In this document: positions 1-64,000 of the stretch, one piece after another
Numbering within the stretch: position 1 is the first letter of the stretch
Layout of the letters: the number at the start of each line of letters is the position of its first letter
Program-made: the position numbers and the translations under genes
The notes under the pieces: model-generated
Databases searched by the model: none
What the model was told of the DNA's origin: nothing
Seen by the model: only the letters and a program-made list of their open reading frames with translations
DNA from: Candidatus Eiseniibacteriota bacterium
GTDB taxonomy: Bacteria > Eisenbacteria > RBG-16-71-46 > CAIMUX01 > VGJL01
Length of the DNA: 64,000 nucleotides
Reading direction: 5' to 3'
Assembly (NCBI GenBank): GCA_034679345.1
Contig: JAXDAY010000010.1
Coordinates: 12,390-76,389, forward strand

Positions 1-1885
1 CCGTCCTGCAGAATTGCCCGGCCTCCGGGCTCGATTCGATCACGCACTGCCCCGAACCGACGAGATGCGGCATGAGATCCTGTCCCTTGACCAGCCGCCT
101 CGCCGCCCCCGCGGGCAGACCGACCGTCCGGGGAACCCATGTGCGCTCGGCCACGGCGAGGTCGGCCGCGTGCAGCGACCGCGGCGCCTGGCCGAACGGG
201 TGCATGTCGAGCTTGGCGGCATCCTCGATGATCGCGGCGAAGACCGGCGCGGCGACGCTTCCGCCCCAGATCGAGCCCTCCGGCTCATCGATCACGACGA
301 GGCAGACCAGGCGCGGATCGTCATAGGGATAGAACCCCGCGAAGGATGCGATGTAGCGCTCCGTGGAGTATTCCATGCGATCGCGCACGAACTTCTGCGC
401 CGTCCCCGTCTTCCCCCCCGGCCGCAGCGACTCGACCTCGGCCGCGGAGCCGGTGCCGTCGGTGACGGCCCGCCGGAGCATCTCGCGCAACAGCCGCGCC
501 GTTTCGGGACTCACGGCCCGCCGGATGATTTCCGGCTCGCGGGTGAGCAGTGTCCGCCCATCCGGGTCGCGGACGGATCGCACGATGCGCGGACGCATGA
601 GAATTCCGTCGTTGGCGATCGCGGCGTAAGCCATCGCCAGCTGCAGCGCCGTGCACGAGATCTCCTGCCCGAAGGCTTGCGTGATCAGCGACCTTCCACT
701 CCAGAGGGAGGGATCGGGGATCCGACCCCTTTCCTCGCCCGGGATTTCCACCCCCGTGGGCACCCCGAAGCCGAGTAGCCGTTCCGTGGCAAAGAATCCC
801 TCCCCCTTCACCCGCTCGGCGATGATGCCGGTGCCGATGTTGCTGCTCTTGGCGAGGACGAGCCATGCCGGCATCACGCCGTAAGGATCATGGTCCTTGA
901 TCGGGGGCCCCCCGGGCGCGGGACGCCGACCGTTCATGCAATCGATCAGATCGTTCTCCCCGATGACGCCCGCCTCGACGCCCGCCGCGAAGGCGACCAG
1001 CTTGTAAGTCGAGCCGGGCTCGTAGTTGACCCCGACGGCCCAGACGCGGAAGGCCAGGGTGTCGGCGCCGAGGACCGCCTCGGGCTCGAAGTCCGGAAAC
1101 GAGGAGAGCGCCAGGATCTCTCCGGTGGACGGATCGATCAGAATCGCGGTCCCACCACGCGCGTTCTGCTCGCGGATGGTCCGGCGCAGGTGGGCGTCGG
1201 CGATCTCCTGCAGTCGGGCATCGATCGTCAGCTCCAGGGTCGCGCCTTCCTGTGGAGGCTCGAGGATCACGCATCCCGGACCCTCGTGCAGATCGGCGCG
1301 AGCCGAGCGGAAGTCGAGGATCCGGCCCTCCGCTCCTCGCAGGAGCGTGTCATAGCTCGCCTCGAGGCCGGTGAGGCCACGCCCTTTCGAGTTCGTCGAG
1401 CCGATCAGCGGAGCGGCGGCGGCGCCGAGCGGGTAGAGCCGCTTCGGCTCAGGAATGCGGATGAGCGGCTGCCCGAGCCGCTTCTCGAGCGAGGTGGCGA
1501 CCGACTCTCGCACGTAGCCCTGATCGATCCAGACGAACCGGCTCGAATCGCGCCGCGCGCGCCGGATCTGCTCGAGAACGCGCGAGGCGGGGGCGATGCC
1601 GTACTCCTCGAGGACCGTGGCGAACTCCTCGGGATCCTCGATGAGGCCCGGATCCATCGCGAGCGAGCTGCCCTCGACCGTGAAGGCGACCGGCGAGCCG
1701 TGCCGGTCGACGATCACCCCTCGAAGGCTCGGGATCGTCCGGATCTCTCTCTGCTGATCGAGCGCCTTGGCGAGCAGCTCCTCGTGACGCACGAGCGTCA
1801 GATGGACAAGCCGCCCCCAGAGCAGCGCGAAGCAGCCGACCAGGACGAAGGCGACGAGGCGGAGCCGGTCAGTCCGCGGAAACAC
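1..1885 (-). CDS. ftsI: Penicillin-binding protein transpeptidase (FtsI/PBP3-like), 5' part; C-terminus lies left of the window
   Basis: My own translation of the minus strand from ~1885 downward gives VFPRTDRLRLVAFVLVGCFALLWGRLVHLTLVRHEELLAKALDQQREIRTIPSLRGVIVDRHGSPVAF...IGSTNSKGRGLTGLEASYD. This is a single N-terminal TM helix followed by a PBP dimerisation-domain-like sequence. The frame is absent from the ORF track, which is consistent with a GTG start (overlapping the ftsL stop) and no in-window stop. Position matches the canonical dcw order. Confidence 0.65.
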   Translation of the reverse strand, partial: MFPRTDRLRLVAFVLVGCFALLWGRLVHLTLVRHEELLAKALDQQREIRTIPSLRGVIVDRHGSPVAFTVEGSSLAMDPGLIEDPEEFATVLEEYGIAPASRVLEQIRRARRDSSRFVWIDQGYVRESVATSLEKRLGQPLIRIPEPKRLYPLGAAAAPLIGSTNSKGRGLTGLEASYDTLLRGAEGRILDFRSARADLHEGPGCVILEPPQEGATLELTIDARLQEIADAHLRRTIREQNARGGTAILIDPSTGEILALSSFPDFEPEAVLGADTLAFRVWAVGVNYEPGSTYKLVAFAAGVEAGVIGENDLIDCMNGRRPAPGGPPIKDHDPYGVMPAWLVLAKSSNIGTGIIAERVKGEGFFATERLLGFGVPTGVEIPGEERGRIPDPSLWSGRSLITQAFGQEISCTALQLAMAYAAIANDGILMRPRIVRSVRDPDGRTLLTREPEIIRRAVSPETARLLREMLRRAVTDGTGSAAEVESLRPGGKTGTAQKFVRDRMEYSTERYIASFAGFYPYDDPRLVCLVVIDEPEGSIWGGSVAAPVFAAIIEDAAKLDMHPFGQAPRSLHAADLAVAERTWVPRTVGLPAGAARRLVKGQDLMPHLVGSGQCVIESSPEAGQFCRT

Positions 1886-2303
1886 GGTCGCGTCTCCAAC
1901 CCGTCGATGCCTTCGCTTCCTTCACTCCATCGGGTAGGTAGCCGCTCACGCGTTTCCATATCCCTGCTTCCTGCGCGTCCGCGACGCTCTCGTCCGCGGT
2001 CGCGAGGGGTAGGACATCGATCCGGACACGCTGATCGAGACTCGCGACGTCCATCTCCCACTCCTGCGAGGCCACGTCCTGGACGATTCCGTAGGTGCAC
2101 GCCCTCTTGATCGAGACGGCCAGGTAGGCCTCGTCGGATCTCCTCTCCTTCAGGGTCCGTTCGAGTCGCTCGATCCGGGTGGTCTGCTCGTTGTACTCGA
2201 CCCGCATGCGGGTCAACGCCAGGAGGTAGACGAATAGACCCAGCAGCAAAACGACCCACCGCAGGTGGAAGCGGCCGAGGTGCCGATGCCTCATGCTTGC
2301 CAT
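1869..2303 (-). CDS. ftsL: FtsL-like cell-division protein (short N-terminal cytoplasmic tail, one TM helix, coiled-coil periplasmic region)
   Basis: 144-aa ORF with TM segment WVVLLLGLFVYLLAL followed by a charged coiled-coil-like stretch (EYNEQTTRIERLERTLKERRSDEAYLAV). It sits between rsmH and ftsI as in dcw clusters. Confidence 0.55.
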   Translation of the reverse strand: MASMRHRHLGRFHLRWVVLLLGLFVYLLALTRMRVEYNEQTTRIERLERTLKERRSDEAYLAVSIKRACTYGIVQDVASQEWEMDVASLDQRVRIDVLPLATADESVADAQEAGIWKRVSGYLPDGVKEAKASTGWRRDRVSAD

Positions 2304-3193
2304 GGTTCCTCAGTCCTCTCGAAGGCCCGGAGCTTCGCCGATCGGGCCCTCGGATTCCGCACGATCTCTTCCCTCTCGGGACGCACCACCCGCCGCGTCA
2401 GGGTTCGCCACAAGGGCTCGCCGTTGACGCCACACATGCGCCCGCATGACTTGGCGATTCGATCCGTGATCGATTCGTAGGTGATCACGACGAGCCTCCC
2501 CATCGGGACGATCCAGCCCGGCGCGCCGGCGAGCAGCCGCTGGAGCTCGCCGAGCTCGTCGTTGACCCGATACCGGAGACTCTGGTAGAGCCTCGAGAGC
2601 TCGGCCGGCCCTCCGCGAAGGGCTCCCCCCTTCCGCAGCGCGCGCACAAGATCGCCCGAGGTGAGGATCGGCTTCGCCTCCCGCTCACGGACGATGGCGC
2701 GGGCCGCCGCGCGCGCGTTGCGCACTCCGCCCAGCTCGCGAAAAGTGGTGGAGATCTCATCCTCGCCCGCGCGGGCGATGAAGTCGGCGGCCGTCATCGG
2801 CCGGCTGCGGTCCATTCGCATGTCGAGGGGCGATTCAGCGTCGCGGTATCGAAAGCCCCGACGTGAATCATCGAGCACGGTCGTGCTCAACCCCAGATCC
2901 ACGATGATCGCGTCGCACAGCACGCCTTCCCTCGCGAGCTCCTCTCCGATCCTGGAGAATGGAGCATGGAAGAGGCGAACCTTCTCCGAGAACTCGGAGA
3001 GGCTTTCGGCCGCGGCGTGAATCATCTCCCCGTCCCAGTCGAAGCCCCAGAGGCGCCCTTGTTCCGTCTGCCTGCTGCAGATCAGACGCGCGAGGGTGCC
3101 GCCGTCGATCGTGCCGTCGCAGACGATCCCGGACGGATTCCAGCCGACGAGATCGGCCGAAACCTCCGCGAGTACGGGAACGTGCTTCGCCAT
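2291..3193 (-). CDS. rsmH: 16S rRNA (cytosine1402-N4)-methyltransferase RsmH/MraW
   Basis: 300 aa. The MAKHVPVL N-terminus and the DGTIDGGTLARLI / GEPLWRTLTRRVVRPEREEIVRNPRARSAKLR regions are typical of RsmH. It is immediately downstream of mraZ. Confidence 0.9.
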   Translation of the reverse strand: MAKHVPVLAEVSADLVGWNPSGIVCDGTIDGGTLARLICSRQTEQGRLWGFDWDGEMIHAAAESLSEFSEKVRLFHAPFSRIGEELAREGVLCDAIIVDLGLSTTVLDDSRRGFRYRDAESPLDMRMDRSRPMTAADFIARAGEDEISTTFRELGGVRNARAAARAIVREREAKPILTSGDLVRALRKGGALRGGPAELSRLYQSLRYRVNDELGELQRLLAGAPGWIVPMGRLVVITYESITDRIAKSCGRMCGVNGEPLWRTLTRRVVRPEREEIVRNPRARSAKLRAFERTEEPWQA

Positions 3194-3333
3194 GGGTCCC
3201 CAGTCTCAGGAGACGGCGGGGTCGCGGTCCGGGGCGGCTGTCCCACGGACGGACCAGGGAGGGAGGACCGAGTGGTTGGGTTTTGCCGGACCCCCCGAAC
3301 CCCGGACCGCGAATGCCGTCTCTGAAGCGCGGG

Positions 3334-3735
3334 CTAGTTCTCCATCACACCCCAGGGAGTCGCCCGCGCGCCGGCCAACACGACCGGTCCGGGCGCTCCC
3401 CGCGCAGAAGAGCGTCCAGTCTCTTCCGCGAAATCCGCGAAGATCTCGGCTTCGTCCGTGGATAGCCCGACAAGCGCGATCGCGAGCAGATAGTCGCTCA
3501 GGCCGAAACCGATCACCGTCACACCGGAATCCCGCAGTCGTACGAGCGCCGCGCCGAGAGCCGGCAGGCCGCGGAAATCGCAGTGCCGCACTCTCGACCA
3601 ATCGATGATGATCCTGCGGGAGAGGGAAACCGGCGCGTGGAGGAGACGATCGGCGATGGCTTCGAGATCCTGCCGCGAGAGCCAGCCTGCCGGCGTTTCG
3701 ATCCACTCGTCGTTCTGAAGTCTCAGTTGCCGCAT
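3334..3735 (-). CDS. STAS-domain protein (anti-sigma-factor-antagonist-like) inserted between mraZ and rsmH
   Basis: 133 aa with protein-like composition. Core RRIIIDWSRVRHCDFRGLPALGAALVRLRDSGVTVIGFGLSDYLLAIALVGL fits the STAS/SpoIIAA pattern (IDLSGV.F.DSSGL...L...G..L.L.GL...V...L). The conserved phosphorylatable Ser position is Phe (CDFRG). Start is 2 nt after the mraZ stop. Confidence 0.5.
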   Translation of the reverse strand: MRQLRLQNDEWIETPAGWLSRQDLEAIADRLLHAPVSLSRRIIIDWSRVRHCDFRGLPALGAALVRLRDSGVTVIGFGLSDYLLAIALVGLSTDEAEIFADFAEETGRSSARGAPGPVVLAGARATPWGVMEN

Positions 3736-3736
3736 C

Positions 3737-4252
3737 TCAGGTCTCGCGCGGATCCGGAGGGTTCACGGACGGGCCGGTGTCGCGCGCGACGCCTTCGCCG
3801 CGATCCCACCGCCTCGCCATCTCCTCGATCGATCCGCCGAACTCCCGGTTGTATTCCCCGTAACGTTCGAGCTTGCCTTCGGGCCACAGCTCGATCCATT
3901 CTCCAAGCCCAAGGAAGACGACCGGCTCTTTCCCGATCTGCGCGTGCTCGCGCAGAGCCGGACTGAGTTGGATTCGACCCTGTGAGTCGGGAGTGACGAT
4001 CTCCATGCCGCGGTAGATCGTCCGCTGGTAGAGGCGGGCTTCACGATCGGCGCGAAAGTCGGCGAGCCGGATCTGAGGCCGGAGCTTCTCCCAAGAGGAG
4101 AGAGGGAAGAGCATGATCGTGCGGTCCAGCCCCTTCATCGCGACCATCGCAGGAGCCTCCTCCTGCTTGATGATCGCGCGAAGAGCAGCCGGGAACGTCA
4201 CGCGCCACTGGCTGTCCGGCTGGCTTTTCCCCTCGCCTACGTACGGCAGCAA
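3737..4252 (-). CDS. mraZ: Division/cell-wall cluster transcriptional regulator MraZ
   Basis: 171 aa. N-terminus MLPYVGEGKSQPDSQWRVTFPAALR, plus a second half containing GRIQLSPALREHAQI. Together these give the duplicated MraZ fold. It is the first gene of the dcw cluster. Confidence 0.85.
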   Translation of the reverse strand: MLPYVGEGKSQPDSQWRVTFPAALRAIIKQEEAPAMVAMKGLDRTIMLFPLSSWEKLRPQIRLADFRADREARLYQRTIYRGMEIVTPDSQGRIQLSPALREHAQIGKEPVVFLGLGEWIELWPEGKLERYGEYNREFGGSIEEMARRWDRGEGVARDTGPSVNPPDPRET

Positions 4253-4329
4253 TCGACCATCCCCCCGACGTGATCGCGATGCCTTCCCCTATCCTTGACT
4301 GACTGACCCATTTTGCGCCTTTTTGCCCC

Positions 4330-4363
4330 TTCTGTCCAGAGAATTCGGCCACTTGGGACAGAA
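4330..4363. promoter_or_regulatory. Perfect 8-bp inverted repeat TTCTGTCC-N18-GGACAGAA (EcoRI site at centre) ~80-110 nt upstream of mraZ
   Basis: Seen directly: ttctgtcc at 4330-4337 and ggacagaa at 4356-4363. It lies in the 200-nt intergenic region between the glycosylation operon end and the mraZ start. There is also a GACT x3 tandem at ~4298-4309. Confidence 0.3.
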
Positions 4364-4452
4364 AACTTAGCCCCGTTTCGCCGGCGTGGACGGCCTGCCG
4401 GCCTCCACTCCAGGAGAATTCCTCCCTCAGATGAGGCGACGGGGGGAGCGGA

Positions 4453-5742
4453 TCAGGAGGTGGAGAGGACCTCGTCGAGCAGCCGGGCGAGGTCGGCGGT
4501 CAGCCGTCGCCTCTCGAAGCGCTCGATCCCCGCGCCCACGGGGCAGACGGGACCGAGCTCGCCGGTCCGATAGAGGTCGTAGAGCCGCGCCAGATGCGCG
4601 GCGGCCGCGTCGGGATCCGTTGGAGGGGCCGCAAGGCCCGCCTGTAGCTCGCCGACGAGATCACGCGCCGCGCCATCCGGCACGAGGGCCAAGACCGGCC
4701 GACCCGCGCGGATCAGCTCGAAGGTCTTCCCCGGGAGAATGAGGCTTCCGCGCTCGCTCTCTTGCTCCAGCAGCAGCAGGACGCGCGCGCGACACAGCTG
4801 GAGGACGGCCTCGCGGTGCGGTATGGGATCGCGGAATCGGATCCGGCGCGCGAAGACCCTCCGCCGCGCGGACTCCTCGTGGGAGTCGTAGCGCGCGCCG
4901 ATGAAGTCGACCCATGTCCGCTGCGCGGCCTCGGGGCGGAGGCGGAAGAAGCGATCGAGAGCGTCGAGGAGCGGCTCGATGCTGCGATCGGGGTTCAGCT
5001 GGCCGGCGTGGAGAATCCGGAACTCCGAGTCGGGCTCGGGCGCCTGCGCGGGAAAGTCCTCCTCGTCATAGCCGTTCGGAATCACGGCGATCCGATCTCG
5101 GTCGAGCTTCGGGTATCTCCGGATGAAGTCGTCCCTCGTCGCCCCCGAGGTCACCACGAGCCGCGATGCGCGATTCACGACTCGTCGCTCCATGGAGCGC
5201 TGGATCGCATCGTGGATCGGAGTCGGGGGAGCGTAGCTCATCCGCCGGACCCAGGGATCCCTGAAGTCGGCGACCCACCCGACTCCGGGGCGGTGGATTC
5301 CCAGTCCGGCCAGATGGGCGCTGTCGGGGGATGAGGTCGTCAGGAGCACTCCGCCCTCGGCCAGGATCCTCCCGGCCACCGCGGAGGCGCGGCGCGCCCA
5401 GGAGGCATAGACGTCGGGCACGAAGAGGAAGCGGGCGACTCCACGCGCCAGGAGGTGACGCCGCTGGCTGCGGCGCGCCGCGCTCGCCCCACTCGCGACG
5501 TCGCGACCGGCGAGCCGGCCGAGAAGAGGCCCCGCGGAGATGCGAGTCACCTGGACCTCGGGGGGGACATCGTCGAGCAGGGAAGGATCGGTCATCCAGT
5601 AAGCCCCCTCGCGGACGGTGATCACATGGGGCGACCATCCGTGGGCAGGGAGGTACCGGGCGAACTTCAGGGAACGCTGGACCCCGGCGCCTCCGAGCGG
5701 GGGAAAGAAGTAGGCGAGGTAGGCGAGCCTTCTGGGTCTCAC
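4453..5742 (-). CDS. Glycosyltransferase family 4 (last gene of the glycosylation operon)
   Basis: ORF-track frame 4453..6213. The N-terminal 157 codons are R/G-rich and overlap the upstream gene. The likely true start is GTG at 5742, forming a GTGA overlap with the upstream stop. Protein begins RPRRLAYLAYFFPPLGGAGVQRSLKFARYLPAHGW and carries a GT4 C-terminal domain (EQESERGSLILPGKTFELIRAGRPVLA). Confidence 0.75.
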   Translation of the reverse strand: MRPRRLAYLAYFFPPLGGAGVQRSLKFARYLPAHGWSPHVITVREGAYWMTDPSLLDDVPPEVQVTRISAGPLLGRLAGRDVASGASAARRSQRRHLLARGVARFLFVPDVYASWARRASAVAGRILAEGGVLLTTSSPDSAHLAGLGIHRPGVGWVADFRDPWVRRMSYAPPTPIHDAIQRSMERRVVNRASRLVVTSGATRDDFIRRYPKLDRDRIAVIPNGYDEEDFPAQAPEPDSEFRILHAGQLNPDRSIEPLLDALDRFFRLRPEAAQRTWVDFIGARYDSHEESARRRVFARRIRFRDPIPHREAVLQLCRARVLLLLEQESERGSLILPGKTFELIRAGRPVLALVPDGAARDLVGELQAGLAAPPTDPDAAAAHLARLYDLYRTGELGPVCPVGAGIERFERRRLTADLARLLDEVLSTS

Positions 5743-7943
5743 TGGGGGCAGGGGCCGTCGATCAGTCCGACTCCCGCCATCCGGACCCCGGCCGGGCTCG
5801 AGAGCCGTATCCAGTAGAGCCCCGGAGCCACGGGATCCCCGGAGGCGTCCAGACCGTCCCACGCGGGAGATCCAGGGGCGAGCTGATCGAAGCGCCGCAC
5901 CAGATTCCCGGCCGCATCGACGATCACGCCGTCGGCGAGGCCGGGGAATCCGAGCAGCCGCAGGCCGCCGCAATCGCGTGAGTAGGGATTGGGGTAAGCG
6001 ATGAGCTCCCCCCCCGCGTCCATCCCGGCCGTGGGCGGGGTGATGCGGGCGAGTCCGCGCGATGTGCCCGCCCAGACCGTTCGGCCGTCCGGATCGAGGG
6101 CGAGGACCTCCGTGTTGGGATGCGGCAGATCGGGCGGCCCGTAGCGCGTGAAGACGAAGCCCTCCTCCTCCGGCGTCAACCGGACAATCCCGCCCTGCGA
6201 AGTCGCGACCCACGCCCCTCCGTCCGAGACGGGGAGCACGTCATTCACTTGCGGCGTCGGCAGGCGGTCGAATCCCGCGCCGAAGTTGGTGATCCGGCCC
6301 GGATCGATCAGGGATAGCCCACCCGTCGTCCCCACCCAGATGCGGCTGCCCTGCGATTCGATGCGGGTGATCGCATCGGAGATGAGCTTCCGCCCGGCCG
6401 TTTCCGTCGTGTAGAGGAACCATGTGTCATCGGCGCTCAGAGGGATCCGATCCGCGCCGAGATCCCACCGGTGCACCCCCGCGTCGGTGTAGCCGAGCCA
6501 GAGGATCCTGCCCACCGGACAGAGGGCCCGGACGCGATTCGCGAGCATCTGCGAACCCGGCGTGTCGGTGCGGAACTGACTCCACTCTCCCGAGGAGGCG
6601 TGGCGCATCCAAACGCCCTCGGCGAACTGCACCGCATCGGGAGCCTGATCGGAAGCGCCCCAGAGGTTGCCGAGATCATCGTATGCCAGATCTCGAAGGT
6701 TGCGCGGCGGACTCGCCTCGAAGCTCCCCTGCGAGAGTCGATCGAGATCGCAGCCGGTCTCCCGGCAGCAACATTGCGCGAACCAGAGATCCCCTTCCGG
6801 GCCGAATGCGAGATCGAAGGTCCAGTCCTGGAGCAGGCGTGGGACGCTCCAGAACACGCCGTCGAAGGTCTGATAGGTCGGCGGGGCGCCCCGCTGCGCG
6901 GTGGTCGCATGCAGGACGCGATCGGCGTCGAAGGCGAGGGCGAGATAATGGGAGCGCGCGCTGGGACCCGGGAAGACCGTGCGCACCCAGACGGAGCCGT
7001 CGAGACGCCAGAGACCGTCGAGGGCCTCCGCCGCGTCCCGGCCCCCGGCGTAGAGCGTGCCGTCGTCGTTGCGGACGAGACACGAGGCGTTGAAGCTCCG
7101 GTCTCCGACCTGAGTCCAGGAGCCGCCCCGCTCGAGCCGCCAGACTCCCTTCGCGCCCGCGGCCAGGAGATGGTCGCCCTCGGCAAGGAGGTCGACGATC
7201 GCCGGCGCGGCCGGAAGTCCCCCGGCCAGGGTCTCCCATACGCCGGAGCGCAGAACGCGGATGCCGTCATCGAAAGACGCGGTCCATTCGCCTGCGAACC
7301 GGACGATCCGATAAGCGGTCGGATCCGTCGGCCCGGTCGCATGGATCGTCCAGGCTCCCTGCGGATCGCGGTGCGCGACCCCTTCCTGAGTGGCAGCCCA
7401 GAGCCCGCCGTCATCCGCGGCCAGGTCGAGAACGTCGAAGGAGGGAAGGCCGCACAGGTCGATCCCCTCCTGACAGATGACGCGCTGCTCCCCGTCGACG
7501 AAGACGGCCAGTCCCCGGGTGGTCGCCACGAGGAGAGTGTCCGACTGGAAGCGGACGACGTGGATCCGGTCTCCCGGAATCGGGCGCAGGAGGCTTGTGA
7601 ACGGCTCCCAGGTTCCGTCGGCGGGATCGAGAATCGAGATCCCCGCCATCTCGGAGCCGAACCACAATCTCCCGTCGGGAGAAACGGCGACGCTCGTCAG
7701 CGAATCGCTCAGCAACCCGTCCGGCGCGCGATGATAGACCTCCACCGATGCGCCGACCGGATCGAAGCCGAGCACCCCGCCTCCCGTCCCTGCCCAGAGC
7801 CGCCCCTCGCTCGCGGCGAGGGCGCGCACGTCGTTCGTGTTCAGATAGACGGTGAAGCTCGGCTCGCCGGCGCCGGCCGCGACGCCGACGAATGCGATCA
7901 TGCCCAGCACGACGAATGGAAGACACGTACGTCGAAGACTCAC
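5739..7943 (-). CDS. Secreted beta-propeller repeat protein (two-component-regulator-propeller-like repeats) with C-terminal T9SS-type / FlgD-Ig-like sorting domain
   Basis: ORF-track frame 5739..8303. Likely GTG start at 7943 (GTGA overlap), giving signal peptide SLRRTCLPFVVLGMIAFVGVAAGAG. There are about 10 repeats of the type LWAGTGGGVLGFD / GRLWFGSEMAGISILD / RIWVGTTGGLSLID / TVWAGTSRGLARI. C-terminus is IAYPNPYSRDCGGLRL...GLYWIRLSSPAGVRMAGVGLI. Confidence 0.75.
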   Translation of the reverse strand: MSLRRTCLPFVVLGMIAFVGVAAGAGEPSFTVYLNTNDVRALAASEGRLWAGTGGGVLGFDPVGASVEVYHRAPDGLLSDSLTSVAVSPDGRLWFGSEMAGISILDPADGTWEPFTSLLRPIPGDRIHVVRFQSDTLLVATTRGLAVFVDGEQRVICQEGIDLCGLPSFDVLDLAADDGGLWAATQEGVAHRDPQGAWTIHATGPTDPTAYRIVRFAGEWTASFDDGIRVLRSGVWETLAGGLPAAPAIVDLLAEGDHLLAAGAKGVWRLERGGSWTQVGDRSFNASCLVRNDDGTLYAGGRDAAEALDGLWRLDGSVWVRTVFPGPSARSHYLALAFDADRVLHATTAQRGAPPTYQTFDGVFWSVPRLLQDWTFDLAFGPEGDLWFAQCCCRETGCDLDRLSQGSFEASPPRNLRDLAYDDLGNLWGASDQAPDAVQFAEGVWMRHASSGEWSQFRTDTPGSQMLANRVRALCPVGRILWLGYTDAGVHRWDLGADRIPLSADDTWFLYTTETAGRKLISDAITRIESQGSRIWVGTTGGLSLIDPGRITNFGAGFDRLPTPQVNDVLPVSDGGAWVATSQGGIVRLTPEEEGFVFTRYGPPDLPHPNTEVLALDPDGRTVWAGTSRGLARITPPTAGMDAGGELIAYPNPYSRDCGGLRLLGFPGLADGVIVDAAGNLVRRFDQLAPGSPAWDGLDASGDPVAPGLYWIRLSSPAGVRMAGVGLIDGPCPQ

Positions 7944-10018
7944 CTTGCCCCCTTCAGGCGCCCGCGGCGCACGAGAATCAGATCCAGGTCGAGGGCGAGG
8001 CTCTGGCGCCCCGCGTACTCGAGGTTCGCGGCGCAGAGAGCATCGAGAGTCTGGCCCTCCGGGTTTCCTGCGAGCGTGACCCATCCCGGGGCCGCGTCCG
8101 GCGGCAACCTGCGGTAGTCCTCCGGGAGGCGCTCCCAGAGCTCTGCGGAGAAGGGATGGATCCCGACGAGGCTCCATTCGCCGCGAAGCCACAGGAGCAG
8201 TGTAGGGTACTCCCAGAGGGCGCGGAAGATCCCCGCAGGGCCAGGACCGGGCAGGCGGCCGCAGCGAATCCGCCTGCCCGCGCGGCCGATCCGCTCGCTC
8301 CACTCGAGTCTGCGTCCCGCGAGGAGGAGGACGAGCCGTGCGGCAGCGAAGGGAATCGCCGCGACCAGAATCGCGATCGACGCGAGCGCGCCGTCAAGCA
8401 ACCGCTTCTCCCAGGAGCGCGCCGCCGGTCCGGCGCTCGAGAGGCGCAGGGCGGGAAATCCGAGAAAGTCGTCCATCCGCGCGCCGCGCCGCAAAGCCGG
8501 ATGGAATCGGGGAACGAACCGCACCGGGATCGCCTCGCGATTGAGTCGCGCCAGCACGCGTTCGGCTCCCCCACCGGGCCAGTCCTCGAAGAGCACGACC
8601 TCGTGGACTCGCTCATCGTTGACCCAGAGGCGCACCGCCTCCTCCACCTCGGCCGGCCGGCCGCCGCGAGGCGTCATGAGAATCGCCGCCTCGCCCGCCA
8701 GAGGCAGGATGTCGAAACCGAACTCCGGGTGCTGGCCGAGGCGGCGCTCGATCTCGGCGAGCGCCTCGGGCGTGGCGAGGACCCCGATGCGCCTCAGATG
8801 CAGCCGGCGCGAGCGCGCGCTCCCCTGAAGACTGAAGATCCCCCATCGCAGGAGCAGGATCAGCACGAAGGCCAAGGGCAAGAAGAGGCCCACCACCAGC
8901 CGCGAGTAGACCGGCGTCGCGAAGAGGAAGGTCGAAGCCATCATGATGAGCGCGGTGGCCGCGAGGGCGCGGCCCGTTCCGAGCACCTGCTCCCCCGCCT
9001 CCTCGCGACGCCGGCTTCGGTACATCCCGGCCAGGGCCATCGCCAGCAGTGCGACCGCGTCCGAGAAGAGGAGGAAGCGGCTGTAGCGGCCGAACCCGAA
9101 GGTCGGCTTCGTGAGGAATCCCCCGCTCAGATCGCGAATGACGTAGGCGAGCAGGAAGGCGAGATTGACGGCGATGAAGTCGGAGATCACCAGAACGATT
9201 CTGCGGATCGTCGAGGTGCGCATCTTGAGCCAATACAGGACGAAGCTCCACTTCTCGTAGTATCGAAAGGTCGATGCGAGGTGGAGCAGCAGGCCCTTGC
9301 CCGGGCGGCGCGCGCTTTCGCGCGCATAGTGATGAATCATGCTCGCGGCGGGGTGGTAGACGACCTTCCAGCCGCGCGTCTGCATCCGCTGGCACCAGTC
9401 GACATCCTCGAAGTAGAGGAAGAATCGCTCGTCCATCGGGCCGACATCCTCGAGCGCGCGGCGCCGGACGAGGAGGCTCGCGCCGATGCACCAGTCCACG
9501 GGGCGGGTCGATGCGTGGTCGTAGTCGAGCATCAGGTGCTCGCGGATCAACCGATGGTTCGGGAAGAGCCGCCCCAGGAAGGTCCGGCGCAGCAGGAAGA
9601 CGGAAAGCGTGTAGAAAGTGCGGCAGGAGTGCTGGAGGGAGCCGTCGGGATAGAGAAGCCTCGGGGCCGCGATCCCCACCGAGGAATCCCGCTCCATTTC
9701 CGCGACCAGCTCCTCGATGCTCCCGGGCTGCACTTCCACGTCGGGATTGAGCACCAGGAGATACTCCCCGCGACCCTCCTTGAGGCCCTGGTTCACCGCC
9801 CGGCCGAACCCGACGTTGCGGACGTTCTTGAAATAGCGGGCCCCCGCGGACGCGGCCGCGCGCTCCGATCGATCGTCGAGCGGGGCGTTGTCGACCACGA
9901 TCACCTCGATCCCGGGCCCCGCCCCCGCTGCGCGGATCCGGTCGAGGCAGCGGACGAGGACATCCGGGGTCCTGTAATGGACGATGACGATCGAGACGAG
10001 GAGTCCGGCCGAACTCAA
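7940..10018 (-). CDS. Fusion protein: GT2 glycosyltransferase domain + multi-TM region + C-terminal bacterial sugar-transferase (polyprenyl glycosylphosphotransferase, WbaP-like) domain
   Basis: ORF-track frame 7940..10624. The first ~200 codons overlap the upstream gene. The likely start is TTG at 10018 (TTGA overlap with the upstream stop), giving MSSAGLLVSIVIVHYRTPDVLVRCLDRI...VIVVDNAP...YFEDVDWCQRM (GT2). This is followed by 4-5 TM helices, then ...SLVGIHPFSAELWERLPEDYRRLPPDAAPGWVTLAGNPEGQTLDALCAANLEYAGRQSLALDLDLIL. The last block matches the sugar-transferase C-terminal motif (slvGPRP...vkPGiTGlaqv...Dl.Y), but the KFRTM region is divergent. Confidence 0.65.
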   Translation of the reverse strand: MSSAGLLVSIVIVHYRTPDVLVRCLDRIRAAGAGPGIEVIVVDNAPLDDRSERAAASAGARYFKNVRNVGFGRAVNQGLKEGRGEYLLVLNPDVEVQPGSIEELVAEMERDSSVGIAAPRLLYPDGSLQHSCRTFYTLSVFLLRRTFLGRLFPNHRLIREHLMLDYDHASTRPVDWCIGASLLVRRRALEDVGPMDERFFLYFEDVDWCQRMQTRGWKVVYHPAASMIHHYARESARRPGKGLLLHLASTFRYYEKWSFVLYWLKMRTSTIRRIVLVISDFIAVNLAFLLAYVIRDLSGGFLTKPTFGFGRYSRFLLFSDAVALLAMALAGMYRSRRREEAGEQVLGTGRALAATALIMMASTFLFATPVYSRLVVGLFLPLAFVLILLLRWGIFSLQGSARSRRLHLRRIGVLATPEALAEIERRLGQHPEFGFDILPLAGEAAILMTPRGGRPAEVEEAVRLWVNDERVHEVVLFEDWPGGGAERVLARLNREAIPVRFVPRFHPALRRGARMDDFLGFPALRLSSAGPAARSWEKRLLDGALASIAILVAAIPFAAARLVLLLAGRRLEWSERIGRAGRRIRCGRLPGPGPAGIFRALWEYPTLLLWLRGEWSLVGIHPFSAELWERLPEDYRRLPPDAAPGWVTLAGNPEGQTLDALCAANLEYAGRQSLALDLDLILVRRGRLKGAR

Positions 10019-10773
10019 GCGTCCACCTCGCGCGGACGAACGCGCCGCGGCCGCCCCAGGAGGCGCTTGAAAAAGAGCCGCCAGATCACGAAGACCGCCT
10101 CCGCGACGATCCGGCGGTTCATCTTGCTGATTCCCGCGCGGCGGTCGACGAAGACGATCTCGATCTCCCTGATCCTGAAGCCGAGCCGCCAGGCGAGGAA
10201 GCTCACCTCGATCTGGAAGGAGTATCCATCCGAGTGGATCCTGTCGAGATCGATCGCCTCGAGGACGGCCCGGCGGAAGCACTTGAAGCCGCCGGTCGCA
10301 TCCTTCACGGGCAGCCCCGTGATCACGCGCGAAACGACATTCGCCATGTAGGAGAGCATGAGCCGGCGCAGGGGCCAGTTGACCACCGTGACCCCGTTCA
10401 GATAACGGCTGCCGAGGACCAGATCGGCCTCCCGCGACGCCTCGATGAAGTTCGGGATCTCGTTCGGATCGTGGCTGAAGTCGGCGTCCATCTCGAAGAT
10501 CAGATCCGCCCCGTGCCGCAAGGCGTAACGGAACCCGTCGATGTAGGCGCTGCCGAGTCCCATCTTCTGCGGCCGGCGAAGGGAGTGGACCCGCGGAACC
10601 TTCGCCGCCAGCTCCTCGACCCAAGCCCCCGTCCCGTCGGGCGAGTTGTCGTCGACGACGAGAACCTCCATGTTCGGGCCCAGCGCGAGCAGACGCGGGA
10701 TGAGGGAGCGGACGTTGTCCAGCTCATCGTAAGTCGGGACGATGACCATCACACGCGGGAGGGCGTCCACCAT
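10015..10773 (-). CDS. GT2 polyprenol-phosphate glycosyltransferase (dolichyl-phosphate mannosyltransferase DPM1-like)
   Basis: 252 aa. MVIVPTYDELDNVRSLIPRLL...EVLVVDDNSPDGT...EMDADFSHDP...GSRY...TGGFKCFRRAVLE is the classical DPM1/PpmA-like architecture. ATG at 10773; stop overlaps the next gene's start. Confidence 0.85.
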   Translation of the reverse strand: MVDALPRVMVIVPTYDELDNVRSLIPRLLALGPNMEVLVVDDNSPDGTGAWVEELAAKVPRVHSLRRPQKMGLGSAYIDGFRYALRHGADLIFEMDADFSHDPNEIPNFIEASREADLVLGSRYLNGVTVVNWPLRRLMLSYMANVVSRVITGLPVKDATGGFKCFRRAVLEAIDLDRIHSDGYSFQIEVSFLAWRLGFRIREIEIVFVDRRAGISKMNRRIVAEAVFVIWRLFFKRLLGRPRRVRPREVDA

Positions 10774-10788
10774 GAGTTCGGCTCCCGC

Positions 10789-11718
10789 CTACACCTCCGT
10801 CGAGTGGAACCACTCGATCGTAAGACGCAAGGCGTCTCTCACGTCGACCTTCGGCTCCCATCCGAGGCGCTGCCTCGCCTGGGTGATGTCGGGCTGGCGC
10901 ACCTTCGGATCGTCCTCGGGAAGGGCGGAGAAGACAATCTCGCTGCGGCTTCCCGTGAGCCGCTTGATCTCCTCGGCCATCTCCAGGACGGTCATCTCCT
11001 GCGGGTTGCCGATGTTCACCGGATCGGCGAGCTCGCTGTGCATCAGCGCTTCGACCCCGCGTACGAGGTCGGTGATGTACCCGAACGAGCGAGTCTGGGA
11101 GCCGTCGCCGAAGATCGTCATCGCCTCCCCTCGGAGCGCCTGCATGATGAAGGTCGGAACCGCGCGGCCGTCGTCGCGGCGCATCCTCGGACCGAAGGTA
11201 TTGAAGATTCGAACGATCTTCGTGTCGACGCCGTGGTAGCGCCGGTAAGCCATCGTCAGGGCCTCGGCGTAGCGCTTCGCCTCGTCGTAAACCCCGCGGA
11301 CGCCGATCGGGTTCACGTTGCCCCAGTACGACTCGGGCTGGGGATGGATCAAGGGATCCCCATAGACCTCGGAGGTGGAGGCGAGCAGGAAGCGGGCCTT
11401 CTTCTCCTTCGCGAGGCCCAGGGCCTTGTGGGTGCCGATCGCGCCGACCTTCAAGGTGTGGATCGGCAGGCGGAGGTAGTCGATGGGGCTCGCCGGGCTC
11501 GCGAAGTGGAGGACGAAGTCGAGGGGCCCCTCTACGTAGATGTAGTTCGTCACATCGTATTCGATGAACTGGAATCTCGGATCGCGAATATGGCTGATGT
11601 TCGCGACGGCGCCGGTGAGGAGGTTGTCCATGCAGATCACCTCCATCCCCTTGTCGAGGAGGTGGTCGCAGAGATGCGAGCCGATGAAGCCCGCTCCGCC
11701 CGTGATGAGAGCCCTCAT
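10789..11718 (-). CDS. uxs: UDP-glucuronate decarboxylase (UDP-xylose synthase, UXS/ArnA-decarboxylase-like SDR)
   Basis: ORF-track frame 10789..12099 with a junk N-terminal extension. True start [16 protein letters not shown] at 11718 (ATGA overlap with upstream stop). Hallmark block [36 protein letters not shown]. Confidence 0.85.
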
Positions 11719-12665
11719 GAAGCATCCTCCTCCGGCCGCCTCTTCTGCACGGGAAGGTCCCGTTTGGGTTGGACCCCGGCGATCATCTCGGCGAGCAGGC
11801 CCATCGAGATGAACTGGATCCCGATGATCACGAGGATCACCCCGAAGAGGAGCAGCGGGCGGACCCGAAGCCTCTCCTCGACCACCCAGATCACGGCCAT
11901 GTAGGCATTGAGCGCAAGGCCGACGGCGAGGAAGGCGACCCCGAGCCGGCCGAACACGTGAAGCGGCGAGCGATACCTGCCGCTGTAGAAGACCACCAGG
12001 AGCAGATCGAGGAAGCCGTTGACGAAGCGATCCGTCCCGAACTTGCTGCGGCCGTGGCGCCGCGGATGATGGCGGACCTCCCGCTCCCCGACCTTCCATC
12101 CGGCCTGATGCGCCAGGACCGGCAGGAAGCGATGGAGCTCTCCGCGCACCTCGAGGGAGTCGACCACCGAGCGGCGGTAGGCCTTGAACCCGCAGTTGAA
12201 GTCATGGAGGCGGATGCCGGACACGAGGGAGGTCGCGCGATTGAAAAACCAGCTTGGCACGGTCTTCGTCCACGGGTCGTGGCGCCGCCGCTTCCAGCCC
12301 GACACGAGGTCGTAACCCTCCTCCAGCATCGCGAGCATCGGCCCGATCTCCTCCGGATCGTCCTGGAGATCGGCGTCCATCGTCACGACGGCCTCGCGCC
12401 CGCGGCACTCGGCGAATCCGAGGGATAGCGCGGCGGCCTTGCCGCAGTTCGCGCGCAGGCGGATCAGCCTGAGCCCCGGCACGCGACCGATCCTCGCCTC
12501 CACCTCGGCATCGGTGCCGTCGCTGGAGCCGTCATCGATCACCAGGATCTCCGCGCTGCGATCGAGACCGGAGACGACCTCGGCGATCTTCTCGACGAGC
12601 GGCCCGATCGACTCCGCCTCGTTGAAGGCGGGGATGAGGATCGAGATCTCGGGGCCGGTCATCAC
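11715..12665 (-). CDS. GT2 polyprenyl-phosphate sugar transferase (ArnC/GtrB-like, C-terminal TM helices)
   Basis: 316 aa. [21 protein letters not shown]...[12 protein letters not shown]...[12 protein letters not shown]...GFKAYRR, followed by two C-terminal TM helices. This is the ArnC/GtrB/DPM-type layout. Confidence 0.8.
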
Positions 12666-13627
12666 TCAGGCCTCCCGGCGAGGAAATCGGCCATCCAGAG
12701 GTTCATGCGCCCCAACCCCTCCTCGATCCCGACCTCCGCCCTGAACCCGAGCAGGCCCTTCGCCCGCATCGTGTCGGCCCCCGTGTGGCGCACATCCCCC
12801 GGAGCCGGATCGAGGTGAACGACGCGGACCGGGCAATCCGCGATCCGGCCCATCAGATCGAGGACCTGGCGGAGCGGCACGCGCGCGCCGCCGCCGATAT
12901 TGAAGGCCAGCCCCGGCTCAGTCGGGGTGCGCAGCGCCAGGATGTTCGCCTGGACGGCGTCCGAGACGAAGGTGAAGTCGCGCGTCTGCTCGCCGTCACC
13001 ATAGATGGGGATCTCCCGGCCCTCGTAGAGGGCGCGGAAGAAGCGGTGGAATCCCATGTCGGGGCGCTGACGGGGCCCATAGACCGTGAAGTAGCGCAGG
13101 CTCACTGCGGGCAGCCCGTACTGCACGGCGTAGAGCCGGACGAGGAGCTCCCCGGCGAGCTTCGTGACCCCGTAGGGAGAGATCGGAAGCTTGGCGTCGT
13201 CCTCCCCGGTCGGGAATCGCGGAGCGTCGCCGTAGACCGAGGAGGAGGAGGCGTAGACGAAGCGCCGCAACCGCCCCTCGTGGCCCCGGCACGCCTCGAG
13301 GAGCCCCTGGGTGGCCTCCACGTTGTGCCGCGCGTAGTCGTGGAAGCTGTGGCCCCAGGACTGGCGCACCCCCGCCTGCGCGGCCTGATGGAAGACGGCG
13401 TCGACGGACTCGACGATTCCGGCGAGGTCCGAGGAGAGCAGATCCTGCTCGAGCAGCCGAAACCCCGGATGCTGCAGGATTCCTGCCAGATTTCGCCGTT
13501 TCAGCCCCGGGTCGTAGTAGTCGGTGAAGCAGTCGAGCCCCAGGACCTCCTCGCCCTCGTCGAGGAGCCTGCGGCAAAGGTGCGACCCGATGAATCCCGC
13601 GGCACCGGTGACGAGCGCGCGTCCCAT
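12662..13627 (-). CDS. NAD-dependent nucleotide-sugar epimerase/dehydratase (GalE-like 4-epimerase family)
   Basis: ORF-track frame 12662..13795. True start [22 protein letters not shown] at 13627. Catalytic region YASSSSVYGD...SPYGVTKLAGE (YxxxK). Confidence 0.8.
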   Translation of the reverse strand: MGRALVTGAAGFIGSHLCRRLLDEGEEVLGLDCFTDYYDPGLKRRNLAGILQHPGFRLLEQDLLSSDLAGIVESVDAVFHQAAQAGVRQSWGHSFHDYARHNVEATQGLLEACRGHEGRLRRFVYASSSSVYGDAPRFPTGEDDAKLPISPYGVTKLAGELLVRLYAVQYGLPAVSLRYFTVYGPRQRPDMGFHRFFRALYEGREIPIYGDGEQTRDFTFVSDAVQANILALRTPTEPGLAFNIGGGARVPLRQVLDLMGRIADCPVRVVHLDPAPGDVRHTGADTMRAKGLLGFRAEVGIEEGLGRMNLWMADFLAGRPE

Positions 13628-13628
13628 G

Positions 13629-16148
13629 CTAGAGCGAATCCCGGAGCTGTTGCAGGCGCTGTCTCGCCTGCGTGTCCGCGGGGTGCCGGCGTACCCAGTC
13701 CTCGAGGATCGAGAGAGCCTCGCGCGAGCGGCCGGTCTCAATGTAGAAGGAGAAGATCTCCGCGAGCGCCTCATGGTCGTCGCGGTAGACCTCATAGCCC
13801 TTGCGGTAGATCTGCTCGGCGTCCTCGAGCCGGCCCTGGCGCTCCACGGACCGGCCGTAGAGGCGCACGACGTTGAAGTCGCCGAAGCCGCGAAAGGCGA
13901 GCTCCCCGTAGATCTCCTCCGCGCGGTCGAACCTCTCCGTCCGGTAGTAGAGGACCCCCGCGCTGTAAAGAATCGATGCCGACTGCGAGATCTTCAACGC
14001 CTCCTCGGCGGCCTGGATCGCCTCCTCCTTGCGTCCGAGGTCGAGAAGCCGCTCCGCGGCGCGGACGAAGCCGGCGGCGTAGTTCTGCACGAGCCGCTGC
14101 GCGTTCTCGTCCTTGTACACCCTCTCGTCGTAACTGCGATCGGCCTTCAGCAACCCGCGGTAGGAGTAGACCTCGCGGAGATTATGGAGAGCCAGGTCGA
14201 CGTCGATCTCCTCCTGCCCCGACGGATTTCGATCGCCGACTTTGAAGACGACTCCCTCCATCGTGAGGCGGTCGGTGAATCCCATCAGGTCGGGGACGGT
14301 GAGGGCGAAGTAGATCGGTTTCTTGCCGTACTCACGCTCGACGATCCTGCGGCTCGCGATGTCCTTTGAGTAGATGAACTCGTCCGGATCCGGGATGTAC
14401 GAGAAGATACCGTTCGACCGCAGGAATCCGATGTACGCATCCCGTGTGTGCTCCTGCCGCGCATAGGCGATGAAGCGTTCCGGGACCGAGCGGACGGCCT
14501 CGATCTGATCGTCGTTCCAGCCCACATCGACCTTCGGCGAGTAGTCCCGGAGCTGGCGGATGTACCAGTCGGTGTTGAGGAGGCTCAAGTTCAAGACGCG
14601 GACATCCCGCCGGACCTTCTCCACCTCTTGCAGGTACCAGAGAGGAAACGTGTCGTTGTCGCCATTGGTGAAGATGAGGGCGTTCGGTTCGAGCGGTTGG
14701 AGCATGTTCCAGGCCAGATCCCGCGCGAGGAAGAACTTGCTGCGGTCGCGCATCTGGTAGTAGTTCGAGCAGGTCGAGAATGCGAGGAGAACTCCGACGA
14801 GGGCGAATCCCCATCCGAGGTAGACGCCCATGCGGTCGCGCCCCTCGGAGTAGATCCACCTCCCCCAACGCCCCAGCGACGCGAATCCCAGGCCGATCCA
14901 GACGGCGAACGCCTGGTAGGCCATCGTGAAGAAGTAGTCTCGATCGCGGACCTCGTCTTCCCGGAAGTTGAGGTAGAAGACCAGCCCGATCGTCGTGATG
15001 AAGAAGAAGAGGAAGAAGCTCCAGAAGGTCTTCTTCTCGCGCCATGCATGCGTGATCAGACCGATGGCCCCCACCAGGAACGGCAGGGAGTTGGCCAGCC
15101 ATATGGGCCGGAATCCGAGCTGGTACTGATCGTGGAAGTATCTCCAGAAGTGCTTGCTGATCTGGATGCCGAACTCGGCGTTGCGGATCATGAACGGGTT
15201 GGCCGGCTTGTACTGGTCTCGAATCAATGCGAGCCAGAGGGACCTCCAGTTGGAGGGGTCGGCCTCGTTGATCATCGGATCGAGCCCGGCGCGGATCGGA
15301 AGGTAGAGGTGATTCGCCAGCCCGAAGAGCCCCAGCAGGAGGCACCAGAAGACGACGCCCCGAGGGCCGAGCGGGGACCAGAGCCTGCCGAAGAGCAGGG
15401 AGGCCGCCAGGCCGGCCGCAAGCAGGACGAGCCACCATTCCTTCAGCACGGGCAACATCGCCGGCTGGAGTCCGATCAGGACGCCGCCCACGACGAGCGC
15501 CCCGAAGGTGCTGGGGGCGAAGGTGCGATGGTCGACGAGGAGCACGAAGAGGATGAGTCCCGGCACGACGAGGAACGTCCCCATGTGGATTCCCGCGGAG
15601 ACGGCGACGAGGTAGTAGGCGAGGACGAACAGCCGGTTGTCGCGCTCCTTCGCGCCTTCCGCGCCCGCCCAGCGCACGACGAGCCAGATCGCCGCCATGA
15701 CGATCGCGCTGGAGAGACCGTAGACCTCCGCCTCGAGGGCGTTTTCCCAGTAGGTGCGCGAGAATGCGGTGAAGAGCCCCGCGGCGATTCCGCCGAGGAT
15801 GCCGATCTCGATCGGGGTCTTCTCCGTGCGTCCCCGATCCTGCCAGCGGAAGAACTCCACGGCGATCAGATAACCGAAGACGGCCCCGAGGCTCGAGGCG
15901 ACAGCGGAGAGGAAGTTGACCCGGCTGGCGATCGAGCCGATCGGAATCAGCGTGAAGAGACGGCCGATGAGCACGTAGAAGGGGGTGCCGGGCGGATGGG
16001 GAATCCCCAGGATGTAAGAGGTGGCGATGTACTCGCCGCTGTCCCAGAAGGGGCAGGTGCGCGTGAGAGTCATCGCATAGACGATCAGGCTGGCCAGGAA
16101 CACCACGAGCGCGCCGAGTTGGATCTTCCGTTTCTCGTCCATGATCAC
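13629..16148 (-). CDS. DUF2723/TMEM260-like GT-C-fold membrane glycosyltransferase with C-terminal TPR repeats
   Basis: ~830 aa. Start is at ATG 16142 or GTG 16148; the GTG makes a GTGA overlap with the upstream GT4 stop. N-terminal motif TCPFWDSGEYIATSYILGIPHPPGTPFYVLIGRLF is followed by >12 TM helices. The C-terminal ~250 aa is TPR-like (EAIQAAEEALKISQSASILYSAGVLYYRTERFDRAEEIY...). Confidence 0.7.
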   Translation of the reverse strand: MIMDEKRKIQLGALVVFLASLIVYAMTLTRTCPFWDSGEYIATSYILGIPHPPGTPFYVLIGRLFTLIPIGSIASRVNFLSAVASSLGAVFGYLIAVEFFRWQDRGRTEKTPIEIGILGGIAAGLFTAFSRTYWENALEAEVYGLSSAIVMAAIWLVVRWAGAEGAKERDNRLFVLAYYLVAVSAGIHMGTFLVVPGLILFVLLVDHRTFAPSTFGALVVGGVLIGLQPAMLPVLKEWWLVLLAAGLAASLLFGRLWSPLGPRGVVFWCLLLGLFGLANHLYLPIRAGLDPMINEADPSNWRSLWLALIRDQYKPANPFMIRNAEFGIQISKHFWRYFHDQYQLGFRPIWLANSLPFLVGAIGLITHAWREKKTFWSFFLFFFITTIGLVFYLNFREDEVRDRDYFFTMAYQAFAVWIGLGFASLGRWGRWIYSEGRDRMGVYLGWGFALVGVLLAFSTCSNYYQMRDRSKFFLARDLAWNMLQPLEPNALIFTNGDNDTFPLWYLQEVEKVRRDVRVLNLSLLNTDWYIRQLRDYSPKVDVGWNDDQIEAVRSVPERFIAYARQEHTRDAYIGFLRSNGIFSYIPDPDEFIYSKDIASRRIVEREYGKKPIYFALTVPDLMGFTDRLTMEGVVFKVGDRNPSGQEEIDVDLALHNLREVYSYRGLLKADRSYDERVYKDENAQRLVQNYAAGFVRAAERLLDLGRKEEAIQAAEEALKISQSASILYSAGVLYYRTERFDRAEEIYGELAFRGFGDFNVVRLYGRSVERQGRLEDAEQIYRKGYEVYRDDHEALAEIFSFYIETGRSREALSILEDWVRRHPADTQARQRLQQLRDSL

Positions 16149-17278
16149 TCCGGTTTCCCTCTCCCCCATTCCGAGACGCACCGCTGCAGAAGCTCCTCGG
16201 TGTCATCCGCCATCCGATCCCAGTTGAACCGGCCGGCCCATTCGATCCCCGCCCGCCCCATGGTCTCCCAGAGAGAATCGTCGCTCAACAAGTCCGAGAG
16301 GCGTCCGGCGAGGACCGGAACGTCTCCATGGGGGACCAGGAAGCCCGTCTCGCCGTGGCGGACCGACTCCCGGAGCCCGGGGGCGTCGGAAGCGACCACG
16401 GGGATCCCCATGGCGTTCGCCTCGATGACCGACAGTCCCCAGCCCTCCTTCGGAGAGGTGTAGACCAGCACCCGGGCCTTCTCCAGGATCCGGATCTTCT
16501 CGGCCCCATCCCGGAAGCCGAGCAACTCGACGCGATCCGAGAGCCCCAGGCGGCGGATCTTCTCCTCCAGGTCTCCCCGGTAGTCCCCCTCGCCGGCGAT
16601 CCAATAGCGGGCCCCGGGAACGCGTTCCAGGACCCTCGGGAGGGCCTCGATCGTGAGCTCGATCCCCTTGTACCGCTTGAGCCTCCCCAGGTACAGGATG
16701 ACCGGCTCCGGGGTTCCTTGCCGGGCGGGGGGGCGGTAGGTTTCGTGGTCGATTCCGCAGCGGACCACGGTGATCCGGGAGGGATTGATCCCCCGCCCGA
16801 TCAGGTCCTCCCGCGTCGAATCGGAGAGAACCTGGAAGCGGCTCCCGCCATAGCAGGCCGGGATGAGGCGCTCATGGAGATAGACGTAGAGCGCGATTGG
16901 CAAGCTCGCTTCCCGGAAGACCGTCGTTCCGAAGAGGTGAGGCACGTTGGCGAGGACCGGGATCTCCTTCTGCACCCAGGGCCCGAAGAAGGGGATCTTG
17001 TTCAGATCCTCGACCATGACGTCGAATCCCTGCCCCCGAAGCTTGCGCCACATCGACGGGACGACCCAGTTGAAGCTGTAGGTCGAGCCGGCTCGCACGA
17101 TCTCCATTCCGTCGATCGTCTCGCGGCGCGGGGCGCCCCGCCAGGCCCCGGTGAGGAACGTCACTCGATGGCCGCGCGCGGCCAGACGCCGGTAGATCTC
17201 CCTCAGGATCACCTCGGCTCCGCCCATCTCGGGATGGCGCACGTCACGGTAGCTCACGATGAGGATCGAGAGTGCCAT
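16145..17278 (-). CDS. Glycosyltransferase family 4
   Basis: 377 aa. The N-terminal region MALSILIVSYRDVRHPEMGGAEVILREIYRRLAARGHRVTFLT... and the GWGLSVIEANAMGIPVVASDAPGLRESVRHGETGFLV block form the GT4 (RfaB-like) signature. Confidence 0.85.
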   Translation of the reverse strand: MALSILIVSYRDVRHPEMGGAEVILREIYRRLAARGHRVTFLTGAWRGAPRRETIDGMEIVRAGSTYSFNWVVPSMWRKLRGQGFDVMVEDLNKIPFFGPWVQKEIPVLANVPHLFGTTVFREASLPIALYVYLHERLIPACYGGSRFQVLSDSTREDLIGRGINPSRITVVRCGIDHETYRPPARQGTPEPVILYLGRLKRYKGIELTIEALPRVLERVPGARYWIAGEGDYRGDLEEKIRRLGLSDRVELLGFRDGAEKIRILEKARVLVYTSPKEGWGLSVIEANAMGIPVVASDAPGLRESVRHGETGFLVPHGDVPVLAGRLSDLLSDDSLWETMGRAGIEWAGRFNWDRMADDTEELLQRCVSEWGRGKPE

Positions 17279-17282
17279 CCGT

Positions 17283-18053
17283 TCAGTCCCTCCGCCCGAG
17301 GGTTCCGATCATCGCGTAGGTGTAGAGCCCCGCCCTGGTCCCCCGCAGTTTCGAGCGGATCCAGGCGGGACCCATGTCGAGCCAGCGCGGAATGCGCGGA
17401 TAGAGCGGCAGATTCGCGATCCCGAGCTTGCGCAGCACGTAGCGGAGGCCCCGGTAGAAGAAGCCCGGCTGGAACCAGTTGCCGTCGGTCCGCACGACCG
17501 TGAAGCCGGCCTCCCGCATCAGGCGCTCGAGCTGGGCCGGGGAGAACTCGGTCTCCCATCCCGCGAACCAGCGGTTCATGAGGATCAGGAGATGCTTCGC
17601 CACGGTGTAGATGTGGAAGCGCTGCGGCACGTCGACCAGGCAATGCCCCCCGCGCGCGGTCACGCGATGGTTCTCCGCGAGCAGAGGACGCGGATCGCGG
17701 AAGTGCTCCAGGAGACCCTGATGGAAGACGAGCGCGAAGGCGCCGTCGCGAAACGGCATCCGGGTGGCGTCGGCGCAAACGCAGATGAGATCGAGTCCGC
17801 GGCGCCGGGCGTTCTCACGGATCACCTCGAAGGAGGACGGGACATAGTCGAGGACCACGACCCGGGCGCCCCGTCGCGCCAGTTCGAGGCTGTCCCGGCC
17901 GGAGCCGGCGCCGACCTCGAGGACCCGCTCCCCCTCCAGCGCCAGCCCCTCGAACTGCCGTAGGATCCGATCCTCGTTGGCGTAGACCTCGTCGATCGAG
18001 CCGGTCCGCTGCTCCCAGTAGCGATGCCAGTGACCGGGCGTGGACGCGCGCAT
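17283..18053 (-). CDS. Class I SAM-dependent methyltransferase (first gene of the glycosylation operon)
   Basis: ORF-track frame 17283..18131. Likely start is the M at 18053. VLEVGAGSGRDSLELARRGARVVVLD (motif I) ... LVFHQGLLEHF. Confidence 0.7.
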   Translation of the reverse strand: MRASTPGHWHRYWEQRTGSIDEVYANEDRILRQFEGLALEGERVLEVGAGSGRDSLELARRGARVVVLDYVPSSFEVIRENARRRGLDLICVCADATRMPFRDGAFALVFHQGLLEHFRDPRPLLAENHRVTARGGHCLVDVPQRFHIYTVAKHLLILMNRWFAGWETEFSPAQLERLMREAGFTVVRTDGNWFQPGFFYRGLRYVLRKLGIANLPLYPRIPRWLDMGPAWIRSKLRGTRAGLYTYAMIGTLGRRD

Positions 18054-18162
18054 GCAGGCTCTGGGCCCTCCTCGAACCGCGCCCCCGAGCGTAGGGCCGC
18101 CCGCAGGTGGGTTTCTCGTTGATCGAAGCAAAGTCGCAGGTTAACAGAGGTGGCGGAGGGGG

Positions 18163-18648
18163 TCAACGCGCCTCGCCCGGCCCCGCAGGCGCATCCGGCG
18201 GGGCGAGGGAGCCCGGTCGCAAGCGGCGTGCCGCGGCGTCGAGCACCCCGTTGATGAAGCCCGCCTCATCCTCTTCTCCGTAGCGGTCCGCGAGCCGGTT
18301 CGCCTCGCTCAGGATCACTCGGACCGGACTCTCCGGAACCGCGATGAGCTCGGCCAGCGCGCCGCGCAGGATCGCGCGCGCGACGGCCGACACCCGGGAG
18401 AGGGACCAGCGTTCGAGGAGCCCGGCGAGCTCGGAGTCGATCGCCTCCCGGCGCTCCGCCAGTCCCTGGACGAGTCGCATCGCGAACTCCCGACCGTCGG
18501 GAGTGAAACGGAAGCGGCCGAGGGAGAGCTCGAAGACCTCGATCGGATCGTCGCCGCTCAAGTCGGCCTCGAAGAGGGCCCGAAAGACGACTTCGCGGGC
18601 CCTTCGACGCCCTCCGCGCGCGGCCTCGGAGGGGCCGGCAGGAGTCAA
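18163..18648 (-). CDS. nusB: Transcription antitermination factor NusB
   Basis: ORF-track frame 18163..19026. The upstream part overlaps ribH. NusB domain AREVVFRALFEADL...REFAMRLVQGLAERREAIDSELAGLLERWSLSRVSAVARAILRGALAEL...EAGFINGVLD. Likely TTG start at 18648 (TTGA overlap with the ribH stop). Confidence 0.75.
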   Translation of the reverse strand: MTPAGPSEAARGGRRRAREVVFRALFEADLSGDDPIEVFELSLGRFRFTPDGREFAMRLVQGLAERREAIDSELAGLLERWSLSRVSAVARAILRGALAELIAVPESPVRVILSEANRLADRYGEEDEAGFINGVLDAAARRLRPGSLAPPDAPAGPGEAR

Positions 18649-19136
18649 CGCCGCTTGGCCTTCGGCAGGGCGGAGATGTGGGCGAGGACGCCGATCATCT
18701 CCAGGGCGACCTGGGCCGCGTCGTATCCCCGTCCTCCCCCCTTGAGCCCTGCGCGGCTGATCGCCTGATCCGTCGATTCGGCCGTGATCACTCCGAAGAC
18801 TGTCGGCACGCCCGTGTCGTATCCGACCTGGAAGAGCCCTCGCGAGACTTCGCGCGAGATGTGCTCGAAATGCGGCGTCTCCCCCCGGATGACGCATCCC
18901 AGGCCGATCACCGCGTCGAAGCGGCCCGAGCGCGCCGCCGCAAGGGCCGCGAGGGGGATCTCGAAGGACCCAGGCACCCAGACGGTCTCCACGGCCTCTT
19001 CGGCCACTCCGTGCTGGCGGAGGCAATCGAGGGCCCCCTGCAGGAGGTGATCGGTCACCGACCGGCTGTACCGGCTCGCGATGATCGCGAATCGACGGCT
19101 CGTCGCATCCAGCGTGGCGATGAACTCCTTGGGCAT
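18645..19136 (-). CDS. ribH: 6,7-dimethyl-8-ribityllumazine synthase
   Basis: True start MPKEFIATLDATSRRFAIIASRYSRSV at 19136. GSFEIPLAALAAARSGRFDAVIGLGCVIRGETPHFEHIS. Confidence 0.9.
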   Translation of the reverse strand: MPKEFIATLDATSRRFAIIASRYSRSVTDHLLQGALDCLRQHGVAEEAVETVWVPGSFEIPLAALAAARSGRFDAVIGLGCVIRGETPHFEHISREVSRGLFQVGYDTGVPTVFGVITAESTDQAISRAGLKGGGRGYDAAQVALEMIGVLAHISALPKAKRR

Positions 19137-19149
19137 CTCGAATCCTCCC

Positions 19150-20376
19150 TCAATCCGCATCGATACGGAGCATGTGCCCCATCTTGCTCTTCTTCGTGCC
19201 GAGGTAGCGCCGGTTGACACTGTTCGGCTCCACCTCGATCGCGATCCGCTCGACGATCTCGAGGCCATGGGCCGCGAGGCCGACGCGCTTGCGCGGGTTG
19301 TTCGTCAGCAGGCGAATCTTGCCGACGCCGAGATCGGCGAGGATCTGCGCCCCGATGCCGAAGTCCCGCTCATCGGCCTGGAAGCCGAGGCTCTCGTTCG
19401 CCTCCACCGTGTCCTGGCCGAGATCCTGGAGGTGGTAGGCCCGGATCTTGTTCGCGAGCCCGATCCCCCTCCCCTCCTGCCGCATGTAGAGGAAGACTCC
19501 CGTGCCCTCCTCGGCGATCATCTTGAGCGAGATCGCCAGCTGCTGTCCGCAGTCGCACCGCATGCTGCCCAGCACATCTCCCGTGAGACACTGGGAGTGG
19601 ACCCGCACCAGCGCCGGGTTCTCCGGGCGAATCGTCCCCTTCACGAGAGCGACATGGTGGTCTCCGTCCAGCAGGTCTTCGTAGAGAACGAGATGGAAGA
19701 GACCGTGGGCGCTGGGAAAGTCGGTTTCACTGAGCCTTCGAATCAGCTTCTCGGTCCTGCGGCGATACTCGATCAATGACGCGATCGAGATCAGGGTGAG
19801 ACCGTGACGCGCCGCCATCTCCGTGAGTTGCGGAAGGCGCGCCATCGAGCCGTCCTCGTTCAGGATCTCGCAGAGGACCCCGGCGGGATAGAGCCCCGCC
19901 AGAATCGCGAGATCGACGGCGGCTTCCGTGTGTCCCGCGCGCCGGAGCACGCCCCCGCGGGCCGCGGCCAGCGGGAAGATGTGGCCGGGGCGGGCGAGAT
20001 CCTCCGGGCGCGTCCGCGGGTCGAGCAGCACCTTGATCGTCTCGGCGCGATCGAACGCGGAGATTCCCGTCGTCGTCCCCTCGACCGCATCGACGCTCAC
20101 GGTGAAGGGGGTCCCCATCTTCGCCGTGTTGCGCCCGACCATCGGCGGAAGCTCCAGGGCCCGGAGCCGGTCCTCCATCATCGGCACGCAGATCAAACCG
20201 CGACCGTAGCGGGCGAAGAAGTTGACGCTCTGCGGCGTCACCCGCTCGGCCGCCATGATGAGGTCGCCCTCGTTCTCCCGGTCTTCATCGTCGACGACGA
20301 TCACGATCCGTCCGGCGCGGATCTCCTCGATCGCCTTCTCGATCGGCGCAAACGGAGTCCCGTCGGGTCCCCTCAT
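19150..20376 (-). CDS. ribBA: Bifunctional 3,4-dihydroxy-2-butanone-4-phosphate synthase / GTP cyclohydrolase II
   Basis: True start [39 protein letters not shown] at 20376 (ATGA overlap). C-terminal half has the GTP cyclohydrolase II motifs (CDCGQQL...EGRGIGL). Confidence 0.9.
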
Positions 20377-20996
20377 TCGGCCACCTCCCTCTCTTCCCTC
20401 GTCCCCGATCGCAGGATCGATTCCGCATACTTGGCCATGATGTCGACCTCGATGTTCACGCGCCGGCCGGGGCGATACGTCGCCAGGAGCGTCGCCTGGG
20501 CGGTGGCCGGGATGATCTGGACCTTGAACCGTCCCCTCCGGCGCTTCGCGACGGTGAGACTCACTCCGTCGACGGCGATCGAGCCCTTCTCGACCACATA
20601 GCGCATCCATGCCGAATCGAGCCCGATCTCCATCGACCAAGCCCCGCCCGTCCTTCCCGATCGCAGCAGCTCGCCGGTCCCATCCACATGCCCCTGGACG
20701 ATGTGGCCGCCGAGTCGATCCCCGAGGCGCAATGCCCGCTCCAGATGAACCCGATCCCCCGCGCGCCACGAGCCGAGCGTGGTGCGCCGGATCGTTTCGG
20801 GGCCGGCCTCGACACGGAAGCGCCCATTCTGAGCCCCGGCTTGGGTGAGCGTGAGACAGACCCCCTGGATCGCGATGGAGGCGCCGCGAGTGAGGCTTGC
20901 CGGATCGAGGGGAGACTCGACCTCGAGCTCCCGCACGCCGCCGCGCGTGCGTGCGCTCCGAACGACCCCCACCGCCTCCACCAAGCCCGTGAACAT
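20373..20996 (-). CDS. ribE: Riboflavin synthase alpha chain
   Basis: True start [12 protein letters not shown] at 20996. Duplicated lumazine-binding halves ([13 protein letters not shown]... / [12 protein letters not shown]). Confidence 0.85.
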
Positions 20997-21021
20997 ACTG
21001 GCGAGCCCCTTGCGGGAGACT

Positions 21022-22224
21022 CTACCGCATCCGGCGTGATCGAGGGGAGACGATCGCCGCCCCCGCCACGCCGGCGACCTCGACGCGTCGGTCCCCGCCC
21101 GGCAGCGGTTCGAAGCGCAGCCGGAGGCGTCGCGCGCTCGAGAGCGGTACCGCTTCCGCCCCGGCGGACCAGTGACGGCCACCGGGCAGGAGCCGGGGCG
21201 CCAGATACAGAAGGATCCGGTCCACCGGGCCCGCGTCCAGGAACCCGGCTGCCAAGGTGGGACCGGCCTCGACCAGAAGATCGATCAATCCCTCCTGCCT
21301 CGCCCGGCGCGCGAGGGAGGGCAGATCGACTCCGTCCGAGGAGACCGGCAGATCCCAGATCTCCCAGCCCGCCCTCCGGAAGAGCTCCCTCCGCCGGAGA
21401 CTCGGCTCGCTCGTCGCCGCCACCAGGCGCGGAACCCGGATCCAGCGACGGGATCGGCCTCCGGCCTCCAGACGCATCCAGTTGCCGATCCTCTCGCCGA
21501 CCGCGTCGCGCGAGGCGCGTGCCTCGCGTCGATGGATCCGGGCCAGGCGGCAATCCGGATCGAAGCGCAGGGCGCGGGAGATCACGATCCGGCTGGGGAG
21601 GCGATCCTCGCTATCCCCGAAGCGGATCCGGGGATCGTCGGCTTCGACCGTCCCGGCGCCCAGGACGACGGCATCGCACGCGCGGCGCGCGCGGTGGACC
21701 TCGCGCCGCGCTGCCGGGCCGGTGATCCATCTCGATCGGCCGGAGGCGTCGCAGAGCATGCCGTCCATCGTCGAGGCGAGCTTCAGCCGCACCGAGGCCC
21801 GCCCTTCCCTCTGGGCCCGGAGGAAAGGAAGCAGCAGCTCCCGCGCCTCGTCCGCGAGGCGGCCCACGCGAACCCGGCGGCCGGCCTTGCGCAGGGCGGC
21901 GGCTCCACGGCCGCGAACGCGCGGATCGGGGTCGAGCATGGCGATCTCGAAGTTGCGGATCGGAGAGTCGAGCAGAGCATCGCAGCACGGCGGAGTCTTT
22001 CCCACATGCGTGCACGGCTCGAGGGTCAGAAAGAGAACGGAGTCCGGCGGGACCCTCCGTCCTGCGAGATCGCGCAGGAGATCCCTCTCGGCGTGAGGGC
22101 CACCGAACCTCCGGTGGAATCCGCAAGCGAGGATCCGTCCGCGATGCATGAGGATCGCGCCGACCATCGGGTTGGGAGAGACGCGCCCGCTTCCTCTGCG
22201 GGCGAGATCGAGCGCCGCGCGCAT
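21022..22224 (-). CDS. ribD: Riboflavin biosynthesis deaminase/reductase RibD
   Basis: ORF-track frame 21022..22308. Start is probably the ATG at 22224 (MRAALDLARRG) or a GTG up to 22257. Deaminase motifs VSPNPMVGAIL...HAERDLL...CTHVGKTPPCCDAL; reductase half follows. Confidence 0.85.
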   Translation of the reverse strand: MRAALDLARRGSGRVSPNPMVGAILMHRGRILACGFHRRFGGPHAERDLLRDLAGRRVPPDSVLFLTLEPCTHVGKTPPCCDALLDSPIRNFEIAMLDPDPRVRGRGAAALRKAGRRVRVGRLADEARELLLPFLRAQREGRASVRLKLASTMDGMLCDASGRSRWITGPAARREVHRARRACDAVVLGAGTVEADDPRIRFGDSEDRLPSRIVISRALRFDPDCRLARIHRREARASRDAVGERIGNWMRLEAGGRSRRWIRVPRLVAATSEPSLRRRELFRRAGWEIWDLPVSSDGVDLPSLARRARQEGLIDLLVEAGPTLAAGFLDAGPVDRILLYLAPRLLPGGRHWSAGAEAVPLSSARRLRLRFEPLPGGDRRVEVAGVAGAAIVSPRSRRMR

Positions 22225-22268
22225 CGCTTCGCGGGCCCAATCCGTGGAGACCGTCACGCCTGCTGGAC

Positions 22269-22478
22269 TCAGGGCTCCTCCGCCCCGCCAGGCTTCTCCG
22301 GCGGACAATCCTGGAATGAGACGTCCACGATCTCCTCCTCGGAGGCTGCCTGGCGCCCTGAGGACGGATCGGACGCCCCAGGCGTCGGGCGACGCCGCTC
22401 AGGTCTGGGAGACTGCAACCGGCGGATGAGCAAGAGCGCCACGAGGCAGATCAGAGCGAAGAGCAGGAGGTTTGACAT
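22269..22478 (-). CDS. Possible small single-TM protein (69 aa) immediately upstream of ribD
   Basis: Inner ATG of ORF 22269..22535 preceded by GGTGAACAGC. MSNLLLFALICLVALLLIRRLQ then a charged tail. There is no homology call. It could equally be a non-coding leader. Confidence 0.25.
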   Translation of the reverse strand: MSNLLLFALICLVALLLIRRLQSPRPERRRPTPGASDPSSGRQAASEEEIVDVSFQDCPPEKPGGAEEP

Positions 22479-22535
22479 GCTGTTCACCGAGGGCGAGACG
22501 CGGTCGAGGTTCGATCCCCGCGCGCCCTCGGGCAC

Positions 22536-22564
22536 ACAATAGTTACGGCCCGCGTGGGTGTCAA
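22536..22564 (-). promoter_or_regulatory. Near-consensus sigma70-type promoter on minus strand (TTGACA-17 nt-TATTGT) driving the small ORF / rib operon leader
   Basis: Minus-strand reading: CTTGACAcccacgcgggccgtaacTATTGTg. The -35 is plus 22559-22564, the -10 is plus 22536-22541, and the spacer is 17 nt. Confidence 0.3.
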
Positions 22565-22595
22565 GGAAGCCAGGCCGACGCGTGAGCGAGCGAAA

Positions 22596-22626
22596 GACCC
22601 CACGGGGGAGGCTTCCCCGTGGGGTC
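22596..22626 (-). terminator. GC-rich hairpin (12-bp stem GACCCCACGGGG/CCCCGTGGGGTC) downstream of the OmpA-like gene
   Basis: Seen directly. On the minus strand it is followed by TTTCGCTCGC, a weak U-tract. It lies 70 nt after the stop at 22698. Confidence 0.45.
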
Positions 22627-22697
22627 TTGACGGGTTCACGGCTACCCGCCCTGCGGCGGGCCTCCGAGGTCGACCGATCTCGTTCCGGCGATCCTGA

Positions 22698-24326
22698 CTA
22701 CTGGATCACCTGGAACTCGATACGGCGGTTCCGAGCGCGACCCAGGTCCGAATCGTTGGTGTCGATCGGCTGGCTCTCGCCCTTGCCCTCGGTCGCGATC
22801 CGATCCGCAGCGATTCCGCGCTTCACGAGGTAATCCTTGATCGCCTCGGCGCGACGGATCGACAGCTTCATGTTCGCAGCGTCGCCGCCCACGTTGTCCG
22901 TGTGGCCCGTGATCTTCAACTTCATGTCCGGCCGCTCGCGCATGATCCGAGCGACGTCCTCGAGGACCGGGATCGGATCGGCGCCGCTGATCTCTGCCGT
23001 TGCGAACTTGAAGTTGATGTAAGCCAGCACCGGAATCATCGGCATCGACTCGTCCGGACAGCCGTCCGCGTCCTCGAAGCCGTTGAAGGTCTCGGCGACG
23101 CTCGGGCACTTGTCGTCCTTGTCCAGGATGCCGTCCCCGTCATTGTCGGCATCCGGACAACCGTCGCTATCCTGCCACCCGTCGACGTCTTCCGCCTGGT
23201 TCGGGCAGTCGTCATTGATGTCGGGGATGCCGTCCCCGTCATTGTCGCCTTCCGGACAGCCATCGGCGTCCTGGAACCCGTCCAGGTCCTCGGCGAGCGT
23301 CGGGCACTGATCGACGTCATCGGGAATGCCGTCCCGATCGGCGTCACCGAAGCCGACGGCTTGCATCCCCTCGTCACCGAACTTCAAGGCGACCGAGAAC
23401 CGGTGGTTCTCGTTCAGGAAGTCCTGATTGTCGTTCACGTACGCGTAGTCCGCCTCGAGGAACTTGAACCGCATCCCGAAGCCCGCCGCGAAGTCACCGT
23501 CGTTCAGGCCGGCGCGGACCGCCGCAGCGACCTCCTCGGTGAGCGGCATCCGGAACTCGGCCCCGGTGTGGAACTGGTAGTCGTCGTCGTCCTGCGTCTT
23601 CTCCACGTCGAAGGCCGTGGTGAGGCCGTGGATCGGCCAGACCGCGAGGCCCGCGCGAAGGTTGGTCGGCAGGTCCTCCGCCTCGTCGACGCTGCCGAGC
23701 TTGCCCGCGATGTCCTGCACCGCGAGACCGAACCGGAACTGCTCGTGCAGCTGCAGACCGAAGCCCAAGTCGATGCCGTAGCCGTTGATGGCATCGTCCG
23801 ACCCGCCGGCGAGATCCGCGCCGACAGACTCACGGAGATACTTCCCCGTGATTCCAAGCGACGCGATGTCCCAGCGCTTCGCGAGAGAGAGCATGAATGC
23901 GTTGTCGGAAAAGTCAAAGTCCTTGATGTACTGGCCGTCGGCCCCGCGCTGCTCGATGTCGGACATTCCCGCATTGAGCCAGTTGAAGCCGTAGGCGCCC
24001 CACTCGGCGTTGCGAGCGAAGCCGATATGGTTGTACTTCCGATCGACCTCCATCCCGCTGGAGAACATTCCGCCGACGCTCCAGCCGCGGGTCCAGGTCA
24101 GACCCGCCGGATTCCAGTAGCCGGCCGTCAGATCGTTCGCCACACCGACGAAGGCCCCACCCATCCCCAGGGCCCGAGCTCCGACTCCCATCCTCAGATA
24201 GGGAGCGTTGTGATTGTTGGCTTGGTCTCCGGGACTATCTGCCGCGAAGGCGGATCCCCCTGTTAGGAGAAGCAACCCTGTGAGCGCCACCACGGCCAGG
24301 ATCGCCCTCCGATTCCGTCTAAGCAT
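22698..24326 (-). CDS. Outer-membrane protein: PorV/PorQ-like (FadL-fold) N-terminal barrel + thrombospondin type-3 Ca-binding repeats + C-terminal OmpA peptidoglycan-binding domain
   Basis: 542 aa. Signal peptide MLRRNRRAILAVVALTGLLLLTGGSAFA. N-terminal motif LRMGVGARALGMGGAFVGVANDLTAGYWNPAGL. TSP3 repeats DADRDGIPDDVDQCP / DNDGDGIPDINDDCP / DNDGDGILDKDDKCP. OmpA domain ITGHTDNVGGDAANMKLSIRRAEAIKDYLVKRGIAADRIATEGKGESQP. RBS AAGGAGG 8 nt before the ATG. Confidence 0.8.
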   Translation of the reverse strand: MLRRNRRAILAVVALTGLLLLTGGSAFAADSPGDQANNHNAPYLRMGVGARALGMGGAFVGVANDLTAGYWNPAGLTWTRGWSVGGMFSSGMEVDRKYNHIGFARNAEWGAYGFNWLNAGMSDIEQRGADGQYIKDFDFSDNAFMLSLAKRWDIASLGITGKYLRESVGADLAGGSDDAINGYGIDLGFGLQLHEQFRFGLAVQDIAGKLGSVDEAEDLPTNLRAGLAVWPIHGLTTAFDVEKTQDDDDYQFHTGAEFRMPLTEEVAAAVRAGLNDGDFAAGFGMRFKFLEADYAYVNDNQDFLNENHRFSVALKFGDEGMQAVGFGDADRDGIPDDVDQCPTLAEDLDGFQDADGCPEGDNDGDGIPDINDDCPNQAEDVDGWQDSDGCPDADNDGDGILDKDDKCPSVAETFNGFEDADGCPDESMPMIPVLAYINFKFATAEISGADPIPVLEDVARIMRERPDMKLKITGHTDNVGGDAANMKLSIRRAEAIKDYLVKRGIAADRIATEGKGESQPIDTNDSDLGRARNRRIEFQVIQ

Positions 24327-24381
24327 CTCACTACCTCCTTGTTGAACCCGTCGTCACACGATCATCAGAACAAGACTGAGG

Positions 24382-24409
24382 GCGGGGGGGAGGGTTCCCT
24401 CCCCCCCGC
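24382..24409 (-). terminator. Very stable hairpin (13-bp stem GCGGGGGGGAGGG/CCCTCCCCCCCGC) 10 nt after the giant gene stop, just upstream of the OmpA-like gene RBS
   Basis: Seen directly. The minus-strand downstream sequence is CCTCAGTCTTGTTCT, moderately U-rich. It is a likely terminator/attenuator separating the giant gene from the OmpA-like gene. Confidence 0.45.
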
Positions 24410-24418
24410 AGTAGACCG

Positions 24419-27400
24419 CTACTCCCTCCAGAGGACCACCTTCAGGTTCGCTTCCTCCGTCCGGGCGCCGTCGGAGGCGGTGACACGGACGATGTAGGCG
24501 CCGTTCGCGAGCTTCGTGCCGTCGCTGGCCGTGCCGCCCCAGTAGATCCCGCCCAACTTCGACGGAGTCATCTGTTCGTGGCTGGCGAGAGTCGTCACGT
24601 AGTTACCCGCGAAGTCGTAGACCTTGATGGTCACATCGCTCGTCTTGCTCAGGGCGAAGTGGATGAGAGCATCGCCGTCGGCAGGATCGAACGGGTTCGG
24701 GTAGGTGTAGACGTCGGTCAGGGTCAACATGGTCGCCTCGACCCGGACCGTCTTCGTCGAACTGCAGGTGTGGCCAAGGCGATCCCTGGCAGTCACAGTG
24801 ATCGTGTAATCGCCGACTGCAAGCGGAGCCGGGATCGTGGCGGTGTAGTGGCCGTTGTTCCACTCCTCGTTCTCCGGAACGATCTCCTCGCCGTCCGGCC
24901 CGCGGATGATGACCACGAGGTCCTCAGCCGACGAACCGACGCCCACGCCCGTGTCCGCCGCGGTGACTTCGATCACCATCGGGGTATTCGGATCATGGAC
25001 GGAGGCCGGGAGAATGATCGCGCACTCCGGAGCGAGCGCATCCACGATGAACCTCTGCTCAACGTACTTGCTGCCGCTGTTGCGCACCTGGTCGAGGACG
25101 CCCTGCTGGTAGATGATCCGCTGCTGGCTCAGGAAGTCGAACCAGCAACCGTCGAGCACGTACAGCGTCTCCCCGCCAACGACGAGGGTGTCGACCACGT
25201 CGCACTGGAGGGCCGGGCCCTCACCCAGGAGGGTGCGGGTCTTCTGGCTGTAAAGCGTGACCTCGAGGATGTCGCCATCCTGGATCCGTCCGCCGCCCAC
25301 GATGGGCAGCTTCACGAGCAGTTCCTCGCTCGGGTCGTAGATGTTCTCAGCGCCGTAGAGAGGCGGCTCGAGGTAGGGCAGCAGCTCATCCGCCGTGCCC
25401 TCGTGCAGCAACTCGCGCTCCTCGAACTCGTCGATGTCGAGTTGCTCGTCCTCTCCGTCGACGCGCCACAGGTCGTAATGGATACCCCAGTCGATCGGGT
25501 TGAAGCATTCGAACCCGCCGACCGGATCCGTGAAGGGCTCGAGGAAGAGCTCGACGTCGTCGATGATCTCGTCGCAGTCGGGATCCTGGATGAACTCCTG
25601 CCGCTCCGGCCTCACGAAGATACCGGAGAGCGGATCGTACATCCGGACCGTCAGCATGGCGTCGTCACCGGCGATGTAACCGTGGACGTTCCGGAGCAGC
25701 GGATTCGAGACCCAGCCACCATGGAACTCCACGATCGGGGCGGTCAGGTCGACCGTGAACGGCATTGTCACCGAAGTCAGATCGTCCGTCCCGTGCGTCC
25801 TGTATTCCACTGTGATCGTGTGATCGCCCTCAGCCAGCCAGTCGCGCTGGATGGGAGAGTGGAAGTAGTCGAGCTCGTAGATGGTCGAGTGGCCATCGTT
25901 GCCGTCGTCGTTCGCGCTCATGAGGTGCGCGCCGCCAGCGCCCCAGACCCAGGTCGCGATGACGTCCTCGGCGAAGTCGCTCACGTCGTAGAACGTGGCG
26001 ACGTCGCGGTCGTCCACCTTGACCTTGACTGTGCTGGCCTCGATGCCCTGTCCGCCGATGTCGTGCAGATAGAAGCTGAAGATCGGATCGGCATCCGTCA
26101 CCCAGTTGCTCAGGTAAGCGGAGTGCGGCGTCACGTTGGCGAGGAACACCGGCGCGCCGCTCTTCGGAGCGAAGACCTCGAAGACCGTACCGTCGCTGTT
26201 GATCGACGAGAGATTGTCCACATTGAAGGAGATCTCGTTCGCCTCGGTGTTGACCCGGATGTTCATGATGCCCTCGGCATCCGAGTAGTCGTAGTCCCAA
26301 CGCCGAACCGTCAGCATCTCCTCCGTGACGCCCTCGTTTTCAGCCAAGGCGGCATTCAGAGCTTCGTCGCTGTACTTGATCACGATCGTCGGAAGGTATC
26401 CTTCCCGGAAGTCGTCATAGTACTCGCTTTGGCTCTTCGTAACCTCGATGTGCCACGCAGTGTCCTTCAGAGGAGTCAGATAGACCCTCTCCTCGGGACT
26501 CAGCTGCGGCGCGATGGTCTCGCTGACGAGCAGGCAGGCGTCGTCCTCCATCCAGGCGCCGCTGACCACGGTCACCTGGCTATAGAGGTCTCCGTAGCCC
26601 TGCGTCACCACCGTGCCATTCGTGCCGAGTTCCGTCGTGACGGGGAACTCGTGAATCGCGGTGGTCACCTCATCGATGAACCACTCGGGATTCTGCATGC
26701 CGGTCACGAAGACCTTGAAGTGCAAGCATTCGTCGATTGGGTACTCATCGTCATAGGTTTCCGTGAGACTGATCCGTCCGCGCCAAACCGTCGGATCATC
26801 GAGGGAGCGGACCAGACCGAACTGGCCGTTCTCGGGATCGGACGGAACTCCGGCGGAGTAGATCCACCAGTAGTCGTTCGGCGCGACGACGTTGTCGCTC
26901 TCTCCGAGGACTACGACACGAGGCCGATCAGTCGAGTTCGGCATGTCGACGGTCAGGATCGCCTGCGGTTCGCTGTTTTCGTCCGCGCTTTCGATCTGAA
27001 CCGACACGTCCTCGACGATCGGCGGCGCCGTGCGAAGGGCCCGGAAGGTCCAGGCGCCGTCATAGGGCCACTCGGTCGGATCGTTGACATCGTCGAGACG
27101 GATGAGCTCCGCCCGCATCATCGGCACCACGTCCGCCGGGTCATCGCCGTAGCGGTTGCCGTCGGAATCCTTCGCGAGAGCGCGCAACCAGAAGAGGGCG
27201 CCTTCCTGGAAGTTGAAGGCCGTCGTCTCGATACGCGTCCGCCACAGGACTTCAGTGGTGTAGTCGTGCTGGCCGGTCACCTGCTCGCCGAATCCGATGT
27301 TCACCCACTCATGATCGAGATCGTTCTCGCCCTCGATCGTGTCGTACTGGAACAGAACATCCTCGATGCTCGGGTCGCTCTCGGCGAGCGCGTAAATGTA

Positions 27401-30400
27401 GAGGTAAGTCAACGGATTCTCGCCGTGCGGATCCTGATCGGGGTCGAACGCCACGACCCGAGCCGTCGGCGGGATGTTGTCGCGAATGATGACATTGACG
27501 TTTCCGCTGGTCGCCGCGTTGCCGCACTCGTCGATCGCGGTGACCCGCAGCAGGTACTCGCCGTCCACCACCAGGCCGGTCGTGTTCCAGAGAACCGAAC
27601 CGGTCACGGCGGAAGGATCATCGAGATCCGCCGGGTCGAAGACGATCGTCCCAAGGTCGCGCCAGATATCGCCATCCGGCTCATCGTCCTTGTTCAGATC
27701 CTCGGCGACCTGGAACTGCATCTGCGTGACGAACGTCTCGTGGCCGAGCGGAGCGTTCGGGATGTTGGCCTCGTCGTCCGAAGCCGTCGCCCAGATCTCC
27801 ACCTCGAGGCCGCGCGTGACTTCCGTCACCTGCCCGAAGTCGATCGGATCCTGAGTCGGATCGTCGACCGCGAGCTTGATGTTGGTGATGTTCACCGGAT
27901 CCGGAGCCGTCGTATCGAGCGTGTTCTTCCAGGAGTAGATCACGTTCGCGTTGCCGGCGACGTCCATGACCCTGACGCGCAGGTCGATCAGCTCGCCCAG
28001 CGCATCGAAGTCGGGATTCGGCTTGCAGCCATCCTCGTCGAACTCCATCGCGTCGAAGTCCATGGTCTTCGACAGGGTGTTCAGAGCGTCGTCGTAGAGG
28101 TAATCCTCCGAGACGCCGCAGGGACGCCACAGAGTCGAATCCTCGTACGACCACTTCCACTCGAACACTGCGTCGAACACGTCGTCGTGCTGGACATCGC
28201 CGTTCTCGTAGGTCTGGCCACGATCGGTGATCTGAGCGATCAGATCGAAGATCCGGTGGCCGTTGCGCTCGTCGATCTCCGCATCGCACCACTTCGAAGT
28301 CGCCTCCGTCGGGTGGAGCAGAGCAAACGGCGGGGCGGTCCAGTCGACGAAGACCAGGATCTTCGCCGCCGCATCGAACGGTTCGGTGTTGCCCGCGTCG
28401 TCGGCGCCGAGAGCCGCGACCTCGTACCAGGTCTGGTCATCGAGGGTCGTCAGATCCCACGGACCGGTGAGCCGCCAGGTGAACCGATCCACCTGCTCGG
28501 TGACCGCATCGATGAGGGTCGGCGTGTCCGCCGTCCCCAGCTTGCGGTAGACGAAGTTCACGTAGCTGAGATCGAGGTGACCCGTCAGCAGCTTCGCGTT
28601 GATGTGTTCGATCGACGAGGCGTGAAGCGCCGTCGGGTTCATGATCTGTTCGGTATCGCCGAAGGTGCGCTGCACCTCGGTGATCGTCATGTGAGGCGGG
28701 ATCGTGTCGATGATCTCGAAGGTGAGGCCGCGGCCTTCGGTCAGGTTCGTCACCTGATCGGTCGCGTTGCCGACCTCGTCCTCGACGAGCGTCGAGAAGT
28801 CGTACTGCTCACCGACCTGAAGCGGGAGCGGCCAATCGACGTCATCGGGGTTCTCGAGACCCACCGAACCAAGATCCAGGTTGAAGCTGTAAGGACGAGT
28901 GTGGTCCGGGTTGATGTCGCCGTCCGTGGCGCTCCAGTCCTCGTCGAACGAGTGGTAGGAGCCCGGGAAGTTGACATCACGCGTCCTCTTGAAGAAGAAC
29001 TCGACCGTGTCGTCCTCGTTCGCAGGATCCGTGGAGGCCAGGAACGTGACCACCTCGTTGCGCTGGATCCGATCGGCATCGGGATCCGCGGTCAACGTGG
29101 CGGTCGGAGCATCCATGTCGACCTTGATGATCGCCGTGGTCGTCTGCCCGACCTCTTCCACGTTACCGGCCTCGTCGGTCGCCTTTGCGGAGAGCTTGTA
29201 CCAGCCGCTCCACTTGAGGCTGCCATCGAGGTTCGTCTCCGTGAGATCCCAGTACAGGTGCCACAGGTAGTAGTAGTTCCCGCCGTTCGGGTACTCGTCC
29301 TTGCCGATGGTCACCGGATCGCCGATCGCCTGGCCCTGCTCGTCCACCGGGGTGGCGAAGAACTCGACGAACTCGATTCCGTCGTCACCGTCCGGTAGCG
29401 GCGGGCCTGGGATCTCCTGATCCCCGCCGTTGAAGTCGTCGCCGAAGCGCGTCCTGGCAACGATCGTGACCAACCGGGCGACCTTCATCTTGTTCATGAG
29501 GTCGTTGTTCCCGAGGAAGCCCTCGTTGACATCGCGCGGCCAGGTGTTCTTCCACATACCGATGACCTCGTCGGACTCGGTCTCGTCGGGGATGTTCGCC
29601 CCGCCGGCCGTGCTCAGGACGAAGTCGGAGTAGTAGTCGTAGTCATCCTCGGTGTCCGAGGGATCGCTGCCATCGCGGTCGACCCAGACGTAGGTGTTCG
29701 CATCCTCGCTGGCATCCTCGGTGTCGAAGGCGAAGACCTTCGCCTCGACGTCGATGATCTTGGTAGCGACCGGCGGGTTCTCGTCGCGCACGACGTAGTC
29801 CGCGGCCTTCCAGTCGAGAGCGTTGCCGGCCGGATCGATGGCCATCACCCACACCTCGATCGGTGTGTCGTGGAAGACCTCGGTCGGCCAGACCCACGAA
29901 GCGTCGAACAGCCACTGGCAGTTCGGCGTGTCCAGGGTGCCCTCGACCGTGTCGTCCGGTCCGAGGCCGCCCTCAGGCGTCGAGGCGATGACGTACTTCG
30001 TCTCGTCGCCGGCCAGCTTGAAGTAGAGCTGAACGTGCCGCACGTCGGTGATGGCGTCCTGGAGAACGACGTGGAAGTCGACGTTCTCACCCGGCGCGAT
30101 CTCCCCGTATGGCTGGTTGTCGCTGAAGTCCCACAGCGTCGGATCGCTGAAATCGACCGCGGCGGTGACGTAGGCCGGATCGGCCTGGTTCGCGTTCGTG
30201 TTACACGCCGCGTCGGTGGCGAGAACGCGCCACTCCAGCACCCCCTCCGGGATGCCCAAGCCGGCCGCGTTGTCGGCGAAGTCCTCGATGTGCGCGATCC
30301 ACTGCTTGTGTCCGGCGACCTCGGGCGGCCCCGGCGCGTAGTGGAACTCGATCGCGACGTCGTTCCAGTCCAGGGTCCCCGGGAGGCGCCACTGGAGCGT

Positions 30401-33400
30401 GAGGACGTCGATCATGTCATCCGCCGGCGTGTAGACGTAGAACTCGACATCGCCCGTATACGGATCCGGAGCGATGACCGGGGACTCGTGGTCCACGACG
30501 CCGTCGTTGAAGTACATCGCGAGATTCACGAACGGACGACCGCCCTCCGGACCGTAGACGACGGCCGGGGCTTCGCGATCGACCTGGATGTTGGAATGGA
30601 CCGAGGTCGTCCGGTTCCCGTCCGCATCCAGCGCCTCAGCCCACAGCTGGTAGAGGCCGTCCTGGTAGCGACCGTCGGGACCGTTGTCGGTGTCCCACTC
30701 CAAGACGAAGAACGCGGTGTTCGCGCCAGGCGTGTAGTCCCCGCGGCAATCCAGCGGGATGTCGCCGAAAGCGATGTCATCGGCGCGACCGAGGATGACC
30801 GCCTCGCCGCCGTCCGGCTGGAGCATGATGTCGACGCCCACCAGGTCCTCGAGCTCGAGGGCGCTGCCGGCCGTGACCATGCCGTAGAGGGTGACCACGC
30901 GGTTCGCGTAGCCCGTCTCGTCGGTCAGACGGTCGCAACCGCAGAGCTCGGTGTTCATCCACATCAGGAATGCGCCGGGCGCCGTCTGATCGTCGACGAT
31001 CACCACCACCTCATCGGCGTGCAGATCGTCCTCGATCGTCGTGTTGCCCGCGACATCCGTGGCAAGCATCCGGAAGCGGAGGTAGGTGTCCTCGCGCGTC
31101 CCGAGCCAGTTCGTGTCGAAGTCGACGTTGAAGGTGACTTGCCCCTCCTCGGTCGGCTCGATCCGGTTCAGGTCCGTGTTGTCGTTCGGAGTCGGATCGA
31201 TCTCGATCCAGTCCGCGTCTTCGAAGCGGTACTCGAAGACGACGTAGTCGATGGCGCTGGCCGGCGACTCAGGCGTCGCATGGTCGTCCGCCGTGCCGGT
31301 GACCTGGATCACATCTCCGAAGAGGAACGTGTCGCCGTCGTGCGGGTTGTTGATCATCGTCGTCGGCGCGTAGCCGTCGTAGATCAACGCCGGCTCGAGC
31401 ATCGCGTAGACCGGGTTACCGGAACCCGGGAAGAGGTCGTCCGTCGGATCGCCGCCGTAGCCGGCGTCGTCGAAGACGACCGCGCGGACGGGCAGGACCG
31501 AGACGATCTCGTCCGGGTCGGCCGGAAGATCGACCTCGCCGTCGCCGTCGTTGTCGTATCCGTCGCTCTCGGGCGGATCGAATCCAGCGCCGCCGAAGTG
31601 AAGAACGCCGGACCAGCCGTCCGCGGGGTCACGATCGATGGCGAAGGTGAGCCACTCGTCCGGGGTGCCGTCGTCGTTCTTGTTCGGGCTGTACTGGAAG
31701 ACCACCGTCCGGGTCGTGATGACGTTGATGTCGGGACCGTCCGTCGATTCGAGGTGGACGGTGATCTCCGACTCGGCGCCGGGCATGACGCCGCCATTGT
31801 CTGCCCAGAAGTTGGAGACGATGGGGGCATCCTTGTCATACATGAACATGATCGGTCCCTGCGGAGCATCGCTGCCATCCGACAGGTTCGTTCCGACCAT
31901 GCCCTTGTTGTCGGTGACCGTCACGAGGACCCGATAGGCGTCGGACTCGAGGACGGAGGTGTCGAACATGTAGTAGTAGAACTCGTCGGGCAGCGCGATC
32001 AGCGATGTCGTTCCCTGACCGCCGCTGCTGTTCCGCCGGTCCGCGTAGTTCCCGTCGTCGTCACCGATCTTGTCGATGAAGAACCGGTACTCGTAGACCG
32101 TTCCCGGCATGAATCCGTCGTAGATCACCTGGTAGTAGTCCGGGTGCCCGACATTGCTCATCGGCAACGACGTGTAGTCGACGGCGCCTTCCTCACGGAT
32201 CCAGAGGGCGACGTTCTCGATCTCGTCGCTCCGGACCTCGTAGTAGTCGGCGACGTACATCGTCAGAGCCATCGAGAGAGCCTTGTCGCCGGAGTAGAAG
32301 TCATTGACGACATCCAGCAGGACCGTCGAGAACGGATCGCTCTCGAAGGCCTGGTAGAAGTCGAGCTTGACCTCGGTGATCTCGGCCGTGGCGTCGGTCG
32401 TCGAGGCGGTCACGAAGACGTCGTTCTCGACGCCGCTTCCCTTGTGCTCGGGCGTGCCGGCGGGAGCGAGACCGAACGGGTTGCCCGGCCAACCGAGCTC
32501 CGGCGCTGCCGGAGGCTCCTGCTGCGGGTAACCCCACTCGTCGCCCTGCTCGTAATCGAGACCGTAGAGATGAACGATCGGGCGGGCGACCTCGCGAAGG
32601 ATCACATGATTCCCCTCGCTGATGATCGGCTCCACGAGATCGCACACGCTCGTATCCTCGTACCAGCCCGAGCCGTCGAGGTCCATCAGACCGACGGCGA
32701 CCAGGTCATAGGCGTTCGCGCCGCTCCAATCGAGCGTTCCCATGTCTCCGTCCGGGTTTTCCGGATCGGGGACGCCGCCCTCGGGACCTTCCGCCCACTC
32801 GACCGTGAAGGGCTCGACGTCATCGCCGGCCGCGATCAGCAACCAGCCGTCGCTGTAGGCGCCGGGGTACTGAATCGCGTCCGGAGGAACGCCGGTGCCC
32901 ATGAAGTTGTAGCTGACCGTGATTTCCGCATCCGCATCCGGGGCGACCGCGAAGGTGATGAACGTGTCGCCCGCCGAGGCGGTGTAGTCGACTCCGCTGA
33001 CGAGCTCCACGCCGCCGATGCAGACCACGACGCCCGCTCCCCTCTGATCGAGGATCGGCTTCTCGAGGGCCAGCATCAGGTTCGCGTCCACATCCGAGCC
33101 CGCGTAAGAGGTGTTCTGGATGCGCGGCGCGAAGTAGAACCGCACCTGAGCGACATTGTCGAAGTCGGGATCAACCTCGCCCACGATCGTCCTGCCGTCG
33201 CCGATGTTCAGGACCGTCTCGCTCGGCAGACAGAGGTCGTCGGGCTTCACGGGATCGATCACGTAGGCGAGATCCTCGCCCGCCCACTGGTTGAAACCGA
33301 ACCCGTACGGGTAGACGGGGATCCAGGAGTAGTTGCCGATGCCGTCGATCGCCTCGGCGAAGAACTGGTAGTTCCCGTCTGTGAGATCCAACCCCTGCTC

Positions 33401-36400
33401 GTGGACCGTCCACCGGAAGTTGTACGGGTAGTCCCGATCCGGATAGGAGTCCCAAGGGGTGTCGTCCGGGAAGGTGTCCATCTGAGCCGCGGAGAGCAGC
33501 TTCCAGCCCGGCCGATCCGTCGTGCAGGCGGGATTCGGGCGGTACCACAGCCGCACCCACTCGATCTCATCGGAGTCTTCCGCCGTCACGTGGACGAGGA
33601 AGGTGCGCGAGGTGGCCGGATTCTCATCGGGTCCGAGGACCTGATAAGGATCGCCGTCGGAGACGGGGTGGAACACGTCCACAACCTCGTCGTCCTCGGT
33701 CTCGACGCGCACCGGGCCCGTCATGATCGGCGGGGTCCAGTCGCGGAAGAGGATCGACTCGAAGTCGGTGCCGGTCAGATCCGACTCGGGGCACTCGCGC
33801 GAACTCTCGACCGTCGCTGTGAGATCGCAGAGCTGGCTGCCCGCGACCGCGTAACCGGCGAGGTCGTAGTACGCGAAGTACGGCTCGACGGAGTCTGCCT
33901 GGTTGACCGAGTCCTGGTCGTCGACCGTCTGGCCGTCGTTGTCCCAGTCGCCGACGACCCAGTCGATGCCGTCCCAGTAGACGTCCTCGCGAACGAGTGG
34001 AACGAGGAGCTGCCCTTCCGGAGTGTCGACGAACGGCGCGTTGCGCCCGGCGTCCAGCACCTCGTCGATGCCCGGATCGTAGAGCCAGTTCTCGTTGACG
34101 TCGCGGATCCGCTCGTCATCGAGATACGGCGCGTAGCTCCTCTGATTGAGGAACTCGCTGCGCGTATCGCGGACGGGGTCGTCCCGATACTGGAAGCCGG
34201 GCAGACCGTTCAGATCGGCGTAGGAGTCGCCGTCCGGGTTCGGCCCGATGACCTCATTGGGCTCGCCCGTGAACGTGGCCGTGAAGACGATGTTCTCGAT
34301 CTCTTCGCCCGCCGGGACGGCCCGCACGCGGAAGAACCGCGCGTTCTTCGGCATCTCATCGATATCCGGCGGCGTGGTGTCCAGGTCGAGCGTGACGATG
34401 TCGTAGCTCCAAGTGTCGTTGGAGGGATCGCCGTCGCCCTGGTCGTCATAGAGCGGCACGAAGGCCTCGACGACCGTCAGGTCGACATCGACCTCGGAGC
34501 AGTTGACGGTGACGATCTGAAGCTCGAGCGGGTTCCAGTTGTCCGGGTCGTACTGATGCTCCTGGATCTGGTCTTCCTCGCCGGAGCGGGTGATGGCGAT
34601 CGTGCGGACGATGTAGTCGCCATCGCTCTGCGTCTCGTCGCCGCACGGATCCCAGTCGATCTTCCACAGATTCAGCCCGATGAGGGCCGGATCGAGGTCG
34701 TCGCCGTAATCCGTGTAGTTCTCGCGGTTCTCGCGGAAGATATAGTCGGACGGGTCAAGATTCTCCCAGTCGTTGGGAGTCCCGTCGCAATCGTCCGCCT
34801 GCTCGGCCCAGTAGTAGGCCGGGTTGGCGTTCGAATCGTCGTCGTAGGTCGTGAACCGGGTGAGCGGAACGCCGTCGGGGATGTTCTCGCTGTAGGTGTC
34901 CGACCCGATGACGACGATGTCGATTCCCTCGTCATAGACGTCGTTCTCGTTCACGTCCTCGATGACCGCGTCCCTCGAGGAGTAGACCGGGAAGCCGACG
35001 ATGTAGTCGTTGTCGGCGTTGTAGTAGGAGTACCAGCGGTCGTCCGGCCCATACGAGAAGAACCGGCTGGCGCCGCCATAGGCCGCCTCGAGGAAAGCGA
35101 GGTCGTCGCGGCAGCCGTTGTCGGAGTTGAACCGGTAGATGAGCTGGTCGCCGCGCTCGCCGATCGCGTCAGGATCGGATCCGCCGACGGTGCCGATCGT
35201 CTCCCAGACCTCTCCGGCATCGAGATCGTTGCCGTTGACGACGATCTCCTTCAACCGCTCGAACCGGACCCGGTCCGGGTCGAGGCCGTTGCAGCCATGG
35301 ATGTAGTGGAGGCCGTAGAGCTTCAGCTGCCCCTCGAGAGCGGGAGGAGAGGAGCAGTAGACCGGCTCGATATAGACGCGGCAGGGGAAGAAGTCCTGTC
35401 CGGGGTAGAGCCACTCCCACGCGGTCTCCTCCGGGTTGATCGTCTCGATGCGGCCGACGTTCCCTTGCCAGTCCGCGGCCGCCAGCAGGAACGCCAGCTC
35501 GCTCGGCGAGGTGATCTCGTCACCTTCCACCGTCTGCCAGATCGTCCCGTTGGGCGGGGGCGGAACATTCCCGTACGGGGGAAGCCCGTCTCCCACATAG
35601 ATGCTCAGCCCGATCCGATGCGGAGAGTTCACTCCGTCGATCTGACGGGGCCTCATGTTCCCGAGCGCGATGGCCCTGTCCAGATAGGTGGCCATCTTCG
35701 TCTTGTCCCAGCTACCCTCGTTTCCGCGAAGCACGGGGTAGAGGAAGTACTGGTCGCCGTCGTCGATCCCCGACTCGTAGAACCGGAGATAGGCGGTGTA
35801 GGTCTGGTTGGGCTCATCGAAGGTCCAACCATCCTCGCCGGAGACCCAGTCGTTGGTCAGCGTGACCAGGCGAGGGCGGCTCTCCTCCATCACCGGGGTC
35901 CAGAATAGGTTGGCGTCATAGTAGGAGTTGCCGTCGACGTCCTGCAGGTCCGTGCCCCCCTCCACCGGCTCGGCGAACCGGATCCGGCAGCCCTGCTCGT
36001 ACGGATCGGCGCTCTCGCTGAAGTCCCGGATGATGATGACCGGGAAGTTGTCGCCGTCCGGCGGCTGATAGTCCACCACCTCGTTACCGCCGAAGGCGAA
36101 TCCCTGGAGATCGAAGTTCTGGGTGATGTCCAGGGTCCCGTCGTCGATCTGGGCCGCCTGAGCGGGAAGGATCGGCAGCGACAGGTAGATGTAGAGCGCA
36201 TCGTTGGAGAGATCATCGTTGTCGGGGTCGCTGGGATCCTTGTTCTCGTCGTACGAGGACCGCACGATGCCGCCGCCGACATGGATGCTGATCGTATCGT
36301 CGGGGACCGCCAGTTGACCTTGGTAATCCTCGAAGAACTGCGCGGATCCTGGAATCGTCACCCCGACGTCGTCGATGTTGACGTCGTTGATGCTGAAGTT

Positions 36401-37468
36401 CCGCACACGGACGATGTTCGACCAGAACGTCGAGTACCAGTTCTCGGTCACGCCGCCGAGGATCGCTCCCGCCGGATTCGACGTGAACCAGTTGTCGAAC
36501 GGACCGCCTGCGTTCTTCGTGGTGACCATCTGGTCGAACACGCCGACCAGCACGTCGAGGTTCGCGTGGTAGTACATGGCGTGGAACAGCGGCCCGCCGC
36601 CATCGTTGGTCGTCTCGACGTAGGTTTCCACGTTCTGGAGCTTCGGGCTCCTCGGATCGTCCTCCCAGACCAAGTAGCCGTCGTCGAGGTGCAGATTCAT
36701 GACGCCCGGCTGCATGTAGAGGAAGTCGTTCCCCGAGCTGCGGCTCAGATCGAGGACGTTCGTATTGATGCCAGCGCCCGTGAGGGTGGCTTCGTTGAAC
36801 TCGATGGTCCCGCCGAAGGCGCCGTTCCAGTTGACGCCGGTCGCCCACACCACGTCGGCGTCGAAGGTGACGAGGACATGGTTGTCGTTGGGGCCGTCGT
36901 CGACCGAGAGATCGTTCGCGATGCCGGTGATCTCGACCCGCGTGATCACGGGGCCGTCGCCGACGATGAGAGTCGAGACGTCGATGCTGTCATAGCCGGT
37001 GAGGTCTCTGACCTCTCCCGCCTTGAGCGCGATCTCCTCGATCGCACCGTCCTCGAACTGGGCGTCGACGAGCCCGTTGGGGAAGGTGAGATAGAGAACG
37101 TTGTCCCCGTCGTTGCTGCCGTAACCCATCTCGGTGAGGTCCATGGTCTCCGAGACGAAGTCGTCGTCGGGAGTCCCGGTGTCCTCTCCGATCATCGCCG
37201 GATCGATGGCCTCGTTGAAGACCAGCACGACCCGCGGCCCGGTTGGGTTAAACGTCGTGGCAACTAGATACGGCGCACCGCTCACCGGGGTCTCTTGCGG
37301 TGGCAAGAGGCTTGTCCCAAAGCTGGTGGGATACGCCGGGTAGTTGATGACCGTGTTCTCCGCCGGCGCAAGGTCACGGGTGTCGGCGTATGCCCCGTAG
37401 ACCGCACCGAGCAAGGTGAGCGCTAGGATAACCATGAAGACAGTGCTCCTGGTCCTGAATCCGCTCAT
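24419..37468 (-). CDS. Giant (~4349 aa) acidic secreted cell-surface protein: signal peptide, >15 Ig-like/cadherin-like modules, C-terminal T9SS-type / FlgD-Ig-like sorting domain
   Basis: ORF-track frame 24419..37744, uninterrupted. True start MSGFRTRSTVFMVILALTLLGAVYGAYA at 37468, preceded by AAGGAGGAAGAGGGTG. Recurrent module-start motifs DxxAPxx / DxxPPxx every ~200-300 aa (DKDAPIVSNF, DQTAPGAFLMW, DREAPAVVYGP, DMDAPTATLTADP, DTIPPHMTITEV, DWTAPPFALLHP, DTTAPDPVNITNI, DNIPPTARVVAF, DLTAPIVEFHGG). Extreme D/E excess with few K/R. The C-terminal block is YTYPNPFDPADGDALIHFALSKTSDVTIKVYDFAGNYVTTL...GIYWGGTASDGTKLANGAYIVRVTASDG. Confidence 0.85.
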   Translation of the reverse strand: MSGFRTRSTVFMVILALTLLGAVYGAYADTRDLAPAENTVINYPAYPTSFGTSLLPPQETPVSGAPYLVATTFNPTGPRVVLVFNEAIDPAMIGEDTGTPDDDFVSETMDLTEMGYGSNDGDNVLYLTFPNGLVDAQFEDGAIEEIALKAGEVRDLTGYDSIDVSTLIVGDGPVITRVEITGIANDLSVDDGPNDNHVLVTFDADVVWATGVNWNGAFGGTIEFNEATLTGAGINTNVLDLSRSSGNDFLYMQPGVMNLHLDDGYLVWEDDPRSPKLQNVETYVETTNDGGGPLFHAMYYHANLDVLVGVFDQMVTTKNAGGPFDNWFTSNPAGAILGGVTENWYSTFWSNIVRVRNFSINDVNIDDVGVTIPGSAQFFEDYQGQLAVPDDTISIHVGGGIVRSSYDENKDPSDPDNDDLSNDALYIYLSLPILPAQAAQIDDGTLDITQNFDLQGFAFGGNEVVDYQPPDGDNFPVIIIRDFSESADPYEQGCRIRFAEPVEGGTDLQDVDGNSYYDANLFWTPVMEESRPRLVTLTNDWVSGEDGWTFDEPNQTYTAYLRFYESGIDDGDQYFLYPVLRGNEGSWDKTKMATYLDRAIALGNMRPRQIDGVNSPHRIGLSIYVGDGLPPYGNVPPPPNGTIWQTVEGDEITSPSELAFLLAAADWQGNVGRIETINPEETAWEWLYPGQDFFPCRVYIEPVYCSSPPALEGQLKLYGLHYIHGCNGLDPDRVRFERLKEIVVNGNDLDAGEVWETIGTVGGSDPDAIGERGDQLIYRFNSDNGCRDDLAFLEAAYGGASRFFSYGPDDRWYSYYNADNDYIVGFPVYSSRDAVIEDVNENDVYDEGIDIVVIGSDTYSENIPDGVPLTRFTTYDDDSNANPAYYWAEQADDCDGTPNDWENLDPSDYIFRENRENYTDYGDDLDPALIGLNLWKIDWDPCGDETQSDGDYIVRTIAITRSGEEDQIQEHQYDPDNWNPLELQIVTVNCSEVDVDLTVVEAFVPLYDDQGDGDPSNDTWSYDIVTLDLDTTPPDIDEMPKNARFFRVRAVPAGEEIENIVFTATFTGEPNEVIGPNPDGDSYADLNGLPGFQYRDDPVRDTRSEFLNQRSYAPYLDDERIRDVNENWLYDPGIDEVLDAGRNAPFVDTPEGQLLVPLVREDVYWDGIDWVVGDWDNDGQTVDDQDSVNQADSVEPYFAYYDLAGYAVAGSQLCDLTATVESSRECPESDLTGTDFESILFRDWTPPIMTGPVRVETEDDEVVDVFHPVSDGDPYQVLGPDENPATSRTFLVHVTAEDSDEIEWVRLWYRPNPACTTDRPGWKLLSAAQMDTFPDDTPWDSYPDRDYPYNFRWTVHEQGLDLTDGNYQFFAEAIDGIGNYSWIPVYPYGFGFNQWAGEDLAYVIDPVKPDDLCLPSETVLNIGDGRTIVGEVDPDFDNVAQVRFYFAPRIQNTSYAGSDVDANLMLALEKPILDQRGAGVVVCIGGVELVSGVDYTASAGDTFITFAVAPDADAEITVSYNFMGTGVPPDAIQYPGAYSDGWLLIAAGDDVEPFTVEWAEGPEGGVPDPENPDGDMGTLDWSGANAYDLVAVGLMDLDGSGWYEDTSVCDLVEPIISEGNHVILREVARPIVHLYGLDYEQGDEWGYPQQEPPAAPELGWPGNPFGLAPAGTPEHKGSGVENDVFVTASTTDATAEITEVKLDFYQAFESDPFSTVLLDVVNDFYSGDKALSMALTMYVADYYEVRSDEIENVALWIREEGAVDYTSLPMSNVGHPDYYQVIYDGFMPGTVYEYRFFIDKIGDDDGNYADRRNSSGGQGTTSLIALPDEFYYYMFDTSVLESDAYRVLVTVTDNKGMVGTNLSDGSDAPQGPIMFMYDKDAPIVSNFWADNGGVMPGAESEITVHLESTDGPDINVITTRTVVFQYSPNKNDDGTPDEWLTFAIDRDPADGWSGVLHFGGAGFDPPESDGYDNDGDGEVDLPADPDEIVSVLPVRAVVFDDAGYGGDPTDDLFPGSGNPVYAMLEPALIYDGYAPTTMINNPHDGDTFLFGDVIQVTGTADDHATPESPASAIDYVVFEYRFEDADWIEIDPTPNDNTDLNRIEPTEEGQVTFNVDFDTNWLGTREDTYLRFRMLATDVAGNTTIEDDLHADEVVVIVDDQTAPGAFLMWMNTELCGCDRLTDETGYANRVVTLYGMVTAGSALELEDLVGVDIMLQPDGGEAVILGRADDIAFGDIPLDCRGDYTPGANTAFFVLEWDTDNGPDGRYQDGLYQLWAEALDADGNRTTSVHSNIQVDREAPAVVYGPEGGRPFVNLAMYFNDGVVDHESPVIAPDPYTGDVEFYVYTPADDMIDVLTLQWRLPGTLDWNDVAIEFHYAPGPPEVAGHKQWIAHIEDFADNAAGLGIPEGVLEWRVLATDAACNTNANQADPAYVTAAVDFSDPTLWDFSDNQPYGEIAPGENVDFHVVLQDAITDVRHVQLYFKLAGDETKYVIASTPEGGLGPDDTVEGTLDTPNCQWLFDASWVWPTEVFHDTPIEVWVMAIDPAGNALDWKAADYVVRDENPPVATKIIDVEAKVFAFDTEDASEDANTYVWVDRDGSDPSDTEDDYDYYSDFVLSTAGGANIPDETESDEVIGMWKNTWPRDVNEGFLGNNDLMNKMKVARLVTIVARTRFGDDFNGGDQEIPGPPLPDGDDGIEFVEFFATPVDEQGQAIGDPVTIGKDEYPNGGNYYYLWHLYWDLTETNLDGSLKWSGWYKLSAKATDEAGNVEEVGQTTTAIIKVDMDAPTATLTADPDADRIQRNEVVTFLASTDPANEDDTVEFFFKRTRDVNFPGSYHSFDEDWSATDGDINPDHTRPYSFNLDLGSVGLENPDDVDWPLPLQVGEQYDFSTLVEDEVGNATDQVTNLTEGRGLTFEIIDTIPPHMTITEVQRTFGDTEQIMNPTALHASSIEHINAKLLTGHLDLSYVNFVYRKLGTADTPTLIDAVTEQVDRFTWRLTGPWDLTTLDDQTWYEVAALGADDAGNTEPFDAAAKILVFVDWTAPPFALLHPTEATSKWCDAEIDERNGHRIFDLIAQITDRGQTYENGDVQHDDVFDAVFEWKWSYEDSTLWRPCGVSEDYLYDDALNTLSKTMDFDAMEFDEDGCKPNPDFDALGELIDLRVRVMDVAGNANVIYSWKNTLDTTAPDPVNITNIKLAVDDPTQDPIDFGQVTEVTRGLEVEIWATASDDEANIPNAPLGHETFVTQMQFQVAEDLNKDDEPDGDIWRDLGTIVFDPADLDDPSAVTGSVLWNTTGLVVDGEYLLRVTAIDECGNAATSGNVNVIIRDNIPPTARVVAFDPDQDPHGENPLTYLYIYALAESDPSIEDVLFQYDTIEGENDLDHEWVNIGFGEQVTGQHDYTTEVLWRTRIETTAFNFQEGALFWLRALAKDSDGNRYGDDPADVVPMMRAELIRLDDVNDPTEWPYDGAWTFRALRTAPPIVEDVSVQIESADENSEPQAILTVDMPNSTDRPRVVVLGESDNVVAPNDYWWIYSAGVPSDPENGQFGLVRSLDDPTVWRGRISLTETYDDEYPIDECLHFKVFVTGMQNPEWFIDEVTTAIHEFPVTTELGTNGTVVTQGYGDLYSQVTVVSGAWMEDDACLLVSETIAPQLSPEERVYLTPLKDTAWHIEVTKSQSEYYDDFREGYLPTIVIKYSDEALNAALAENEGVTEEMLTVRRWDYDYSDAEGIMNIRVNTEANEISFNVDNLSSINSDGTVFEVFAPKSGAPVFLANVTPHSAYLSNWVTDADPIFSFYLHDIGGQGIEASTVKVKVDDRDVATFYDVSDFAEDVIATWVWGAGGAHLMSANDDGNDGHSTIYELDYFHSPIQRDWLAEGDHTITVEYRTHGTDDLTSVTMPFTVDLTAPIVEFHGGWVSNPLLRNVHGYIAGDDAMLTVRMYDPLSGIFVRPERQEFIQDPDCDEIIDDVELFLEPFTDPVGGFECFNPIDWGIHYDLWRVDGEDEQLDIDEFEERELLHEGTADELLPYLEPPLYGAENIYDPSEELLVKLPIVGGGRIQDGDILEVTLYSQKTRTLLGEGPALQCDVVDTLVVGGETLYVLDGCWFDFLSQQRIIYQQGVLDQVRNSGSKYVEQRFIVDALAPECAIILPASVHDPNTPMVIEVTAADTGVGVGSSAEDLVVIIRGPDGEEIVPENEEWNNGHYTATIPAPLAVGDYTITVTARDRLGHTCSSTKTVRVEATMLTLTDVYTYPNPFDPADGDALIHFALSKTSDVTIKVYDFAGNYVTTLASHEQMTPSKLGGIYWGGTASDGTKLANGAYIVRVTASDGARTEEANLKVVLWRE

Positions 37469-38040
37469 CACCCTCTTCCTCCTTTGGTTGACCATGCCGC
37501 CCTGGAACCGATGCTGGGCGGACTTGTCCCTGTTCCCTCTGCGTGGCGCAACCCCCAAATGGCACAACGGGAGCTCGCGCTTCCCTTCGTTTGTGACTCC
37601 CCCATTTCGGGGCTGCCCATGAAGCGTCCTGCACACGTGATGCACGCGTCCTCGCATCTTCTCTAAAGCACCAAAGAGGGGCGATGGACATAGCGTCCCC
37701 GCTCCGCCTTGCCTACGGATGAGTCGACTTCGTTTCTTCAGCAAACTCCCCCATGATCATCCATCCCTTGCCGGACGTCGACGGACGTCATGCGCCATTG
37801 CGTATGGCGACCAACCCCCTGCAAGAGTGGACCTTACAGTGTCGCGCACAGAACCGGCTGGCAGACTGTCACAGCAGTCAAGCGGTGTCAACACGAAATT
37901 CTAGAACCCCCGAGCATCATTTGAGGAAGATCCCCCTGGGGGTTATCGGCCGTCGAGGAGCGATCCATCAGCGCGATTCCCGGACCCGTCGGAGTCACAT
38001 TATTCAAGTGAACCGACGCAAATACAGACCACAGGGCTGG

Positions 38041-38082
38041 ATGAAAACCGGCCCGCCCCAAGGATCGCGTCCGGGGCGGGCC
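38041..38082 (-). terminator. Rho-independent terminator-like hairpin (10-bp stem GGCCCGCCCC/GGGGCGGGCC, 13-nt loop) followed on minus strand by GGTTTTCAT, ~25 nt after the CARDB-protein stop
   Basis: Seen directly at 38050-38082 plus a U4 tract at 38041-38049. It implies the giant gene has its own promoter in 37469-38040. Confidence 0.5.
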
Positions 38083-38106
38083 GAGCAGGCAGTGATCACG
38101 CAACCT

Positions 38107-40983
38107 CTAGCGGACCAATACGATCTTGCGAACGAACGTCTCCGCTCCCAAGGCGATCCTGACGTAATAAACTCCAGCGGGAGCCTGCGCCCCGAGATTC
38201 GTCTCCCCGGTCCAGGCCCACTCTCCGCCGCCCGCTCCGATCTCGCCATTCCCGATGATTTGAACTTCCTTGCCCTGAACATCGAAGACCGCGACGCGAA
38301 CCTGAGTGGCGAATCCCGGGACGATCCGGATCGGACTGCCGGGCAGATACGGGTTGCGGAAGAGGATGCGTCCACCCTCGAGCCGAGGGTCGAGACTCGC
38401 CAGCGAGATGCCATCGCCGGCTAGGTCGCCGCGCGCCAGATCCTTGTCGTACAGGCTGCCCCCGACCCGGTCGATCCGCGAACCCGCCAACCGGTCGGAG
38501 TCGAGAATCCGGAAGACGCAACGTCCGACCCGACCTCCGGTCCACTGGATCTCTTCCGAGAGATCGAACCTCGGGATGAAGGCGACGCGCGCCGTCCCTC
38601 CCGATTCGCCCTCGCGCGCCGCGAGGAAGTCGTGGGGCGCGCTCTCTCCCGGGGTCTGCTGGAGGGACTGGAAGTCGAGCACGGTCCCGTCGAAGGCGAG
38701 TTCCCACTCCCCGCCGATCAGCGTGTCATCCGCCTCGAGGTCCATCTCGACGAGCAGGCTGTCGCCGCCCTGGCTGAGGCTGGCCACAAGATGAAGCGAT
38801 CCCATCGGATCCGAAGCGTTCTCCACGCGGGCGACTCGCGCCCCCTCCCCCACGAGGCCGCAGGGAGGATAGCTGACGCAGGTGAGACCGTCTGCCGTGG
38901 GATCCGGACCACAGGCGCCGAACGGGGCAGCCGGAGGCGGACCATTGGCGAACTGATAGTTCAGGCTGCCGAGAACGTCGGCGAGGTCGAGCGCGCCGGA
39001 ATCGTTGAAGTCGGCCGCGTCCATGCAGGCCGGAGCCTCGCCGCCGCCGTACTGGTAGTGCAGGATCAGCAAGGCATCCGTGATGTCAATCGCCCCGTTG
39101 GCGTCGGCATCGCCCCGAATGAACCCGCTGCCGTGGATCAAGACGCTGCCGTCGACCACCTCGGGAACGACCGAGGTCGCATCGCAGAGGGTCATGCGGT
39201 TGAGCGTCCTTTGATCCTCGACGAGACGGATCTCCGTCGGGCCGCCCGGAGCGTTTGGCAGGACGTTGAAGACGAGATCGATGAACGTGTCATCGCCCGG
39301 CGGGATCGCATCGGGACAGAGGAAGGAGAAGAGCACGCCGACACGTCCGCTACCTGCAGCGCCCGAGTGCTGTACATGTTCGGCTCCCTCGCAACGGGTG
39401 CCCGTTGTGGAGACCCCCTGGTAGCCGAGGACAAGCGGGTCGTACTCGAACCGGAATCCCAGTCCGAGGATCGGCTCGCTGTTGCTGCCGCGAATCGGAA
39501 TTCTGACCGCCGTGTCGCCCGGATCGAAGCTCAGGCCCGACGCGACTTCGAAGGAGAAGCCGACGATTGAGCAAGTGAAGCTCCCCGGGAGGCAATTGTT
39601 CGTCTCATCAGACTCGATGACGACCGAGCCGGCATCCGCGCACGCCTCGAGCGTATGGTCCCCCGCCGCGTACCCCTCGAGCGTGCACCAGCTGGTCCAG
39701 GCCTCGCCGTTGACCGCGAGCGCCGGGACCTGCAGGTTGCAGAGGGGATCCCCGTCGAGCGATATCTGGCAGAGCGACGCCGAAGAGGCGGCCTGCCCGA
39801 TGTTCCGCACCAGAGCGCGGGCGCCGCCTGGGCAGTCGGGCGAGTCCAGCTCGAGCTGCGAGACGATCAGATCGGGCCGGAGGCAGGAGATGAACTCGGT
39901 TCGGAGATTGTTCTCCTCGTCGATCTCCTGGATCAGATTCGTCGCGTCCGCCCGCGCGGTGACGGAACGGTTCCCGGGCCCGTAGCTTCCGAGATCGCAA
40001 TAGTCCGTCCAGACCGCCTGTCCCGGCTGCAGGGCGGGCACGGTCTTGTCGCACAGGGCGTTGCCGTCCAGCGAGATGCGGCAGATGGTGGACGGCGCGT
40101 CCGCCTCGCCGACATTCCGGACGTAGGCCCTCGCCTCGGTGGCGCAGTTCGCGCTCGGGAGGAAGTCGATGTCCTGCACCTCGAGATCGGCGGTGGCGCC
40201 GACGGTCTTGCGGATGCGGACTTCGTCAACGAAGGCTCCGTTGGGAATCACCGGCACGGTGGTGTTCGAGTTCGAGAAGAAGGCGAAAGCGACCCAGACC
40301 TCGGATCTCCCGACGACGGCTTGGAGGTCGAAGCGCTCGTTGCGGTGCCATTGGTCTCCGAAGTCGCCGGATCGGAACTCGCCGGCAAAGGACTGCCCAT
40401 CGGTGCTCGATGCGACGAATAGACGGTCGAGGTTCCCCGATTGGCAACGCACCCACCAATCGTAGAGGACCTCCGCGCCCGTCGCGTCGGAGAGATCGAA
40501 GGGGCCGGCGATCATGAAGGCGGAGGAGCCGTTGGGATAGCTCTCATCGCATGGCTCGTAGCCGTCGCCGCCAAAGTTTCGGTACCCGTTCGCGCACCAC
40601 GCGGCGGAACTTCCGACCGAGGACCTGCATCCCTGGACGTCATCCCAGGTCCATCCAAGCCCGCCCCACCGGAGCGTCCAAGGCCCACAGTCGCCGCCCT
40701 GCGGGAATCCGTCCTCGAACCCCTCCGTGCAGAGGGTGATGACCGACATGACCTCGGAAACGGATTCCTCCGACGCGGGCCGGACGCCTCCAGGGGCGAG
40801 ATCCGAACCGTCATCCACCACCGTCCACTCGTCCTCGTGGCCGATCGTGACCCGGACTCCGCGCAGGATCTGCGGCTCGCCCAGCGTCCCGGCATCCTCC
40901 GCGGATGCAGGGAGCTGACCGAGCCAGCAGGCCGAGAGAACGACGAACAGCGAGCCGACCCACAGGCGACCCCGATGCTTCAT
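38107..40983 (-). CDS. Secreted multidomain surface protein: two CARDB domains, cohesin-like module(s), type-I dockerin, C-terminal T9SS-type / FlgD-Ig-like sorting domain
   Basis: ORF-track frame 38107..41235. True start MKHRGRLWVGSLFVVLSACWLGQLPASA at 40983 with RBS GGGAGGG. The CARDB unit is duplicated (VRNVGEADAPSTICRISLDGNALCDKTVPALQPGQAVWTDYC / VRNIGQAASSASLCQISLDGDPLCNLQVPALAVNGEAWTSWC). Cohesin-like SFDPGDTAVRIPIRGSNSEPILGLGFRFEYDPLVL. Dockerin GDADANGAIDITDALLIL...ADFNDSGALDLADVLGSLNYQF (two DxNxDGxxxxxD loops). C-terminus ILFRNPYLPGSPIRIV...VAVFDVQGKEV...AGVYYVRIALGAETFVRKIVLVR. Confidence 0.8.
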   Translation of the reverse strand: MKHRGRLWVGSLFVVLSACWLGQLPASAEDAGTLGEPQILRGVRVTIGHEDEWTVVDDGSDLAPGGVRPASEESVSEVMSVITLCTEGFEDGFPQGGDCGPWTLRWGGLGWTWDDVQGCRSSVGSSAAWCANGYRNFGGDGYEPCDESYPNGSSAFMIAGPFDLSDATGAEVLYDWWVRCQSGNLDRLFVASSTDGQSFAGEFRSGDFGDQWHRNERFDLQAVVGRSEVWVAFAFFSNSNTTVPVIPNGAFVDEVRIRKTVGATADLEVQDIDFLPSANCATEARAYVRNVGEADAPSTICRISLDGNALCDKTVPALQPGQAVWTDYCDLGSYGPGNRSVTARADATNLIQEIDEENNLRTEFISCLRPDLIVSQLELDSPDCPGGARALVRNIGQAASSASLCQISLDGDPLCNLQVPALAVNGEAWTSWCTLEGYAAGDHTLEACADAGSVVIESDETNNCLPGSFTCSIVGFSFEVASGLSFDPGDTAVRIPIRGSNSEPILGLGFRFEYDPLVLGYQGVSTTGTRCEGAEHVQHSGAAGSGRVGVLFSFLCPDAIPPGDDTFIDLVFNVLPNAPGGPTEIRLVEDQRTLNRMTLCDATSVVPEVVDGSVLIHGSGFIRGDADANGAIDITDALLILHYQYGGGEAPACMDAADFNDSGALDLADVLGSLNYQFANGPPPAAPFGACGPDPTADGLTCVSYPPCGLVGEGARVARVENASDPMGSLHLVASLSQGGDSLLVEMDLEADDTLIGGEWELAFDGTVLDFQSLQQTPGESAPHDFLAAREGESGGTARVAFIPRFDLSEEIQWTGGRVGRCVFRILDSDRLAGSRIDRVGGSLYDKDLARGDLAGDGISLASLDPRLEGGRILFRNPYLPGSPIRIVPGFATQVRVAVFDVQGKEVQIIGNGEIGAGGGEWAWTGETNLGAQAPAGVYYVRIALGAETFVRKIVLVR

Positions 40984-41317
40984 TAGACTACCCTCCCTAG
41001 GATCCGCAGAGGTCGCACGCTGTCTCTCGCCAGCCGGACTCGTTCCTGTCTTGATCAGCCTCAGAGTTCGGGATCGATCGGATCGAGGCAGCCGAGGACT
41101 CATTGAGATGGAGACTCGACGCGAGAGCCATGCACGACGGCTTCCATGACCTGGTGCCCCCGGGATACGGGCAACCCGCTGGTGCCCGCTCTCGGGTACC
41201 ATTGAGCCGCCCGCGCGGTCTCGACGGGCACGCACCCCGGGGAGTGTCGCGCGCCTGGATTGGATGCGTCAACCCGAATCCAATCTGCGCTGAGGCTCTG
41301 AGGCTTGTGCGAAGAGC

Positions 41318-41390
41318 TTGAGCCGCCCGGGACTCGAACCCGGCACGTCCTGCTTAAAAGGCAGGTGCTCTACCGGCTGAGCTAGCGGCT
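41318..41390 (-). tRNA. tRNA-Lys (anticodon UUU)
   Basis: Minus-strand sequence GAGCCGCTAGCTCAGCCGGTAGAGCACCTGCCTTTTAAGCAGGACGTGCCGGGTTCGAGTCCCGGGCGGCTCA folds as a cloverleaf. Acceptor GAGCCGC/GCGGCTC, anticodon loop CTTTTAA. CCA is not encoded. Confidence 0.85.
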
Positions 41391-41443
41391 CTCGGCGAGC
41401 CTAACCTGCCGCGGCGCTTCGCGCAACGCCCGAGACCCGCGCA

Positions 41444-42727
41444 TCAGCGAGGGGGCCGAAGCACCGCGTTCCGCTTCGAGCCGACGGAGACCAGACGGAC
41501 GGGACAACCCACGAATGAAGAGACGCGCTCGACGTAGCGTCGCGCCGCCGCGGGAAGGCTCTTCCACTCTCGCACATCGCCGATCGCCTCGCTCCAACCC
41601 GCCATCTCCTCATAGACGGGCCTGCAACGCGACCATTCCTCGGCATCGATCGGAGGAGTCGAGACGGCGCGCCGACCGATCCGGTAGGCGACCGCAAATC
41701 GGAGCTTGGGGATCCCGCTCAGGATGTCGAGCTTCGTTAGGTGGATCTCGTCGAGCCCGTTCAACCGGACGGCCGCCCGGAGCATGACCAGGTCCAGCCA
41801 CCCGCAGCGACGCGGCCGACCCGTCGTCGCGCCGAACTCCATCGCTCGTTTCCGGAACGCGTCCCCGAAACGCCCGCCGAATTCAGTCGGGAACGGCCCA
41901 TTTCCGACGCGGGTCGCATAGGCCTTGGAAATGCCGATCACGCGGTCGATCCTCCGCGGCGGAAGTCCGAGCCCGGTCGTCGCTCCGCCGGCCGCGGTCG
42001 AGGCTGAGGTCACGAAAGGATAGGTACCGAGGTCGATGTCGAGGAAGGTCCCCTGGCTCCCTTCGCAGAGCACCCGTTCCCCGCGAGCGAGCGCCTCGTG
42101 CAGGAGGGCGATGGTGTCGGTGAGTCCGGGCCCGAGCGCGCGGGCGAACCGGGAGTAGCGTTGCGCCCACTCCTTCACGGCCCGCCGCCTCGGCTCCGGC
42201 ATCGGCCGCCCCGCGGCGCGATGCAGCCGCTCCACACGCGCGAGTTCACGATCCAGGGCTTCGGCGAGGCGACGCCCGTCTTTGAGCTCGACCATGCGGA
42301 TCCCCTGGCGGCCCATCTTGTCCTGGTAGGCGGGACCGATCCCGCGCCGCGTCGTCCCGACTCGGACGTCCTGACCGGCGAGGGCTTCCATCCACCGGTG
42401 GTACGGGAAGAGGACATGGGCCCCTTCGGAGACGAAGAGCCTCCCGCGGACCGCCACACCACGGTCCTCGAGCGCCTCGATCTCCGCGGCCAGATGGTCC
42501 GGGTCGACGACGACGCCATGGCCGATCACGCATCGGACCTTTGGCTGCAGGATGCCCGAGGGAACCAGATGGAGCACGAAGGTCTCCCGCCCGATGCAGA
42601 CGGTGTGGCCCGCGTTCGGCCCTCCCGAGAAACGCGCCACCCAATCGTGGCGGCGGGCAAGGAGGTCGACGATCTTCCCCTTCCCCTCATCTCCCCACTG
42701 ACAACCCACCAAGACGGTCGCGGGCAT
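41444..42727 (-). CDS. purA: Adenylosuccinate synthetase
   Basis: 427 aa. MPATVLVGCQWGDEGKGKIVDLLA...GGPNAGHTV. Confidence 0.95.
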   Translation of the reverse strand: MPATVLVGCQWGDEGKGKIVDLLARRHDWVARFSGGPNAGHTVCIGRETFVLHLVPSGILQPKVRCVIGHGVVVDPDHLAAEIEALEDRGVAVRGRLFVSEGAHVLFPYHRWMEALAGQDVRVGTTRRGIGPAYQDKMGRQGIRMVELKDGRRLAEALDRELARVERLHRAAGRPMPEPRRRAVKEWAQRYSRFARALGPGLTDTIALLHEALARGERVLCEGSQGTFLDIDLGTYPFVTSASTAAGGATTGLGLPPRRIDRVIGISKAYATRVGNGPFPTEFGGRFGDAFRKRAMEFGATTGRPRRCGWLDLVMLRAAVRLNGLDEIHLTKLDILSGIPKLRFAVAYRIGRRAVSTPPIDAEEWSRCRPVYEEMAGWSEAIGDVREWKSLPAAARRYVERVSSFVGCPVRLVSVGSKRNAVLRPPR

Positions 42728-42843
42728 GCGCCCTCCCTTCGCGCAGTCAAGCCAACGTGCGCGATCATGGCGCTCGGGAATCGTATCCGCAAGGGAGTTC
42801 GGAGTCGGGCGATCGCCGCCGGCTCCCGCGCTGGACCGGCCTG

Positions 42844-44097
42844 CTAGGCCTCTTTCTTTCGCGGGCGATCGCGGAGCGTGACCTGGGGAGGCTGCCCGAG
42901 CGTGATCACCTCTTCCGTGATCGTCACCACCTCCACATCCCGCTTCGAGGGCAGGTCGTACATGATATTGAGCATCGCATCCTCGAGGACGGCGCGGAGC
43001 CCGCGGGCGCCGGTCTGCCGCTTCTGGGCGATCGCGACGACGGCGCGGAGCGCTCCCTCGGTGAACTCGAGACGGACGCTCTCCATCTCGAAGAACCGCT
43101 GGTACTGCTTCGTGATCGCGTTCTTCGGCTGCGTCAGGATCGAGAGGAGGGCCTCCTCGTTCAGGTCCTCGAGGGTCGCCGTGATCGGGAGCCGGCCGAT
43201 CAGCTCGGGGATGAGGCCGTAGCGGAGCAGGTCCTCCGGCTCGATCTGGGCGTAGAGCTCGCCGGCCTTCTGATCCTTGCGCGACTTGACCTCGGCGCCG
43301 AAGCCGATCTGCTTGACGCCGACGCGGTTGGCGACGATCTTGTCGATCCCCTCGAAGGCTCCGCCGCAGATGAAGAGGATGTCCTTCGAGTTGACCTCGA
43401 TGTACTTCTGCTGCGGGTGCTTGCGCCCCCCCTGGGGCGGGACGTTCGCGACGGTCCCCTCGAGGATCTTCAAGAGGGCCTGCTGGACCCCCTCGCCCGA
43501 GACGTCCCTCGTGATGGATGGGTTATCGCTCTTGCGCGAGATCTTGTCGATCTCATCGATATAGACGATCCCGTGCTCGGCCGCGACGAGGTTGAAGTCG
43601 GCGGCCTGCAGCAGGCGGACCAGGATGTTCTCGACATCCTCGCCCACGTACCCGGCCTCGGTGAGGCAGGTGGCGTCGATCATGGCGAACGGGACCTTCA
43701 GGAACCGCGAGAGGGTCCGCGCGAGCAGCGTCTTGCCGCTTCCCGTCGGGCCGATCAGGAGGATGTTGCCCTTCTCGAGCTCGACCTCGTCCAGGTTCGC
43801 CGGCTGGTTGATCCGCTTGTAGTGGTTGTAGACGGCGACCGAGAGGATCTTCTTCGCCCGCTCCTGGCCGATCACATACTCGTCCAGGACGCGCTTGATC
43901 TCCGAGGGCTTCGGCAGGCTCTCCCGGGAGACAGGGACGCTGTGCTCGACTTCCCCGTCGAGGATGTCGCTGCAGAGGCGGACACACTCGCTGCAGATAT
44001 AGACCGAGGGGCCGCTCACCAGACGGGCGACCTCCTCCTGGCCTCGACCGCAGAAGGAGCACCGGATCGGGTGCGGTGAACTGATGCGCTTCTTCAT
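42844..44097 (-). CDS. clpX: ATP-dependent Clp protease ATP-binding subunit ClpX
   Basis: 417 aa. Zinc-ribbon [27 protein letters not shown], Walker [12 protein letters not shown], and the [15 protein letters not shown] blocks. Confidence 0.95.
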
Positions 44098-44168
44098 CCG
44101 TGACTCCCGGTGGCCGGCTCCGGGCCGGCCGCACTGACGATGATACCCTGGTCCATGCCCGCGCCAGC

Positions 44169-44753
44169 CTACTTCTTCTTGACGATCACCGCGTCGACGA
44201 TCCCGTACTCCTTCGCCTCTTCGGCCGACATGAAGAAGTTCCGGTCGGTGTCCCTCCGGATCTTCTCCATCGGCTGGCCGGTGTGGAGCGCCAGGATCTC
44301 GTTCAGCTTCTCCCGCAGTTTCAGGATCTCCCGCGTGTAAATCTGCATCTCGACCGCCTGGCCGCGGCTTCCGCCCATCGGCTGATGGATCATGATCCGG
44401 GAGTGCGGCAGTGCCGAGCGCTTTCCCTTCGCCCCGGCCGCCAGGAGCAGCGCCCCCATGCTCGATGCCTGCCCCATGCAGATCGTCGCGACGTCGGGCC
44501 GGATGAACTGCATGGTGTCGTAGATCGCGAGGCCCGCCGAAACGACCCCGCCAGGGGAATTGATATAGAGATGGATATCCCGGTCGGGATCCTCCGCCTC
44601 GAGGAAGAGGAGCTGGGCAATGACGAGGTTTGCGACGATGTCGTCCACCACGCTCCCCACGAAGATGATCCGGTCCCGGAGCAGGCGGGAGAAGATGTCA
44701 TAGGCCCTCTCCCCCCGGCTGGACTGCTCGACGACGATCGGCACAAGTGACAT
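44169..44753 (-). CDS. clpP: ATP-dependent Clp protease proteolytic subunit ClpP
   Basis: 194 aa. [77 protein letters not shown]. Confidence 0.95.
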
Positions 44754-44772
44754 CGATCCGCCTTTCCTGTGT

Positions 44773-46077
44773 CTATCTCGGGGTCCCGGCCTCGACCGAT
44801 CCCGCGGCCCGCGTCCGAGGCTTCTTCACGCGATTGACCTGCGCGTTCGCGACGAGGAAATCCAGGACCTTGCGCTCCTGCATCGTGTCCCGGAGCCGGT
44901 CCAGATCTCCCTCCCCTTCCACCTTCCGCTTGAGGACGGCCGTTTCGACGCCGGCCTCCTCGGCCATCTTGTCGAGCTCCGCCTCGACCTCGGACTCGGC
45001 AAGCTGCAGCGACTCCTTGCGGATGATCGCCTCCATGAGGATGTCCCGGCGGCAGATCCGCTCCACGACGCCGCGGTACCGCTCCCGGAAGGCCTCCTCG
45101 TCCAGGTCCTCCGTCTCCTCCCGGGCGCGCTCGATCGCCCGCTCGAGGCGATAGGAAACCATCCGCTCGGGAACCTGGAACGGGTGCCCTTCCATGAGCC
45201 GCTCGACCAGTCGATCCTCCAGTCGCTGCTTGCTCCGGAGCAGCTCCTCCGACTCCAGCCGGAGGCGCAGCTTCGCCCGGAGCCCCTCCAGATCCAACCC
45301 GGAGTCGATGCTCCTGGCAAAATTGTCGTCCAGCTCAGGAAGAATCTTCTCATCGATTTCCTTCGCCGTCAGTCGGAAGCGGCGCGTCTTGCCCGCCAGC
45401 TCGGCATCCCCGAACTCCTGCGGGTACTCGACCGTCACGACCCGCGTCTCGCCCGCCGAGATCCCCATCGTGGCCTCTCGGAACTCCGGCAGCAGAGTCG
45501 GCGAGCCGACCTCGATGCGCACCTCCTCCTTCTTGCCCGAAGGCAACTTCTTGCCGTGCACGTCGACCGGCTCGAGGATCGCCTGCACGACGTCTCCGGC
45601 TTCGGAGGCGCGCTCCACCTTGCTGAGCGCGGCCCGGTTGCGGCGCATCATCTGGATCGCCTCGTCCAGCATCGTCTCGTCGACCTCGAGGATCTCCTGA
45701 TCGACGACGAGCCCGCGGTAGCCGCCCACCTCGATGTCGGGATGGATCTCGATATCCGCGAGGAAGACGAGAGGCTCGCCCGGCTGGAATCGGATGCCGT
45801 GGATCCGCGGCGGCGCGACAGGGGAGAGCCCGAGATCCCGGATCGCCTCGTCATAGGCCTCGGGGATCAGATCGTTCAAGAGATCCGACTCGATGCTTCC
45901 CTGGAACTGGACACGCACCAGGTCCGTGGGGGCCTTCCCTTGCCGGAAGCCCGGGAGCGCCGCGCGCCGCCGGTAGTGCTCCACGAGGGACTCCATCCGC
46001 CTCTCCACCGACTCCGCGGGAACGACCACGCGGATCTCTCGACCCCACTCTCCACGCTCTGTGACCTGGAATTCCAA
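44773..46077 (-). CDS. tig: Trigger factor
   Basis: ORF-track frame 44773..46224. The ATG at 46224 would overlap tRNA-Leu. The likely real start is TTG at 46077 after GAGGAGG, giving [50 protein letters not shown]. Confidence 0.85.
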
Positions 46078-46147
46078 CACGATCCTCCTCTCGCGCCACC
46101 TTCGAGTCCTGCCGATGCGCCGAGCACGCGGCGATTCACATCGCGCC

Positions 46148-46230
46148 TGCGAGAGGGGGGACTCGAACCCCCACGAGATAATCTCATCGGATCCTAAGTC
46201 CGACGCGTCTGCCAGTTCCGCCACTCTCGC
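46148..46230 (-). tRNA. tRNA-Leu (anticodon UAG), long variable arm
   Basis: Minus-strand sequence GCGAGAGTGGCGGAACTGGCAGACGCGTCGGACTTAGGATCCGATGAGATTATCTCGTGGGGGTTCGAGTCCCCCCTCTCGCA. Anticodon stem TCGGA/TCCGA, loop CTTAGGA. Confidence 0.85.
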
Positions 46231-46286
46231 GCAATCGGCTCAACCGGCCCATCATACGCCGATCGACGGGCAGTTCCAGCGGGCCG

Positions 46287-47066
46287 TCACTCCCCGCGGA
46301 ACTCGGGCGGCCGCTTGGCGAGAAACGCCTCGGCCCCTTCCCGCCAGTCGCCGGTCGAGGCGGCGAGCCCAAAAGCGTCGGCCTCGATGAGCAAGCCGGT
46401 CGTCATCGGCCCATCCATCCCCCGCTGGACCGCATCCATCGCCAGCCGGACCGCGACCGGCGCCCGGGAGGCGATCCGGCGGGCCAGCTCCTCGCAGGCC
46501 GGCATCAGCTCCTCGGGGGCCACGACGCGGTTCAGGAGTCCGATCCGGTAGGCCTCCTCGGCGCCGATCGGATCTCCGCCGAGAATCATCTCGAGCCCGC
46601 GACCCAGTCCCACGATCCGGGGCAGGCGCTGCGTCCCCCCCCAGCCCGGGACCGCGCCGATCATCACTTCCGGCTGGCCGAGCCGGGCCTCGGTGCTCCC
46701 CAACCGGATGTGGCAAGCCAGCGCGACCTCGCATCCGCCGCCCAACGCGAATCCATTGACCGCCGCGATCACCGGCTTGCCGAGCCATTGGATCGCGTGG
46801 CAGACATGCTGTCCCTTGCGGGCGAAGGCGCGGGCCTCGAGCGCGCTCAGATGGGCGAGCTCGCGGATGTCCGCGCCGGCGATGAAGGCCTTCTCCCCCG
46901 CACCCGTGAGGATCGCCACGCGGACCTCGGGGGAATCGGCCACCTCGCCGAGGACCGCGATCATCTCATCGAGCGTCGCGAGGTTCATCGCGTTCATCAC
47001 GCTCGGGCGATTGACGGTGATGCGCGCGATCGGGGCGTCTTTCTCGAAGCTCAGATTCTCGTAGCC
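46287..47066 (-). CDS. Enoyl-CoA hydratase (crotonase family)
   Basis: True start [29 protein letters not shown] at 47066. [16 protein letters not shown]...[16 protein letters not shown]. Confidence 0.85.
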
Positions 47067-47109
47067 CATGCGATTCTCCTCCTGGCGCCCGAGTCCGTCG
47101 CCGCCCGCG

Positions 47110-47577
47110 TCATCCTCGGGACTCGCCGCCATCCGGCTCCCGCCAACTTCCGGCGACGCGGACGCAGACTCCATTCGCCTCCGCGTAGACCGTGCCATCC
47201 TCCGCGTCCAGGATCCCGGCCGTCATGCGAATCCCGCGGCCTCCCTCGGACTCGATCCGTCCCTCGACGATAGCGGCGCGTCCCACGGCCAGGGGGGCGC
47301 GGAATCGGACTTCGAGGCGAATCGTCATGGCCGCGATCCCCCGCCCCCGCAAGCACTGGGCCATCGCCTCGTCGAGGAGCGCGGAGAGGATGCCTCCGTG
47401 CGCCACCCCGCTCCAGCCCTGGTGCTCCCGTCGCGGCAGGAAGCGGGCCCTGGCGATCCCCTCGGGAAGAAGAGCCCATGCGATGCGCAGACCCGAGGGA
47501 TTCTCGGGACCGCAGACGAAGCACCAGCCATCGTCCCGGACGGCGGGCGCGTCATTCGGGTTCGGGGTTTCGGACAT
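47110..47577 (-). CDS. PaaI/hotdog-fold thioesterase
   Basis: C-terminal ~155 aa of ORF 47110..47913 from [28 protein letters not shown]... Confidence 0.65.
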
Positions 47578-47736
47578 TCCTCTCCCGGGTCGATCGCGAA
47601 AGGGAATGGAAACGCTACGGCACGCGGCGCGCTTGCGCAAGGGGCGGATCGCCTCGGCGCGAGAGCTCGCCCAAGTTCCGTCCTTCCGGTCCGGGAGGGC
47701 CGAGCGGTACAGTCCTCGGATACTGGAGGAACCCCG

Positions 47737-49267
47737 ATGCCCGAGGATCCCCGACTCGAATCGCTCCGCGACCGCAAGCGCCGCCTTCTCGACGGGGGCG
47801 GGCGTGAGAAGATCGACCGGCTCCACGCTCGAGGCCGCCTGACCGCCAGGGAACGGATCCAGGCGCTCTGCGACCCCGGCTCGTTCCAGGAGATGGGCGT
47901 CTTCGTCACCCATCGGTGCGTCGACTTTGGAATGGGGGATCGCCGGGTGGACGGGGACGGCGTCGTCAGCGGGTTCGGCCGGATCGACGGCCGCGCCGTC
48001 TATGTCTTCGCCCAGGACTTCACCGTCTTCGGCGGAACTCTATCGGAGGCCAACGCCCGCAAGATCTGCGACCTCATGGACCGAGCCCTCGAGAACGGCG
48101 CGCCCGTGATCGGCCTGAACGACTCCGGGGGAGCGCGGATCCAGGAAGGGGTCGCCTCCCTGGGAGGCTACGCCGAGATCTTCCTGCGCAACACCCTCGC
48201 CTCCGGCGTCGTCCCGCAGATCTCCGCCGTCTTCGGCCCCTGCGCGGGCGGGGCCGTCTACTCGCCCGCGATCACCGACTTCACCCTGATGGTGAAGGAG
48301 ACGAGCCACATGTTCGTGACCGGACCCAGTGTCATCAAGGCGGTCACGAACGAGGAGGTTTCGTTCGAGGATCTGGGCGGAGCGATGACGCACAACACCA
48401 AGTCGGGAGTCGCCCATTTCGCCACGGAAGACGACCTGGACTGCGTCCGCACGATCCGGCGGCTGCTCTCCTACCTGCCGCAGAACAACGCGGAGGATCC
48501 GCCGACGGCGGAGCGCATCGACGATCCGCAGCGATGCGACTCCGAGCTCGACGCGATCGTGCCGCGCGAGCCGAATCTCCCCTATGACATCCGCGACATC
48601 GTCGAGCGGGTCGTCGATGTGGGCTCCTTCCTCGAGGTCCACGAGCACTTCGCGAAGAACATCGTCGTGGGATTCGCCCGTCTCGACGGTAGGAGCGTTG
48701 GGATCGTCGCGAACCAGCCGCGCTATCTGGCCGGCGTTCTCGACATCAACTCATCCGTCAAGGGCGCCCGGTTCGTTCGCTTCTGCGACGCCTTCAACAT
48801 CCCGCTCGTCACCTTCGAGGACGTTCCGGGATTCCTCCCCGGCACCGCCCAGGAATGGGGCGGCATCATCCGAAACGGGGCGAAGCTCCTCTACGCCTAC
48901 TGCGAGGCGACGGTGCCGAAGCTCACCGTCGTGGTCCGCAAAGCCTACGGCGGAGCCTACGACGTGATGAGCTCGAAGCACATCCGCGGCGACTACAATG
49001 TCGCCTGGCCCTCCGCAGAGCTCGCCGTGATGGGAGCCGAGGGAGCGGTGCGAATCGTCTTCAAGAAACGAATCGAGGAGGCGGCCGATCCCGCCGCCGA
49101 GGAGAAGCGCCTCGTCGAGGAGTACAACCGGACCTTCGCGCATCCTTACATCGCCGCCTCCCTGGGCTACATCGACGATGTGATCGAGCCGAGCGAGACG
49201 CGGCCCAAGCTGATCGGGGCGCTGGCGATGCTCGCGAACAAGCGCCAGCAGAATCCGCCGAGGAAGC

Positions 49268-49287
<20 letters not shown>
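47737..49287 (+). CDS. pccB: Propionyl-CoA carboxylase beta subunit / methylmalonyl-CoA carboxyltransferase (12S)
   Basis: ORF-track frame 47068..49287. Start [18 protein letters not shown] at 47737 after GGAGGA. Carboxyltransferase halves [15 protein letters not shown]... / [19 protein letters not shown]... Confidence 0.9.
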
Positions 49288-50817
<1,530 letters not shown>

Positions 50818-50821
<4 letters not shown>

Positions 50822-51360
50822 CCGGCGGGACCCGGGAGTACCTCGCCCGCGTGGGGGGGCGGGAGCGGCGGGTCCGGATCGAGCCGGACGGCGAGGGCCT
50901 GCGCATCCGCATCGATGGGGAGGAGTTCCACGTCACTTGCGAGGCTTACCCGGACGGCGAGCATTGCATCCTCCTGAACGGCCGCCCCCAAGTCGTGATC
51001 GTCAAACCGGCGGGGCCGCAGAGCTATCGCGTGATCCACGGGGCGGGCGAGATGGATGTCGAGCTGGCCGATCCGATCGAGTCGCGCCTCACGCGGCGCT
51101 CGGGCGTGATTCGCCACGAGGGCGAAATCGAGATCCGCTCGCCGATGCACGGCACGGTCATCGCCGTCCAGGCCGTCGAGGGCGATAGGATCGAGGAGGA
51201 GGCGCCCTTGGTCGTCCTCGAAGCGATGAAGATGCAGAATGCGCTGACCAGCCCGTCGCGCGGCCGAATCGCGCGGGTGCTGGTTCGCCCCGGGCAGACC
51301 GTCGAGGGCGATGCGTTGCTCGTCGTCCTCGAGAGGGACTCGACGGAGGGAGAAGCATGA
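50818..51360 (+). CDS. Biotin carboxyl carrier protein / biotinyl domain subunit
   Basis: C-terminal part of ORF 50332..51360 from MTGGTREY (ATGA overlap with the accC stop). Biotinylation motif VLEAMKMQN. Confidence 0.8.
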
Positions 51361-52991
51361 GCGAGTCGCGGAGGAGATGGGAGGAATCGGCGGCGAAGCG
51401 CAAGGACCGCAAGGAGCGATTTCGCGCATCCTCCATCGGGATCGGATCGCTCTACACGCCCGATGATCTGCCGGGCTTCGTCCACGACCGCGACCTGGGC
51501 TATCCCGGCTTCTACCCGTTCGTCCGCGGCGTGCAGCCGTCGATGTACCGGGGCCGCCTCTGGACGATGCGCCAGTACGCGGGCTTCGGCTCCGCGGATG
51601 AGACGAACCGCCGCTTCCGTTACCTCCTCGACCAGGGACAGACCGGCCTCTCGATCGCATTCGACCTTCCCACGCAGATGGGATACGACTCGACCGACGC
51701 GCTGAGCGTCGGCGAGGTCGGCAAGGTCGGCGTGGCGATCGACTCCCTGGAAGACATGGAGCGATTGCTGGAAGGAATCCCGCTCGACTCCGTGACGACC
51801 TCGATGACGATCAACGCGACCGCATCGATCCTGCTTCTCATGTACGAGTCGGTCGCGAGGCGCCGGGGGATACCCAGCGAGAAGCTCGGCGGCACGATCC
51901 AGAACGATATCCTTAAAGAGTACGAGGCGCGCGGGACCTTCATCTTCCCGCCCGGACCCTCCCTGCGCCTCACGACCGATTGCCTCGAGTACTGCTCGAA
52001 GGCGATGCCCCTCTGGAATCCCATCTCGATCAGCGGCTATCACATTCGCGAAGCCGGGGCGACGGCGGCACAGGAACTGGCGTTCACCTTCGCCAACGCG
52101 CGCGCCTACGTTCGTGCCGCGGTCGAGAGGGGGCTCGCCGTCGACGCGTTCGCGCCGCGCCTCTCCTTCTTCTGGAACGCGCACAACAACCTCTTCGAGG
52201 AGGTGGCGAAGTTCCGCGCCGCGAGGCGCATCTGGGCCCGCACGATGCGCGAGGAGTTCGCGGCGAGCGATCCGCGCAGCTGGATGCTCCGCTTCCACGC
52301 CCAGACCGCCGGCAGCACTCTGACCGCGCAGCAGGTCGATGTGAACGTCGTGCGCACGACCGTGCAGGCAATTGCGGCCATCCTCGGCGGCGCCCAGTCG
52401 CTGCACACCAACAGCCGCGACGAAGCCCTCTCGCTCCCGGCGGAGGACTCGGCGGTGCTGGCGCTGCGAACCCAGCAGGTTCTGGCGGAGGAGTCGGGAA
52501 TCGCCGACATCATCGATCCCCTGGGCGGCTCCTGGTTCGTCGAGTCGCTGACCAACGAGCTCGAGACGGCCGCCAATGCGCTCATCGTCCGGATCGACGA
52601 GGCCGGAGGGGTGCTCCGGGCGATCGAGAGCGGCTTCATCCAGCGGGAGATCCATCGTTCGGCCTACGAGCAGCAGCTGGCGGTCGAGCGGGGTGAGATG
52701 GGCGTCGTCGGCGTGAATCGCTTCGTCATGGACGAGCCGGCGCATCCGATCTCATTCCGAAGCGATCCCGAGGTGGGACGCCGACAGGCCGAGAGGCTCG
52801 AGACGCTGCGCCGCCGCAGGGACGCGGTGGCGGTGGAACGCGCCCTCGCGGCCCTGCGCGAGAGCGCCGGCGGCAACGGGAATCTCTTGCCCGTCTTGCG
52901 CGAGTGCGTGGAGTCGTGCGCGACGATCGGCGAGATCTGTCACAGCCTGCGAGCAGTATTCGGGGTCCACCGCGACACGGGCAGGCTGTGA
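51357..52991 (+). CDS. Methylmalonyl-CoA mutase catalytic (substrate-binding TIM-barrel) subunit, lacking a B12-binding domain
   Basis: 544 aa. [59 protein letters not shown]... It ends without the C-terminal cobalamin-binding Rossmann domain (no DxHxxG region). Confidence 0.85.
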
Positions 52992-54088
52992 AGCGCCCGC
53001 GATTGCGATTGCTCCGGCCGGCGGCGCTGGCGCTGATGGCGCTCTCGCTTGCATCCCTCGGGCGCGCGGAGGGAGCCGATTCGGTCGCGGCCCTAAAGCA
53101 TCGGACGAGCTTCCTTCCGGCGCTCTTCTATACGCCCGACACGAAGCTCGGCGGCGGGGCGGTCGTCTTCACGGTGCTCTCGGATACGCTGCAGAGGCGA
53201 CGATCCTCCCTTCTCATGGGGGCGGGATTCTACACGCAACGCCACCAGGTCCTCCTCTCGCTCCTGGCCGATCTGGAACTCTCCGGCGGAGGCCGCCGGG
53301 TCGCCGGCTCCGTCGGTTGGAGGAAGTTCCCCGACTATTTCTACGGCATCGGCCCGAGGAGCTCCTCGGAGGACGAGGAGACCTTCACGCCGCGCGTGGC
53401 CGATGCGCAGGCGTCCTTTCAACGGCGCATCTTCAGCCGCCTGCGGCCCGGAGTGCGCTTCGAGGCCCGCAAAGTCGACCTGCGCGACTTGCAGGCCGGC
53501 GGGGTCCTCTCCGCGGGCGGAGTCCCTGGCAGCGCGGGCGGCGTGAGCGCGGGGGCGGGAGCGTTGATCGAATGGGACGACCGCGGCCCGACCATCAGCC
53601 CTCCATGGGGCAGGATCTGGCGCCTCGAGTCGACCGGCTTCGGGCGGCTGTGGGGAAGCGACTACTCGTTCAGTCGACACCTGGCCGACCTGCGCGAGTA
53701 CATCCCCGCTGGAGGCGATCGTGTCGTGGCGATCCGGGCACTCGCGGTGGAGAATCGCGGAGGGGTCCCGTTCGATCGGATGGCGACCCTCGGAGGCGAA
53801 TCGCTCCTCAGGGGATACGCGGAGTCGCGTTACCGGGACGCCAGCGCGGCGATCCTTCAGGCGGAGATCCGCTCTCCGCTCTGGCGGAGATTCGGCGGAG
53901 TGATCTTCTGCGGCCTCGGCGATGTCGCGCCGCGGCTGGAGAAACTCGCGCCCCGGCGGTTCAAGCACGCGTTCGGGGCAGGACTTCGTTTCGCCCTGAA
54001 CCAGAAGGATCGACTGAACCTACGCGCCGATCTCGGTTTCGGCTCCGGATCGAGCGGATTCTACTTCGGCGGAGCCGAGGCGTTCTGA
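52988..54088 (+). CDS. Omp85/BamA-family outer-membrane beta-barrel (barrel-only, no POTRA domains)
   Basis: GTG start at 52988 (GTGA overlap with the mutase stop). Signal peptide [30 protein letters not shown]-terminal Bac_surface_Ag signature GGESLLRGY...[13 protein letters not shown]...[24 protein letters not shown]...FYFGGAEAF. Confidence 0.65.
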
Positions 54089-54109
54089 GACGCCGATCGG
54101 AGGATTGAG

Positions 54110-54508
54110 ATGTCGCTCGGAATCGATCACATCGGGATCGCGGTCACGCACGTGGAAGAGGCCCTCACGCTCTGGCGAGGGACGCTCGGGCTCGAGCTCG
54201 CTCAGATCGAGGAGGTTCCGTCTCAGAAGCTCGTCTCCTACCATCTCCGCGCCGGAGAGAGCCACATCGAGCTTCTCTCCCCGACCGATCCCGCGTCGGT
54301 GATCCATCGCTTCCTCGAGAAGAACGGTCCCGGGATCCACCACATCGCCCTGCGGGTCGAGGATCTCGATGGAATGCGCGCGCGGCTTCTGCAATCGGGC
54401 TATCAGCCGATCGGAGAACCCTCCATGGGGGCCAGCGGCAAACGAATCCAGTTCTTCCATCCCAAGACGACGGGCGGAGTCCTTCTGGAGATCTGCGCTA
54501 CGGCCTGA
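54110..54508 (+). CDS. mce: Methylmalonyl-CoA epimerase (VOC/glyoxalase family)
   Basis: 132 aa. MSLGIDHIGIAVTHVEEA...GPGIHHIALRVEDLD...GVLLEI. Confidence 0.85.
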   Translation: MSLGIDHIGIAVTHVEEALTLWRGTLGLELAQIEEVPSQKLVSYHLRAGESHIELLSPTDPASVIHRFLEKNGPGIHHIALRVEDLDGMRARLLQSGYQPIGEPSMGASGKRIQFFHPKTTGGVLLEICATA

Positions 54509-54654
54509 GGAAGGGTTCGCTCCCCCCCGCCCCCCCTCTCGCCGGCCGGTGCGAACGAACGTCGCTTTCCTCAAAGCCGCGCCGGCAATTGGCCGATCTC
54601 AGAGAGAAGGGCCGGAAAGCCCCAACCGGGCCGACCAGCCGGGAAAGGCGGGCC

Positions 54655-56313
54655 ATGTCGCTTGCCCCGCGCAAGACGCATGCCGAGATGACCGAGCCGG
54701 GCACGCCGGGAGCCGCCGATGCTTCGCGCGCCTGGTTCGACCTGTTCCTTCGAACCATCAAGATCTGCCGGACCTACAATCCGGGCAACCTGACCGTCCC
54801 GCGCATCCGGGCCCGGCTCGCGGCGGAGCTGCGCGAGATTCTCTCGCGGCAGGAGTCGTTGCGCTTCTGCGTGACATCGAAGGGGCCGACGACGATCGAT
54901 GGGCAACCGCTCGCCGCCTCCGACTCGGAGCCAGACATCGGATTCCTCCTTTATCGAGACGGCATCCGCGCGATCGGCTTCCGCCGCGGGATCGCGCGGG
55001 ACGAGCTCGATCGATTCCTCGATCTGCTGCTGGCGCGATCCGCAGCGGGTCTCGAGGAGGACGATCTGCAGATCGCCCTCTGGAAGATGGCGCCGGAGCG
55101 CATCGACTGCCTCGCCGTGCCGATCGAGAGCGAGCTCGAGGAAGAGGAGGAAGAAGGGGCCGCAGCGGAGACGAACTGGCCGGATGCGGGGCGCGAGGAG
55201 GAGACGCGCGAGGCGGAGGCGATCGAGGAAGCCCTCGCAACCGGGGACCAGCGGCTACCCGAAGCCGCCGACTCCGACGCGGAAGAGCTCGTGCGGGCGA
55301 TCCGCGCGCGGTGTTCCGCGTCGATCTACGAGCGGGCGACAGGGATCGTCGAGCGCTGTCTCAGCCAATGTGCCACGGACCAGGAGAGGCGAGACTTCCT
55401 CCCGATCCTCCAGCGCCTGTCGCGCCACGCCATGGCGCAGGGAGACTGGTCGGAGGCCGCGAGCGCGCTCGAGGCGATGCGTCGTCACGCGGCGTTCGCG
55501 GAGACCGCCGAGGATCCGGCGCTCCGGCTTCTTTCGGTCGCATCGATCCTACGGGTGCACGAGCGTCTCGACGGGAGCGATCCCGCCGGCATCGCGGAGT
55601 TCATCCGCTTCGCCCGAAGCACCGGCGACGCTGCGGTCGATTGGCTCGTCTTCGCCGTGGGCGAGTGCCAGCAGCGGCGCAGTCGGAGGATCCTCGCGGA
55701 TGCCCTGGTGCCGCTCTGCAAGGATCGCCCGGAAAGGCTCACGGGCTGGATCGGCGATCCCCGATGGTATCTCGTGCGCAACATCGTCTATGTCCTGGGC
55801 GCGATCGGGGGCGCGGGTACCGTCGGCCTGCTGGAACCTCTCCTCCATCACCCGGATCGTCGCGTCCGACGCGAAGTGGCGACTGCACTCAGCCACGCCG
55901 CCGCGCAAGAGGCTCGTCCACTCCTTTTGCAGATGCTAGGCGATTGCGACAGCGGCGTCCTGACGGCGGTCCTCGACCGCCTGGCCGGGACGGCCGACCC
56001 GGCGCTGGCGCGCAAGCTGCTCGAGCGCATCCATGAGCCGGACTTCGCCGAGCAACCGCCGGAACTTCGGCTCGCCATCTGCAGGACGGCCGGCTCCGCC
56101 GGAGGGGAAACGATCCTGCCGGCGCTCGAAGCCGAGCTCGCCAGGGGCGGTTGGATCGCCTCCTCTCGATTCACCCACAGCGATGCCATCGCTCTCTGCA
56201 TCGCCGGCGTCGGGACGAAGGCGGCGAAAGAGGTCCTGGAGAGATCGGCCCGCTCCGCGCGCGCCTCGATCCGGCAGGCCGCCCGCTCGGCGCTCGATGG
56301 AGTTGCCCGATGA
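54655..56313 (+). CDS. HEAT-repeat (PBS-lyase-type) protein
   Basis: ORF-track frame 54589..56313. Start is uncertain (54589 or the M at ~54655). C-terminal half has HEAT-like repeats DPRWYLVRNIVYVLGAIGGAGTVGLLEPLLHHPDRRVRREVATALSHAA / LLLQMLGDCDSGVLTAVLDRLA / LLERIHEPDFAEQPPELRLAICRTAG. The stop overlaps the next start (ATGA). Confidence 0.6.
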   Translation: MSLAPRKTHAEMTEPGTPGAADASRAWFDLFLRTIKICRTYNPGNLTVPRIRARLAAELREILSRQESLRFCVTSKGPTTIDGQPLAASDSEPDIGFLLYRDGIRAIGFRRGIARDELDRFLDLLLARSAAGLEEDDLQIALWKMAPERIDCLAVPIESELEEEEEEGAAAETNWPDAGREEETREAEAIEEALATGDQRLPEAADSDAEELVRAIRARCSASIYERATGIVERCLSQCATDQERRDFLPILQRLSRHAMAQGDWSEAASALEAMRRHAAFAETAEDPALRLLSVASILRVHERLDGSDPAGIAEFIRFARSTGDAAVDWLVFAVGECQQRRSRRILADALVPLCKDRPERLTGWIGDPRWYLVRNIVYVLGAIGGAGTVGLLEPLLHHPDRRVRREVATALSHAAAQEARPLLLQMLGDCDSGVLTAVLDRLAGTADPALARKLLERIHEPDFAEQPPELRLAICRTAGSAGGETILPALEAELARGGWIASSRFTHSDAIALCIAGVGTKAAKEVLERSARSARASIRQAARSALDGVAR

Positions 56314-57608
56314 GCTCCACTCCCGAGGAACGCGCGGGTGGCCCTCGTGCCCTCGCTCCACCGGAAACGGAGGACATCTCATCGCGGATCGGGCCGCTCC
56401 TCGTTCTCCGGCTCGCGGCGACCTTGCGCACAGCGGCGAGCCACGGGGTCTCGAATCAGGTCTTCCTCCGGCACATGCGCGAGTTTCTTGCGACCGCAGC
56501 TCCGCTTCTTTCCCAGGGCGAGCTCTCGCTCGCGGCGGCCGCCGGCTACCTCCATGTCAACGGCGTCCGCGTCCTCGCCAAGCCGATCCACCTCGCGGTC
56601 CACCGCAGGCTGATGGCCGATCTCGCGAGGCTCGGGGTCGGAGGCCTCCTCTTCCTGCAGATGCCCGACCCGGACGAGATGGCCCGCGCGATCGAGATGC
56701 TTCTCGCCGAGGAGGCGCATCCCGCTTCCAGCGGGCTCTCGAGGAGGTTGAAGGAGATGGGAATCGAGTCGGTTCAGGCGCTCGAGCCCATCGGCCAGCA
56801 GGAGGAGAGACCCGAGGCGGAGTCTCCGATCGCGGCCAGCGGCGAGGCGACGGTCCCCGAGGAACATCGACTCGCAAGCGAAGCCCGCGCCTCCGCGATC
56901 CACGCCCTCGACCTGGCACTGCGCCGGACCCGGCGCAATGGGTATCCCGACCTTCGCAAGGCCCAACGGATCGTGCAGCCCCTCGTCGAGCGCGTCATCC
57001 GGCGCGAGGATTCGCTCCTGGACTGGGCCGCGCTCAGGCATCCCACGGATGGGGCCTGCGGCCACTGCGTCGATGTCGCGATCCTCTCGATCGCCGCGGG
57101 CAGGGAGCTCGGCCTCGGGCGCGCGGAGCTTGCCGACATCGGCGTCTGCGCCCTTCTTCATGACCTGGGGAGACTGGAGATGCGAGGTGCGCTTCCCGCC
57201 GATCCGGGCAGGTGCGCGGATCCCGCGCGGGAGACGGTCCGGCATCGTCGGCTCTCGGGGGCGAGGCTGCTCGCGCGCGCCCCAGGCCTCTCGCTTCTTC
57301 TGCTCGATGCGATGGAGACTTGTCTGTGGCAGCCTTTCGGCCCCGTGCCCTGCGGATCGCCGCCCGCCTTCGACGGAGCCACCGACTCCCCGATCGCGCG
57401 GATCGTGGCCGTCGCCGACCGCTACGACGCGCTCACCACCCCTCGGACGCCTCGAAGTGCCGTTTCGAGCCCCAAGGAGGCGATCGAGCGGCTTCGCGCA
57501 AGCGCGGGCAGCCGGTTCGATCCCGCCATCGTGTGCGCCCTCTCCCGGGCGCTGGGATGCTCGACGACGGATTCGTCGGCGTCCACTCGCGCGCTCCCGG
57601 CCGGCTGA
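56310..57608 (+). CDS. HD-domain protein of the HD-GYP family with degenerate HHE and GYP motifs
   Basis: ORF-track frame 56151..57608. Start MSSTPEERAG at 56310. HD-domain blocks CGHCVDVAILSIAAGRELGL, LLHDLGRL and IVAVADRYDALTT are present. The region where HHExxDGSGYP is expected reads CLWQPFGPVPCGSPP. Confidence 0.7.
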   Translation: MSSTPEERAGGPRALAPPETEDISSRIGPLLVLRLAATLRTAASHGVSNQVFLRHMREFLATAAPLLSQGELSLAAAAGYLHVNGVRVLAKPIHLAVHRRLMADLARLGVGGLLFLQMPDPDEMARAIEMLLAEEAHPASSGLSRRLKEMGIESVQALEPIGQQEERPEAESPIAASGEATVPEEHRLASEARASAIHALDLALRRTRRNGYPDLRKAQRIVQPLVERVIRREDSLLDWAALRHPTDGACGHCVDVAILSIAAGRELGLGRAELADIGVCALLHDLGRLEMRGALPADPGRCADPARETVRHRRLSGARLLARAPGLSLLLLDAMETCLWQPFGPVPCGSPPAFDGATDSPIARIVAVADRYDALTTPRTPRSAVSSPKEAIERLRASAGSRFDPAIVCALSRALGCSTTDSSASTRALPAG

Positions 57609-57629
57609 ATCGCCGCGCGAAGAGAGGCT

Positions 57630-58799
57630 CTACAGCGCCTGGCCCCGCTCGGCTCTCGCCAGCTCGGCTCTCGCGATGACGATGCGCTGCATCTCGCTCG
57701 TGCCTTCATAGATCTCCGTCACGCGCGCATCGCGGTAGTAGCGCTCCACGGGGTAATCCTTCGTGTAGCCGTACCCTCCGTGGATCTGGATTGCGGCGTG
57801 CGTGACCCGGGTCGCCGCCTCCGAGGCGAATAGCTTCGCGATCGAGGCTTGCGGTCCGTAGGGGATTCCCGCGTCCTTCATCGCGGCGGCCCGGTAGACC
57901 AGCAGCGAGGAGACCTGGATGTCGGTGTCCATCTCGGCCAGCTTCAGACGGATCGCCTCGAAGTCCGAAAGCGCCCTCCCGAACTGCCGACGCGTGCGGG
58001 CATAGGACAGCGCCTCGGCGTACGCCGCGCGCGCGATGCCCAATGCCTGGGCGCCGACGCCGATCCGTCCGTTGTCGAGGGCGCTCATCGCCACGCGGAA
58101 TCCCGCCCCCTCCGCGCCGAGCTGTTGTTCCGCAGCCAATCTCACGGACTCGAAGACCAGCTCGGCGGTGTCGGACGCTCGAAGCCCCATCTTGCTCTCG
58201 AGCTTGCTGATCGAGAGACCCGGCGCATCGCGCTCCACGAGGAAGGCGGTGATCCCCTTGTGGCCCAGGACGGGATCGGGATCGCTCCTCGCGAAGACGA
58301 GGAAGATCCCCGCCTGGGTGGCGTTCGACACCCAGAGCTTCGTCCCGTTCAGCACCCAGCCCTCTCCATCCCGCTCGGCGCGCATTCTCAGGCTCGCCGC
58401 GTCGCTCCCCGCTTCCGCCTCCGAGAGGCAGAAGGCTCCCAGGTCGCGCGCCGCCAGGCGGGGCAGGAACCGCCGCCTCTGTTCCTCGGTGCCGTACATC
58501 AGCACCGGGAAGGCCCCGACGGAGTTGTGCACCGCGATGGCGATGGCGATCGCCGCGCAGACCTTCGCCAGCTCCTCGATGACGCGGGTGTAGACAATGG
58601 CCCTCACCCCGATTCCGCCGTACTCCTCAGGAATCAGGAGGCCGAAGAGCCCTAGCTCGCGCAGCTTCCCGATCGCCTCCACCGGGACGCGCCCCTCGCG
58701 GTCCAGATCGGAGGCGATCGGCGCGAGCTCGCCGGCGGCGAAATCGCGCACCATCTCGATCACCATCCGCTCATCTTCTGCGAGATCGGCGTCGAACAC
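57630..58799 (-). CDS. Acyl-CoA dehydrogenase
   Basis: 389 aa. Typical ACAD N, middle and C domains (YGGIGV..., GSEAEAGSDAASLR, IHGGYGYTKDYPVERYYRDARVTEIYEGTSEMQR). Confidence 0.9.
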   Translation of the reverse strand: MFDADLAEDERMVIEMVRDFAAGELAPIASDLDREGRVPVEAIGKLRELGLFGLLIPEEYGGIGVRAIVYTRVIEELAKVCAAIAIAIAVHNSVGAFPVLMYGTEEQRRRFLPRLAARDLGAFCLSEAEAGSDAASLRMRAERDGEGWVLNGTKLWVSNATQAGIFLVFARSDPDPVLGHKGITAFLVERDAPGLSISKLESKMGLRASDTAELVFESVRLAAEQQLGAEGAGFRVAMSALDNGRIGVGAQALGIARAAYAEALSYARTRRQFGRALSDFEAIRLKLAEMDTDIQVSSLLVYRAAAMKDAGIPYGPQASIAKLFASEAATRVTHAAIQIHGGYGYTKDYPVERYYRDARVTEIYEGTSEMQRIVIARAELARAERGQAL

Positions 58800-58801
58800 T
58801 T

Positions 58802-59998
58802 CTACTCCTCGAGGAGCCTGCGGGCGCAGCCGAGCAGGGCGGCCTCGCGCGTCGAGGGGTTGAGCTCCGTCGTCTTGGCGTCGCGGAAGTGGCGCTCGAT
58901 CCCATGGTCCGCAAGCGATCCGACCCCTCCCACGATCTGGATTGCGGAGTCGGCGATGCGCACCGCCGAGCGAGAGGCATGCGCGCGCGCCTGAGCCGCC
59001 TCGTAAACGAAGTCGCCTCCGGCTTCTCGGGCGCGACAGGCGCGCAGCAGGAGGAGCCGGGAGGCGTCGAGCGCGACGCGCATGTCGGCGATCGGAAACT
59101 GCACGCGCTGGCGCGTTCCCGCCATCTCACCGTCCGCATCCCGGCTGCCGGCGAACGCCACCGCCCGCTCGTGAGCCGCCTCGGCGATTCCGACCGCCTG
59201 CGCCGCGACCAGGATATCCGCGAAGCCCAGGACCGCGCGGAGGCTCGCGCGGTCCTCCAGGGTGGAACCGATCTCGTGAATCGCGGGAACCGGAAGGGAA
59301 TCGAATCGCACGCTCGCGGTCCCGGACGCCCGCACTCCGATCAGCGCATCCGCCTCGCCCACGAAGAGACGGCTTTCGTCCCTGGGGACGAGCAGAAGGA
59401 CACGCTGGCGCGGGGCGTGAAGTGAGTCGTCCGCGACGAAGGCGTAGACCAGGAAGAGCCCGGCCCCCACGGCGCCGGGCACAAAGGATTTCCAGTTCCG
59501 CAGGACGAAACCCTTCTCCCCGCGGGCGGCGACGGCCGCGGCGCGGTCCGCGCGATGGACCGGATCGGCGAGCGCGAGCGCGCCCAGCATGCCTCCCCCG
59601 GCGAGGCCGGAGAGAAGACGCTCCCCGACCGGGGGAGGCGCGGCGCGCCGCACCGCGTCGAGAACGATGGTGTGGTATGCGAGGAGCAGTCCGATCGAGG
59701 CGCAGGCTCGGGAGAACTCCGCCACGACGATCGCGATCGAGGTCGTATCGAGATCCGAGCCGCCATGCTCGGCCCCCGCGCCGATCCCGAACCAGCCCGC
59801 CGCAGAGAGCCGGAGCAGCTCCTCTCGGGGGAAACGGCGCTCCGCATCGCGCCTCACCGCATCGGGAAGCGCGATCTGCGATGCGGCGAGGTACGCCCGC
59901 TCCCGGAGCGTGATCTGCTCCTCGCTCAGAGGAAAGCTGTAGGGATCGAGGCTCTCAGGAGGCGTAGTCGTAGAACCCCTTCCCCGTCTTGCGGCCAA
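58802..59998 (-). CDS. Acyl-CoA dehydrogenase family protein (divergent)
   Basis: 398 aa. ACAD-like throughout but with lower motif conservation. The N-terminal start is uncertain (overlaps the hbd end by ~44 nt if ATG 59998 is used). Confidence 0.75.
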
Positions 59999-60812
59999 GG
60001 CGGCCCGCCTTCACCATCTTGATGAGCAGCGGGCAGGGACGGTACTTCGGATCTCCTAGCCCATCGTAGAGGACATTCAGGATGTCGAGACAAACGTCGA
60101 GCCCGATGAAGTCGGCCAGCGTCAGCGGGCCCATCGGATGGTTCATCCCAAGCTTCATGACCGTGTCGATCGACTCCGGGGTCGCGACTCCCTCCATCAC
60201 GCAGTAGATCGCCTCATTGATCATCGGCAACAGGATCCGGTTCGAGACGAATCCCGGATAGTCGTTGACCTCGACCGGGGTCTTTCCTAGCTCCCGGGTC
60301 AACCGCTCGATCTCCCGATACGTCTCGTCGGCGGTCGCGAGGCCGCGGATGATCTCCACCAGCTGCATGACCGGCACCGGGTTCATGAAGTGCATACCGA
60401 TCACCTTCTCCGGCCTGCGGGTCGACGCGGCGATCTCGGTGATCGAGATCGATGAGGTGTTGCTCGCGAGAATCGCATCCTGGGGAAGGAGCATGTCGAG
60501 CCGAGCGAAGAGCTCCCGCTTCGCCGAAGCTTCCTCGACGATCGCCTCGACGGCGACATGGGCTTGCCCGACCGCGTCGAGCGCGGTGCTGGTATGGATC
60601 CGGCCGAGGATCCCGGGGATCTCGTTCTCGGCGATCGCGCCCTTCTTCGCCATCCGTCCCAGGTTCTTCTCAATCGTCTGGACGGCCTTCTCGAGAGCCC
60701 CCGGCGCCACATCGACGAGCTCCACCGGATAGCCTGCCTGGGCGAAGACCTGGGCGATCCCGTTGCCCATCGTCCCGGATCCGACGACTGCGACTACGCG
60801 CTTGCCGTTCAA
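59955..60812 (-). CDS. hbd: 3-hydroxybutyryl-CoA dehydrogenase
   Basis: 285 aa. [28 protein letters not shown]... Confidence 0.9.
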
Positions 60813-60827
60813 CTGCCGCCCCCTTCC

Positions 60828-62018
60828 CTAGATTCTCTCGACGGCCAACGCGACGGCGTTTCCACCCCCGAGGCAAAGAGTCGCAAGCCCGGTCGCGGCA
60901 TCGCGGTGCTTCATCGCGTGCAGGAGGGTCACCAGAACGCGAGCGCCGCTGGCCCCGATCGGATGCCCGAGCGCGACCGCCCCGCCGTTCACGTTGACCC
61001 GGCTCCAGTCCCACCCAAGCTCCTGGCCATCCACGAGCGCCTGCGCGGAGAAGGCCTCGTTCGCCTCGATCAGATCGAAGTCGGCGATCGCCATTCCGAG
61101 CTTCCGCAGCAGCTTCTCGACGGCGACAACCGGCGCATAGAAGATCATCTCGGGCGCCGTCCCGCCGGTGGCGTAACCCAGGATCCTGGCCAGGGGCTTC
61201 GTCTCCGCCCGGGATGCGGCCTCGCGCGAGGCGACCACGAGAGCCGCTCCGCCGTCGTTGACGCTCGGGGCGTTGCCCGCCGTCACGCTGCCTCCCTCCT
61301 TGAAGGCGGGACGCAGCTTGCCCAGCGTCTCGAGTGTCGTGTCGCGTCTCGGCCCCTCGTCGACCGAGATCACGACCGGCTCCCCCTTCTTCTGCGGGAA
61401 CGTCACGGGCAGGATCTCCTCCCGGAACTTTCCGCCGTCGATCGCCGCGACCGCCTTGCGATGGCTCTCTACCGCGAATCGGTCCTGCGCTTCGCGGGTC
61501 ACCTTGTACTTCTCGGCGATCAGCTCCGCGGCCGCACCCATGTGCCAGTTCTTGAAGGAGCACCACAGCCCGTCGTGGACCATGAGATCCTTCACCTCGC
61601 CGTGGCCCATGCGCAGGCCCGAGCGTGCCGCCGGCATGAAGTAGGGAGCGTTCGACATGCTCTCCATCCCCCCGGCGACGATGATCTCGGACTGCCCGGC
61701 CCGGATCTCGCTCGCGGCGATCATGACCGCCTTGAGCCCCGAGCCGCAGACCTTGTTGATCGTCGTCGCCGCTACCGTATCGGGAAGCCCCCCCTTCAAC
61801 GCCGCCTGACGCGCCGGAGCTTGCCCCGTCCCGCCCTGGAGCACATGTCCCATGAGGACCTCGTCGACCTCATCCGGCTTCACGCCGGCGCGACGGACGG
61901 CCTCGCGGATCGCAAGGCCGCCGAGATCGGTCGCCGCCAGGGGCGCGAGCCCGCCCTGGAAGCGCCCGATCGGCGTGCGCACGGCCGAGAGCACCACCGC
62001 ATCACGATTCGATTGCGA
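60828..62018 (-). CDS. Acetyl-CoA C-acetyltransferase (thiolase II)
   Basis: ORF-track frame 60828..62234. True start [24 protein letters not shown] at ~62018. Active-site blocks [11 protein letters not shown] ... [17 protein letters not shown] ... [14 protein letters not shown]. Confidence 0.9.
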
Positions 62019-62071
62019 CATCCGATCTCCCTCCCGGATCCCGACCGCAGGTCGGGACCGCGCCGCGCGTC

Positions 62072-63214
62072 CTAGAACCCCTTGAGGATCTCTCGAGCGA
62101 TCACGGTGCGCTGGATCTCCGAGGTCCCCTCGCCGATCTCGAGGAGCTTCGCGTCCCGGAAGTAACGCTCCACGGGCAGGTCGCGCATATAGCCGATCCC
62201 CCCATGCACCTGGATCGCCTTGGTCGTCACCCACATCGCCACCTCGGAGGCGTAGAGCTTTGCGAAGGCCGATTCCTTCTTGAACCGCGTGCCGGAGTCC
62301 TTCATGCGAGCCGCTTCGTAGACGAGATGGCGCGCCGCCTCGATCCGCATCCCCATGTCGGCCAGGATGTGCTGCACCGCCTGGAACTCGCAGATCGCCT
62401 TGCCGAACTGCTGCCGCGTCTGCGAGTGCCGCACGCTCGCCTCGAAGGCCGCCTGGGCGATGCCCAGGGCCATCGCGCCGATCGAGACGCGTCCGCCGTC
62501 GAGCGTATCCAGGAAGATCGGGTATCCCTTGTTCAGCTCGCCCAGGAGCGCATCATCGGGAAGCCGGACCTGCTCGAAGTGCAACTCCGCCGTCTCGCTG
62601 CCGCGGCAGCCGAGCTTGTCCTCGAGCTTTCCAACGCTGACGCCGGGATTCGGCTGTTCGACGATGAACGCCGAGATCCCGCGCGTTCCCGCCTCCTTCG
62701 AGGTCCGTGCGGCGGTCACGAGGACTCGCGCCATCCGGCCGTTGGTGATGTAGATCTTCGAGCCGTTCAGGATCCAACCATCGGAGTCGCGGGCCGCGGT
62801 CGTTTCAGTCGCGCCCGCGTCCGAGCCGGCGCCCGGCTCCGTCAGGCCGAAGGCGCCGATCCACTCGCCGCTCGTCAGCTTCCGGAGGTAGCGCTTCTTC
62901 TGCGCCTCAGTGCCGTATTTCAGGATCGGGTAGATTCCAAGGCTCGTGTGGGCCGCCATCGTGATCCCCGTCGAGGCGCAGACGCGGCTCACCTCCTCGA
63001 CGGCGATCGCGTAGGAGAGGGTATCCATCCCCGCGCCTCCCCACTCCTCGTCATAGGGAATCCCGAGATAGCCGAGCTCCGCCATCTTGCCGAGGATCTC
63101 CTTCGGAATCTCCCCCTCGCGATCGATCGCCATCGCATGAGGTCCCACCTCGTTCTCGGCGAACTCCCGCACGGCCTGACGCAGCGCTTCATGATCCTCG
63201 CTCAGCTTGAGCAT
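62072..63214 (-). CDS. Acyl-CoA dehydrogenase (short/butyryl-chain type)
   Basis: ORF-track frame 62072..63337. True start [23 protein letters not shown] at ~63214. ...[32 protein letters not shown]. Confidence 0.9.
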
Positions 63215-63242
63215 TCTGGATTCCTTCCCGGCATCCGTCGCC

Positions 63243-63914
63243 TCAGGCTTGTACCGCCACCTCGGGGACCTCGCCCTCGACATGCAGAATCGCCTCGGTC
63301 TTCTCCTGGATCTCCGCGACCGTCCAGCCCGGAGCACGCTCCCGCACGTAGAGCCCTTGGCCCGCCACGACGTCGATGACGCCCAGCTCGGTGATGATCC
63401 TGTTCACGCAGCGCATGCCGGTGAGCGGGAGCGAGCAGCGCCGCAGGATCTTCGGCGAGCCGTCCTTGGCCGTATGCTGCATCACGACGACGATCCGCTT
63501 CGCTCCCGCCACGAGATCCATCGCGCCGCCCATTCCCTTGACGAGCCGCTTCGGAATCATCCAGTTGGCGAGGTTTCCCTCCTCGTCGACCTCCATCCCG
63601 CCCAGGATGGTCAGATCGATGTGGCCTCCGCGGATCATCGCGAAGCTGTCGGCGCTCGAGAAGAACGCCGTGCCCGGGAGGGCCGTGATCGTCTGCTTGC
63701 CGGCGTTGATCAGGTCGGCATCCTCCTCGCCCTCATAAGGGAAGGGTCCGATCCCGAGCATCCCGTTCTCCGACTGCAGGACGATCTCCATCCCCTTCGG
63801 GACATGGTTCGCGACCAGGGTCGGCAGGCCGATCCCCAGATTCACGTACATCCGGTCCCGAAGCTCAGCCGCCGCTCTTTGGACGAGTTGTTCTCTGCTC
63901 AATGCGCTTTTCAT
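63243..63914 (-). CDS. scoB: 3-oxoacid CoA-transferase subunit B
   Basis: 223 aa. [39 protein letters not shown]...[10 protein letters not shown]...[19 protein letters not shown]. Confidence 0.9.
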
Positions 63915-64000
63915 ATCCGCTTCCCTGGAAGATGGAGTCGATGTAGACCGAGGGAGTCACCACCGCCTCGGGATCGATCGATCCGATCGCGCCCAGCTCC
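63865..64000 (-). CDS. scoA: 3-oxoacid CoA-transferase subunit A, C-terminal fragment (start beyond right edge)
   Basis: My own translation of the minus strand gives ...[44 protein letters not shown], which matches ScoA/AtoD C-termini. The stop lies ~50 nt inside the scoB 5' end. Confidence 0.55.

Follow-up and report, generated by a model that had tools for sequence, protein, structure and literature searches.

A putative STAS-domain protein family encoded between mraZ and rsmH in the dcw clusters of several bacterial phyla

Here we report a small gene, predicted to encode a STAS-fold protein, that occupies the interval between mraZ and rsmH in the dcw cluster of a Candidatus Eiseniibacteriota bacterium, together with its relatives, which on the evidence of sequence comparison make up a conserved, uncharacterised, dcw-embedded variant of the STAS domain found across several bacterial phyla. 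The gene was analysed within a stretch of 64,000 nucleotides, referred to below as the window. The dcw cluster is among the most conserved gene arrangements in bacteria, its first gene, mraZ, is almost universal, and the signals that control MraZ are poorly understood. The explanation that we put forward as a whole, and regard as somewhat probable, is that a single-domain STAS protein, the product of this gene, acts independently of phosphorylation and binds a product of its own operon.

The genes of this part of the dcw cluster are all encoded on the minus strand. The mraZ gene (3737..4252, minus strand) encodes 171 aa from a TTG start and matches the Pfam MraZ family (E 6.9e-18, two repeats) and TIGR00242 (E 2e-16); gene calls on identical contigs use a shorter start that gives 136 aa, and the N-terminal DSQWR motif together with the second motif, DSQGR, appears only with the long start. 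Its stop codon TGA (3737-3739) is followed by a single base (3736) and then by the ATG (3733-3735) of the STAS-fold gene (3334..3735, minus strand; 133 aa), which is recognised by purifying selection, its predicted fold and its conserved position, and which is probably translationally coupled to mraZ in the window. After a further 140 nt comes rsmH, also known as mraW (2291..3193, minus strand), encoding the 16S rRNA m4C1402 methyltransferase (Methyltransf_5 E 1.5e-64; TIGR00006 184.7 bits versus a cutoff of 154.3). The end of rsmH is overlapped by a gene of 144 aa (1869..2303, minus strand) that is placed as ftsL by position only and gave no family match in Pfam and NCBIfam scans; its counterpart in the Archangium locus matches DivIC and FtsL. 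The last gene, ftsI (2..1921, minus strand), encodes a class B penicillin-binding protein and is truncated at the window edge. Its identity to the copy in L005, one of the related loci described below, is 78%, and ftsI on contigs with an identical STAS protein shows PBP_dimer, Transpeptidase and PASTA matches.

A consensus scan found a promoter-like site, TGGACA-17-CAAAAT (4310..4338, minus strand), upstream of mraZ (1 found versus 0.1 expected), and one arm of an 8-bp inverted repeat, TTCTGTCC (4356-4363) / GGACAGAA (4330-4337), overlaps its first hexamer. One terminator-like match falls within the mraZ coding sequence. Between the STAS gene and rsmH the scan showed neither a promoter-like nor a terminator-like site, which is consistent with a single transcript that carries mraZ, the STAS gene and rsmH, and we infer that the STAS gene is co-transcribed with both of its neighbours from the mraZ promoter.

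The open reading frame proposed by the first-pass annotation is present at 3334-3735 as a frame of 133 aa on the minus strand, a strand which that annotation had left unstated, and contains the quoted peptide IIIDWSRVRHCDFRGLPALGAALVRLRDSGVTVIGFGLSDYLL. The GC content of the window is 66.6% and dozens of overlapping chance frames are listed in it; since such frames are abundant in DNA of this composition, length by itself is no evidence of coding. A chance frame, or a decaying remnant, in the mraZ-rsmH spacer would fit this abundance, as well as a Pfam match that stays under threshold for the single sequence. Against it stand several observations. The GC content at the three codon positions (0.69/0.51/0.75) resembles that of the adjacent genes. 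A word-indexed search of 5.8 billion proteins returned the identical protein and orthologues at 69% and 62% identity, the latter two from other metagenomes and also located between mraZ and rsmH; the cluster record of the window protein itself carries no accession or name. Comparison of three lineages by the Nei-Gojobori method gave pN of 0.06-0.08 versus pS of 0.43-0.49 for residues 41-112, and residues 82-109 are invariant, with 0 non-synonymous versus 7-13 synonymous differences. This contrast indicates conservation at the protein level, with a dN/dS of about 0.1 for the core of the gene, selection being measured within the window's own lineage. The STAS gene is thus real and under purifying selection. 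Together with a confident model of the fold and with orthologues that share the slot in several lineages down to about 30% identity, this refutes the chance-frame explanation, to which we assign practically no probability.

The STAS core that the first-pass annotation had claimed is well supported, and the two domain models that it named, PF13466 and PF01740, gave a divided answer. By E-value the match is significant, while the single sequence falls below both gathering scores: 22.4 bits (E 1.4e-4) versus a gathering score of 29.2 for STAS_2 (PF13466), and 16.7 bits versus 22.6 for STAS (PF01740). At the level of the subfamily, 18 of 20 members match STAS_2 (E <= 0.01, best 9.2e-7). A profile search against PDB returned the anti-sigma antagonist TM1442 (E 0.012) and also a Rhodobacter antagonist. 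Structure prediction by AlphaFold2 was mediocre with 3 sequences only (pLDDT 65.7) and rose to an overall pLDDT of 80.3, with about 95 for residues 10-110, when a family alignment of 56 sequences was supplied. The predicted order of elements, strand-strand-helix-strand-strand-helix-strand-helix-helix, is that of the STAS fold, in which helices pack on a sheet of four to five strands. A Foldseek search of PDB with the model gave SpoIIAA (1thn_B, E 5.6e-5) as the best match, followed by 1h4z (SpoIIAA), 4hyl (a Haliangium antagonist), 6m36 (RsbV), 6jhk (RsbS) and STAS domains of SLC26/SulP proteins; every one of the roughly 30 best PDB matches is a STAS domain, and the single-domain antagonists among them have target TM-scores of 0.60-0.74. 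According to the model, the protein is a single-domain STAS fold of the SpoIIAA/RsbV type.

An exhaustive profile search of 1.84 billion representatives returned only 39 proteins at E <= 1e-3, nearly all of 91-155 aa. The nearest relatives, at about 30-40% identity, form a window-type subfamily (alignment A2), and the more distant ones a sister subfamily (alignment A5), whose members carry recorded PF01740/PF13466 matches. Alignment of A2 with A5 by hhalign gave a probability of 99.7% and an E-value of 2.9e-25, and at the level of sequence profiles the two subfamilies are clearly homologous and form one family. There is no dedicated NCBIfam model for it, and the window subfamily is without any NCBIfam match. 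Full-text literature searches found no paper in which mraZ or the dcw cluster is connected with a STAS protein.

Whether the same gene recurs in related genomes, as the first-pass annotation asked, was answered by gene order. Neighbours could be read for 14 distinct relatives, and in every one of these the gene is flanked by mraZ and rsmH or adjoins whichever of the two the contig retains, three of the 14 showing one side only because of contig ends. Both neighbours were seen in L005, L010, L013, L017, L021, L022, L023 and L025 and on the contigs of P0018 and P0046, the P0018 contig having mraZ upstream and a downstream gene that is cut and unidentified. Locus L012 retains mraZ only and L011 rsmH only, in L016 the C-terminus of mraZ and the N-terminus of rsmH were recognised by eye, and P0028, which reads through into rsmH, is counted among the 14. 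Members of the window type are L005, L010, L011, L012, L013, L016, L017, the P0018 contig and P0028. The five loci of the sister subfamily are those of Archangium violaceum (L021, complete genome CP069338.1), a Candidatus Eisenbacteria MAG (L022), Latescibacteria DG_63 (L023), a 49-kb metagenome contig and L025. The arrangement is thereby no oddity of one genome, being common to the cultured A. violaceum and to MAGs labelled Eisenbacteria and Latescibacteria. Clusters of myxobacterial proteins at 90% identity also take in Cystobacter, Melittangium, Archangium minus and Vitiosangium, with entries annotated just as 'STAS domain-containing protein' or 'anti-sigma factor antagonist'.

The distance from mraZ to the STAS gene in these relatives varies from an overlap (L023, L025) through one base (L022, as in the window) to as much as 66 nt elsewhere, and the gap from the STAS gene to rsmH is 4-19 nt in the sister subfamily and 140-175 nt in the window subfamily. 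In control loci of Patescibacteria and of an alphaproteobacterial genome, which were the sole returns of an RsmH-based scan of species-representative genomes, mraZ is followed by rsmH after a gap of about 100-160 nt that has no room for a gene. A scan of species-representative genomes with three close orthologues gave no match. Between the window and the Eisenbacteria and Latescibacteria loci, the STAS core shows 40-42% identity and RsmH 35-39%, and such similar identities fit long co-inheritance with the cluster, not a recent insertion. Rather than 'inserted', as first described, the gene is better read, from these comparisons, as an old, lineage-restricted member of the dcw cluster. The Eisenbacteria and Latescibacteria loci also share with the window a glycosyltransferase gene upstream of mraZ, which, like the RsmH identities, places the window lineage closer to these two groups than to Myxococcota. 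MraZ of the window subfamily is about 20 residues longer at the C-terminus. Locus L019, obtained by a DNA-pattern scan, is a chance match inside a dxs-like gene of a genome with 74% GC. An apparent fusion of the STAS protein with RsmH in P0028 was rejected, as the spacer is translated out of frame and the product is a frameshift read-through; a similar apparent fusion in P0083 looks like a read-through of the same kind.

The sequence signature of the family includes a loop where strand 4 meets helix 2, V-R-H-C-D-F-R-G in the window protein (codons 49-56; 3568..3591, minus strand), which occupies the position of the D-S-S-G phosphorylation loop of SpoIIAA and RsbV. Residues D53-F54-R55-G56 align on D-S-A-G of TM1442, with Phe54 in place of the phospho-serine, in agreement with the Phe that the first-pass annotation had placed at this position. 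All sequences shown in alignments A2 and A5 have Phe or Tyr in the phospho-acceptor column. Family-wide, the signature reads V-x-H-x-D-[YF]-R-G, accompanied by S-x-Y-[LV], which is S80-D-Y-L83 in the window protein and lies at the start of helix 3. In A2 (20 sequences), A5 (13) and A6 (56), conservation of residues H51, D53 and R55, and likewise of the S-x-Y-[LV] columns, is complete or reaches at least 90%. On the model, the invariant residues map to the loop before helix 2 and to the start of helix 3. In solved systems, partners touch STAS proteins at the loop that precedes helix 2 and where helices 2 and 3 begin, the face with which SpoIIAA and RsbV bind.

These features bear on the proposal, made in the first-pass annotation, that the gene supplies a partner-switching component. 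The protein would then be a classical anti-sigma antagonist that binds a distant kinase of the RsbW/SpoIIAB type and frees a sigma factor feeding into division. Its resemblance to SpoIIAA and RsbV antagonists (PF01740, PF13466, TIGR00377) extends to the fold and size, to a strand-helix core ending in helix 4, to the location of the conserved surface, on the loop ahead of helix 2 and where helix 3 begins, and to a gene that shares an operon with its presumed partner; SpoIIAA, RsbV and RsbS are also its closest solved structures. The sister subfamily matches TIGR00377 (anti-sigma factor antagonist; E about 2e-9), a name that some records give it, although even there the score of 37 bits stays below the cutoff of 53.45. 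The dcw family differs from the antagonists in having H-x-D-[YF]-R-G where they have D-S-S-G, with Phe or Tyr for the phosphorylated Ser throughout. Its gene is embedded in the dcw cluster and strictly linked to mraZ and rsmH, not to sigma-factor genes. The cognate RsbW-like kinase or RsbU-like phosphatase that the proposal called for was likewise missing from the neighbourhood, since neither the gene tables for the 14 related loci nor a Pfam scan of 37 window genes showed a gene for a HATPase_c_2 kinase or a PP2C/SpoIIE phosphatase. Because Phe stands at the phospho-site and no partner-switching genes lie nearby, the dcw-embedded STAS protein does not appear, from its sequence and gene context, to be a classical anti-anti-sigma factor, and a remote kinase acting on it is improbable in our estimate. 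Automatically assigned labels such as 'anti-sigma factor antagonist' probably mislead when applied to this family.

As an alternative to phosphorylation-driven switching, the STAS protein would be a binding module that works without phosphorylation, and the face by which classical STAS proteins grip their partners would bind a product of the same operon. STAS genes and the genes of their direct partners are usually adjacent, as in spoIIAA-spoIIAB, rsbV-rsbW and mlaB, which lies next to mlaFED. The sole invariant partners in cis of the dcw STAS gene are mraZ and rsmH, and the conserved position as such does not discriminate among MraZ, RsmH and a divisome protein encoded downstream. MraZ is a transcriptional regulator of the dcw operon (PMC12957436). 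It is the partner that we tentatively prefer: in the manner of an anti-repressor or co-repressor, the STAS protein might modulate how MraZ represses the dcw promoter. The MraZ proteins of carrier loci look canonical and show no obvious co-varying feature.

RsmH ranks second as a partner and is, in our view, rather unlikely. As an accessory subunit, the STAS protein would bind the methyltransferase or the 30S subunit and tune methylation of C1402 in 16S rRNA. Wherever the downstream side can be read, rsmH is directly next, after a gap as short as 4-19 nt in the sister subfamily, and in the window subfamily a structured RNA brings the STAS stop codon beside the rsmH ribosome-binding site. The spacing to mraZ is comparably tight, however, and we know of no pair of a STAS protein and a methyltransferase; an RsmH subunit is a reading to which we give fairly low probability. 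Some STAS domains bind nucleotides or lipids, not proteins, and a sensor of small molecules or nucleotides may also be considered, in which the loop with its His, Asp, aromatic and Arg residues would bind a nucleotide or an anion and a protein partner would be secondary. The charged or polar residues H51, D53 and R55 are clustered on one loop and would suit a phosphate or anion site, and ligand binding is on record for other STAS domains. No P-loop or other nucleotide-binding motif is visible in the protein, though, and solved complexes have their protein contacts at this very loop; we consider such a sensor quite improbable. Binding of an operon product, preferably MraZ, is the reading retained below.

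The closest functional parallel for kinase-free binding is MlaB of the MlaFEDB lipid transporter, which is also a small single-domain STAS protein and works without a kinase by stably binding a product of its own operon. Sister-subfamily proteins match the MlaB model NF033618 weakly (E down to 2.5e-6), and MlaB chains appear among the Foldseek matches. These proteins nevertheless score 20-28 bits versus a cutoff of 90 and have a different sequence signature, no mlaFED or other ABC transporter genes occur in any of the locus tables, and the neighbours of the dcw STAS gene encode a DNA-binding regulator and an rRNA methyltransferase. STAS domains of SulP/SLC26 transporters differ in architecture, as the window protein is a stand-alone protein of 133 aa without fusion to a SulP membrane domain. 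The nearest database entries from cultured organisms are those of Archangiaceae, WP_203402560.1 from Archangium violaceum and S9PKL5 from Cystobacter fuscus, which share the family, the motifs and the slot. With about 31% identity to the window protein, they lack its disordered tail and hydrophobic-S-x-N end and are followed by rsmH after about 12 nt and not after a structured spacer of 140 nt. These entries bear generic names, and literature searches found no study of them.

Two further features distinguish the window subfamily. The first is a C-terminal tail, composed of a variable linker and a conserved terminal peptide (codons 112-133; 3337..3402, minus strand), for which pLDDT is below 50 at residues 112-133 and disorder is predicted. 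The tail ends in PWGVMEN in the window protein and in [S/T]P[L/W]x-hydrophobic-S-x-N-COOH in most members of the subfamily, a pattern that rests on amino-acid conservation among members at 30-40% identity, residues 113-131 being variable in the three close lineages. Two members without the hydrophobic-S-x-N end, P0013 and P0008, differ by a frame change just before the stop codon; the shifted frame still reads ..ISKN* and ..LISKHR*, the sequence of L011 contains N bases, and these exceptions are therefore probable assembly indels. The conservation of its end suggests that the tail peptide of the window subfamily is likely a second docking element.

The second feature is a conserved RNA-like structure (3198..3333, minus strand) that takes up the spacer separating the STAS gene from rsmH. 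Two hairpins and a CCUCC-rich segment lie within a long closing stem, GAGACGGC..CGCGGUCCGGGG / CCCCGGACCGCG..GCCGUCUC; at the base of this predicted stem, CCC directly downstream of the STAS stop codon is paired with GGG from the ribosome-binding site of rsmH. Among 7 distinct sequences, 88% of cells are paired, and 9 compensatory pairs were counted, versus 3.0 +/- 1.4 in shuffles (0/500 reaching this number) and 1-4 in slid controls. The minimum free energy of the window spacer is -78.8 kcal/mol (z = -3.19), and the spacer of the window subfamily is more conserved than the coding sequence. A dispersed repeat was considered and rejected, since the 9-mer arms are no commoner in the window than expected by chance. 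No Rfam family matches the spacer: a cmscan search of positions 3100-4500 at E <= 10 gave two weak matches to Streptomyces sRNAs only, and a scan of the whole window at gathering thresholds gave only two tRNAs. In Actinomycetota, a structured element known as the mraW RNA motif (Rfam RF01746) lies upstream of mraW/rsmH. The element of the window subfamily resembles it in standing directly upstream of rsmH within the dcw operon, and differs from it in lineage and architecture and in giving no RF01746 match at E <= 10. As a speculation, it might couple translation of rsmH to termination on the STAS gene, or serve as a stem for processing by RNase III. Independently of the STAS protein, it is a candidate new cis-regulatory RNA of the dcw operon.

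Combining these observations, we can picture the STAS protein as a third component of the MraZ-RsmH module, a kinase-free factor that would bind MraZ by its H-x-D-[YF]-R face and set the level of dcw repression, with the tail and the RNA as additional layers; in this full form the proposal is doubtful. If it were true, some Myxococcota and some lineages resembling Eisenbacteria and Latescibacteria would have gained a signal input into MraZ that is absent from model organisms. The window lineage would have added to it a C-terminal docking peptide and a structured RNA by which the STAS stop codon comes to lie beside the rsmH ribosome-binding site, and translation of rsmH would depend on ribosomes that finish the STAS gene, or on cutting of the stem by RNase III. 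A STAS protein whose gene keeps its place between mraZ and rsmH in several lineages is a strong candidate for a regulatory partner so far missing, and its occurrence in culturable Archangiaceae (Archangium, Cystobacter, Melittangium) makes the idea testable by genetics and biochemistry. The family would also widen the range of STAS domains that work without phosphorylation.

The spacer that separates rsmH from the STAS gene carries an RNA-like structure that is conserved and covarying in the window and in six other loci of the window's STAS subfamily. The element occupies positions 3194-3333 (minus strand) in the window, and its counterparts lie at 6224-6361 in L005, 809-947 in L010, 457-632 in L011, 645-818 in L013, about 616-763 in L016, and about 1230-1373 (minus strand) in L017. 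One part of the structure is a 9-bp inverted repeat that is invariant (CGCGGUCCG / CGGACCGCG); another is an outer stem showing covariation. No Rfam family matches the structure, and it is missing from the loci of the sister subfamily. The element may act as a translation-controlling leader or be a site of RNase III processing.

In the window's STAS subfamily, and only there, a conserved C-terminal peptide with the ending hydrophobic-S-x-N-COOH occurs; the linker before it is variable and has predicted disorder (linker and peptide at 3337-3402, minus strand, in the window). Besides the window protein, the peptide is carried by the related STAS proteins P0004-P0007, P0011, P0012, P0014-P0020, P0024, P0030, P0033, P0036, P0042, and P0043, as well as by the L017 protein. 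The last Asn codon and TAG stop of the STAS gene lead without a break into the conserved RNA block (AACUAGCCCGC), and thus constraints at the protein and RNA levels overlap at the end of this gene.

In all STAS-bearing dcw clusters with a complete ftsI gene, FtsI has a C-terminal PASTA domain, the matches being weak in L022 and L025 (ftsI at 2-1921, minus strand, in the window, 7719-9722 in L021, 7829-9928 in L022, 7929-10043 in L023, and 6688-8712 in L025). OmpA-family and Omp85-like outer-membrane proteins are also encoded in the window.

Elsewhere in the window, a 4441-aa ORF (24419-37744, minus strand) has a strong coding signal with a GC3 of 0.87. Its only Pfam matches, Big_13 and FlgD_ig, are at the extreme C-terminus, and the other ~4,200 residues have none. 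The product of the adjacent gene (38107-41235) contains CARDB domains and likewise has FlgD_ig at its C-terminus; this domain has the look of a secretion or sorting tag common to both proteins. Two tRNA genes lie on the minus strand at 41319-41391 and 46148-46230. At its 5' end, the longest trigger-factor ORF (44773-46224) overlaps the second of these, and its true start must therefore be further downstream.

Beyond mraZ, the myxobacterial-type loci have a PilZ-domain gene whose transcription diverges from that of mraZ (3758-4480 in L021 and 3621-4319 in L025, both minus strand; also on the JGI contig encoding P0046). In its place the window and the Eisenbacteria- and Latescibacteria-type loci have a family-4 glycosyltransferase, and a Reg_prop-repeat protein is encoded further upstream. 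Inspection by eye upstream of mraZ in the window found no clear array of GTG(G/T) MraZ boxes. A perfect 8-bp inverted repeat, TTCTGTCC-N18-GGACAGAA (4330-4363, minus strand), overlaps the first hexamer of the sole promoter-like site there, and may be an operator.

Follow-up and report, generated by a model that had tools for sequence, protein, structure and literature searches.

The 64,000-nucleotide stretch of Candidatus Eiseniibacteriota DNA analysed here (the window) raises the question of why three proteins of different architecture should end in one and the same module near a gene for a PorV-like outer-membrane barrel. The initial annotation read the module as a sorting domain of a type IX secretion system (T9SS) or of a non-canonical system using this tag, and the barrel as PorV/PorQ-family-like, PorV being the T9SS cargo shuttle. 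Candidatus Eisenbacteria belongs to the FCB superphylum. Our best reading is that the window encodes components of a type IX-style apparatus for surface sorting, whose features are collected in Table 1.

Table 1. Features of the putative surface-sorting locus, in window coordinates.
Feature	Position	Strand	Description
Glycan-synthesis operon around PorZ-like gene	4453..18131	-	Pfam and NCBIfam matches
PorZ-like protein	5739..7943	-	734 aa; signal peptide, two beta-propellers, C-terminal Ig-like tail
PorZ-type tail, propeller protein	5742..6020	-	residues ~642-734; Cys pair PGC...GPC
Outer-membrane protein	22698..24326	-	542 aa; signal peptide, PorV/PorQ-family 14-strand barrel, TSP3 repeats, OmpA-like domain
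OmpA-like peptidoglycan-binding domain	22704..23012	-	PF00691, E 1.2e-21
Four thrombospondin type 3 (TSP3) repeats, linker	23052..23345	-	PF02412; Ca-binding D-x-D-x-D-G, Cys-containing
PorV/PorQ-like barrel	23379..24209	-	residues 40-316; 14 strands in model
Giant acidic exported protein	24419..37468	-	4,349 aa, pI 4.05; type A tail at end
Putative type A T9SS sorting tail, giant protein	24422..24721	-	TIGR04183, PF18962, PF13860 on isolated tail
CARDB x2 / cohesin / dockerin exported protein	38107..40983	-	958 aa; Pfam; type A tail; signal-peptide-like N-terminus
Putative type A T9SS sorting tail, CARDB protein	38110..38382	-	TIGR04183 on isolated tail; PF13860 on full protein

The module shared by three C-termini

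The module spans about 90 residues and lies at the extreme C-terminus of all three proteins, essentially where it had first been placed. Pairwise BLASTP of the last 100 residues aligned the three segments as one family (25-29% identity, E 4e-7 to 7e-4). An HMM built from the three tails and run against the 629 six-frame open reading frames (ORFs) of the window matched exactly these three, with no further tail-bearing ORF among them. N-P, D, G, W, G, G and G-Y are invariant in all three families and in the orthologs of each. The [YF]PNP start proposed in the initial annotation needed correction for the CARDB protein, whose tail reads FRNPY; the N-P within it stood. The true starts of the three long ORFs, at 7943, 37468 and 40983, lie later than the first in-frame start codon, and each is followed by a signal-peptide-like N-terminus. 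Public assemblies carry the same 734-aa gene call, and the 4,349-aa call is likewise the same in a public assembly; the giant protein has no internal sequence repeats.

A profile of the tails aligned over its full length with solved T9SS tails (PorU 6ZA2, E 3e-9; PorZ 5M11, E 9e-9; RgpB 5HFS, E 1.5e-3), PorU and PorZ being the closest, which upholds the earlier assignment to T9SS-type C-terminal sorting domains with a FlgD-Ig-like centre. Judged by profile matches, the tails are of two kinds. Scanned alone, the giant tail scored 32.6 bits with TIGR04183 (cutoff 23), 27.6 bits with PF18962 (gathering score 27) and 36 bits with PF13860, and the CARDB tail 27.8 bits with TIGR04183, which puts both above the curated type A threshold; on the full-length proteins, TIGR04183 and PF18962 fell just under their cutoffs. 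The isolated propeller tail had no TIGR04183 match in NCBIfam, and its top match there was the PorZ tail (profile positions 672-744 of 757, 29.3 bits), which makes it a PorZ-type tail. FlgD_ig (PF13860, gathering score 27) scored on all three full proteins in Pfam, with 33.9 bits for the CARDB protein and 32.4 and 21.0 bits for the others. Compared with the standard type A domain (TIGR04183/PF18962), the tails carry a FlgD-like W-x-G-x(4-5)-G-x(5)-G-x-Y centre. Their database homologs have PF18962 and PF13860 together and bear the NCBI name 'T9SS type A sorting domain-containing protein'; homologs with both domains come from KSB1, Marinimicrobia, Cloacimonadota, Latescibacterota and Bacteroidota.

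A PorZ-like protein in a glycan-synthesis operon

The propeller protein probably does not belong with the cargo. Its AlphaFold model (pLDDT 90.2, pTM 0.82) found P. gingivalis PorZ (PG1604, 5M11) as the best PDB match (E 4e-28, whole-chain TM 0.66/0.65), whereas hybrid two-component sensor domains reached just TM 0.34-0.36. Both proteins have two beta-propellers and a C-terminal Ig-like tail and are of similar size (734 versus 776 aa), and the window protein's tail matches that of PorZ and not type A. Identity is 18%, and the NF052228 PorZ score of 55 bits lies below the equivalog cutoff of 260; because of this, and since PF21544 has no match in the protein, the PorZ identification rests on predicted structure. 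As a structural homolog of a T9SS attachment-complex component, the protein is a likely PorZ counterpart, so that not all three tail-bearing proteins would be unrelated cargo and the window would have a second T9SS-associated gene. Its modelled tail has seven strands (residues 648-727), and the Cys pair, a difference from PorZ, is kept in orthologs.

A further difference from PorZ is the setting of the gene inside a glycan-synthesis operon, which encodes a methyltransferase, GT4, a TMEM260-like GT-C with TPR, an epimerase, an ArnC-like GT2, a second epimerase, GT2, a GT2 fused to a polyprenyl glycosylphosphotransferase, the PorZ-like protein and GT4. Start and stop codons overlap at 7940-7943 and 5739-5742, and both the gene order and the position of the PorZ-like gene are the same around orthologs of 36-54% identity on other Eisenbacteria contigs. 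No barrel gene adjoins it. PorZ presents anionic LPS for the attachment of cargo. By analogy, and because its gene lies within this conserved operon, the PorZ-like protein probably binds the glycan made by the operon and presents it for cargo attachment, and it would be a component of the cell surface that retains a PorZ-type tail of its own. NCBIfam names PorZ the 'anionic LPS delivery protein'.

The outer-membrane barrel and its gene pairing

The outer-membrane protein contains both motifs on which the initial annotation had based its recognition, GARALGMGGAF and YWNPAGL, and its place in the PorV/PorQ family is borne out by NF033709 (114 bits, cutoff 90); PGAP names its orthologs 'PorV/PorQ family protein [Candidatus Eisenbacteria bacterium]'. 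By sequence, the sole PDB match of the barrel was F. johnsoniae PorV (Fjoh_1555). The model places its 14 strands across residues 82-316, and the top Foldseek matches were again PorV (8gl6_F and 6h3i_F, TMt 0.63-0.65), with FadL at ~0.47. PorV (6H3I/8GL6 chain F) and the window barrel share the curated family, the 14-strand fold and the N-terminal GxRxxGMGGA and WNPAG motifs. However, they are only 16-17% identical, the window barrel has ~280 residues and PorV ~370, the window barrel continues into TSP3 repeats and an OmpA peptidoglycan-binding domain, and its gene is paired with that of one giant substrate instead of porU.

In the linker, the TSP3 repeats have invariant D, G and C columns in 83 orthologs. 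The OmpA domain matches many solved OmpA-like domains, including the PorE C-terminal domain (6TOP), and the periplasmic portion of Capnocytophaga gingivalis OmpA (5WTL, 38-40% identity) matches the TSP3 region and the OmpA domain together. Myxococcus TraB has the same arrangement (NF033763, 132 bits over the C-terminal part), but the N-terminal membrane domains of these two proteins are not PorV-like, unlike the window barrel. In a genome scan, only Eisenbacteria gave full-length matches of the barrel-TSP3-OmpA protein; by-eye reading of C-terminal sequences found relatives of the barrel also fused to SH3b-, LysM- and TPR-like extensions.

The giant gene lies upstream, its stop codon separated from the barrel gene by a 92-nt gap with no terminator-like site on the minus strand. 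A tail-bearing giant ORF likewise ends ~100 nt upstream of a barrel gene in every Eisenbacteria locus examined (L001, L004/5, L006/7, L010, L011 and L012, of which L010-L012 are Eisenbacteria MAGs from a genome search), which represent six lineages of 50-100% identity with differing downstream flanks. Pairing extends to stand-alone barrels (L090, L091 and L092); the L090 cluster holds a giant, a 290-aa barrel, a barrel-TSP3-OmpA protein and a CARDB tail-protein, and other Eisenbacteria have a second pair, of a tail-protein and a 291-aa barrel, 2 kb away. In 44 of 72 metagenome loci, the gene immediately after a tail-bearing one encodes a barrel of the same clade; away from the barrels, these loci have a background of ~24 tail ORFs among ~793 genes (~3%), so that tail genes are enriched roughly 20-fold directly upstream of barrels. 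These pairs span GC 0.33-0.72, one of them in a MAG labelled Acidobacteriota by NCBI, although MAG taxonomy labels are unreliable. Pairing of tail genes with barrels is thus general. The CARDB-protein gene has no barrel gene of its own beside it. Given its fusion and its constant upstream giant gene in the loci examined, the barrel seems to be more than 'the PorV shuttle' of the first reading; these features, with the further Eisenbacteria pairs, indicate a dedicated carrier or anchor.

A candidate sorting route and its alternatives

In known T9SS, type A tails are bound by a PorV-family barrel in the lateral gate of the translocon and the cargo is pulled to the surface, PorV being the general carrier for such tails. 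We consider it moderately probable that the window encodes sorting of this type, in which the giant protein has a carrier or anchor dedicated to it and tethered to the wall. The Sec-type signal peptides predicted on all four proteins suggest that they would reach the periplasm first. A PorV-family barrel may then hold the giant and CARDB tails with its surface loops, as carrier barrels do inside SprA (PMC10994853), and pull them to the cell surface, presumably through a T9SS translocon. The barrel encoded next to the giant gene would most likely be its own carrier and anchor, our basis for their binding being the adjacency of the two genes. Its 14-strand domain would hold the giant tail at the surface, and the complex would be fastened to peptidoglycan by the TSP3 repeats and the OmpA-like domain in the periplasm. 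Such a tether seems to conflict with the need of a shuttle to leave the translocon.

In the attachment complex of P. gingivalis, within the PorQ-PorZ and PorV-PorU sub-complexes, a PorV-family barrel holds a surface protein by its uncleaved C-terminal tail (PMC10947112). The window has in common with them a PorZ-like protein and tails nearest those of PorU and PorZ, but its barrel is partnered with a 4,349-aa acidic protein instead of PorZ or PorU, its PorZ-like gene stands apart from any barrel gene and no PorU was found in it. SprB-SprF of F. johnsoniae and PG1035-PorP-PorE of P. gingivalis are published parallels (PMC9143113) in which, as here, the gene of a very large surface protein is followed at once by that of its own carrier or anchor barrel. 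PorP also binds PorE, which attaches to peptidoglycan through an OmpA_C-like domain (PMC9143113, PMC12618676, PMC12773672); in the window protein, barrel and OmpA domain are one polypeptide. Type B tails have cognate shuttles (PMC12618676), whereas the window tails are type A-like or FlgD-Ig-like, the barrel is of the PorV/PorQ family with no PorP_SprF match in Pfam at E<0.01, and the OmpA part is without the TPR, propeller and CRD domains of PorE (NF052230, 56 bits, cutoff 600). The overall system thus seems to resemble SprB/SprF, PorZ/PorQ and PorP/PorE, and a single polypeptide may do the work of the Bacteroidota pairs SprF/SprB, PorQ/PorZ and PorP/PorE with PG1035. If a type A tail had a private carrier, this would depart from the published rule that all type A tails use the general PorV (PMC12618676).

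It is unlikely, on the present evidence, that this is a canonical T9SS in which the barrel serves all type A cargo as the general PorV shuttle and lies beside the giant gene by chance. That account would fit the barrel's score above the family threshold, its top PDB match and the ordinary type A character of two of the three tails, and the CARDB protein, having no barrel of its own, requires some shared carrier. Yet the giant/barrel adjacency is kept in each of the six Eisenbacteria lineages read, also in those with a different downstream flank; the second tail-protein/barrel pair and the 44 metagenome loci speak for pairing as well, and a barrel tethered through OmpA differs from known PorV proteins, which shuttle between complexes. 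We regard as more doubtful still a T9SS-independent module, akin to two-partner secretion, in which a tail and its cognate barrel would by themselves suffice for export or anchoring, with neither translocon nor motor. As the initial annotation had stated for PorK/L/M/N, SprA and PorU, the remaining window genes, when scanned against Pfam and NCBIfam, include no translocon, motor or sortase gene, and none of PorK/L/M/N, Sov/SprA, PorU, PorT and PorW occurs in the 64-kb window or the ~100 kb of Eisenbacteria flanks read; our search found no literature linking Eisenbacteria with T9SS, and the wide GC range and the Acidobacteriota label point the same way, insofar as such labels can be trusted. 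Against this, barrels of the 14-strand PorV/FadL type, with a plug segment at the N-terminus, are not known to let folded proteins of several thousand residues through, and in solved complexes such a barrel acts as a carrier inside SprA (PMC10994853). The tails of the giant and CARDB proteins also exceed the curated type A threshold, and the window has a gene for a PorZ-like protein, a kind known only from T9SS.

We find it very improbable that the tails are mere terminal Ig-like structural domains of the FlgD type with no sorting role and the barrel a FadL-like channel for hydrophobic substrates. Pfam did score FlgD_ig above Por_Secre_tail, FlgD proteins were the best PDB sequence matches of the tail profile, and FadL came second among the fold matches of the barrel. 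PorV is nevertheless ahead of FadL by sequence and by fold, and FlgD aligns with the tail centre alone (profile positions 30-86), whereas the YPNP-type first strand and the last strands are aligned by T9SS tails only. The module lies, moreover, without exception at the C-terminus, both in the three unrelated architectures and in their orthologs, and the genes that carry it are enriched directly upstream of barrels.

A common C-terminal module in three window proteins

The three tail-bearing proteins of the window (propeller, giant and CARDB/cohesin/dockerin) end in modules of one family. Their last ~90-100 residues align at pairwise identities of 25-29% (E 4e-7 to 7e-4), and, of the 629 six-frame ORFs of the window, an HMM built from the three tails matched no proteins but these, each at the extreme C-terminus and with 0-5 residues between the end of the tail and the stop codon. 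The single shared module proposed in the initial annotation is thus confirmed; the [YF]PNP-type start ascribed to it does not extend to the CARDB tail, which reads FRNPY. Nine columns (N-P, D, G, W, G, G, G-Y) are invariant across the three tail families and their orthologous tails. The true starts of the three genes lie at 7943, 37468 and 40983, and each is followed by a signal-peptide-like N-terminus (basic, hydrophobic and with an A-x-A pattern), which we judged by eye to be a Sec signal peptide.

Genes were called from codon-position GC and family scans and are listed in the table. The GC content of the window is 62-71%, and its proteins are identical to metagenome-assembly proteins (Logan SRR24057989; a 99,396-nt NCBI contig). 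Beyond the left end of the window, the cell-division cluster merely continues; for the CoA-transferase ORF at 63243-63914, no public record was found.

Features of the window, with paired genes of two comparison loci in the last row
Feature	Position	Strand	Basis
ftsI, mraW, mraZ		-	gene calls, family scans
GT4	4453-5742	-	gene calls, family scans
Propeller (PorZ-like) protein	5739-7943	-	gene calls, family scans
Tail of PorZ-like protein	5742-6020	-	
Glycan operon	7940-18131	-	gene calls, family scans
GT2 fused to polyprenyl glycosylphosphotransferase	7940-10018	-	
ArnC/PgfS/AglJ-like polyprenyl-phosphate sugar synthase	11715-12665	-	
TMEM260-like GT-C enzyme, C-terminal TPR repeats	13629-16181	-	
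nusB, ribBA, ribE, ribD		-	gene calls, family scans
Outer-membrane (barrel) protein	22698-24326	-	gene calls, family scans
Barrel region of the same protein	23352-24326		
Giant protein	24419-37468	-	gene calls, family scans
CARDB/cohesin/dockerin protein	38107-40983	-	gene calls, family scans
purA, clpX, clpP, tig, then central-metabolism genes		- (purA-tig)	gene calls, family scans
Omp85-family-like short protein	52904-54088	+	
Putative 555-aa ORF	54369-56036	+	
CoA-transferase ORF	63243-63914		
Second pair: 434-500-aa protein with tail-like module and 291-aa barrel	L006 13672-15848; L012 11624-13821		

The family scans included TIGR04183 and PF13860, the two models suggested in the initial annotation. 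Pfam FlgD_ig scored 33.9, 32.4 and 21.0 bits on the three full proteins, and TIGR04183 (cutoff 23 bits) matched the giant and CARDB tails scanned alone with 32.6 and 27.8 bits, respectively, but gave no match to the propeller tail scanned alone; on full-length proteins it scored 22.2 and 20.4, slightly under the cutoff. The giant tail alone also matched PF18962 (27.6 bits, gathering score 27). By curated score and C-terminal position, the giant and CARDB tails are predicted T9SS type A sorting domains.

In a set of ten tails, TIGR04183 matched eight and the PorZ model, through its tail region, all ten, while CHU_C (PF13585) gave a weak match in two. FlgD proteins ranked at the top when the ten-tail profile was compared with the PDB, but they covered only its centre (positions 30-86); the alignments to PorU (6ZA2, E 3e-9), PorZ (5M11, E 9e-9) and RgpB (5HFS, E 1.5e-3) took in the first as well as the last strands. 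The predicted structure of the propeller tail is a seven-strand Ig-like sandwich (pLDDT about 80-90). Tail relatives in the databases carry PF18962 and PF13860 and are named 'T9SS type A sorting domain-containing protein' or 'FlgD immunoglobulin-like domain containing protein' by NCBI, with named examples from KSB1, Marinimicrobia, Cloacimonadota, Latescibacterota and Bacteroidota.

The giant protein is acidic (pI 4.05, 18.7% Asp+Glu) and contains no internal sequence repeats at E<1e-5. Pfam recognized almost nothing in it apart from one Big_13 domain immediately before the tail, and the PorU model (NF033707) aligns by its C-terminal end, positions 946-1087, to the final ~140 residues of the protein at 50 bits.

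The PorV/PorQ-family barrel and its tail-bearing neighbors

The assignment of the adjacent outer-membrane protein to the PorV/PorQ family was borne out by both sequence and predicted structure. NF033709 (PorV/PorQ, cutoff 90 bits) matched at 114 bits, with residues 40-316 aligned to profile positions 3-326 of 326, and orthologs are named 'PorV/PorQ family protein [Candidatus Eisenbacteria bacterium]' by NCBI; Pfam PorV (PF19572) reached merely 17.6 bits against a gathering score of 27. For the barrel part, the only sequence match in the whole PDB was F. johnsoniae PorV, at E 6.7e-4 for the single sequence and E 3e-13 for a 12-sequence profile of the full-length protein. In a model built from 83 sequences, a predicted 14-strand barrel (residues 82-316) is followed by a low-confidence linker and an OmpA domain. 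PorV (8GL6_F/6H3I_F) was the best structural match of the barrel (TMt 0.63-0.65), ahead of FadL (about 0.47) and TodX, and the TSP3 and OmpA part resembles the periplasmic portion of C. gingivalis OmpA (5WTL). Four TSP3 repeats with invariant Asp/Gly/Cys columns are kept in all orthologs.

A profile search with the barrel alone returned 9,789 cluster representatives at E<=1e-3. The closest relatives are mostly stand-alone proteins of 250-350 aa, the closest stand-alone barrels being named just 'hypothetical protein' in their source records; TSP3/OmpA is present in 14 of the best 147 relatives, and a local HMM check covered 143 barrel relatives. Scanning species-representative genomes with the full barrel-OmpA alignment was driven by TSP3-repeat patterns, so that 77 of 80 loci were TSP3-OmpA proteins (Myxococcota and others); the only three full-length matches were all from Eisenbacteria MAGs. 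Relatives of the barrel region (P0345-P0491) show repeated fusions to differing periplasmic C-terminal modules, namely OmpA and, by eye, SH3b-like (…NVRSGPG…GWV…), LysM-like and TPR-like modules. These recurrent fusions are consistent with a general function in wall attachment of the barrel.

The giant and barrel genes are consistently neighbors. In the window, 92 nt separate the stop of the giant gene from the barrel gene, and a terminator/promoter scan of the gap found no coding-strand terminator-like site, which is weak evidence. Comparison loci L001 (identical), L010 (75%), L004/5 (58%), L006/7 (52%), L011 (51%) and L012 (50%) likewise have a huge tail-bearing ORF whose end precedes the barrel gene by ~100 nt, even where the downstream genes differ. 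Stand-alone barrel relatives were found behind a giant tail-bearing gene in all three contexts examined (L090, L091, L092). More broadly, a metagenome scan with the barrel alignment yielded 80 loci (GC 0.33-0.72), 72 of them with >=500 nt available upstream, and in 44 of these 72 a same-strand ORF with a C-terminal tail ended <=700 nt upstream, usually at 12-230 nt; about 793 kb elsewhere in the scanned loci contained ~24 ORFs of this type. Partner proteins encoded upstream are between about 300 and >3,300 aa long and have the look of a varied set of cargo. These pairings suggest that PorV/PorQ-like barrels of a large clade act as one-to-one carriers or anchors of type A-like substrates in lineages outside Bacteroidota, most of them uncultured.

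A porU-porV operon, in which the ~1,000-1,200-aa partners would be PorU, was also considered. This idea was dropped because the partners look by eye like diverse cargo (Kelch, M6-like metalloprotease); a PDB search with the concatenated partners of three metagenome loci (L108, L118 and L162, with L155 left out) returned output filled by Kelch matches.

Pairs also occur in multiples. In the Eisenbacteria loci L006 and L012, the giant/barrel pair is followed ~2 kb downstream, past a LacI-type regulator, by a second pair; the stop of its tail protein overlaps the start of its stand-alone barrel, which has GARG.G..GA and YWNPG motifs. The second pair is followed by a 518-aa protein whose end resembles an outer-membrane barrel. 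Locus L090 (1-20873 of a Logan SRR28370466 contig, 38% GC) holds an expanded module of four consecutive genes, which encode a giant of 9,737 aa, a barrel of 290 aa, a barrel-TSP3-OmpA protein of 550 aa (full-length identity to the window barrel protein 36%) and a >3,030-aa CARDB/fn3 protein with tail domains. The L092 giant/barrel pair (HUU46011.1) comes from a MAG assigned by NCBI to Acidobacteriota, outside the FCB superphylum, and its giant's tail has FSPFDPW in place of the YPNP motif; either this is a binning or taxonomy error or the module reaches beyond the FCB phyla.

Proposed export and anchoring by a private barrel

Domain identity and gene order suggest how tail binding, tethering and glycan presentation might be connected. 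Sec export would precede all later steps, after which PorV-family barrels would recognize type A tails at the T9SS translocon. In T9SS generally, type A cargo requires Sov/SprA for export, PorU cleaves off the tail and the protein becomes joined to a surface glycolipid, while PorV-family carriers bind substrate tails and dock at the lateral gate of SprA/Sov. The barrel encoded downstream of the giant gene would be the giant's own carrier and anchor, with its OmpA domain fixing it to peptidoglycan. The closest parallels to this scheme are SprB-SprF and PG1035-PorP-PorE, in which a large surface protein is anchored by a cognate barrel and the OmpA_C-like domain of PorE binds the wall (PMC9143113, PMC12773672, PMC12618676); PorQ-PorZ is another (PMC10947112). 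Carrier barrels inside SprA bind tails through loops (PMC10994853). Unlike these precedents, the module studied here has barrel and wall anchor fused in one protein, and this natural fusion supports the tying of carrier barrels to the cell wall that was proposed for PorP-PorE. In operation, the module would resemble a type B tail with a PorP-SprF family barrel, but it falls outside that family, as Pfam/NCBIfam scans gave no match to the type B models TIGR04131 (tail) or PF11751 PorP_SprF (barrel).

Eisenbacteria are members of the FCB superphylum. We found no literature tying them to T9SS, and published lists of T9SS-bearing (FCB) phyla do not include them (PMC11285876). The initial annotation reported no other T9SS core gene in the window. 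This stands for PorK/L/M/N, Sov/SprA and PorU, none of which was found there by Pfam and NCBIfam scans of ~50 candidate ORFs and the unknown ORFs; it needs amending for the PorZ-like protein, a T9SS-associated protein with a predicted PorZ-type fold. None of PorK/L/M/N (GldK-N), Sov/SprA, PorT, PorW/SprE and PorU was present in the window or the Eisenbacteria flanks examined. Flanked by the genes for methylmalonyl-CoA mutase and the epimerase is a short Omp85-family-like gene (394 aa; 72 bits on NF047779, whose cutoff is 200), and a putative ORF with no Pfam/NCBIfam match comes next.

Several explanations of the tail and barrel genes were weighed. To our knowledge, T9SS has been studied almost solely in Bacteroidota, where all type A substrates share a single general PorV and only type B tails have known private carriers. 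All type A tails are said to use PorV (PMC12618676). The module departs from this scheme by pairing type A-like tails with PorV/PorQ-clade barrels. That T9SS outside Bacteroidota routinely uses such barrels as private carriers for individual type A-like substrates has, in our estimate, an even chance of being right, and private carriers of this kind would contradict the view of one PorV for all type A tails. The simpler alternative, that the window barrel is a general PorV, is consistent with its family assignment, and the repeated adjacency of such barrels to individual tail-bearing genes points away from it; we consider it unlikely. A purely structural Ig domain would explain the FlgD matches, and we regard it as extremely improbable given that the tails align over their whole length with those of T9SS proteins.

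Because no translocon, motor or sortase gene was detected in the window or flanks, the tail and barrel could also form a T9SS-independent pair, which we think quite improbable. In its fullest version, tails and cognate barrels would constitute a self-contained route of export and anchoring across many uncultured phyla with no T9SS translocon or motor, tethered through OmpA in Eisenbacteria and serving a 4,349-residue protein; the likelihood of this is low indeed. Private carriers within T9SS are a much more likely account than a translocon-free module. The original reading of T9SS sorting tails beside a PorV-like barrel holds in part, and T9SS-type components are now extended to Eisenbacteria. 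What was already known is the PGAP labels of these proteins. New and testable are three features: barrels and tails pair one to one outside Bacteroidota, the barrel is fused to an OmpA domain, and a PorZ-like gene sits in a glycan operon.

A PorZ-like protein within a glycan operon

The propeller protein has ~20 full-length orthologs at 36-75% identity. Its AlphaFold model (26 sequences; pLDDT 90.2, pTM 0.82) consists of two propellers and a seven-strand C-terminal sandwich, and its top Foldseek match in the PDB was P. gingivalis PorZ (5M11; TMq/TMt 0.66/0.65 over the whole chain, E 4e-28, 18% identity). The next matches were double-propeller sensor domains of Bacteroides hybrid two-component systems, at TM 0.34-0.36. 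The tail also had the PorZ tail as its best match (29.3 bits). PF21544, the PorZ N-terminal propeller, had no match in the protein at E<0.01. The two-propeller and tail architecture is thus predicted to be arranged as in 5M11, and we use the name PorZ-like instead of PorZ because, despite the fold match, the protein did not pass the equivalog cutoff of NF052228 (55.2 bits vs 260).

The gene is embedded in a set of glycan genes, its start overlapping the stop of the GT2-polyprenyl glycosylphosphotransferase fusion gene and its stop overlapping the start of a GT4 gene. Also upstream are genes for a GT2, an epimerase, the polyprenyl-phosphate sugar synthase and a second epimerase, and further ones for the TMEM260-like GT-C enzyme, a GT4 and a methyltransferase. 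On other contigs, PorZ-like orthologs (54% and 36% identity) have the same genes around them in the same order, which recurs in two more assemblies; the conserved Eisenbacteria order always includes the PorZ-like gene. The enzyme set suggests periplasmic glycosylation of protein or lipid.

PorZ is part of the PorU/V/Q/Z attachment complex, where it binds the glycolipid used for anchoring, and its NCBIfam label is 'anionic LPS delivery protein'. The PorZ-like protein would accordingly be a glycan-presenting attachment component, a role that its gene's place in the operon fits. The presence of a PorZ homolog among glycan-operon genes independently supports, on genomic grounds, the part played by PorZ in glycan delivery, and the operon points to an anchoring-glycan gene set in a phylum without a cultured member. 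The tail of the PorZ-like protein and those of its orthologs (P0122-P0140) share two conserved Cys (YPNPF.PGC … DGPC), a pair missing from the two type A tails, and a disulfide may join the first strand to the C-terminus.

Follow-up and report, generated by a model that had tools for sequence, protein, structure and literature searches.

Organisation of the locus

The window, by which we mean the whole 64,000-nucleotide stretch of DNA that was analysed, derives from an uncultured Eisenbacteria genome and contains ten intact minus-strand genes that run head to tail between positions 4453 and 18053 and have no internal stops (Table 1). Third-position GC follows the proposed reading frames over 4.4-18.1 kb, and the gene boundaries are identical in independent gene calls on public contigs. 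A first-pass annotation had extended the operon to 18131 and described it as translationally coupled through stop/start overlaps. The first gene most likely begins at the ATG at 18053, and the nine junction spacers are, in order, +4, +2, +1, -1, -4, +15, -4, -4 and -4 nt; coupling is a fair description of most junctions (five true overlaps), but the remaining four are gaps of at most 15 nt. No excess of promoter-like or terminator-like sequences was found inside the ten-gene block, which is flanked upstream by ribD-ribE-ribBA-ribH-nusB and downstream by mraZ-rsmH-ftsI. All of the earlier domain calls were reproduced, with E-values of 1e-11 to 1e-59, and five further Eisenbacteria contigs, whose GT-C transferases are 45-69% identical to that of the window, carry all ten genes in the same order, the PorZ-like gene among them.

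Table 1. Operon genes and nearby surface-protein genes, in window coordinates.
Feature	Coordinates	Strand	Principal evidence
Gene 1, methyltransferase, 256 aa	17283-18053	-	Methyltransf_11 4.9e-21
Gene 2, GT4, 377 aa	16145-17278	-	Glycos_transf_1 2.6e-39, Glyco_transf_4 6.5e-16
Gene 3, TMEM260-family (DUF2723) GT-C with C-terminal TPR, 837 aa	13629-16142	-	PF11028 3.4e-43
Gene 4, SDR of UDP-glucuronate 4-epimerase type, 321 aa	12662-13627	-	BcUGAepi 6zl6 3.2e-73
Gene 5, ArnC/GtrB-like GT2, 315 aa	11715-12662	-	ArnC structures 1.4e-43
Gene 6, UXS, 309 aa	10789-11718	-	human UXS1 1.3e-105
Gene 7, DPM1-like GT2, 252 aa	10015-10773	-	5mlz 1.4e-33
Gene 8, GT2 + CoA_binding_3 + degenerate PGT-like domain, 692 aa	7940-10018	-	GT2 1.5e-22
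Gene 9, PorZ-like exported protein, 734 aa	5739-7943	-	signal peptide, two beta-propellers, T9SS-type C-terminal beta-sandwich
Gene 10, divergent GT4, 429 aa	4453-5742	-	Glyco_transf_4 1.3e-11
PorV/PorQ-family barrel + TSP3 repeats + OmpA domain, outer-membrane protein	22698-24326	-	NF033709 PorV_fam
4441-aa surface protein, T9SS type A C-terminal sorting domain	24419-37744	-	TIGR04183
CARDB-domain protein, T9SS type A C-terminal sorting domain	38107-41268	-	CARDB 7.9e-24

The membrane transferase and its putative donor genes

Gene 3 is a genuine TMEM260-family (DUF2723) GT-C membrane glycosyltransferase, scoring 148 bits against PF11028 (cut-off 24), with a precomputed match to PF28495 (TMEM260_2), a phmmer match to human TMEM260 (9rql, 3e-21) and TPR matches over residues 694-836. 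The catalytic D52 of human TMEM260, the only characterised member of the family, which uses Dol-P-Man as donor, aligns to D34 of gene 3 (PMC10214176); the 20 homologues compared all have D34, E37 and the motif NGDNDTFPLWY. An AF2 model (pLDDT 85.8) has a GT-C fold with a TPR tail, and its Foldseek matches include STT3A, PglB, AglB, ArnT, AftB and Pmt4. The first-pass annotation had allowed that the protein might be a non-catalytic TPR membrane protein; the DUF2723 call stands and the catalytic Asp is conserved.

Gene 4 carries the signature of a UDP-glucuronate 4-epimerase, predicting conversion of UDP-GlcA to UDP-GalA. Its best solved relatives are BcUGAepi (42% identity) and MoeE5 (5e-60, 44% identity), and at discriminating positions taken from PMC12338863 the UGAepi residues S126, S127, S128, Y149, K153, T178, R185, Q211 and T280 are present in gene 4 and all 13 orthologues (14/14). 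UDP-Xyl 4-epimerases have C211 and V280, and UGAepis are typically restricted to UDP-GlcA/GalA, UDP-Xyl not being epimerised by BcUGAepi (PMC12338863). The UDP-Xyl 4-epimerisation suggested earlier as a route to arabinose is not supported, since gene 4 has R185, Q211 and T280 and would hold the carboxylate through Ser/Thr residues, as UGAepis do. Neither SDR groups with dTDP- or GDP-sugar enzymes, gene 6 being closest to UXS1 and gene 4 to UGAepi.

Gene 5 is a genuine ArnC/GtrB-like polyprenyl-phosphate sugar synthase, as originally called, with two C-terminal TM helices (TM-like segments at 233-288) and matches to ArnC structures and to GtrB (sll0501, 2.7e-26). It scores 155 bits against the NCBIfam ArnC equivalog, under the cut-off of 529, and its second-best NCBIfam match is PgfS (1.1e-32). 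ArnA formyltransferase, ArnB and ArnD domains were not found in the ten operon proteins.

Of the 45 metagenomic DUF2723 loci whose downstream sequence is long enough to judge, nine have both the epimerase and the ArnC-like GT2, none has one without the other, and none has UXS. Every GT-C accompanied by this pair, that of the window included, falls within one clade of a neighbour-joining tree that carries no support values, and within this clade the gene 5 type is always found with the gene 4 type directly downstream of the GT-C. The trio is also present on a MAG contig labelled Verrucomicrobiia (L008), at 33%, 54% and 56% identity; distant lineages thus keep GT-C, epimerase and ArnC-like GT2 as a unit without UXS. 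Given this UXS-free trio and the UGAepi signature, the most likely lipid-linked donor would be polyprenyl-phosphate-galacturonate, a uronic acid being likelier than the pentose first proposed. The sugar handled by gene 5 is judged only from adjacency and the epimerase signature, and we put GalA at slightly better than even odds.

Gene 6 is a genuine UDP-glucuronate decarboxylase (UDP-xylose synthase), in agreement with the first reading, with 55% identity to human UXS1 over 302 residues (356 bits); the next-best family scores 1.9e-41 and ArnA only 1e-23 (87 bits). Its conserved motifs are STSEVYG, YDEAKR and a ten-residue stretch. The gene is confined to Eisenbacteria versions of the cluster, to which it is a lineage-specific addition. 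The UXS start overlaps the gene 5 stop by 4 nt and lies between both synthase candidates, as the pentose idea predicts.

Remaining glycosylation genes

Gene 1 is a class I SAM-dependent methyltransferase, presumed to act as a sugar O-methyltransferase; it reached no NCBIfam equivalog cut-off, and its type adjoins the GT4 and GT-C genes in many distant loci. Gene 2 lacks TM segments and is cytoplasmic, and genes of its type recur beside DUF2723 GT-Cs, 14 of the 80 metagenomic GT-C loci having one. Gene 7, in which TM-like segments were not found, is a candidate second polyprenyl-phosphate sugar synthase, its match in Table 1 being the Dol-P-Man synthase of P. furiosus. The presence of this DPM1-like synthase in the operon, together with the use of Dol-P-Man by characterised TMEM260, counts against a GalA donor.

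Homologues of genes 7 and 8 are paired in loci L004, L007, L031, L077, L089, L091 and L093, and the position of gene 10 is kept in L004, L007, L089, L091 and L093. Gene 8 had been described as a GT2 fused to a sugar-transferase domain. The GT2 domain, whose motifs are invariant among homologues, is fused to a membrane CoA_binding_3 region (1.5e-7), but Bac_transf reaches only 25.2 bits (Pfam cut-off 27) and TIGR03025 is covered only over model positions 2-308 of 445. The Bac_transf part also lacks the catalytic Asp-Glu pair: at the site of what we take to be the Asp-Glu dyad motif of phosphoglycosyl-transferases, six homologues read WE, RD, RC, VN, WQ and RI, and all six lack a segment of ~45 residues in the PGT-like domain. 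Gene 10 scores 45 bits against Glyco_transf_4 (cut-off 28.5) and 29 bits against Glyco_trans_1_4 (cut-off 27).

A PorZ-like gene and a possible link to the T9SS

The best full-length structural match of gene 9 is PorZ, a component with PorU, PorV and PorQ of the P. gingivalis T9SS attachment complex, with which it shares two propellers and a C-terminal domain (CTD) (PMC5121618); the two are 18% identical, and gene 9 scores below the cut-off of the PorZ HMM. In Porphyromonas, PorZ binds anionic lipopolysaccharide (A-LPS) and delivers it to PorU, the enzyme that anchors secreted proteins (PMC8545088). The sorting tail noted on the propeller protein at first pass is a C-terminal sorting element that can now be specified as a T9SS CTD, and of the two roles then suggested, substrate or glycan-binding partner, the likeness to PorZ favours the latter and links the operon to the T9SS. 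Gene 9 shares a 4-nt overlap with each of its two neighbours, and the PorZ-like gene stays inside the operon at PorZ-like identities as low as ~31%.

A further likeness to the attachment complex is CTD cargo and a PorV/Q-family protein encoded nearby, within 20 kb of the operon. The latter matches NF033709 with 114 bits (cut-off 90) over residues 40-316 and OmpA at 1.2e-21, and is a possible T9SS attachment-complex partner. The last 100 residues of the 4441-aa protein score 32.6 bits against TIGR04183 (cut-off 23), with FlgD_ig and Big_13 also matching, and those of the CARDB protein 27.3 bits; both proteins are candidate cargo or acceptors. The PorV/Q-family gene and homologues of the giant protein are syntenic in L090, L091 and L093. 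Two further genomes of Eisenbacteria have, between porU and porV, a paralogous GT-C that nests within the Eisenbacteria clade; the porU is bona fide (584 bits, cut-off 420), and the loci are flanked by GT9 and WaaL-like LPS genes. The PorZ-like gene and the porU-GT-C-porV loci therefore suggest that the operon is tied to T9SS cargo attachment or glycosylation, and we rate a functional link as an even chance. In clusters outside Eisenbacteria no PorZ-like or PorU gene was found, and only L019 has a porV, ~7 kb off, which makes the link lineage-specific and possibly no more than a matter of proximity. To our knowledge, porZ of Porphyromonas does not lie within a glycan-synthesis operon, and we know of no GT-C in the attachment machinery of Bacteroidota.

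Comparison with known systems

The operon shares its logic with the Rgt system of Rhizobium/Mesorhizobium, in which a UDP-GlcA 4-epimerase (LpsL, with RgtE as synthase and RgtA-D and RgtF as GT-Cs) supplies an ArnC-like GT2 that makes lipid-phosphate-GalA for a periplasmic GT-C. The assigned function of rgtE is that of a bactoprenyl-phosphate-GalA transferase which serves the GalA transferases of the Rgt system (PMC7663294). Rgt GT-Cs are ArnT-like and their acceptors are lipid A and the LPS core, whereas the GT-C here is of TMEM260/DUF2723 type with a TPR tail, the three genes are contiguous, and the operon additionally has a UXS, a second synthase and a PorZ-like gene. The Ara4N-lipid A pathway (ArnA, B, C, D, E/F, T) likewise has an ArnC-like synthase, a UDP-GlcA-decarboxylating SDR and a terminal GT-C. 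In contrast, the operon has no formyltransferase, aminotransferase, deformylase or ArnE/F, its decarboxylase is UXS-type rather than ArnA-like, the ArnC equivalog cut-off is unmet and the GT-C is not ArnT-type.

Gtr-type three-component systems, whose compositions we take to be GtrA/GtrB/GtrX, CsbB/GtcA/YfhO and, in S. mutans, PgfS/PgfM1/PgfE/PgfM2, share a GtrB-like GT2 and a GT-C, with an adjacent 4-epimerase in Pgf. Here there is no GtrA/GtcA flippase (related lineages have a UPF0104, MprF-flippase-like gene at that position), the GT-C is of another family, and there are cytoplasmic GTs and T9SS genes besides. Human TMEM260, which O-mannosylates proteins on IPT domains, shares with gene 3 the Pfam domains TMEM260_N and TMEM260_2, the catalytic Asp and a homologous C-terminal region with TPR repeats past the membrane module (PMC10214176). 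Gene 3 differs in being bacterial, in its overall similarity of 15-20%, and in dedicated donor-gene neighbours that point to a uronic acid, not mannose.

Proposed mechanism and alternatives

We read the block as a conserved Eisenbacteria envelope-glycosylation operon, an explanation that, taken whole, we give a probability of roughly 45%. Gene content, family memberships, conserved catalytic residues, synteny and fold are shown by the analysis, whereas the identity of the sugar, the matching of donors to enzymes, the acceptor and the coupling to the T9SS are inferred. At the core of the operon would lie a module of the 'three-component' Gtr/Arn/Rgt type that glycosylates in the periplasm from a lipid carrier, and transfer from a lipid-phosphate-monosaccharide by the GT-C is probable. 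Gene 4 would convert UDP-GlcA to UDP-GalA, and gene 5, working on the cytoplasmic side of the membrane, would attach GalA to polyprenyl phosphate. The lipid-linked sugar would then be flipped; neither the operon nor the rest of the window has a flippase gene, and the UPF0104 gene of other lineages is absent. Gene 3, with catalytic Asp34 and a periplasmic TPR domain, would pass the uronic acid on in the periplasm, where a protein and an LPS-like molecule or glycolipid are about equally likely as acceptor. UDP-xylose from gene 6 would most likely be used by gene 7 or by a cytoplasmic transferase. Assembly and methylation of the remaining glycan would fall to genes 1, 2 and 10 together with the GT2 domain of gene 8; the PGT-like domain of that protein is predicted to be catalytically dead and probably serves as an anchor to the membrane or to polyprenyl. 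If it acts like PorZ of P. gingivalis, gene 9 may bind the anionic glycan made or modified by the operon and couple it to PorU-dependent attachment or decoration of T9SS cargo such as the giant and CARDB proteins.

The original pentose model, in which UXS, with or without the 4-epimerase, feeds gene 5 or gene 7 to give polyprenyl-phosphate-xylose or -arabinose for the GT-C, now seems unlikely. The UXS is genuine and lies against both synthase genes (15 nt upstream of gene 7), an arrangement shared by all six Eisenbacteria loci, and gene 5 is nearer to ArnC, which has a pentose-derivative substrate, than to GtrB; however, the epimerase has the UGAepi residues described above, the trio occurs without UXS in nine metagenomic loci and L008, and the Arn domains were not found in the operon proteins. 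The window's epimerase does have Ala at position 85, like UDP-Xyl 4-epimerases (PMC12338863), but this is the only one of the discriminating positions that varies among gene 4 and its 13 orthologues, flipping between P and A. True O-mannosylation, with gene 7 making polyprenyl-P-mannose or another hexose for the GT-C and the gene 4/5 product serving a transferase elsewhere, is improbable, if a little less so. It accords with the TMEM260 precedent (PMC10214176), with the kinship of gene 7 to an archaeal Dol-P-Man synthase, and with the two tandem GT-Cs beside two synthases in some Eisenbacteria, where each synthase may serve one GT-C. Yet outside Eisenbacteria the DPM1-like gene directly follows a YfhO-like GT-C, several genes from the DUF2723 GT-C, which the epimerase and ArnC-like pair always abuts.

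Galacturonate transfer linked to the T9SS has also to be weighed against Rgt/Arn-type modification of LPS or a glycolipid with the propeller and cargo genes as neighbours only, which we doubt to the same degree as the pentose model. The ancestral cluster, found in lineages with no nearby PorZ-like or PorU gene, has the lipid-flippase-like UPF0104 gene and GT4s, as glycolipid pathways do, LPS genes flank the porU-GT-C-porV loci, and the housekeeping riboflavin operon separates the glycosylation operon from the cargo genes. Such a modification leaves aside the overlaps of the PorZ-like gene with both neighbours and its retention in the operon, the second, independent association with porU and porV in two genomes, and the TPR tail and family precedent, which point to a protein partner. 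A classical Und-PP-oligosaccharide cluster (O-antigen, EPS or capsule), with gene 8 as initiator and the GT-C as polymerase, ligase or oligosaccharyltransferase, would suit the several GT2 and GT4 genes, the methyltransferase and a gene 8 layout like that of the large PGTs WbaP and WcaJ. We consider it very improbable: the PGT domain of gene 8 is degenerate, Wzx, Wzy, Wzz and an ABC exporter were not found among the operon genes, and both the TMEM260 family and the ArnC-like synthase next to the GT-C suggest that single sugars are transferred.

Organisation of the operon

The ten genes, numbered here in order of transcription, lie in a region that is minus-strand throughout from the gene for a 4441-aa giant protein to ftsI. 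The order of transcription is CARDB protein, giant protein, OmpA-type protein, ribD-ribE-ribBA-ribH-nusB, the ten-gene block and mraZ, followed by a STAS-like ORF, rsmH, a small ORF and ftsI (see table). Within the block, third-position GC (window G+C ∼67%) tracks ten consecutive minus-strand frames, which contain no internal stops when the best start codons are used and whose nine junctions have spacers of +4, +2, +1, -1, -4, +15, -4, -4 and -4 nt. The same gene boundaries appear in calls on independent public contigs. The gaps from nusB to gene 1 and from gene 10 to mraZ are 109 nt and 200 nt, respectively. A sequence scan found promoter- or terminator-like sites within the block no more often than in shuffled sequence, and the scanned region has a single sigma-70-like site, 5′ of mraZ.

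Pfam, NCBIfam and PDB searches reproduced all ten domain calls of the first-pass annotation, and the block is confirmed with three corrections: the methyltransferase gene (gene 1) is present with its start moved to 18053; the “sugar-transferase” domain of the fusion protein (gene 8) exists but is degenerate; and the propeller protein (gene 9) ends in a type IX secretion system (T9SS) C-terminal domain (CTD). The GT-C transferase (gene 3) and the propeller protein each have an identical public entry (P0001 and P0121, respectively), and their close homologues, where named, are assigned to “Candidatus Eisenbacteria bacterium”. For the GT-C, the public gene call uses the ATG at 16142, and an exact look-up of the product from the GTG at 16148 returned no match.

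The glycosylation cluster lies directly 3′ of ribH-nusB, an adjacency also seen in eight compared loci from Eisenbacteria and distant metagenomic lineages (L018, L022, L026, L031, L034, L074, L079 and L091). In L091, an Eisenbacteria ten-gene locus, the nusB stop and the methyltransferase start overlap by 4 nt, and the cluster may therefore be co-transcribed with the riboflavin/nusB genes.

Coordinates of features in the window and in compared loci
Locus	Feature	Coordinates	Strand	Remarks
Window	start of dcw cluster	2-4338	-	directly downstream of operon
Window	ftsI	2-1921	-	dcw cluster
Window	small ORF	1869-2303	-	no Pfam match
Window	rsmH	2291-3193	-	dcw cluster
Window	STAS-like ORF	3334-3735	-	unusual site between mraZ and rsmH
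Window	mraZ	3737-4252	-	dcw cluster
Window	sigma-70-like site	4338-4310		
Window	PGT-like domain of gene 8	7940-8700	-	
Window	rib/nusB genes	18163-22308	-	
Window	“OmpA family” protein	22698-24326	-	three-part fusion: N-terminal barrel of the PorV/PorQ family (114 bits; cut-off 90), then thrombospondin type 3 repeats, then C-terminal OmpA domain
Window	clpX, clpP, trigger factor, enoyl-CoA hydratase, carboxyltransferase, biotin carboxylase, methylmalonyl-CoA mutase, HEAT-repeat protein, HD-domain protein, three acyl-CoA dehydrogenases, 3-hydroxyacyl-CoA dehydrogenase, CoA transferase	42844-63956		ordinary housekeeping and acyl-CoA metabolism genes
L005 (GCA_020633975.1)	porU-GT-C-porV	5893-13760		porU 584 bits (cut-off 420); porV 194 bits (cut-off 90)
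L092 (ERZ25039480 contig_35578)	porU-GT-C-porV	5623-14819		Pfam Peptidase_C25 and PorV matches
L091	extra 402-aa gene	18465-19673		no Pfam match
L089	tandem TMEM260-like GT-Cs	7419-12535		Eisenbacteria operon
L018	UPF0104 gene	4459-5454		
L031	YfhO-like GT-C and DPM1-like GT2	15583-18866		
L077	YfhO-like GT-C and DPM1-like GT2	6010-9406		
L070	low-GC DUF2723 gene	9959-12895		named close homologues are Candidatus Marinimicrobia

A predicted TMEM260-family glycosyltransferase

Gene 3 scores 147.9 bits with PF11028 (TMEM260_N; cut-off 24.2), PF28495 (TMEM260_2) is precomputed for the identical protein P0001, and phmmer aligns it with the human TMEM260 structure 9rql (3e-21). Its “FWDSGE” motif aligns on the human “GGDSGE”, which makes D34 the equivalent of D52, the catalytic aspartate in the first extracytoplasmic loop of human TMEM260, where D52A is inactive (PMC10214176). 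D34, E37 and the motif NGDNDTFPLWY are invariant in 20 homologues. Foldseek matched the AF2 model (pLDDT 85.8) to STT3A, PglB, AglB, ArnT, AftB and Pmt4, with TPR proteins on the tail, where Pfam places TPR hits at residues 694-836. No TMEM260 structure was among the Foldseek PDB matches, and the evidence on fold therefore comes from other GT-C enzymes. Taken with the model, the sequence predicts a TMEM260/DUF2723 GT-C with a membrane fold followed by a TPR domain, and one that looks like an active enzyme. The DUF2723 call of the first-pass annotation thus holds on profile, on D34 and on the GT-C fold.

Nucleotide sugar enzymes and lipid-phosphate sugar synthases

The product of gene 6 is closest to human UXS1 over its full length (1.3e-105, 356 bits, 55% identity over 302 aligned residues), far ahead of the next-best solved family (146 bits) and of ArnA (87 bits). 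It carries the conserved motifs STSEVYG and YDEAKR and a further motif of ten residues, and with the TSE and YxxxK catalytic motifs in place the earlier call of a UDP-xylose synthase (UXS, UDP-GlcA decarboxylase) is upheld by sequence comparison.

For the putative epimerase (gene 4), the closest solved relatives are BcUGAepi (3.2e-73, 42% identity) and MoeE5 (5e-60, 44% identity), both UDP-glucuronate 4-epimerases (UGAepis), which disfavours a GalE-like enzyme. Residues S126, S127, S128, Y149, K153, T178, R185, Q211 and T280 are invariant in gene 4 and 13 orthologues, with the Ser/Thr cluster at what we take to be positions 126-128 and 178 of BcUGAepi; position 85 alone varies, between P and A, and is A85 in the window. 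In BcUGAepi numbering, the diagnostic residues are P85, Q211 and T280 for UGAepis, A85, C211 and V280 for UDP-Xyl 4-epimerases, and K85, G211 and Y280 for GalE, while R185 grips the carboxylate of GalA and the Ser/Thr cluster that of GlcA (PMC12338863). By this signature gene 4 would be of UGAepi type; A85 fits a UDP-Xyl 4-epimerase, but Q211 and T280 do not. UGAepis are typically limited to UDP-GlcA/GalA, and BcUGAepi does not epimerise UDP-Xyl (PMC12338863). Neither gene 4 nor gene 6 clusters with dTDP- or GDP-sugar enzymes.

Two genes encode candidate lipid-phosphate sugar synthases. Gene 5, with two C-terminal TM segments, resembles structures of ArnC (1.4e-43) and GtrB (2.7e-26), but with 155 bits it misses the cut-off of 529 of the ArnC equivalog NF007986, and its likeness to ArnC is one of superfamily (ArnC/GtrB) rank. 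The product of gene 7 resembles a Dol-P-Man synthase from archaea (1.4e-33) and lacks TM segments. The sugar specificity of neither synthase is given by sequence alone. Like the Gtr, Arn and Rgt three-component systems, the window combines a GT2 synthase carrying C-terminal TM helices with a GT-C; those systems, however, have a dedicated flippase (GtrA, ArnE/F, GtcA), and Pfam and NCBIfam profile searches found no GtrA, ArnE/F or GtcA domain among the ten gene products.

Gene 8 joins a well-conserved GT2 domain to a C-terminal part laid out as in large phosphoglycosyl transferases (PGTs), with TM helices, CoA_binding_3 and Bac_transf. The Bac_transf match (25.2 bits, under the cut-off of 27) covers profile positions 90-171 only, ∼45 residues of the PGT-like domain are missing, and the site of the catalytic Asp-Glu dyad, whose canonical motif we take to be “DELPQ” (PglC, WbaP), reads WE, RD, RC, VN, WQ and RI in six homologues. 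We therefore reject an active initiating phosphoglycosyl transferase. The PGT-like domain is kept in every homologue despite the lost dyad, and gene 8 appears to combine an intact GT2 with a conserved pseudo-enzyme domain. In our reading this domain provides anchorage to the membrane or to polyprenyl, perhaps for the product of gene 7, which has no TM segment and is always paired with gene 8.

Conservation across lineages

Ninety-three related loci were compared with the window proteins; a scan of genome contigs with a single protein gave only two loci, and an alignment-based metagenome scan was more useful. The full ten-gene order recurs in five further Eisenbacteria contigs (L004, L007, L089, L091 and L093), in line with the conservation that the first-pass annotation had proposed to check, and identity to the window in Eisenbacteria loci is 45-69% for the GT-C and falls to ∼31% for the propeller. 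The giant-OmpA-rib-nusB synteny recurs on the L089/L090 contig, L091 and L093.

Outside Eisenbacteria, 80 metagenomic DUF2723 loci encode GT-Cs 27-40% identical to that of the window, and at least 2.2 kb of sequence is available downstream of the GT-C in 45 of them. In nine of these 45 loci the epimerase and ArnC-like GT2 occur together 3′ of the GT-C; neither occurs alone, and UXS is found in none of the 45. The trio of GT-C, epimerase and ArnC-like GT2 is also present on a contig (L008) of a MAG labelled Verrucomicrobiia. Neighbour joining of 87 GT-Cs, without support values, places all GT-Cs accompanied by the pair in a single clade that includes the window; for the other members the downstream sequence is too short to judge, with the exception of the L005 paralogue, whose context is porU/porV. 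The trio, which outside Eisenbacteria is conserved without UXS, thus forms the ancient functional unit: GT-C, UGAepi and ArnC-like synthase.

The non-Eisenbacteria cluster comprises nusB, methyltransferase, GT4, a UPF0104/LPG_synthase_TM gene and one or two GT-Cs, and then epimerase, ArnC-like GT2, GT4, a YfhO-like GT-C, DPM1-like GT2 and the GT2/PGT-like fusion; no PorZ-like or PorU gene occurs in these clusters. In Eisenbacteria, UXS takes the place of the extra GT4 and YfhO-like GT-C, and the PorZ-like gene and last GT4 are added. Outside Eisenbacteria the DPM1-like GT2 lies directly 3′ of the YfhO-like GT-C (∼870 aa; L031 and L077), and this arrangement therefore suggests a second synthase and GT-C pair, lost in Eisenbacteria where UXS now sits. 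Homologues of UPF0104 and YfhO were matched nowhere in the window. The UPF0104/LPG_synthase_TM gene, which adjoins the DUF2723 GT-C in 16 of the 80 metagenomic loci, is a candidate for the flippase of the system. It resembles the MprF flippase domain (L009, L010, L018, L031, L074 and others), and it also accompanies GT-Cs that lack the epimerase/GT2 pair.

A PorZ-like protein and neighbourhood links to type IX secretion

The propeller protein with a sorting tail of the first-pass annotation is best matched overall by PorZ. It has a signal-peptide-like N-terminus and a C-terminal tail reading “AYPNP...GLYWIRL”, and its only notable NCBIfam match is the PorZ model (2.1e-15, 56 bits), whose cut-off of 260 is not reached. 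The close family is limited to Eisenbacteria-like sequences. Among PDB entries, the AlphaFold model (pLDDT 90.3) is most similar by Foldseek to P. gingivalis PorZ (5M11, E 8e-28, 18% identity), with TM scores of 0.66/0.65 over the full length as against 0.33-0.36 for Bacteroides HTCS sensor domains. It follows the PorZ plan of a signal peptide, two seven-bladed propellers and a C-terminal CTD beta-sandwich; PorZ itself consists of two propellers and a retained CTD (PMC5121618). The model thus supports a PorZ-like protein, not a proven orthologue. The anionic polysaccharide of A-LPS is bound by PorZ, which in turn offers it to the PorU sortase (PMC8545088), and PorZ interacts with both PorU and PorQ and keeps its CTD (PMC8545088, PMC5121618). 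In L091 the GT2/PGT-like fusion and the PorZ-like gene are separated by an extra gene.

At their C-termini, both the giant and the CARDB protein score above the threshold of the model for the T9SS type A sorting domain. Directly after the giant cargo gene lies the “OmpA family” gene, and this pairing is syntenic in L090, L091 and L093. L005 and L092, from different Eisenbacteria genomes, each have a paralogous TMEM260-like GT-C placed between porU and porV, and divergently upstream of both loci are genes for a GT9 heptosyltransferase, a Wzy_C (WaaL-like)+GT9 fusion and an MsbA-like protein. The L005 paralogue is nested within the Eisenbacteria GT-C subclade. These are two independent neighbourhood links of the GT-C lineage to the T9SS attachment complex. 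A third association, in the non-Eisenbacteria locus L019 with porV ∼7 kb from the GT-C, was judged too weak to count. The searchable literature contains no paper that links Eisenbacteria to type IX secretion.

Proposed pathway and its alternatives

From the observed family assignments, conserved residues, folds and synteny, we infer the sugar, the pairing of donor and enzyme, the acceptor (a protein or an LPS-like glycolipid) and the coupling to T9SS. The operon most likely encodes a lipid-carrier pathway of periplasmic glycosylation, in which gene 4 would convert UDP-GlcA to UDP-GalA, UDP-GalA would give polyprenyl-P-GalA, and the TMEM260-type GT-C would transfer GalA from this donor. Cytoplasmic transferases, the methyltransferase and UXS may contribute further sugars, and the PorZ-like protein could tie the resulting anionic glycan to the attachment or decoration of T9SS cargo. 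A known parallel for the proposed donor is the Rhizobium Rgt system, in which rgtE is the assigned bactoprenyl-phosphate-GalA transferase gene serving the Rgt GalA transferases (PMC7663294).

The first-pass annotation had favoured a pentose donor for the GT-C, made by UXS, a 4-epimerase and the ArnC-like synthase, and the tight coupling of UXS to gene 5 counts in favour of that model and against ours. The ancient trio, however, lacks UXS, and conservation together with the UGAepi residues therefore favours a lipid-phosphate uronic acid, probably GalA, over a pentose; the variant with arabinose made through a UDP-Xyl 4-epimerase loses its footing, since gene 4 carries UGAepi residues. We reject an Ara4N pathway: the ArnC equivalog cut-off is missed and ArnA formyltransferase, ArnB, ArnD, ArnE/F and ArnT are not in the operon. 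Mannose has behind it the precedent of TMEM260, which O-mannosylates Ig-like (IPT) domains from Dol-P-mannose, and a DPM1-like synthase, both of which weigh against GalA, but the gene neighbourhood of gene 3 suggests a different sugar. A classical Und-PP-oligosaccharide pathway would find its initiating enzyme in gene 8; with the degenerate PGT domain, and with no Wzx, Wzy or exporter in the operon, this is unlikely. Three further points stand against the GalA pathway with T9SS coupling: the locus has no flippase, the PorZ profile score of gene 9 is sub-threshold, and clusters outside Eisenbacteria do without PorZ-like and PorU genes.

Three-component logic and each of the enzyme families were already known. 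No description was found in the searchable literature of a uronic-acid donor branch dedicated to a TMEM260-family GT-C, or of the embedding of such a GT-C with PorZ, PorU and PorV. The locus provides a first coherent genetic context for the DUF2723/TMEM260 family, comprising a dedicated donor branch (epimerase and ArnC-like synthase), a lineage-specific UXS and two independent links to the T9SS attachment complex. If these links are functional, T9SS cargo outside Bacteroidota would be anchored or glycosylated with the help of a GT-C step missing from the Porphyromonas model, and TMEM260, a human disease enzyme, would acquire relatives in bacteria whose substrates can be predicted.

A broader proposal is that TMEM260-family GT-Cs, with synthases of their own, could be the periplasmic enzymes by which protein O-glycans are initiated or elaborated on T9SS cargo and on surface proteins with Ig-like domains in the Fibrobacteres-Chlorobi-Bacteroidetes (FCB) superphylum. 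We consider this improbable; if true, bacteria would have an equivalent of the O-mannosylation of eukaryotes, in physical contact with the attachment complex of PorU, PorV and PorZ. Such a reading bears on the core O-glycosylation machinery of Bacteroidota, where O-glycans share a conserved reducing-end core of hexose, hexuronic acid and deoxyhexose, the core machinery and O-oligosaccharyltransferase are still unidentified, and a 2025 review advises looking for homologues of O-mannosylation systems (PMC12871550). An operon in which a TMEM260 homologue is accompanied by a DPM1-like synthase, by a uronic-acid branch and by PorZ is a candidate for such machinery.

Distribution of the DUF2723 family

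Bacterial DUF2723/TMEM260 homologues are numerous (1190 clusters at 50% identity with E ≤1e-30), and “DUF2723” occurs in the searchable literature in the human TMEM260 study alone, with no function given for bacterial homologues. A low-GC clade (31-39% G+C; L070, L043, L050, L052, L053, L062 and L076) has proteins of ∼975-1000 aa. An assignment of this clade to Bacteroidota was dropped when the homologue search named Marinimicrobia. Low-GC DUF2723 proteins are very abundant in ocean metagenomes, in clusters of up to 350 member sequences. Tandem-duplicated TMEM260-like GT-Cs occur in the Eisenbacteria locus L089 and in L010, L018, L021 and L068.

Follow-up and report, generated by a model that had tools for sequence, protein, structure and literature searches.

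The surface-protein locus described here, from Candidatus Eisenbacteria (Eiseniibacteriota), is organized around a pair of genes rather than a trio. Judged from sequence, the conserved functional unit consists of gene B, which encodes a giant protein ending in a T9SS-type C-terminal sorting domain (CTD), and gene C, which encodes a PorV/PorQ-family barrel continued by thrombospondin type-3 (TSP3) repeats and an OmpA-like domain, and its logic appears to be that of a cargo and its PorV-family anchor. Gene A is a separate transcription unit, best read as a variable accessory T9SS-type cargo that the B-C module does not need.

The three genes are successive open reading frames on the minus strand of a 64-kb stretch of DNA, which we call the window, and this part of the preliminary description was confirmed. 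They lie on the Eisenbacteria chromosome between purA/tRNA-Lys and the riboflavin operon, in surroundings that are core chromosome. A tRNA-Lys(UUU) likewise lies 3' of purA in the relatives L008 and L009. The features of the locus are as follows.

41319..41391, minus strand: tRNA-Lys(UUU), found with ARAGORN and Rfam; a conserved landmark at the boundary between purA and the surface-protein locus
38107..40983, minus strand: gene A, 958 aa
38044..38085, minus strand: terminator-like hairpin with UUUU after gene A, -31.4 kcal/mol
37863..37891, minus strand: promoter-like box of B, TTGACA, 17 nt, CAGTCT; TGGCATAGT in relatives
37469..37862, minus strand: 5' leader of B, ~390 nt, with conserved patches and the conserved RBS AAAGGAGGA (alignments)
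24419..37468, minus strand: gene B, 4349 aa, 481 kDa, pI 4.05, 18.7% Asp+Glu, with a T9SS-type CTD
24467..24919, minus strand: Big_13 Ig-like domain and FlgD_ig/T9SS-type CTD of B (Pfam)
24382..24409, minus strand: intercistronic GC hairpin between B and C, -35.2 kcal/mol, no U tract, conserved
22698..24326, minus strand: gene C, 542 aa, with signal peptide, PorV/PorQ-family barrel, three TSP3 repeats and OmpA-like domain
23379..24209, minus strand: predicted 14-strand PorV-like barrel, C residues 40-316 (NF033709, profile search, AF2)
23052..23354, minus strand: three thrombospondin type-3 repeats, Ca-binding by motif, C residues 325-425 (PF02412)
22704..23027, minus strand: OmpA-like peptidoglycan-binding domain, C residues 434-541 (PF00691)
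22594..22628, minus strand: terminator-like hairpin with UUU after gene C, -41.6 kcal/mol, z = -5.2

The B-C pair and its junction

B and C adjoin in all nine genomes examined, with C identity ranging from 45 to 90%, and in every context the gene directly ahead of the C orthologue codes for a giant protein of 4311-5988 aa that has a FlgD_ig CTD (the giant of L012, 2497 aa, is cut by the contig end). The pair stays together in L006 and L010, where both flanks differ. Part of this adjacency could reflect strong local synteny, because most relatives also keep purA, rib and glycosyltransferase genes as neighbours.

The spacer between the two genes measures 51-100 nt and always contains a GC hairpin that lacks a U tract; a conserved RBS comes after it. 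The L012 spacer, at 51 nt, is too short to hold a promoter between B and C. When each spacer was folded separately, a perfect hairpin of 10-17 bp was found at the junction in seven other genomes, with a stem that differs in sequence and covaries across genomes; an alignment-based consensus fold of the spacer was uninformative, since the stems differ in sequence. Each gene had previously been credited with its own terminator. All three GC hairpins are real, but the one following B is doubtful in that role, as it lacks a U tract and looks intercistronic. A strict terminator scanner detected none of the three. Terminators without a U tract exist in GC-rich bacteria, and the B/C hairpin could alternatively act as one.

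The promoter-like box of B is common to the window, L008, L009 and L013, with or without gene A, and both box and leader are kept whether or not A lies upstream. No Rfam family was found in the leader. With a terminator following A and a conserved promoter belonging to B, A stands apart from B and C, and the best reading of the locus is two transcription units of surface-protein genes, B+C and A. We infer that B and C are co-transcribed: one mRNA would run from the conserved promoter through the ~390-nt leader to the stem-loop between the cistrons, which may set the B:C ratio or stabilize the B message.

Gene B and the barrel protein C

A Sec-type signal peptide can be read directly from the sequence at the start of A, B and C, and T9SS-type CTDs are present in A and B, in agreement with the earlier view that A, B and C all code for exported proteins of the envelope, in an organism of T9SS type. 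All three are acidic, and two of them carry Ca-binding motifs. None of the T9SS core genes SprA/Sov, PorK/L/M/N and PorU was found within the 64-kb window.

The open reading frame of B spans 24419-37744, and its true start is placed at 37468 (MSGFRT...) because of the conserved RBS and a Logan gene call of 4349 aa. B had been described as a giant Ig-module protein. Ig-like matches do exist (Big_13, Big_3_3 and Big_7 in Pfam), but they are few and weak, and self-BLAST found no internal repeats; with no tandem modules, B is not a repeat protein. A homologue search with its N-terminal 1000 aa returned three matches only, and the match of B to solved structures is limited to the C-terminal ~135 residues. 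In this C-terminal region the orthologues share the motifs YPNPF and K..[IL]W without variation, K3294 and W3298 being invariant among the giant orthologues. The CTD passes FlgD_ig (PF13860) at 32.4 and reaches 22.2 against 23 for TIGR04183 and 16.8-17.6 against 27 for PF18962. The B-family profile matches the CTDs of PorU (6za2, 2e-10) and PorZ (5m11, 6e-3), the two surface proteins of the T9SS for which anchoring on PorV and PorQ is known (PMC8545088). No sortase or PorZ-like domains were found in B, nor, in Pfam, any PA14 or MYXO-CTERM features. Four A-type CTDs that we read (those of A, P0135, P0124 and P0128) have different endings, without the Trp of B's K..[IL]W.

The composition proposed for C, an outer-membrane barrel with TSP3 repeats and an OmpA domain, holds throughout. 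C scores 114 bits with the PorV_fam model NF033709 (cutoff 90), covering model positions 3-326 of 326, and stays under threshold with the Pfam PorV model PF19572 (17.6 against 27). The C-family profile matches F. johnsoniae PorV (6h3i_F, E = 3.7e-16). An AF2 model places 14 strands between residues 82 and 316 with a pLDDT of ~90, and its best barrel matches in Foldseek are PorV structures (8gl6_F and 6h3i_F, TMt 0.63-0.64), with FadL and TodX behind. The repeats score 31.1 bits with TSP_3 (PF02412, threshold 25); their D, G, C and P columns are invariant among homologues, and by motif they are predicted to bind calcium. The OmpA domain scores 77.3 bits with PF00691 (threshold 27.2), and in Foldseek this part of the model reaches a TM of 0.7-0.85 to OprF, Pal and the C-terminal domain of PorE. 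T476, D477, N485, L488 and R492 are invariant in this domain, the invariance of D477 and R492 being read across 54 homologues of C; we take this Asp/Arg pair to be the peptide-stem-binding residues of OmpA/Pal domains. The C-family profile also matches the TSP3-OmpA structure of C. gingivalis OmpA (5wtl, E = 1.9e-59). Since both follow the C-terminus of the barrel, the TSP3 repeats and OmpA domain are expected to be periplasmic and to serve as a wall tether, with no part in a surface lattice. Membership of C in the Myxococcus TraB family was considered and rejected, as the TraB model (NF033763) gives 132 bits against a cutoff of 700 in a partial match to the TSP3-OmpA half alone.

Gene A and its cohesin-dockerin-cohesin cassette

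The open reading frame of A reaches 41235, and its signal peptide starts at the Met of 40983. An N-terminal beta-rich domain follows the signal peptide and precedes the modules below.

39586..40194, minus strand: two CARDB domains, A residues ~264-466; PF07705, 84.6 bits against a GA of 22.7, in two stretches
39130..39573, minus strand: cohesin module 1, A residues ~471-618; Pfam, 23.3 bits against a GA of 24.1
38854..39129, minus strand: dockerin-like module, A residues ~619-710; two DxDxNGxxDxxD Ca loops and a Cys-rich tail
38404..38811, minus strand: cohesin module 2, A residues ~725-860; homologues, HMM and fold model
38110..38370, minus strand: C-terminal sorting domain of A, FlgD_ig / T9SS type-A-like; PF13860, 33.9 bits against a GA of 27

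The CTD of A scores 20.5 against 23 with TIGR04183, and its relative P0145 passes PF18962 at 28.9. The CARDB duplication and the cohesin-like modules were already part of the preliminary description, and these calls are not spurious: CARDB passes its Pfam threshold, and homologues, PDB profile search and predicted fold confirm the cohesin and dockerin-like modules. Pfam Cohesin (PF00963) gave no match in module 2 of A itself. In colinear homologues both cohesin positions pass the Pfam threshold, at 27.9-36.8 bits, and the module-2 position lies above the Cohesin GA in P0137 and P0145. A cohesin-2 HMM matches cohesin 1 of A at 1.3e-9, and a PDB-sequence profile search with module 1 found 3ul4_A. 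The AF2 model of the cassette (pLDDT 83.7) matches the cohesin dyad 3l8q at 3e-13 in Foldseek and the single cohesins 3ul4_A, 1aoh and 5nrk with a TMt of 0.81-0.84 and an rmsd of 2.2-2.5 Å; the fold has a TM of 0.81-0.84 to CipA, OlpA and ScaB cohesins. The predicted structure is that of the cohesin fold, a nine-strand jelly-roll.

For the dockerin, the label 'bona fide type-I' was too strong, but a dockerin-like module is supported. Dockerin_1 (PF00404) gives 22.1 bits against a GA of 22.9, two Ca loops are visible (DADANGAIDITD and DFNDSGALDLAD), the dockerin profile of A matches PDB dockerins with E = 8e-4 to 8e-3, and AF2 predicts two main helices and one short helix with high pLDDT. The A-family module differs from known dockerins in its conserved Cys residues and in its tail, CGxDPTxDxLxC..PPC. 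Cellulosomal and non-cellulosomal cohesin and dockerin modules are both known (Peer et al. 2009, FEMS Microbiol Lett 291:1, as cited in PMC6487960). The cassette of A resembles these in having two cohesin folds and a dockerin-like module with two Ca loops. It differs from a cellulosome in that there is no scaffoldin-and-enzyme system and the cohesins and dockerin share one polypeptide, in front of a T9SS-type CTD.

Cohesin and dockerin HMMs, run against every six-frame ORF of the window and seven giant orthologues, matched A only. Relatives of A with the cassette also sit at unrelated loci, and cohesin-dockerin-cohesin placed before a T9SS-type sorting domain recurs in many proteins of uncultivated bacteria. 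Through presumed cohesin-dockerin binding, the cassette of A probably lets the protein associate with itself or with cohesin/dockerin proteins whose genes lie elsewhere.

The preliminary description had held that loss of the trio from relatives would speak against a joint role. The trio does recur, but not everywhere: A occupies the junction between purA and the giant gene in three of five genomes and is absent from two, which keep B and C. An HMMER search with context look-ups placed colinear A orthologues, at 37-39% identity, in this slot in two relatives; one of them, P0135, is 39% identical. A is 39% identical to its orthologue, whereas C is 74% identical. A word-indexed search with gene A returned partial matches only, a scan of genome contigs gave two loci only, and a metagenome scan with the A-family alignment returned no further A orthologues, the generic CARDB motif being dominant. 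That A might be an orphan insertion was ruled out by the colinear orthologues in the same slot (exhaustive HMMER). No att-like direct repeats were found flanking A by the tRNA-Lys, so insertion by a mobile element is not supported.

Proposed anchoring of B and its alternatives

Our leading reading, to which we give an even chance, is that C, a PorV/PorQ-family barrel tethered to the wall, holds B, a T9SS-type surface fibre, as its dedicated receptor and anchor, with A as an accessory. B would be a very acidic, non-repetitive fibre or adhesin that is exported by Sec and then crosses the outer membrane by means of its T9SS-type CTD. C would be its dedicated outer-membrane receptor and anchor. 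We further infer that B binds C and that its CTD is retained: it would stay bound on the surface face of the C barrel, much as PorU and PorZ do on PorV and PorQ, or SprB on SprF. The periplasmic extension of C, with its three TSP3 repeats and OmpA-like domain, would tie the barrel to peptidoglycan, the fused OmpA domain taking the part that PorE plays for PorP, but within a single polypeptide. Because this domain is fused to the barrel, pulling forces on the very long fibre would be passed to the cell wall. What argues against CTD retention is that the CTD of B is type-A-like, and such domains in Bacteroidota are normally not kept but cleaved off, a lipopolysaccharide anchor taking their place.

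This reading has parallels in known systems. In SprB-SprF of Flavobacterium johnsoniae and PG1035-PorP-PorE of Porphyromonas gingivalis, as in B-C, the gene for a giant or surface cargo adjoins that for a T9SS-family barrel, and non-covalent anchoring via the cargo CTD has been proposed. Adjacent PorP-like barrels serve as the anchors of type-B T9SS cargo, and PorE, PorP and PG1035 are known to form a complex (Gorasia et al. 2022, PMC9143113). B-C differs from both systems in its host, which is Eisenbacteria and not Bacteroidota; in its cargo CTD, which is type-A/FlgD_ig-like rather than type B; and in its barrel, which is of the PorV/PorQ family (PorP was not among the 25 families listed). 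The barrel of P. gingivalis is linked to peptidoglycan through the OmpA-like PorE, whereas the barrel of C carries its peptidoglycan-binding domain as a fusion, in place of a separate lipoprotein. In the P. gingivalis attachment complex, PorU-PorV and PorZ-PorQ, surface proteins are likewise kept on the cell by PorV-family barrels (PMC8545088; PMC5562754). The CTDs of PorU and PorZ are the best solved-structure matches of B's CTD; the sortase and PorZ-like domains of these proteins are not found in B, and PorV and PorQ lack the TSP3 and OmpA domains present in C. Myxococcus xanthus TraA/TraB also pairs the gene of a large polymorphic surface receptor with that of a barrel-TSP3-OmpA protein, but B is without PA14 or MYXO-CTERM and C falls outside the TraB family. 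The periplasmic half of C is homologous to that of Capnocytophaga gingivalis OmpA (5WTL/5WTP; 36-40% identity, same TSP3 and OmpA-like domains), whereas its membrane domain is predicted to be a 14-strand PorV-type rather than an OmpA-type barrel. The OmpA barrel of Bacteroidota has 8 strands.

C may instead be the general PorV of Eisenbacteria, an OmpA-fused shuttle or receptor for all such CTD cargo, which would come after B because the gene order was inherited or because it is co-expressed with its most demanding cargo. The full-length match to the generic PorV/PorQ family model and PorV as best structural match are in keeping with this, as are the many other FlgD_ig-CTD proteins of these organisms, A among them. 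A permanent peptidoglycan tether, however, fits poorly with shuttling between translocon and attachment complex (PMC5562754; PMC8545088), B and C stay together even when both flanks change, their spacer, hairpin and RBS are conserved in the manner of an operon junction, and B's CTD has its own invariant signature. We regard a general PorV as unlikely, at about one chance in four. The evidence of pairing weighs as well on the improbable reading of C as a housekeeping staple between outer membrane and wall, OmpA/Pal-like with a FadL/PorV-type barrel, next to an adhesin B that is unrelated to it and adjacent without mechanistic meaning. The barrel-TSP3-OmpA design is indeed known from Bacteroidota OmpA (5wtl), and the neighbourhood is core chromosome, but the barrel of C is specifically PorV-family and not of the 8-strand OmpA type, the adjoining giant always has a T9SS-type CTD at its end, and the pair is conserved across rearranged contexts.

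Least probable, and in our judgement very nearly dismissed, is the proposal of the preliminary description that the products of A, B and C assemble by themselves, in a Ca-dependent way, into a single cellulosome-like or S-layer-like scaffold joined by cohesin-dockerin contacts and anchored by C. Some points speak for it: the cohesin and dockerin modules are real, two relatives have an A orthologue at the purA-giant junction, and acidic products and Ca-binding motifs are shared as noted above. Yet these modules are confined to A, being absent from B, the seven giant orthologues, C and the other ORFs of the window; two relatives keep B and C without A; A is its own transcription unit, with cassette-bearing relatives at unrelated loci; and the TSP3 repeats of C are expected in the periplasm, not at the surface. 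Domain annotation found no CAZymes or CBMs among A, B, C or neighbouring genes, and the combination that makes a cellulosome, a scaffoldin with cohesins, several dockerin-bearing enzymes and a substrate-binding module, is not present.

Returning to B as a fibre anchored by C, a bolder version is tentative and, to us, somewhat less probable than the basic one, at roughly one chance in three. Here an Eisenbacteria-wide B-C module, whose barrel with its Ca-binding TSP3 linker and OmpA domain would stand in one chain for PorP and PorE together or for PorQ with a wall tether, would permanently hold a ~0.5-MDa T9SS-type fibre by its uncleaved CTD, mechanically coupled to peptidoglycan and controlled by leader and stem-loop, as a new mode of T9SS anchorage outside Bacteroidota, and the A-type cassettes would be a self-associating surface family. 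The B-C locus with the A cassette is a new arrangement of known parts and not a new kind of system. Literature searches for Eisenbacteria together with T9SS, and for PorV-OmpA fusions, found nothing.

The retention of very large T9SS cargo at the cell surface is understood only in part, nearly all work on it having been done in Bacteroidota. C would be a natural fusion of barrel and wall-binding functions that are split between PorP and PorE in P. gingivalis, and its strict pairing with one giant cargo in an uncultivated phylum makes the idea that a dedicated barrel anchors its neighbour testable. The A-type cassette is a candidate self-assembly module. For the Eisenbacteria cell surface, on which the literature searched holds nothing, the B-C locus offers a first handle.

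Locus layout and genomic context

Three minus-strand genes of the window encode surface proteins, each with a Sec-type signal peptide at its N-terminus as judged by sequence inspection. The three hairpins that the preliminary description placed behind them are all present.

Features of the surface-protein locus (window coordinates)
38107-40983, minus strand: gene A, CARDB/cohesin/dockerin protein, 958 aa
38048-38085: hairpin after A, -31 kcal/mol, then UUUU
24419-37468, minus strand: gene B, giant protein, 4349 aa; the open reading frame extends to 37744
24382-24409: hairpin between B and C, -35 kcal/mol, without a U run
22698-24326, minus strand: gene C, PorV/TSP3/OmpA protein, 542 aa
22594-22628: hairpin after C, -42 kcal/mol, then UUU

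The start codon of B was set at 37468 (MSGFRT...) because a conserved AAAGGAGGA ribosome-binding site lies in front of it, its first residues are conserved in orthologues, and an independent gene call places it there. The locus is embedded in core chromosome, with tig, clpP, clpX, purA, and tRNA-Lys upstream and ribD, ribBA, nusB, a methyltransferase, and a glycosyltransferase cluster downstream. MAGs labelled Candidatus Eisenbacteria encode full-length homologues of C (45-90% identity), and the exact sequence also occurs in a Logan assembly of SRR24057989. Literature searches turned up nothing published about this phylum's cell surface or its secretion systems.

The block 3′ of the rib-nusB genes (11715-18131, minus strand) encodes a methyltransferase, GT4, a TMEM260-like protein O-mannosyltransferase with TPR repeats (13629-16181), an epimerase, and GT2. 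It keeps the same order in the relatives' loci L002, L004/L005, L011, L012, and L014, and accompanies the giant locus in most relatives, the exceptions being L006 and L010. The animal TMEM260 protein adds O-mannose to IPT/Ig-like domains, which makes the giant protein a candidate for glycosylation. In several relatives, a small gene of 131-139 aa with a type IV pilin-like N_methyl motif directly follows the PorV-OmpA gene (L002, 11958-12353; L004/L005, 12040-12444; L014, 11921-12340). No such gene follows C in the window, where nothing but the terminator and a promoter-like site (22536-22564) lies in the 390-bp spacer to ribD.

Genes B and C form a conserved unit

The gene preceding the C orthologue was checked in nine genomes (the window, L002, L004, L005, L006, L010, L011, L012, and L014; C identity 45-90%), and in all nine it is a giant open reading frame with a terminal FlgD_ig domain; that of L012 runs off its contig after 2497 aa. 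The downstream neighbours in L006 and L010 are wholly different (LacI, CBM48 proteins) and the pair is nevertheless intact, which favours a functional link over mere inheritance of gene order. Across these nine genomes, B and C are a conserved unit, inseparable in this phylum and with a common regulatory architecture.

The B-C spacer measures 51-100 nt across genomes, and every one contains a perfect 10-17-bp GC stem-loop, 10-20 nt past the stop codon, with no U tract after it and a conserved ribosome-binding site downstream (24382-24409 in the window; also L002, L005, L006, L010, L011, L012, and L014). Stem sequences differ between genomes; the structure is kept and the sequence is not. Since the whole L012 spacer is 51 nt and leaves no space for a promoter, we read the hairpin as intercistronic, probably an attenuator or stabiliser, and not as the end of the transcript. 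A promoter-like box (AATTT..TTGACA, 17 nt, TGnCAnnnT), kept in four genomes with or without gene A upstream, precedes the B start codon by about 390 nt.

Leader of B, about 390 nt
37469-37891, minus strand: window
~9600-10000: relative L008
~2760-3162: relative L009
~6190-6585: relative L013

The leader has conserved patches, among them one just after the -10 box (CGTAAC.GTC.TTGT.TCAAT.GGTTG) and one before the B ATG (GGTTCTTGGGCGGCGTCGTCATTCAAAGGAGGA). It matches no Rfam family and could be an uncharacterised regulatory RNA element.

C encodes a barrel of the PorV family that carries a wall-binding tail. It scores 114 bits against NCBIfam PorV_fam (cutoff 90) with the whole model covered, and 77 and 31 bits against Pfam OmpA and TSP_3, respectively. 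A profile of 54 homologues matches both the F. johnsoniae PorV structure (E = 3.7e-16) and the TSP3-OmpA periplasmic part of Capnocytophaga gingivalis OmpA (E = 1.9e-59). In the AlphaFold model, 14 strands span residues 82 to 316 (pLDDT about 90); the best barrel matches are the PorV chains 8gl6_F and 6h3i_F, with FadL and TodX ranking behind, and its C-terminal domain aligns structurally with OprF, Pal, and that of PorE. Three DxDxDGxxDxxDxCP repeats and OmpA residues D477 and R492 are invariant among the 54 homologues. Both chain ends of FadL/PorV-type barrels lie on the periplasmic side, so the TSP3-OmpA extension is expected in the periplasm, where it would tether C to the wall.

The B product, exported like that of C, has a mass of 481 kDa, a pI of 4.05, and 18.7% Asp+Glu. 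It ends in a T9SS-type C-terminal domain (CTD): in the family profile, its last ~135 residues, which include YPNPF, match the CTDs of PorU (E = 2e-10) and PorZ (E = 6e-3), and an invariant K..[IL]W closes the domain in every orthologue. Self-BLAST gave no off-diagonal match for internal repeats, so B is not a repeat protein. Its reading as a giant Ig-module fibre is plausible and only partly borne out: weak Ig-like matches recur among seven orthologues (Big_13 in 7/7, Big_3_3 in 6/7, Big_7 in 4/7), but in B itself Pfam recognises no domain other than Big_13 and the C-terminal FlgD_ig. B shares 47% identity with an orthologue in whose genome C reaches 76% and ClpX 89%. Within residues 1-50 (~37320-37468), the first ~20 residues that follow the signal peptide (DTRD..P.EN.VINYPAYP) hardly vary between orthologues with an overall identity of only 43-49%, which suggests a functionally constrained N-terminal tip.

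Gene A and its cohesin-dockerin cassette

A was initially described as the first member of a trio. An A-like gene does occupy three of the five visible purA-giant junctions, but L008 and L009 contain purA, tRNA-Lys, and the giant without A or any remnant of it; a proper terminator also follows A, and B has a promoter to itself. P0135 (961 aa) is colinear with A over its full length at 39% identity and is flanked by purA and a 4602-aa giant on a contig that also has a C orthologue (74% identity), and P0139 (three CARDB domains plus the cassette) fills the same slot on a JGI contig. These two rule out an orphan insertion, and no direct repeats were found flanking A. The word-indexed homologue search missed the colinear orthologues (37-39% identity) that exhaustive HMMER recovered, so its failure to find a homologue does not make a fast-evolving surface protein an orphan. 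We conclude that A is a frequent, fast-evolving, and dispensable neighbour of B-C. Other cassette proteins are found at unrelated loci.

Pfam matches the two CARDB domains and the FlgD_ig CTD of A solidly, while Cohesin (23.3; threshold 24.1) and Dockerin_1 (22.1; threshold 22.9) fall just under, and "bona fide type I" overstated the dockerin. The CARDB assignment is right, and so are those of the cohesins and of a dockerin-like module, to which homologues over threshold, the predicted fold, and profile matches to the PDB attest. The cohesin-dockerin-cohesin cassette (residues 471-871) was searched with exhaustive HMMER at E <= 1e-3; about 25,800 proteins (cluster representatives) match, most via the dockerin-like part only, and about twenty of the best 150 homologues match the whole cassette. 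In colinear homologues, the Cohesin model is over threshold at the first and third modules. A Pfam scan placed a terminal FlgD_ig CTD in 9/9 cassette homologues, whose N-terminal parts differ (CARDB or Kre9_KNH Ig-like repeats). The structure predicted from a 15-sequence alignment (pLDDT 83.7) has a helical dockerin between two beta-sandwiches that match cellulosomal cohesins (TM 0.81-0.84, rmsd 2.2-2.5 Å) and the cohesin dyad 3l8q (E = 3e-13). Against PDB sequences, the cassette profile finds dockerins (8e-4) and a cohesin (7.7e-3). Cohesins 1 and 2 are paralogous, since an HMM built on the second recovers the first at 1.3e-9.

HMMs for cohesin 1, dockerin, and cohesin 2 matched only A among all six-frame open reading frames of the window, and had no match in eight giant orthologue sequences from seven other genomes. 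The proposed cellulosome-like scaffold is unsupported, and at this locus only A itself can be the cohesin or dockerin partner of A.

The dockerin-like module (residues ~619-710; window 38854-39129) has conserved cysteines (..GGxxPxCxDAAD..) and the tail PFPxCGxDPTxDxLxCxxxPPC, and forms the extreme C-terminus of many proteins, P0125, P0126, P0129, and P0130 among them; it may be a distinct disulfide-braced dockerin subtype. The beta-rich N-terminal domain (residues ~80-260; window 40204-40746) has no Pfam or NCBIfam match and is common to other secreted proteins at 35-40% identity (including P0123, with Peptidase_C1, and P0124, with a FlgD_ig CTD), with conserved motifs GFE.GFP, YPN....M..GPFDLS, and F.D.V.IRK.

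Proposed anchoring of B and its precedents

In our model, B would be exported by Sec, pass through a T9SS-type system, and be retained through its CTD on the surface face of C. Load from B would then pass via the TSP3-OmpA extension, presumably stiffened by Ca, to peptidoglycan. B and C are probably co-transcribed, and the stem-loop may tune their ratio. Cohesin-dockerin contacts might let the cassette of A link head to tail into chains, or close on itself. Such anchoring has precedents: PorV anchors PorU and PorQ anchors PorZ (PMC8545088), SprB is bound to SprF, a barrel encoded next door, and PorP links PG1035 to the OmpA-like PorE (PMC9143113). The main rival reading is that C is the general PorV of the phylum, which we consider less likely; with moderate confidence, we favour C as the dedicated anchor of B.

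None of the modules at the locus is new in itself, nor is the family of C, whose members NCBI already annotates as "PorV/PorQ family protein". Three features appear undescribed: a PorV-family barrel fused to TSP3-OmpA, the strict way in which this fusion is paired with a single giant cargo throughout a candidate phylum, and a cohesin-dockerin-cohesin cassette ahead of a T9SS-type sorting domain. Giant orthologues range from 4311 to 5988 aa, and two of them, including the 5988-aa protein of L011, carry a VWA (von Willebrand factor A) domain that B lacks. The adhesive modules of the fibre thus vary by species, while the C-terminal region and the partner gene are fixed.
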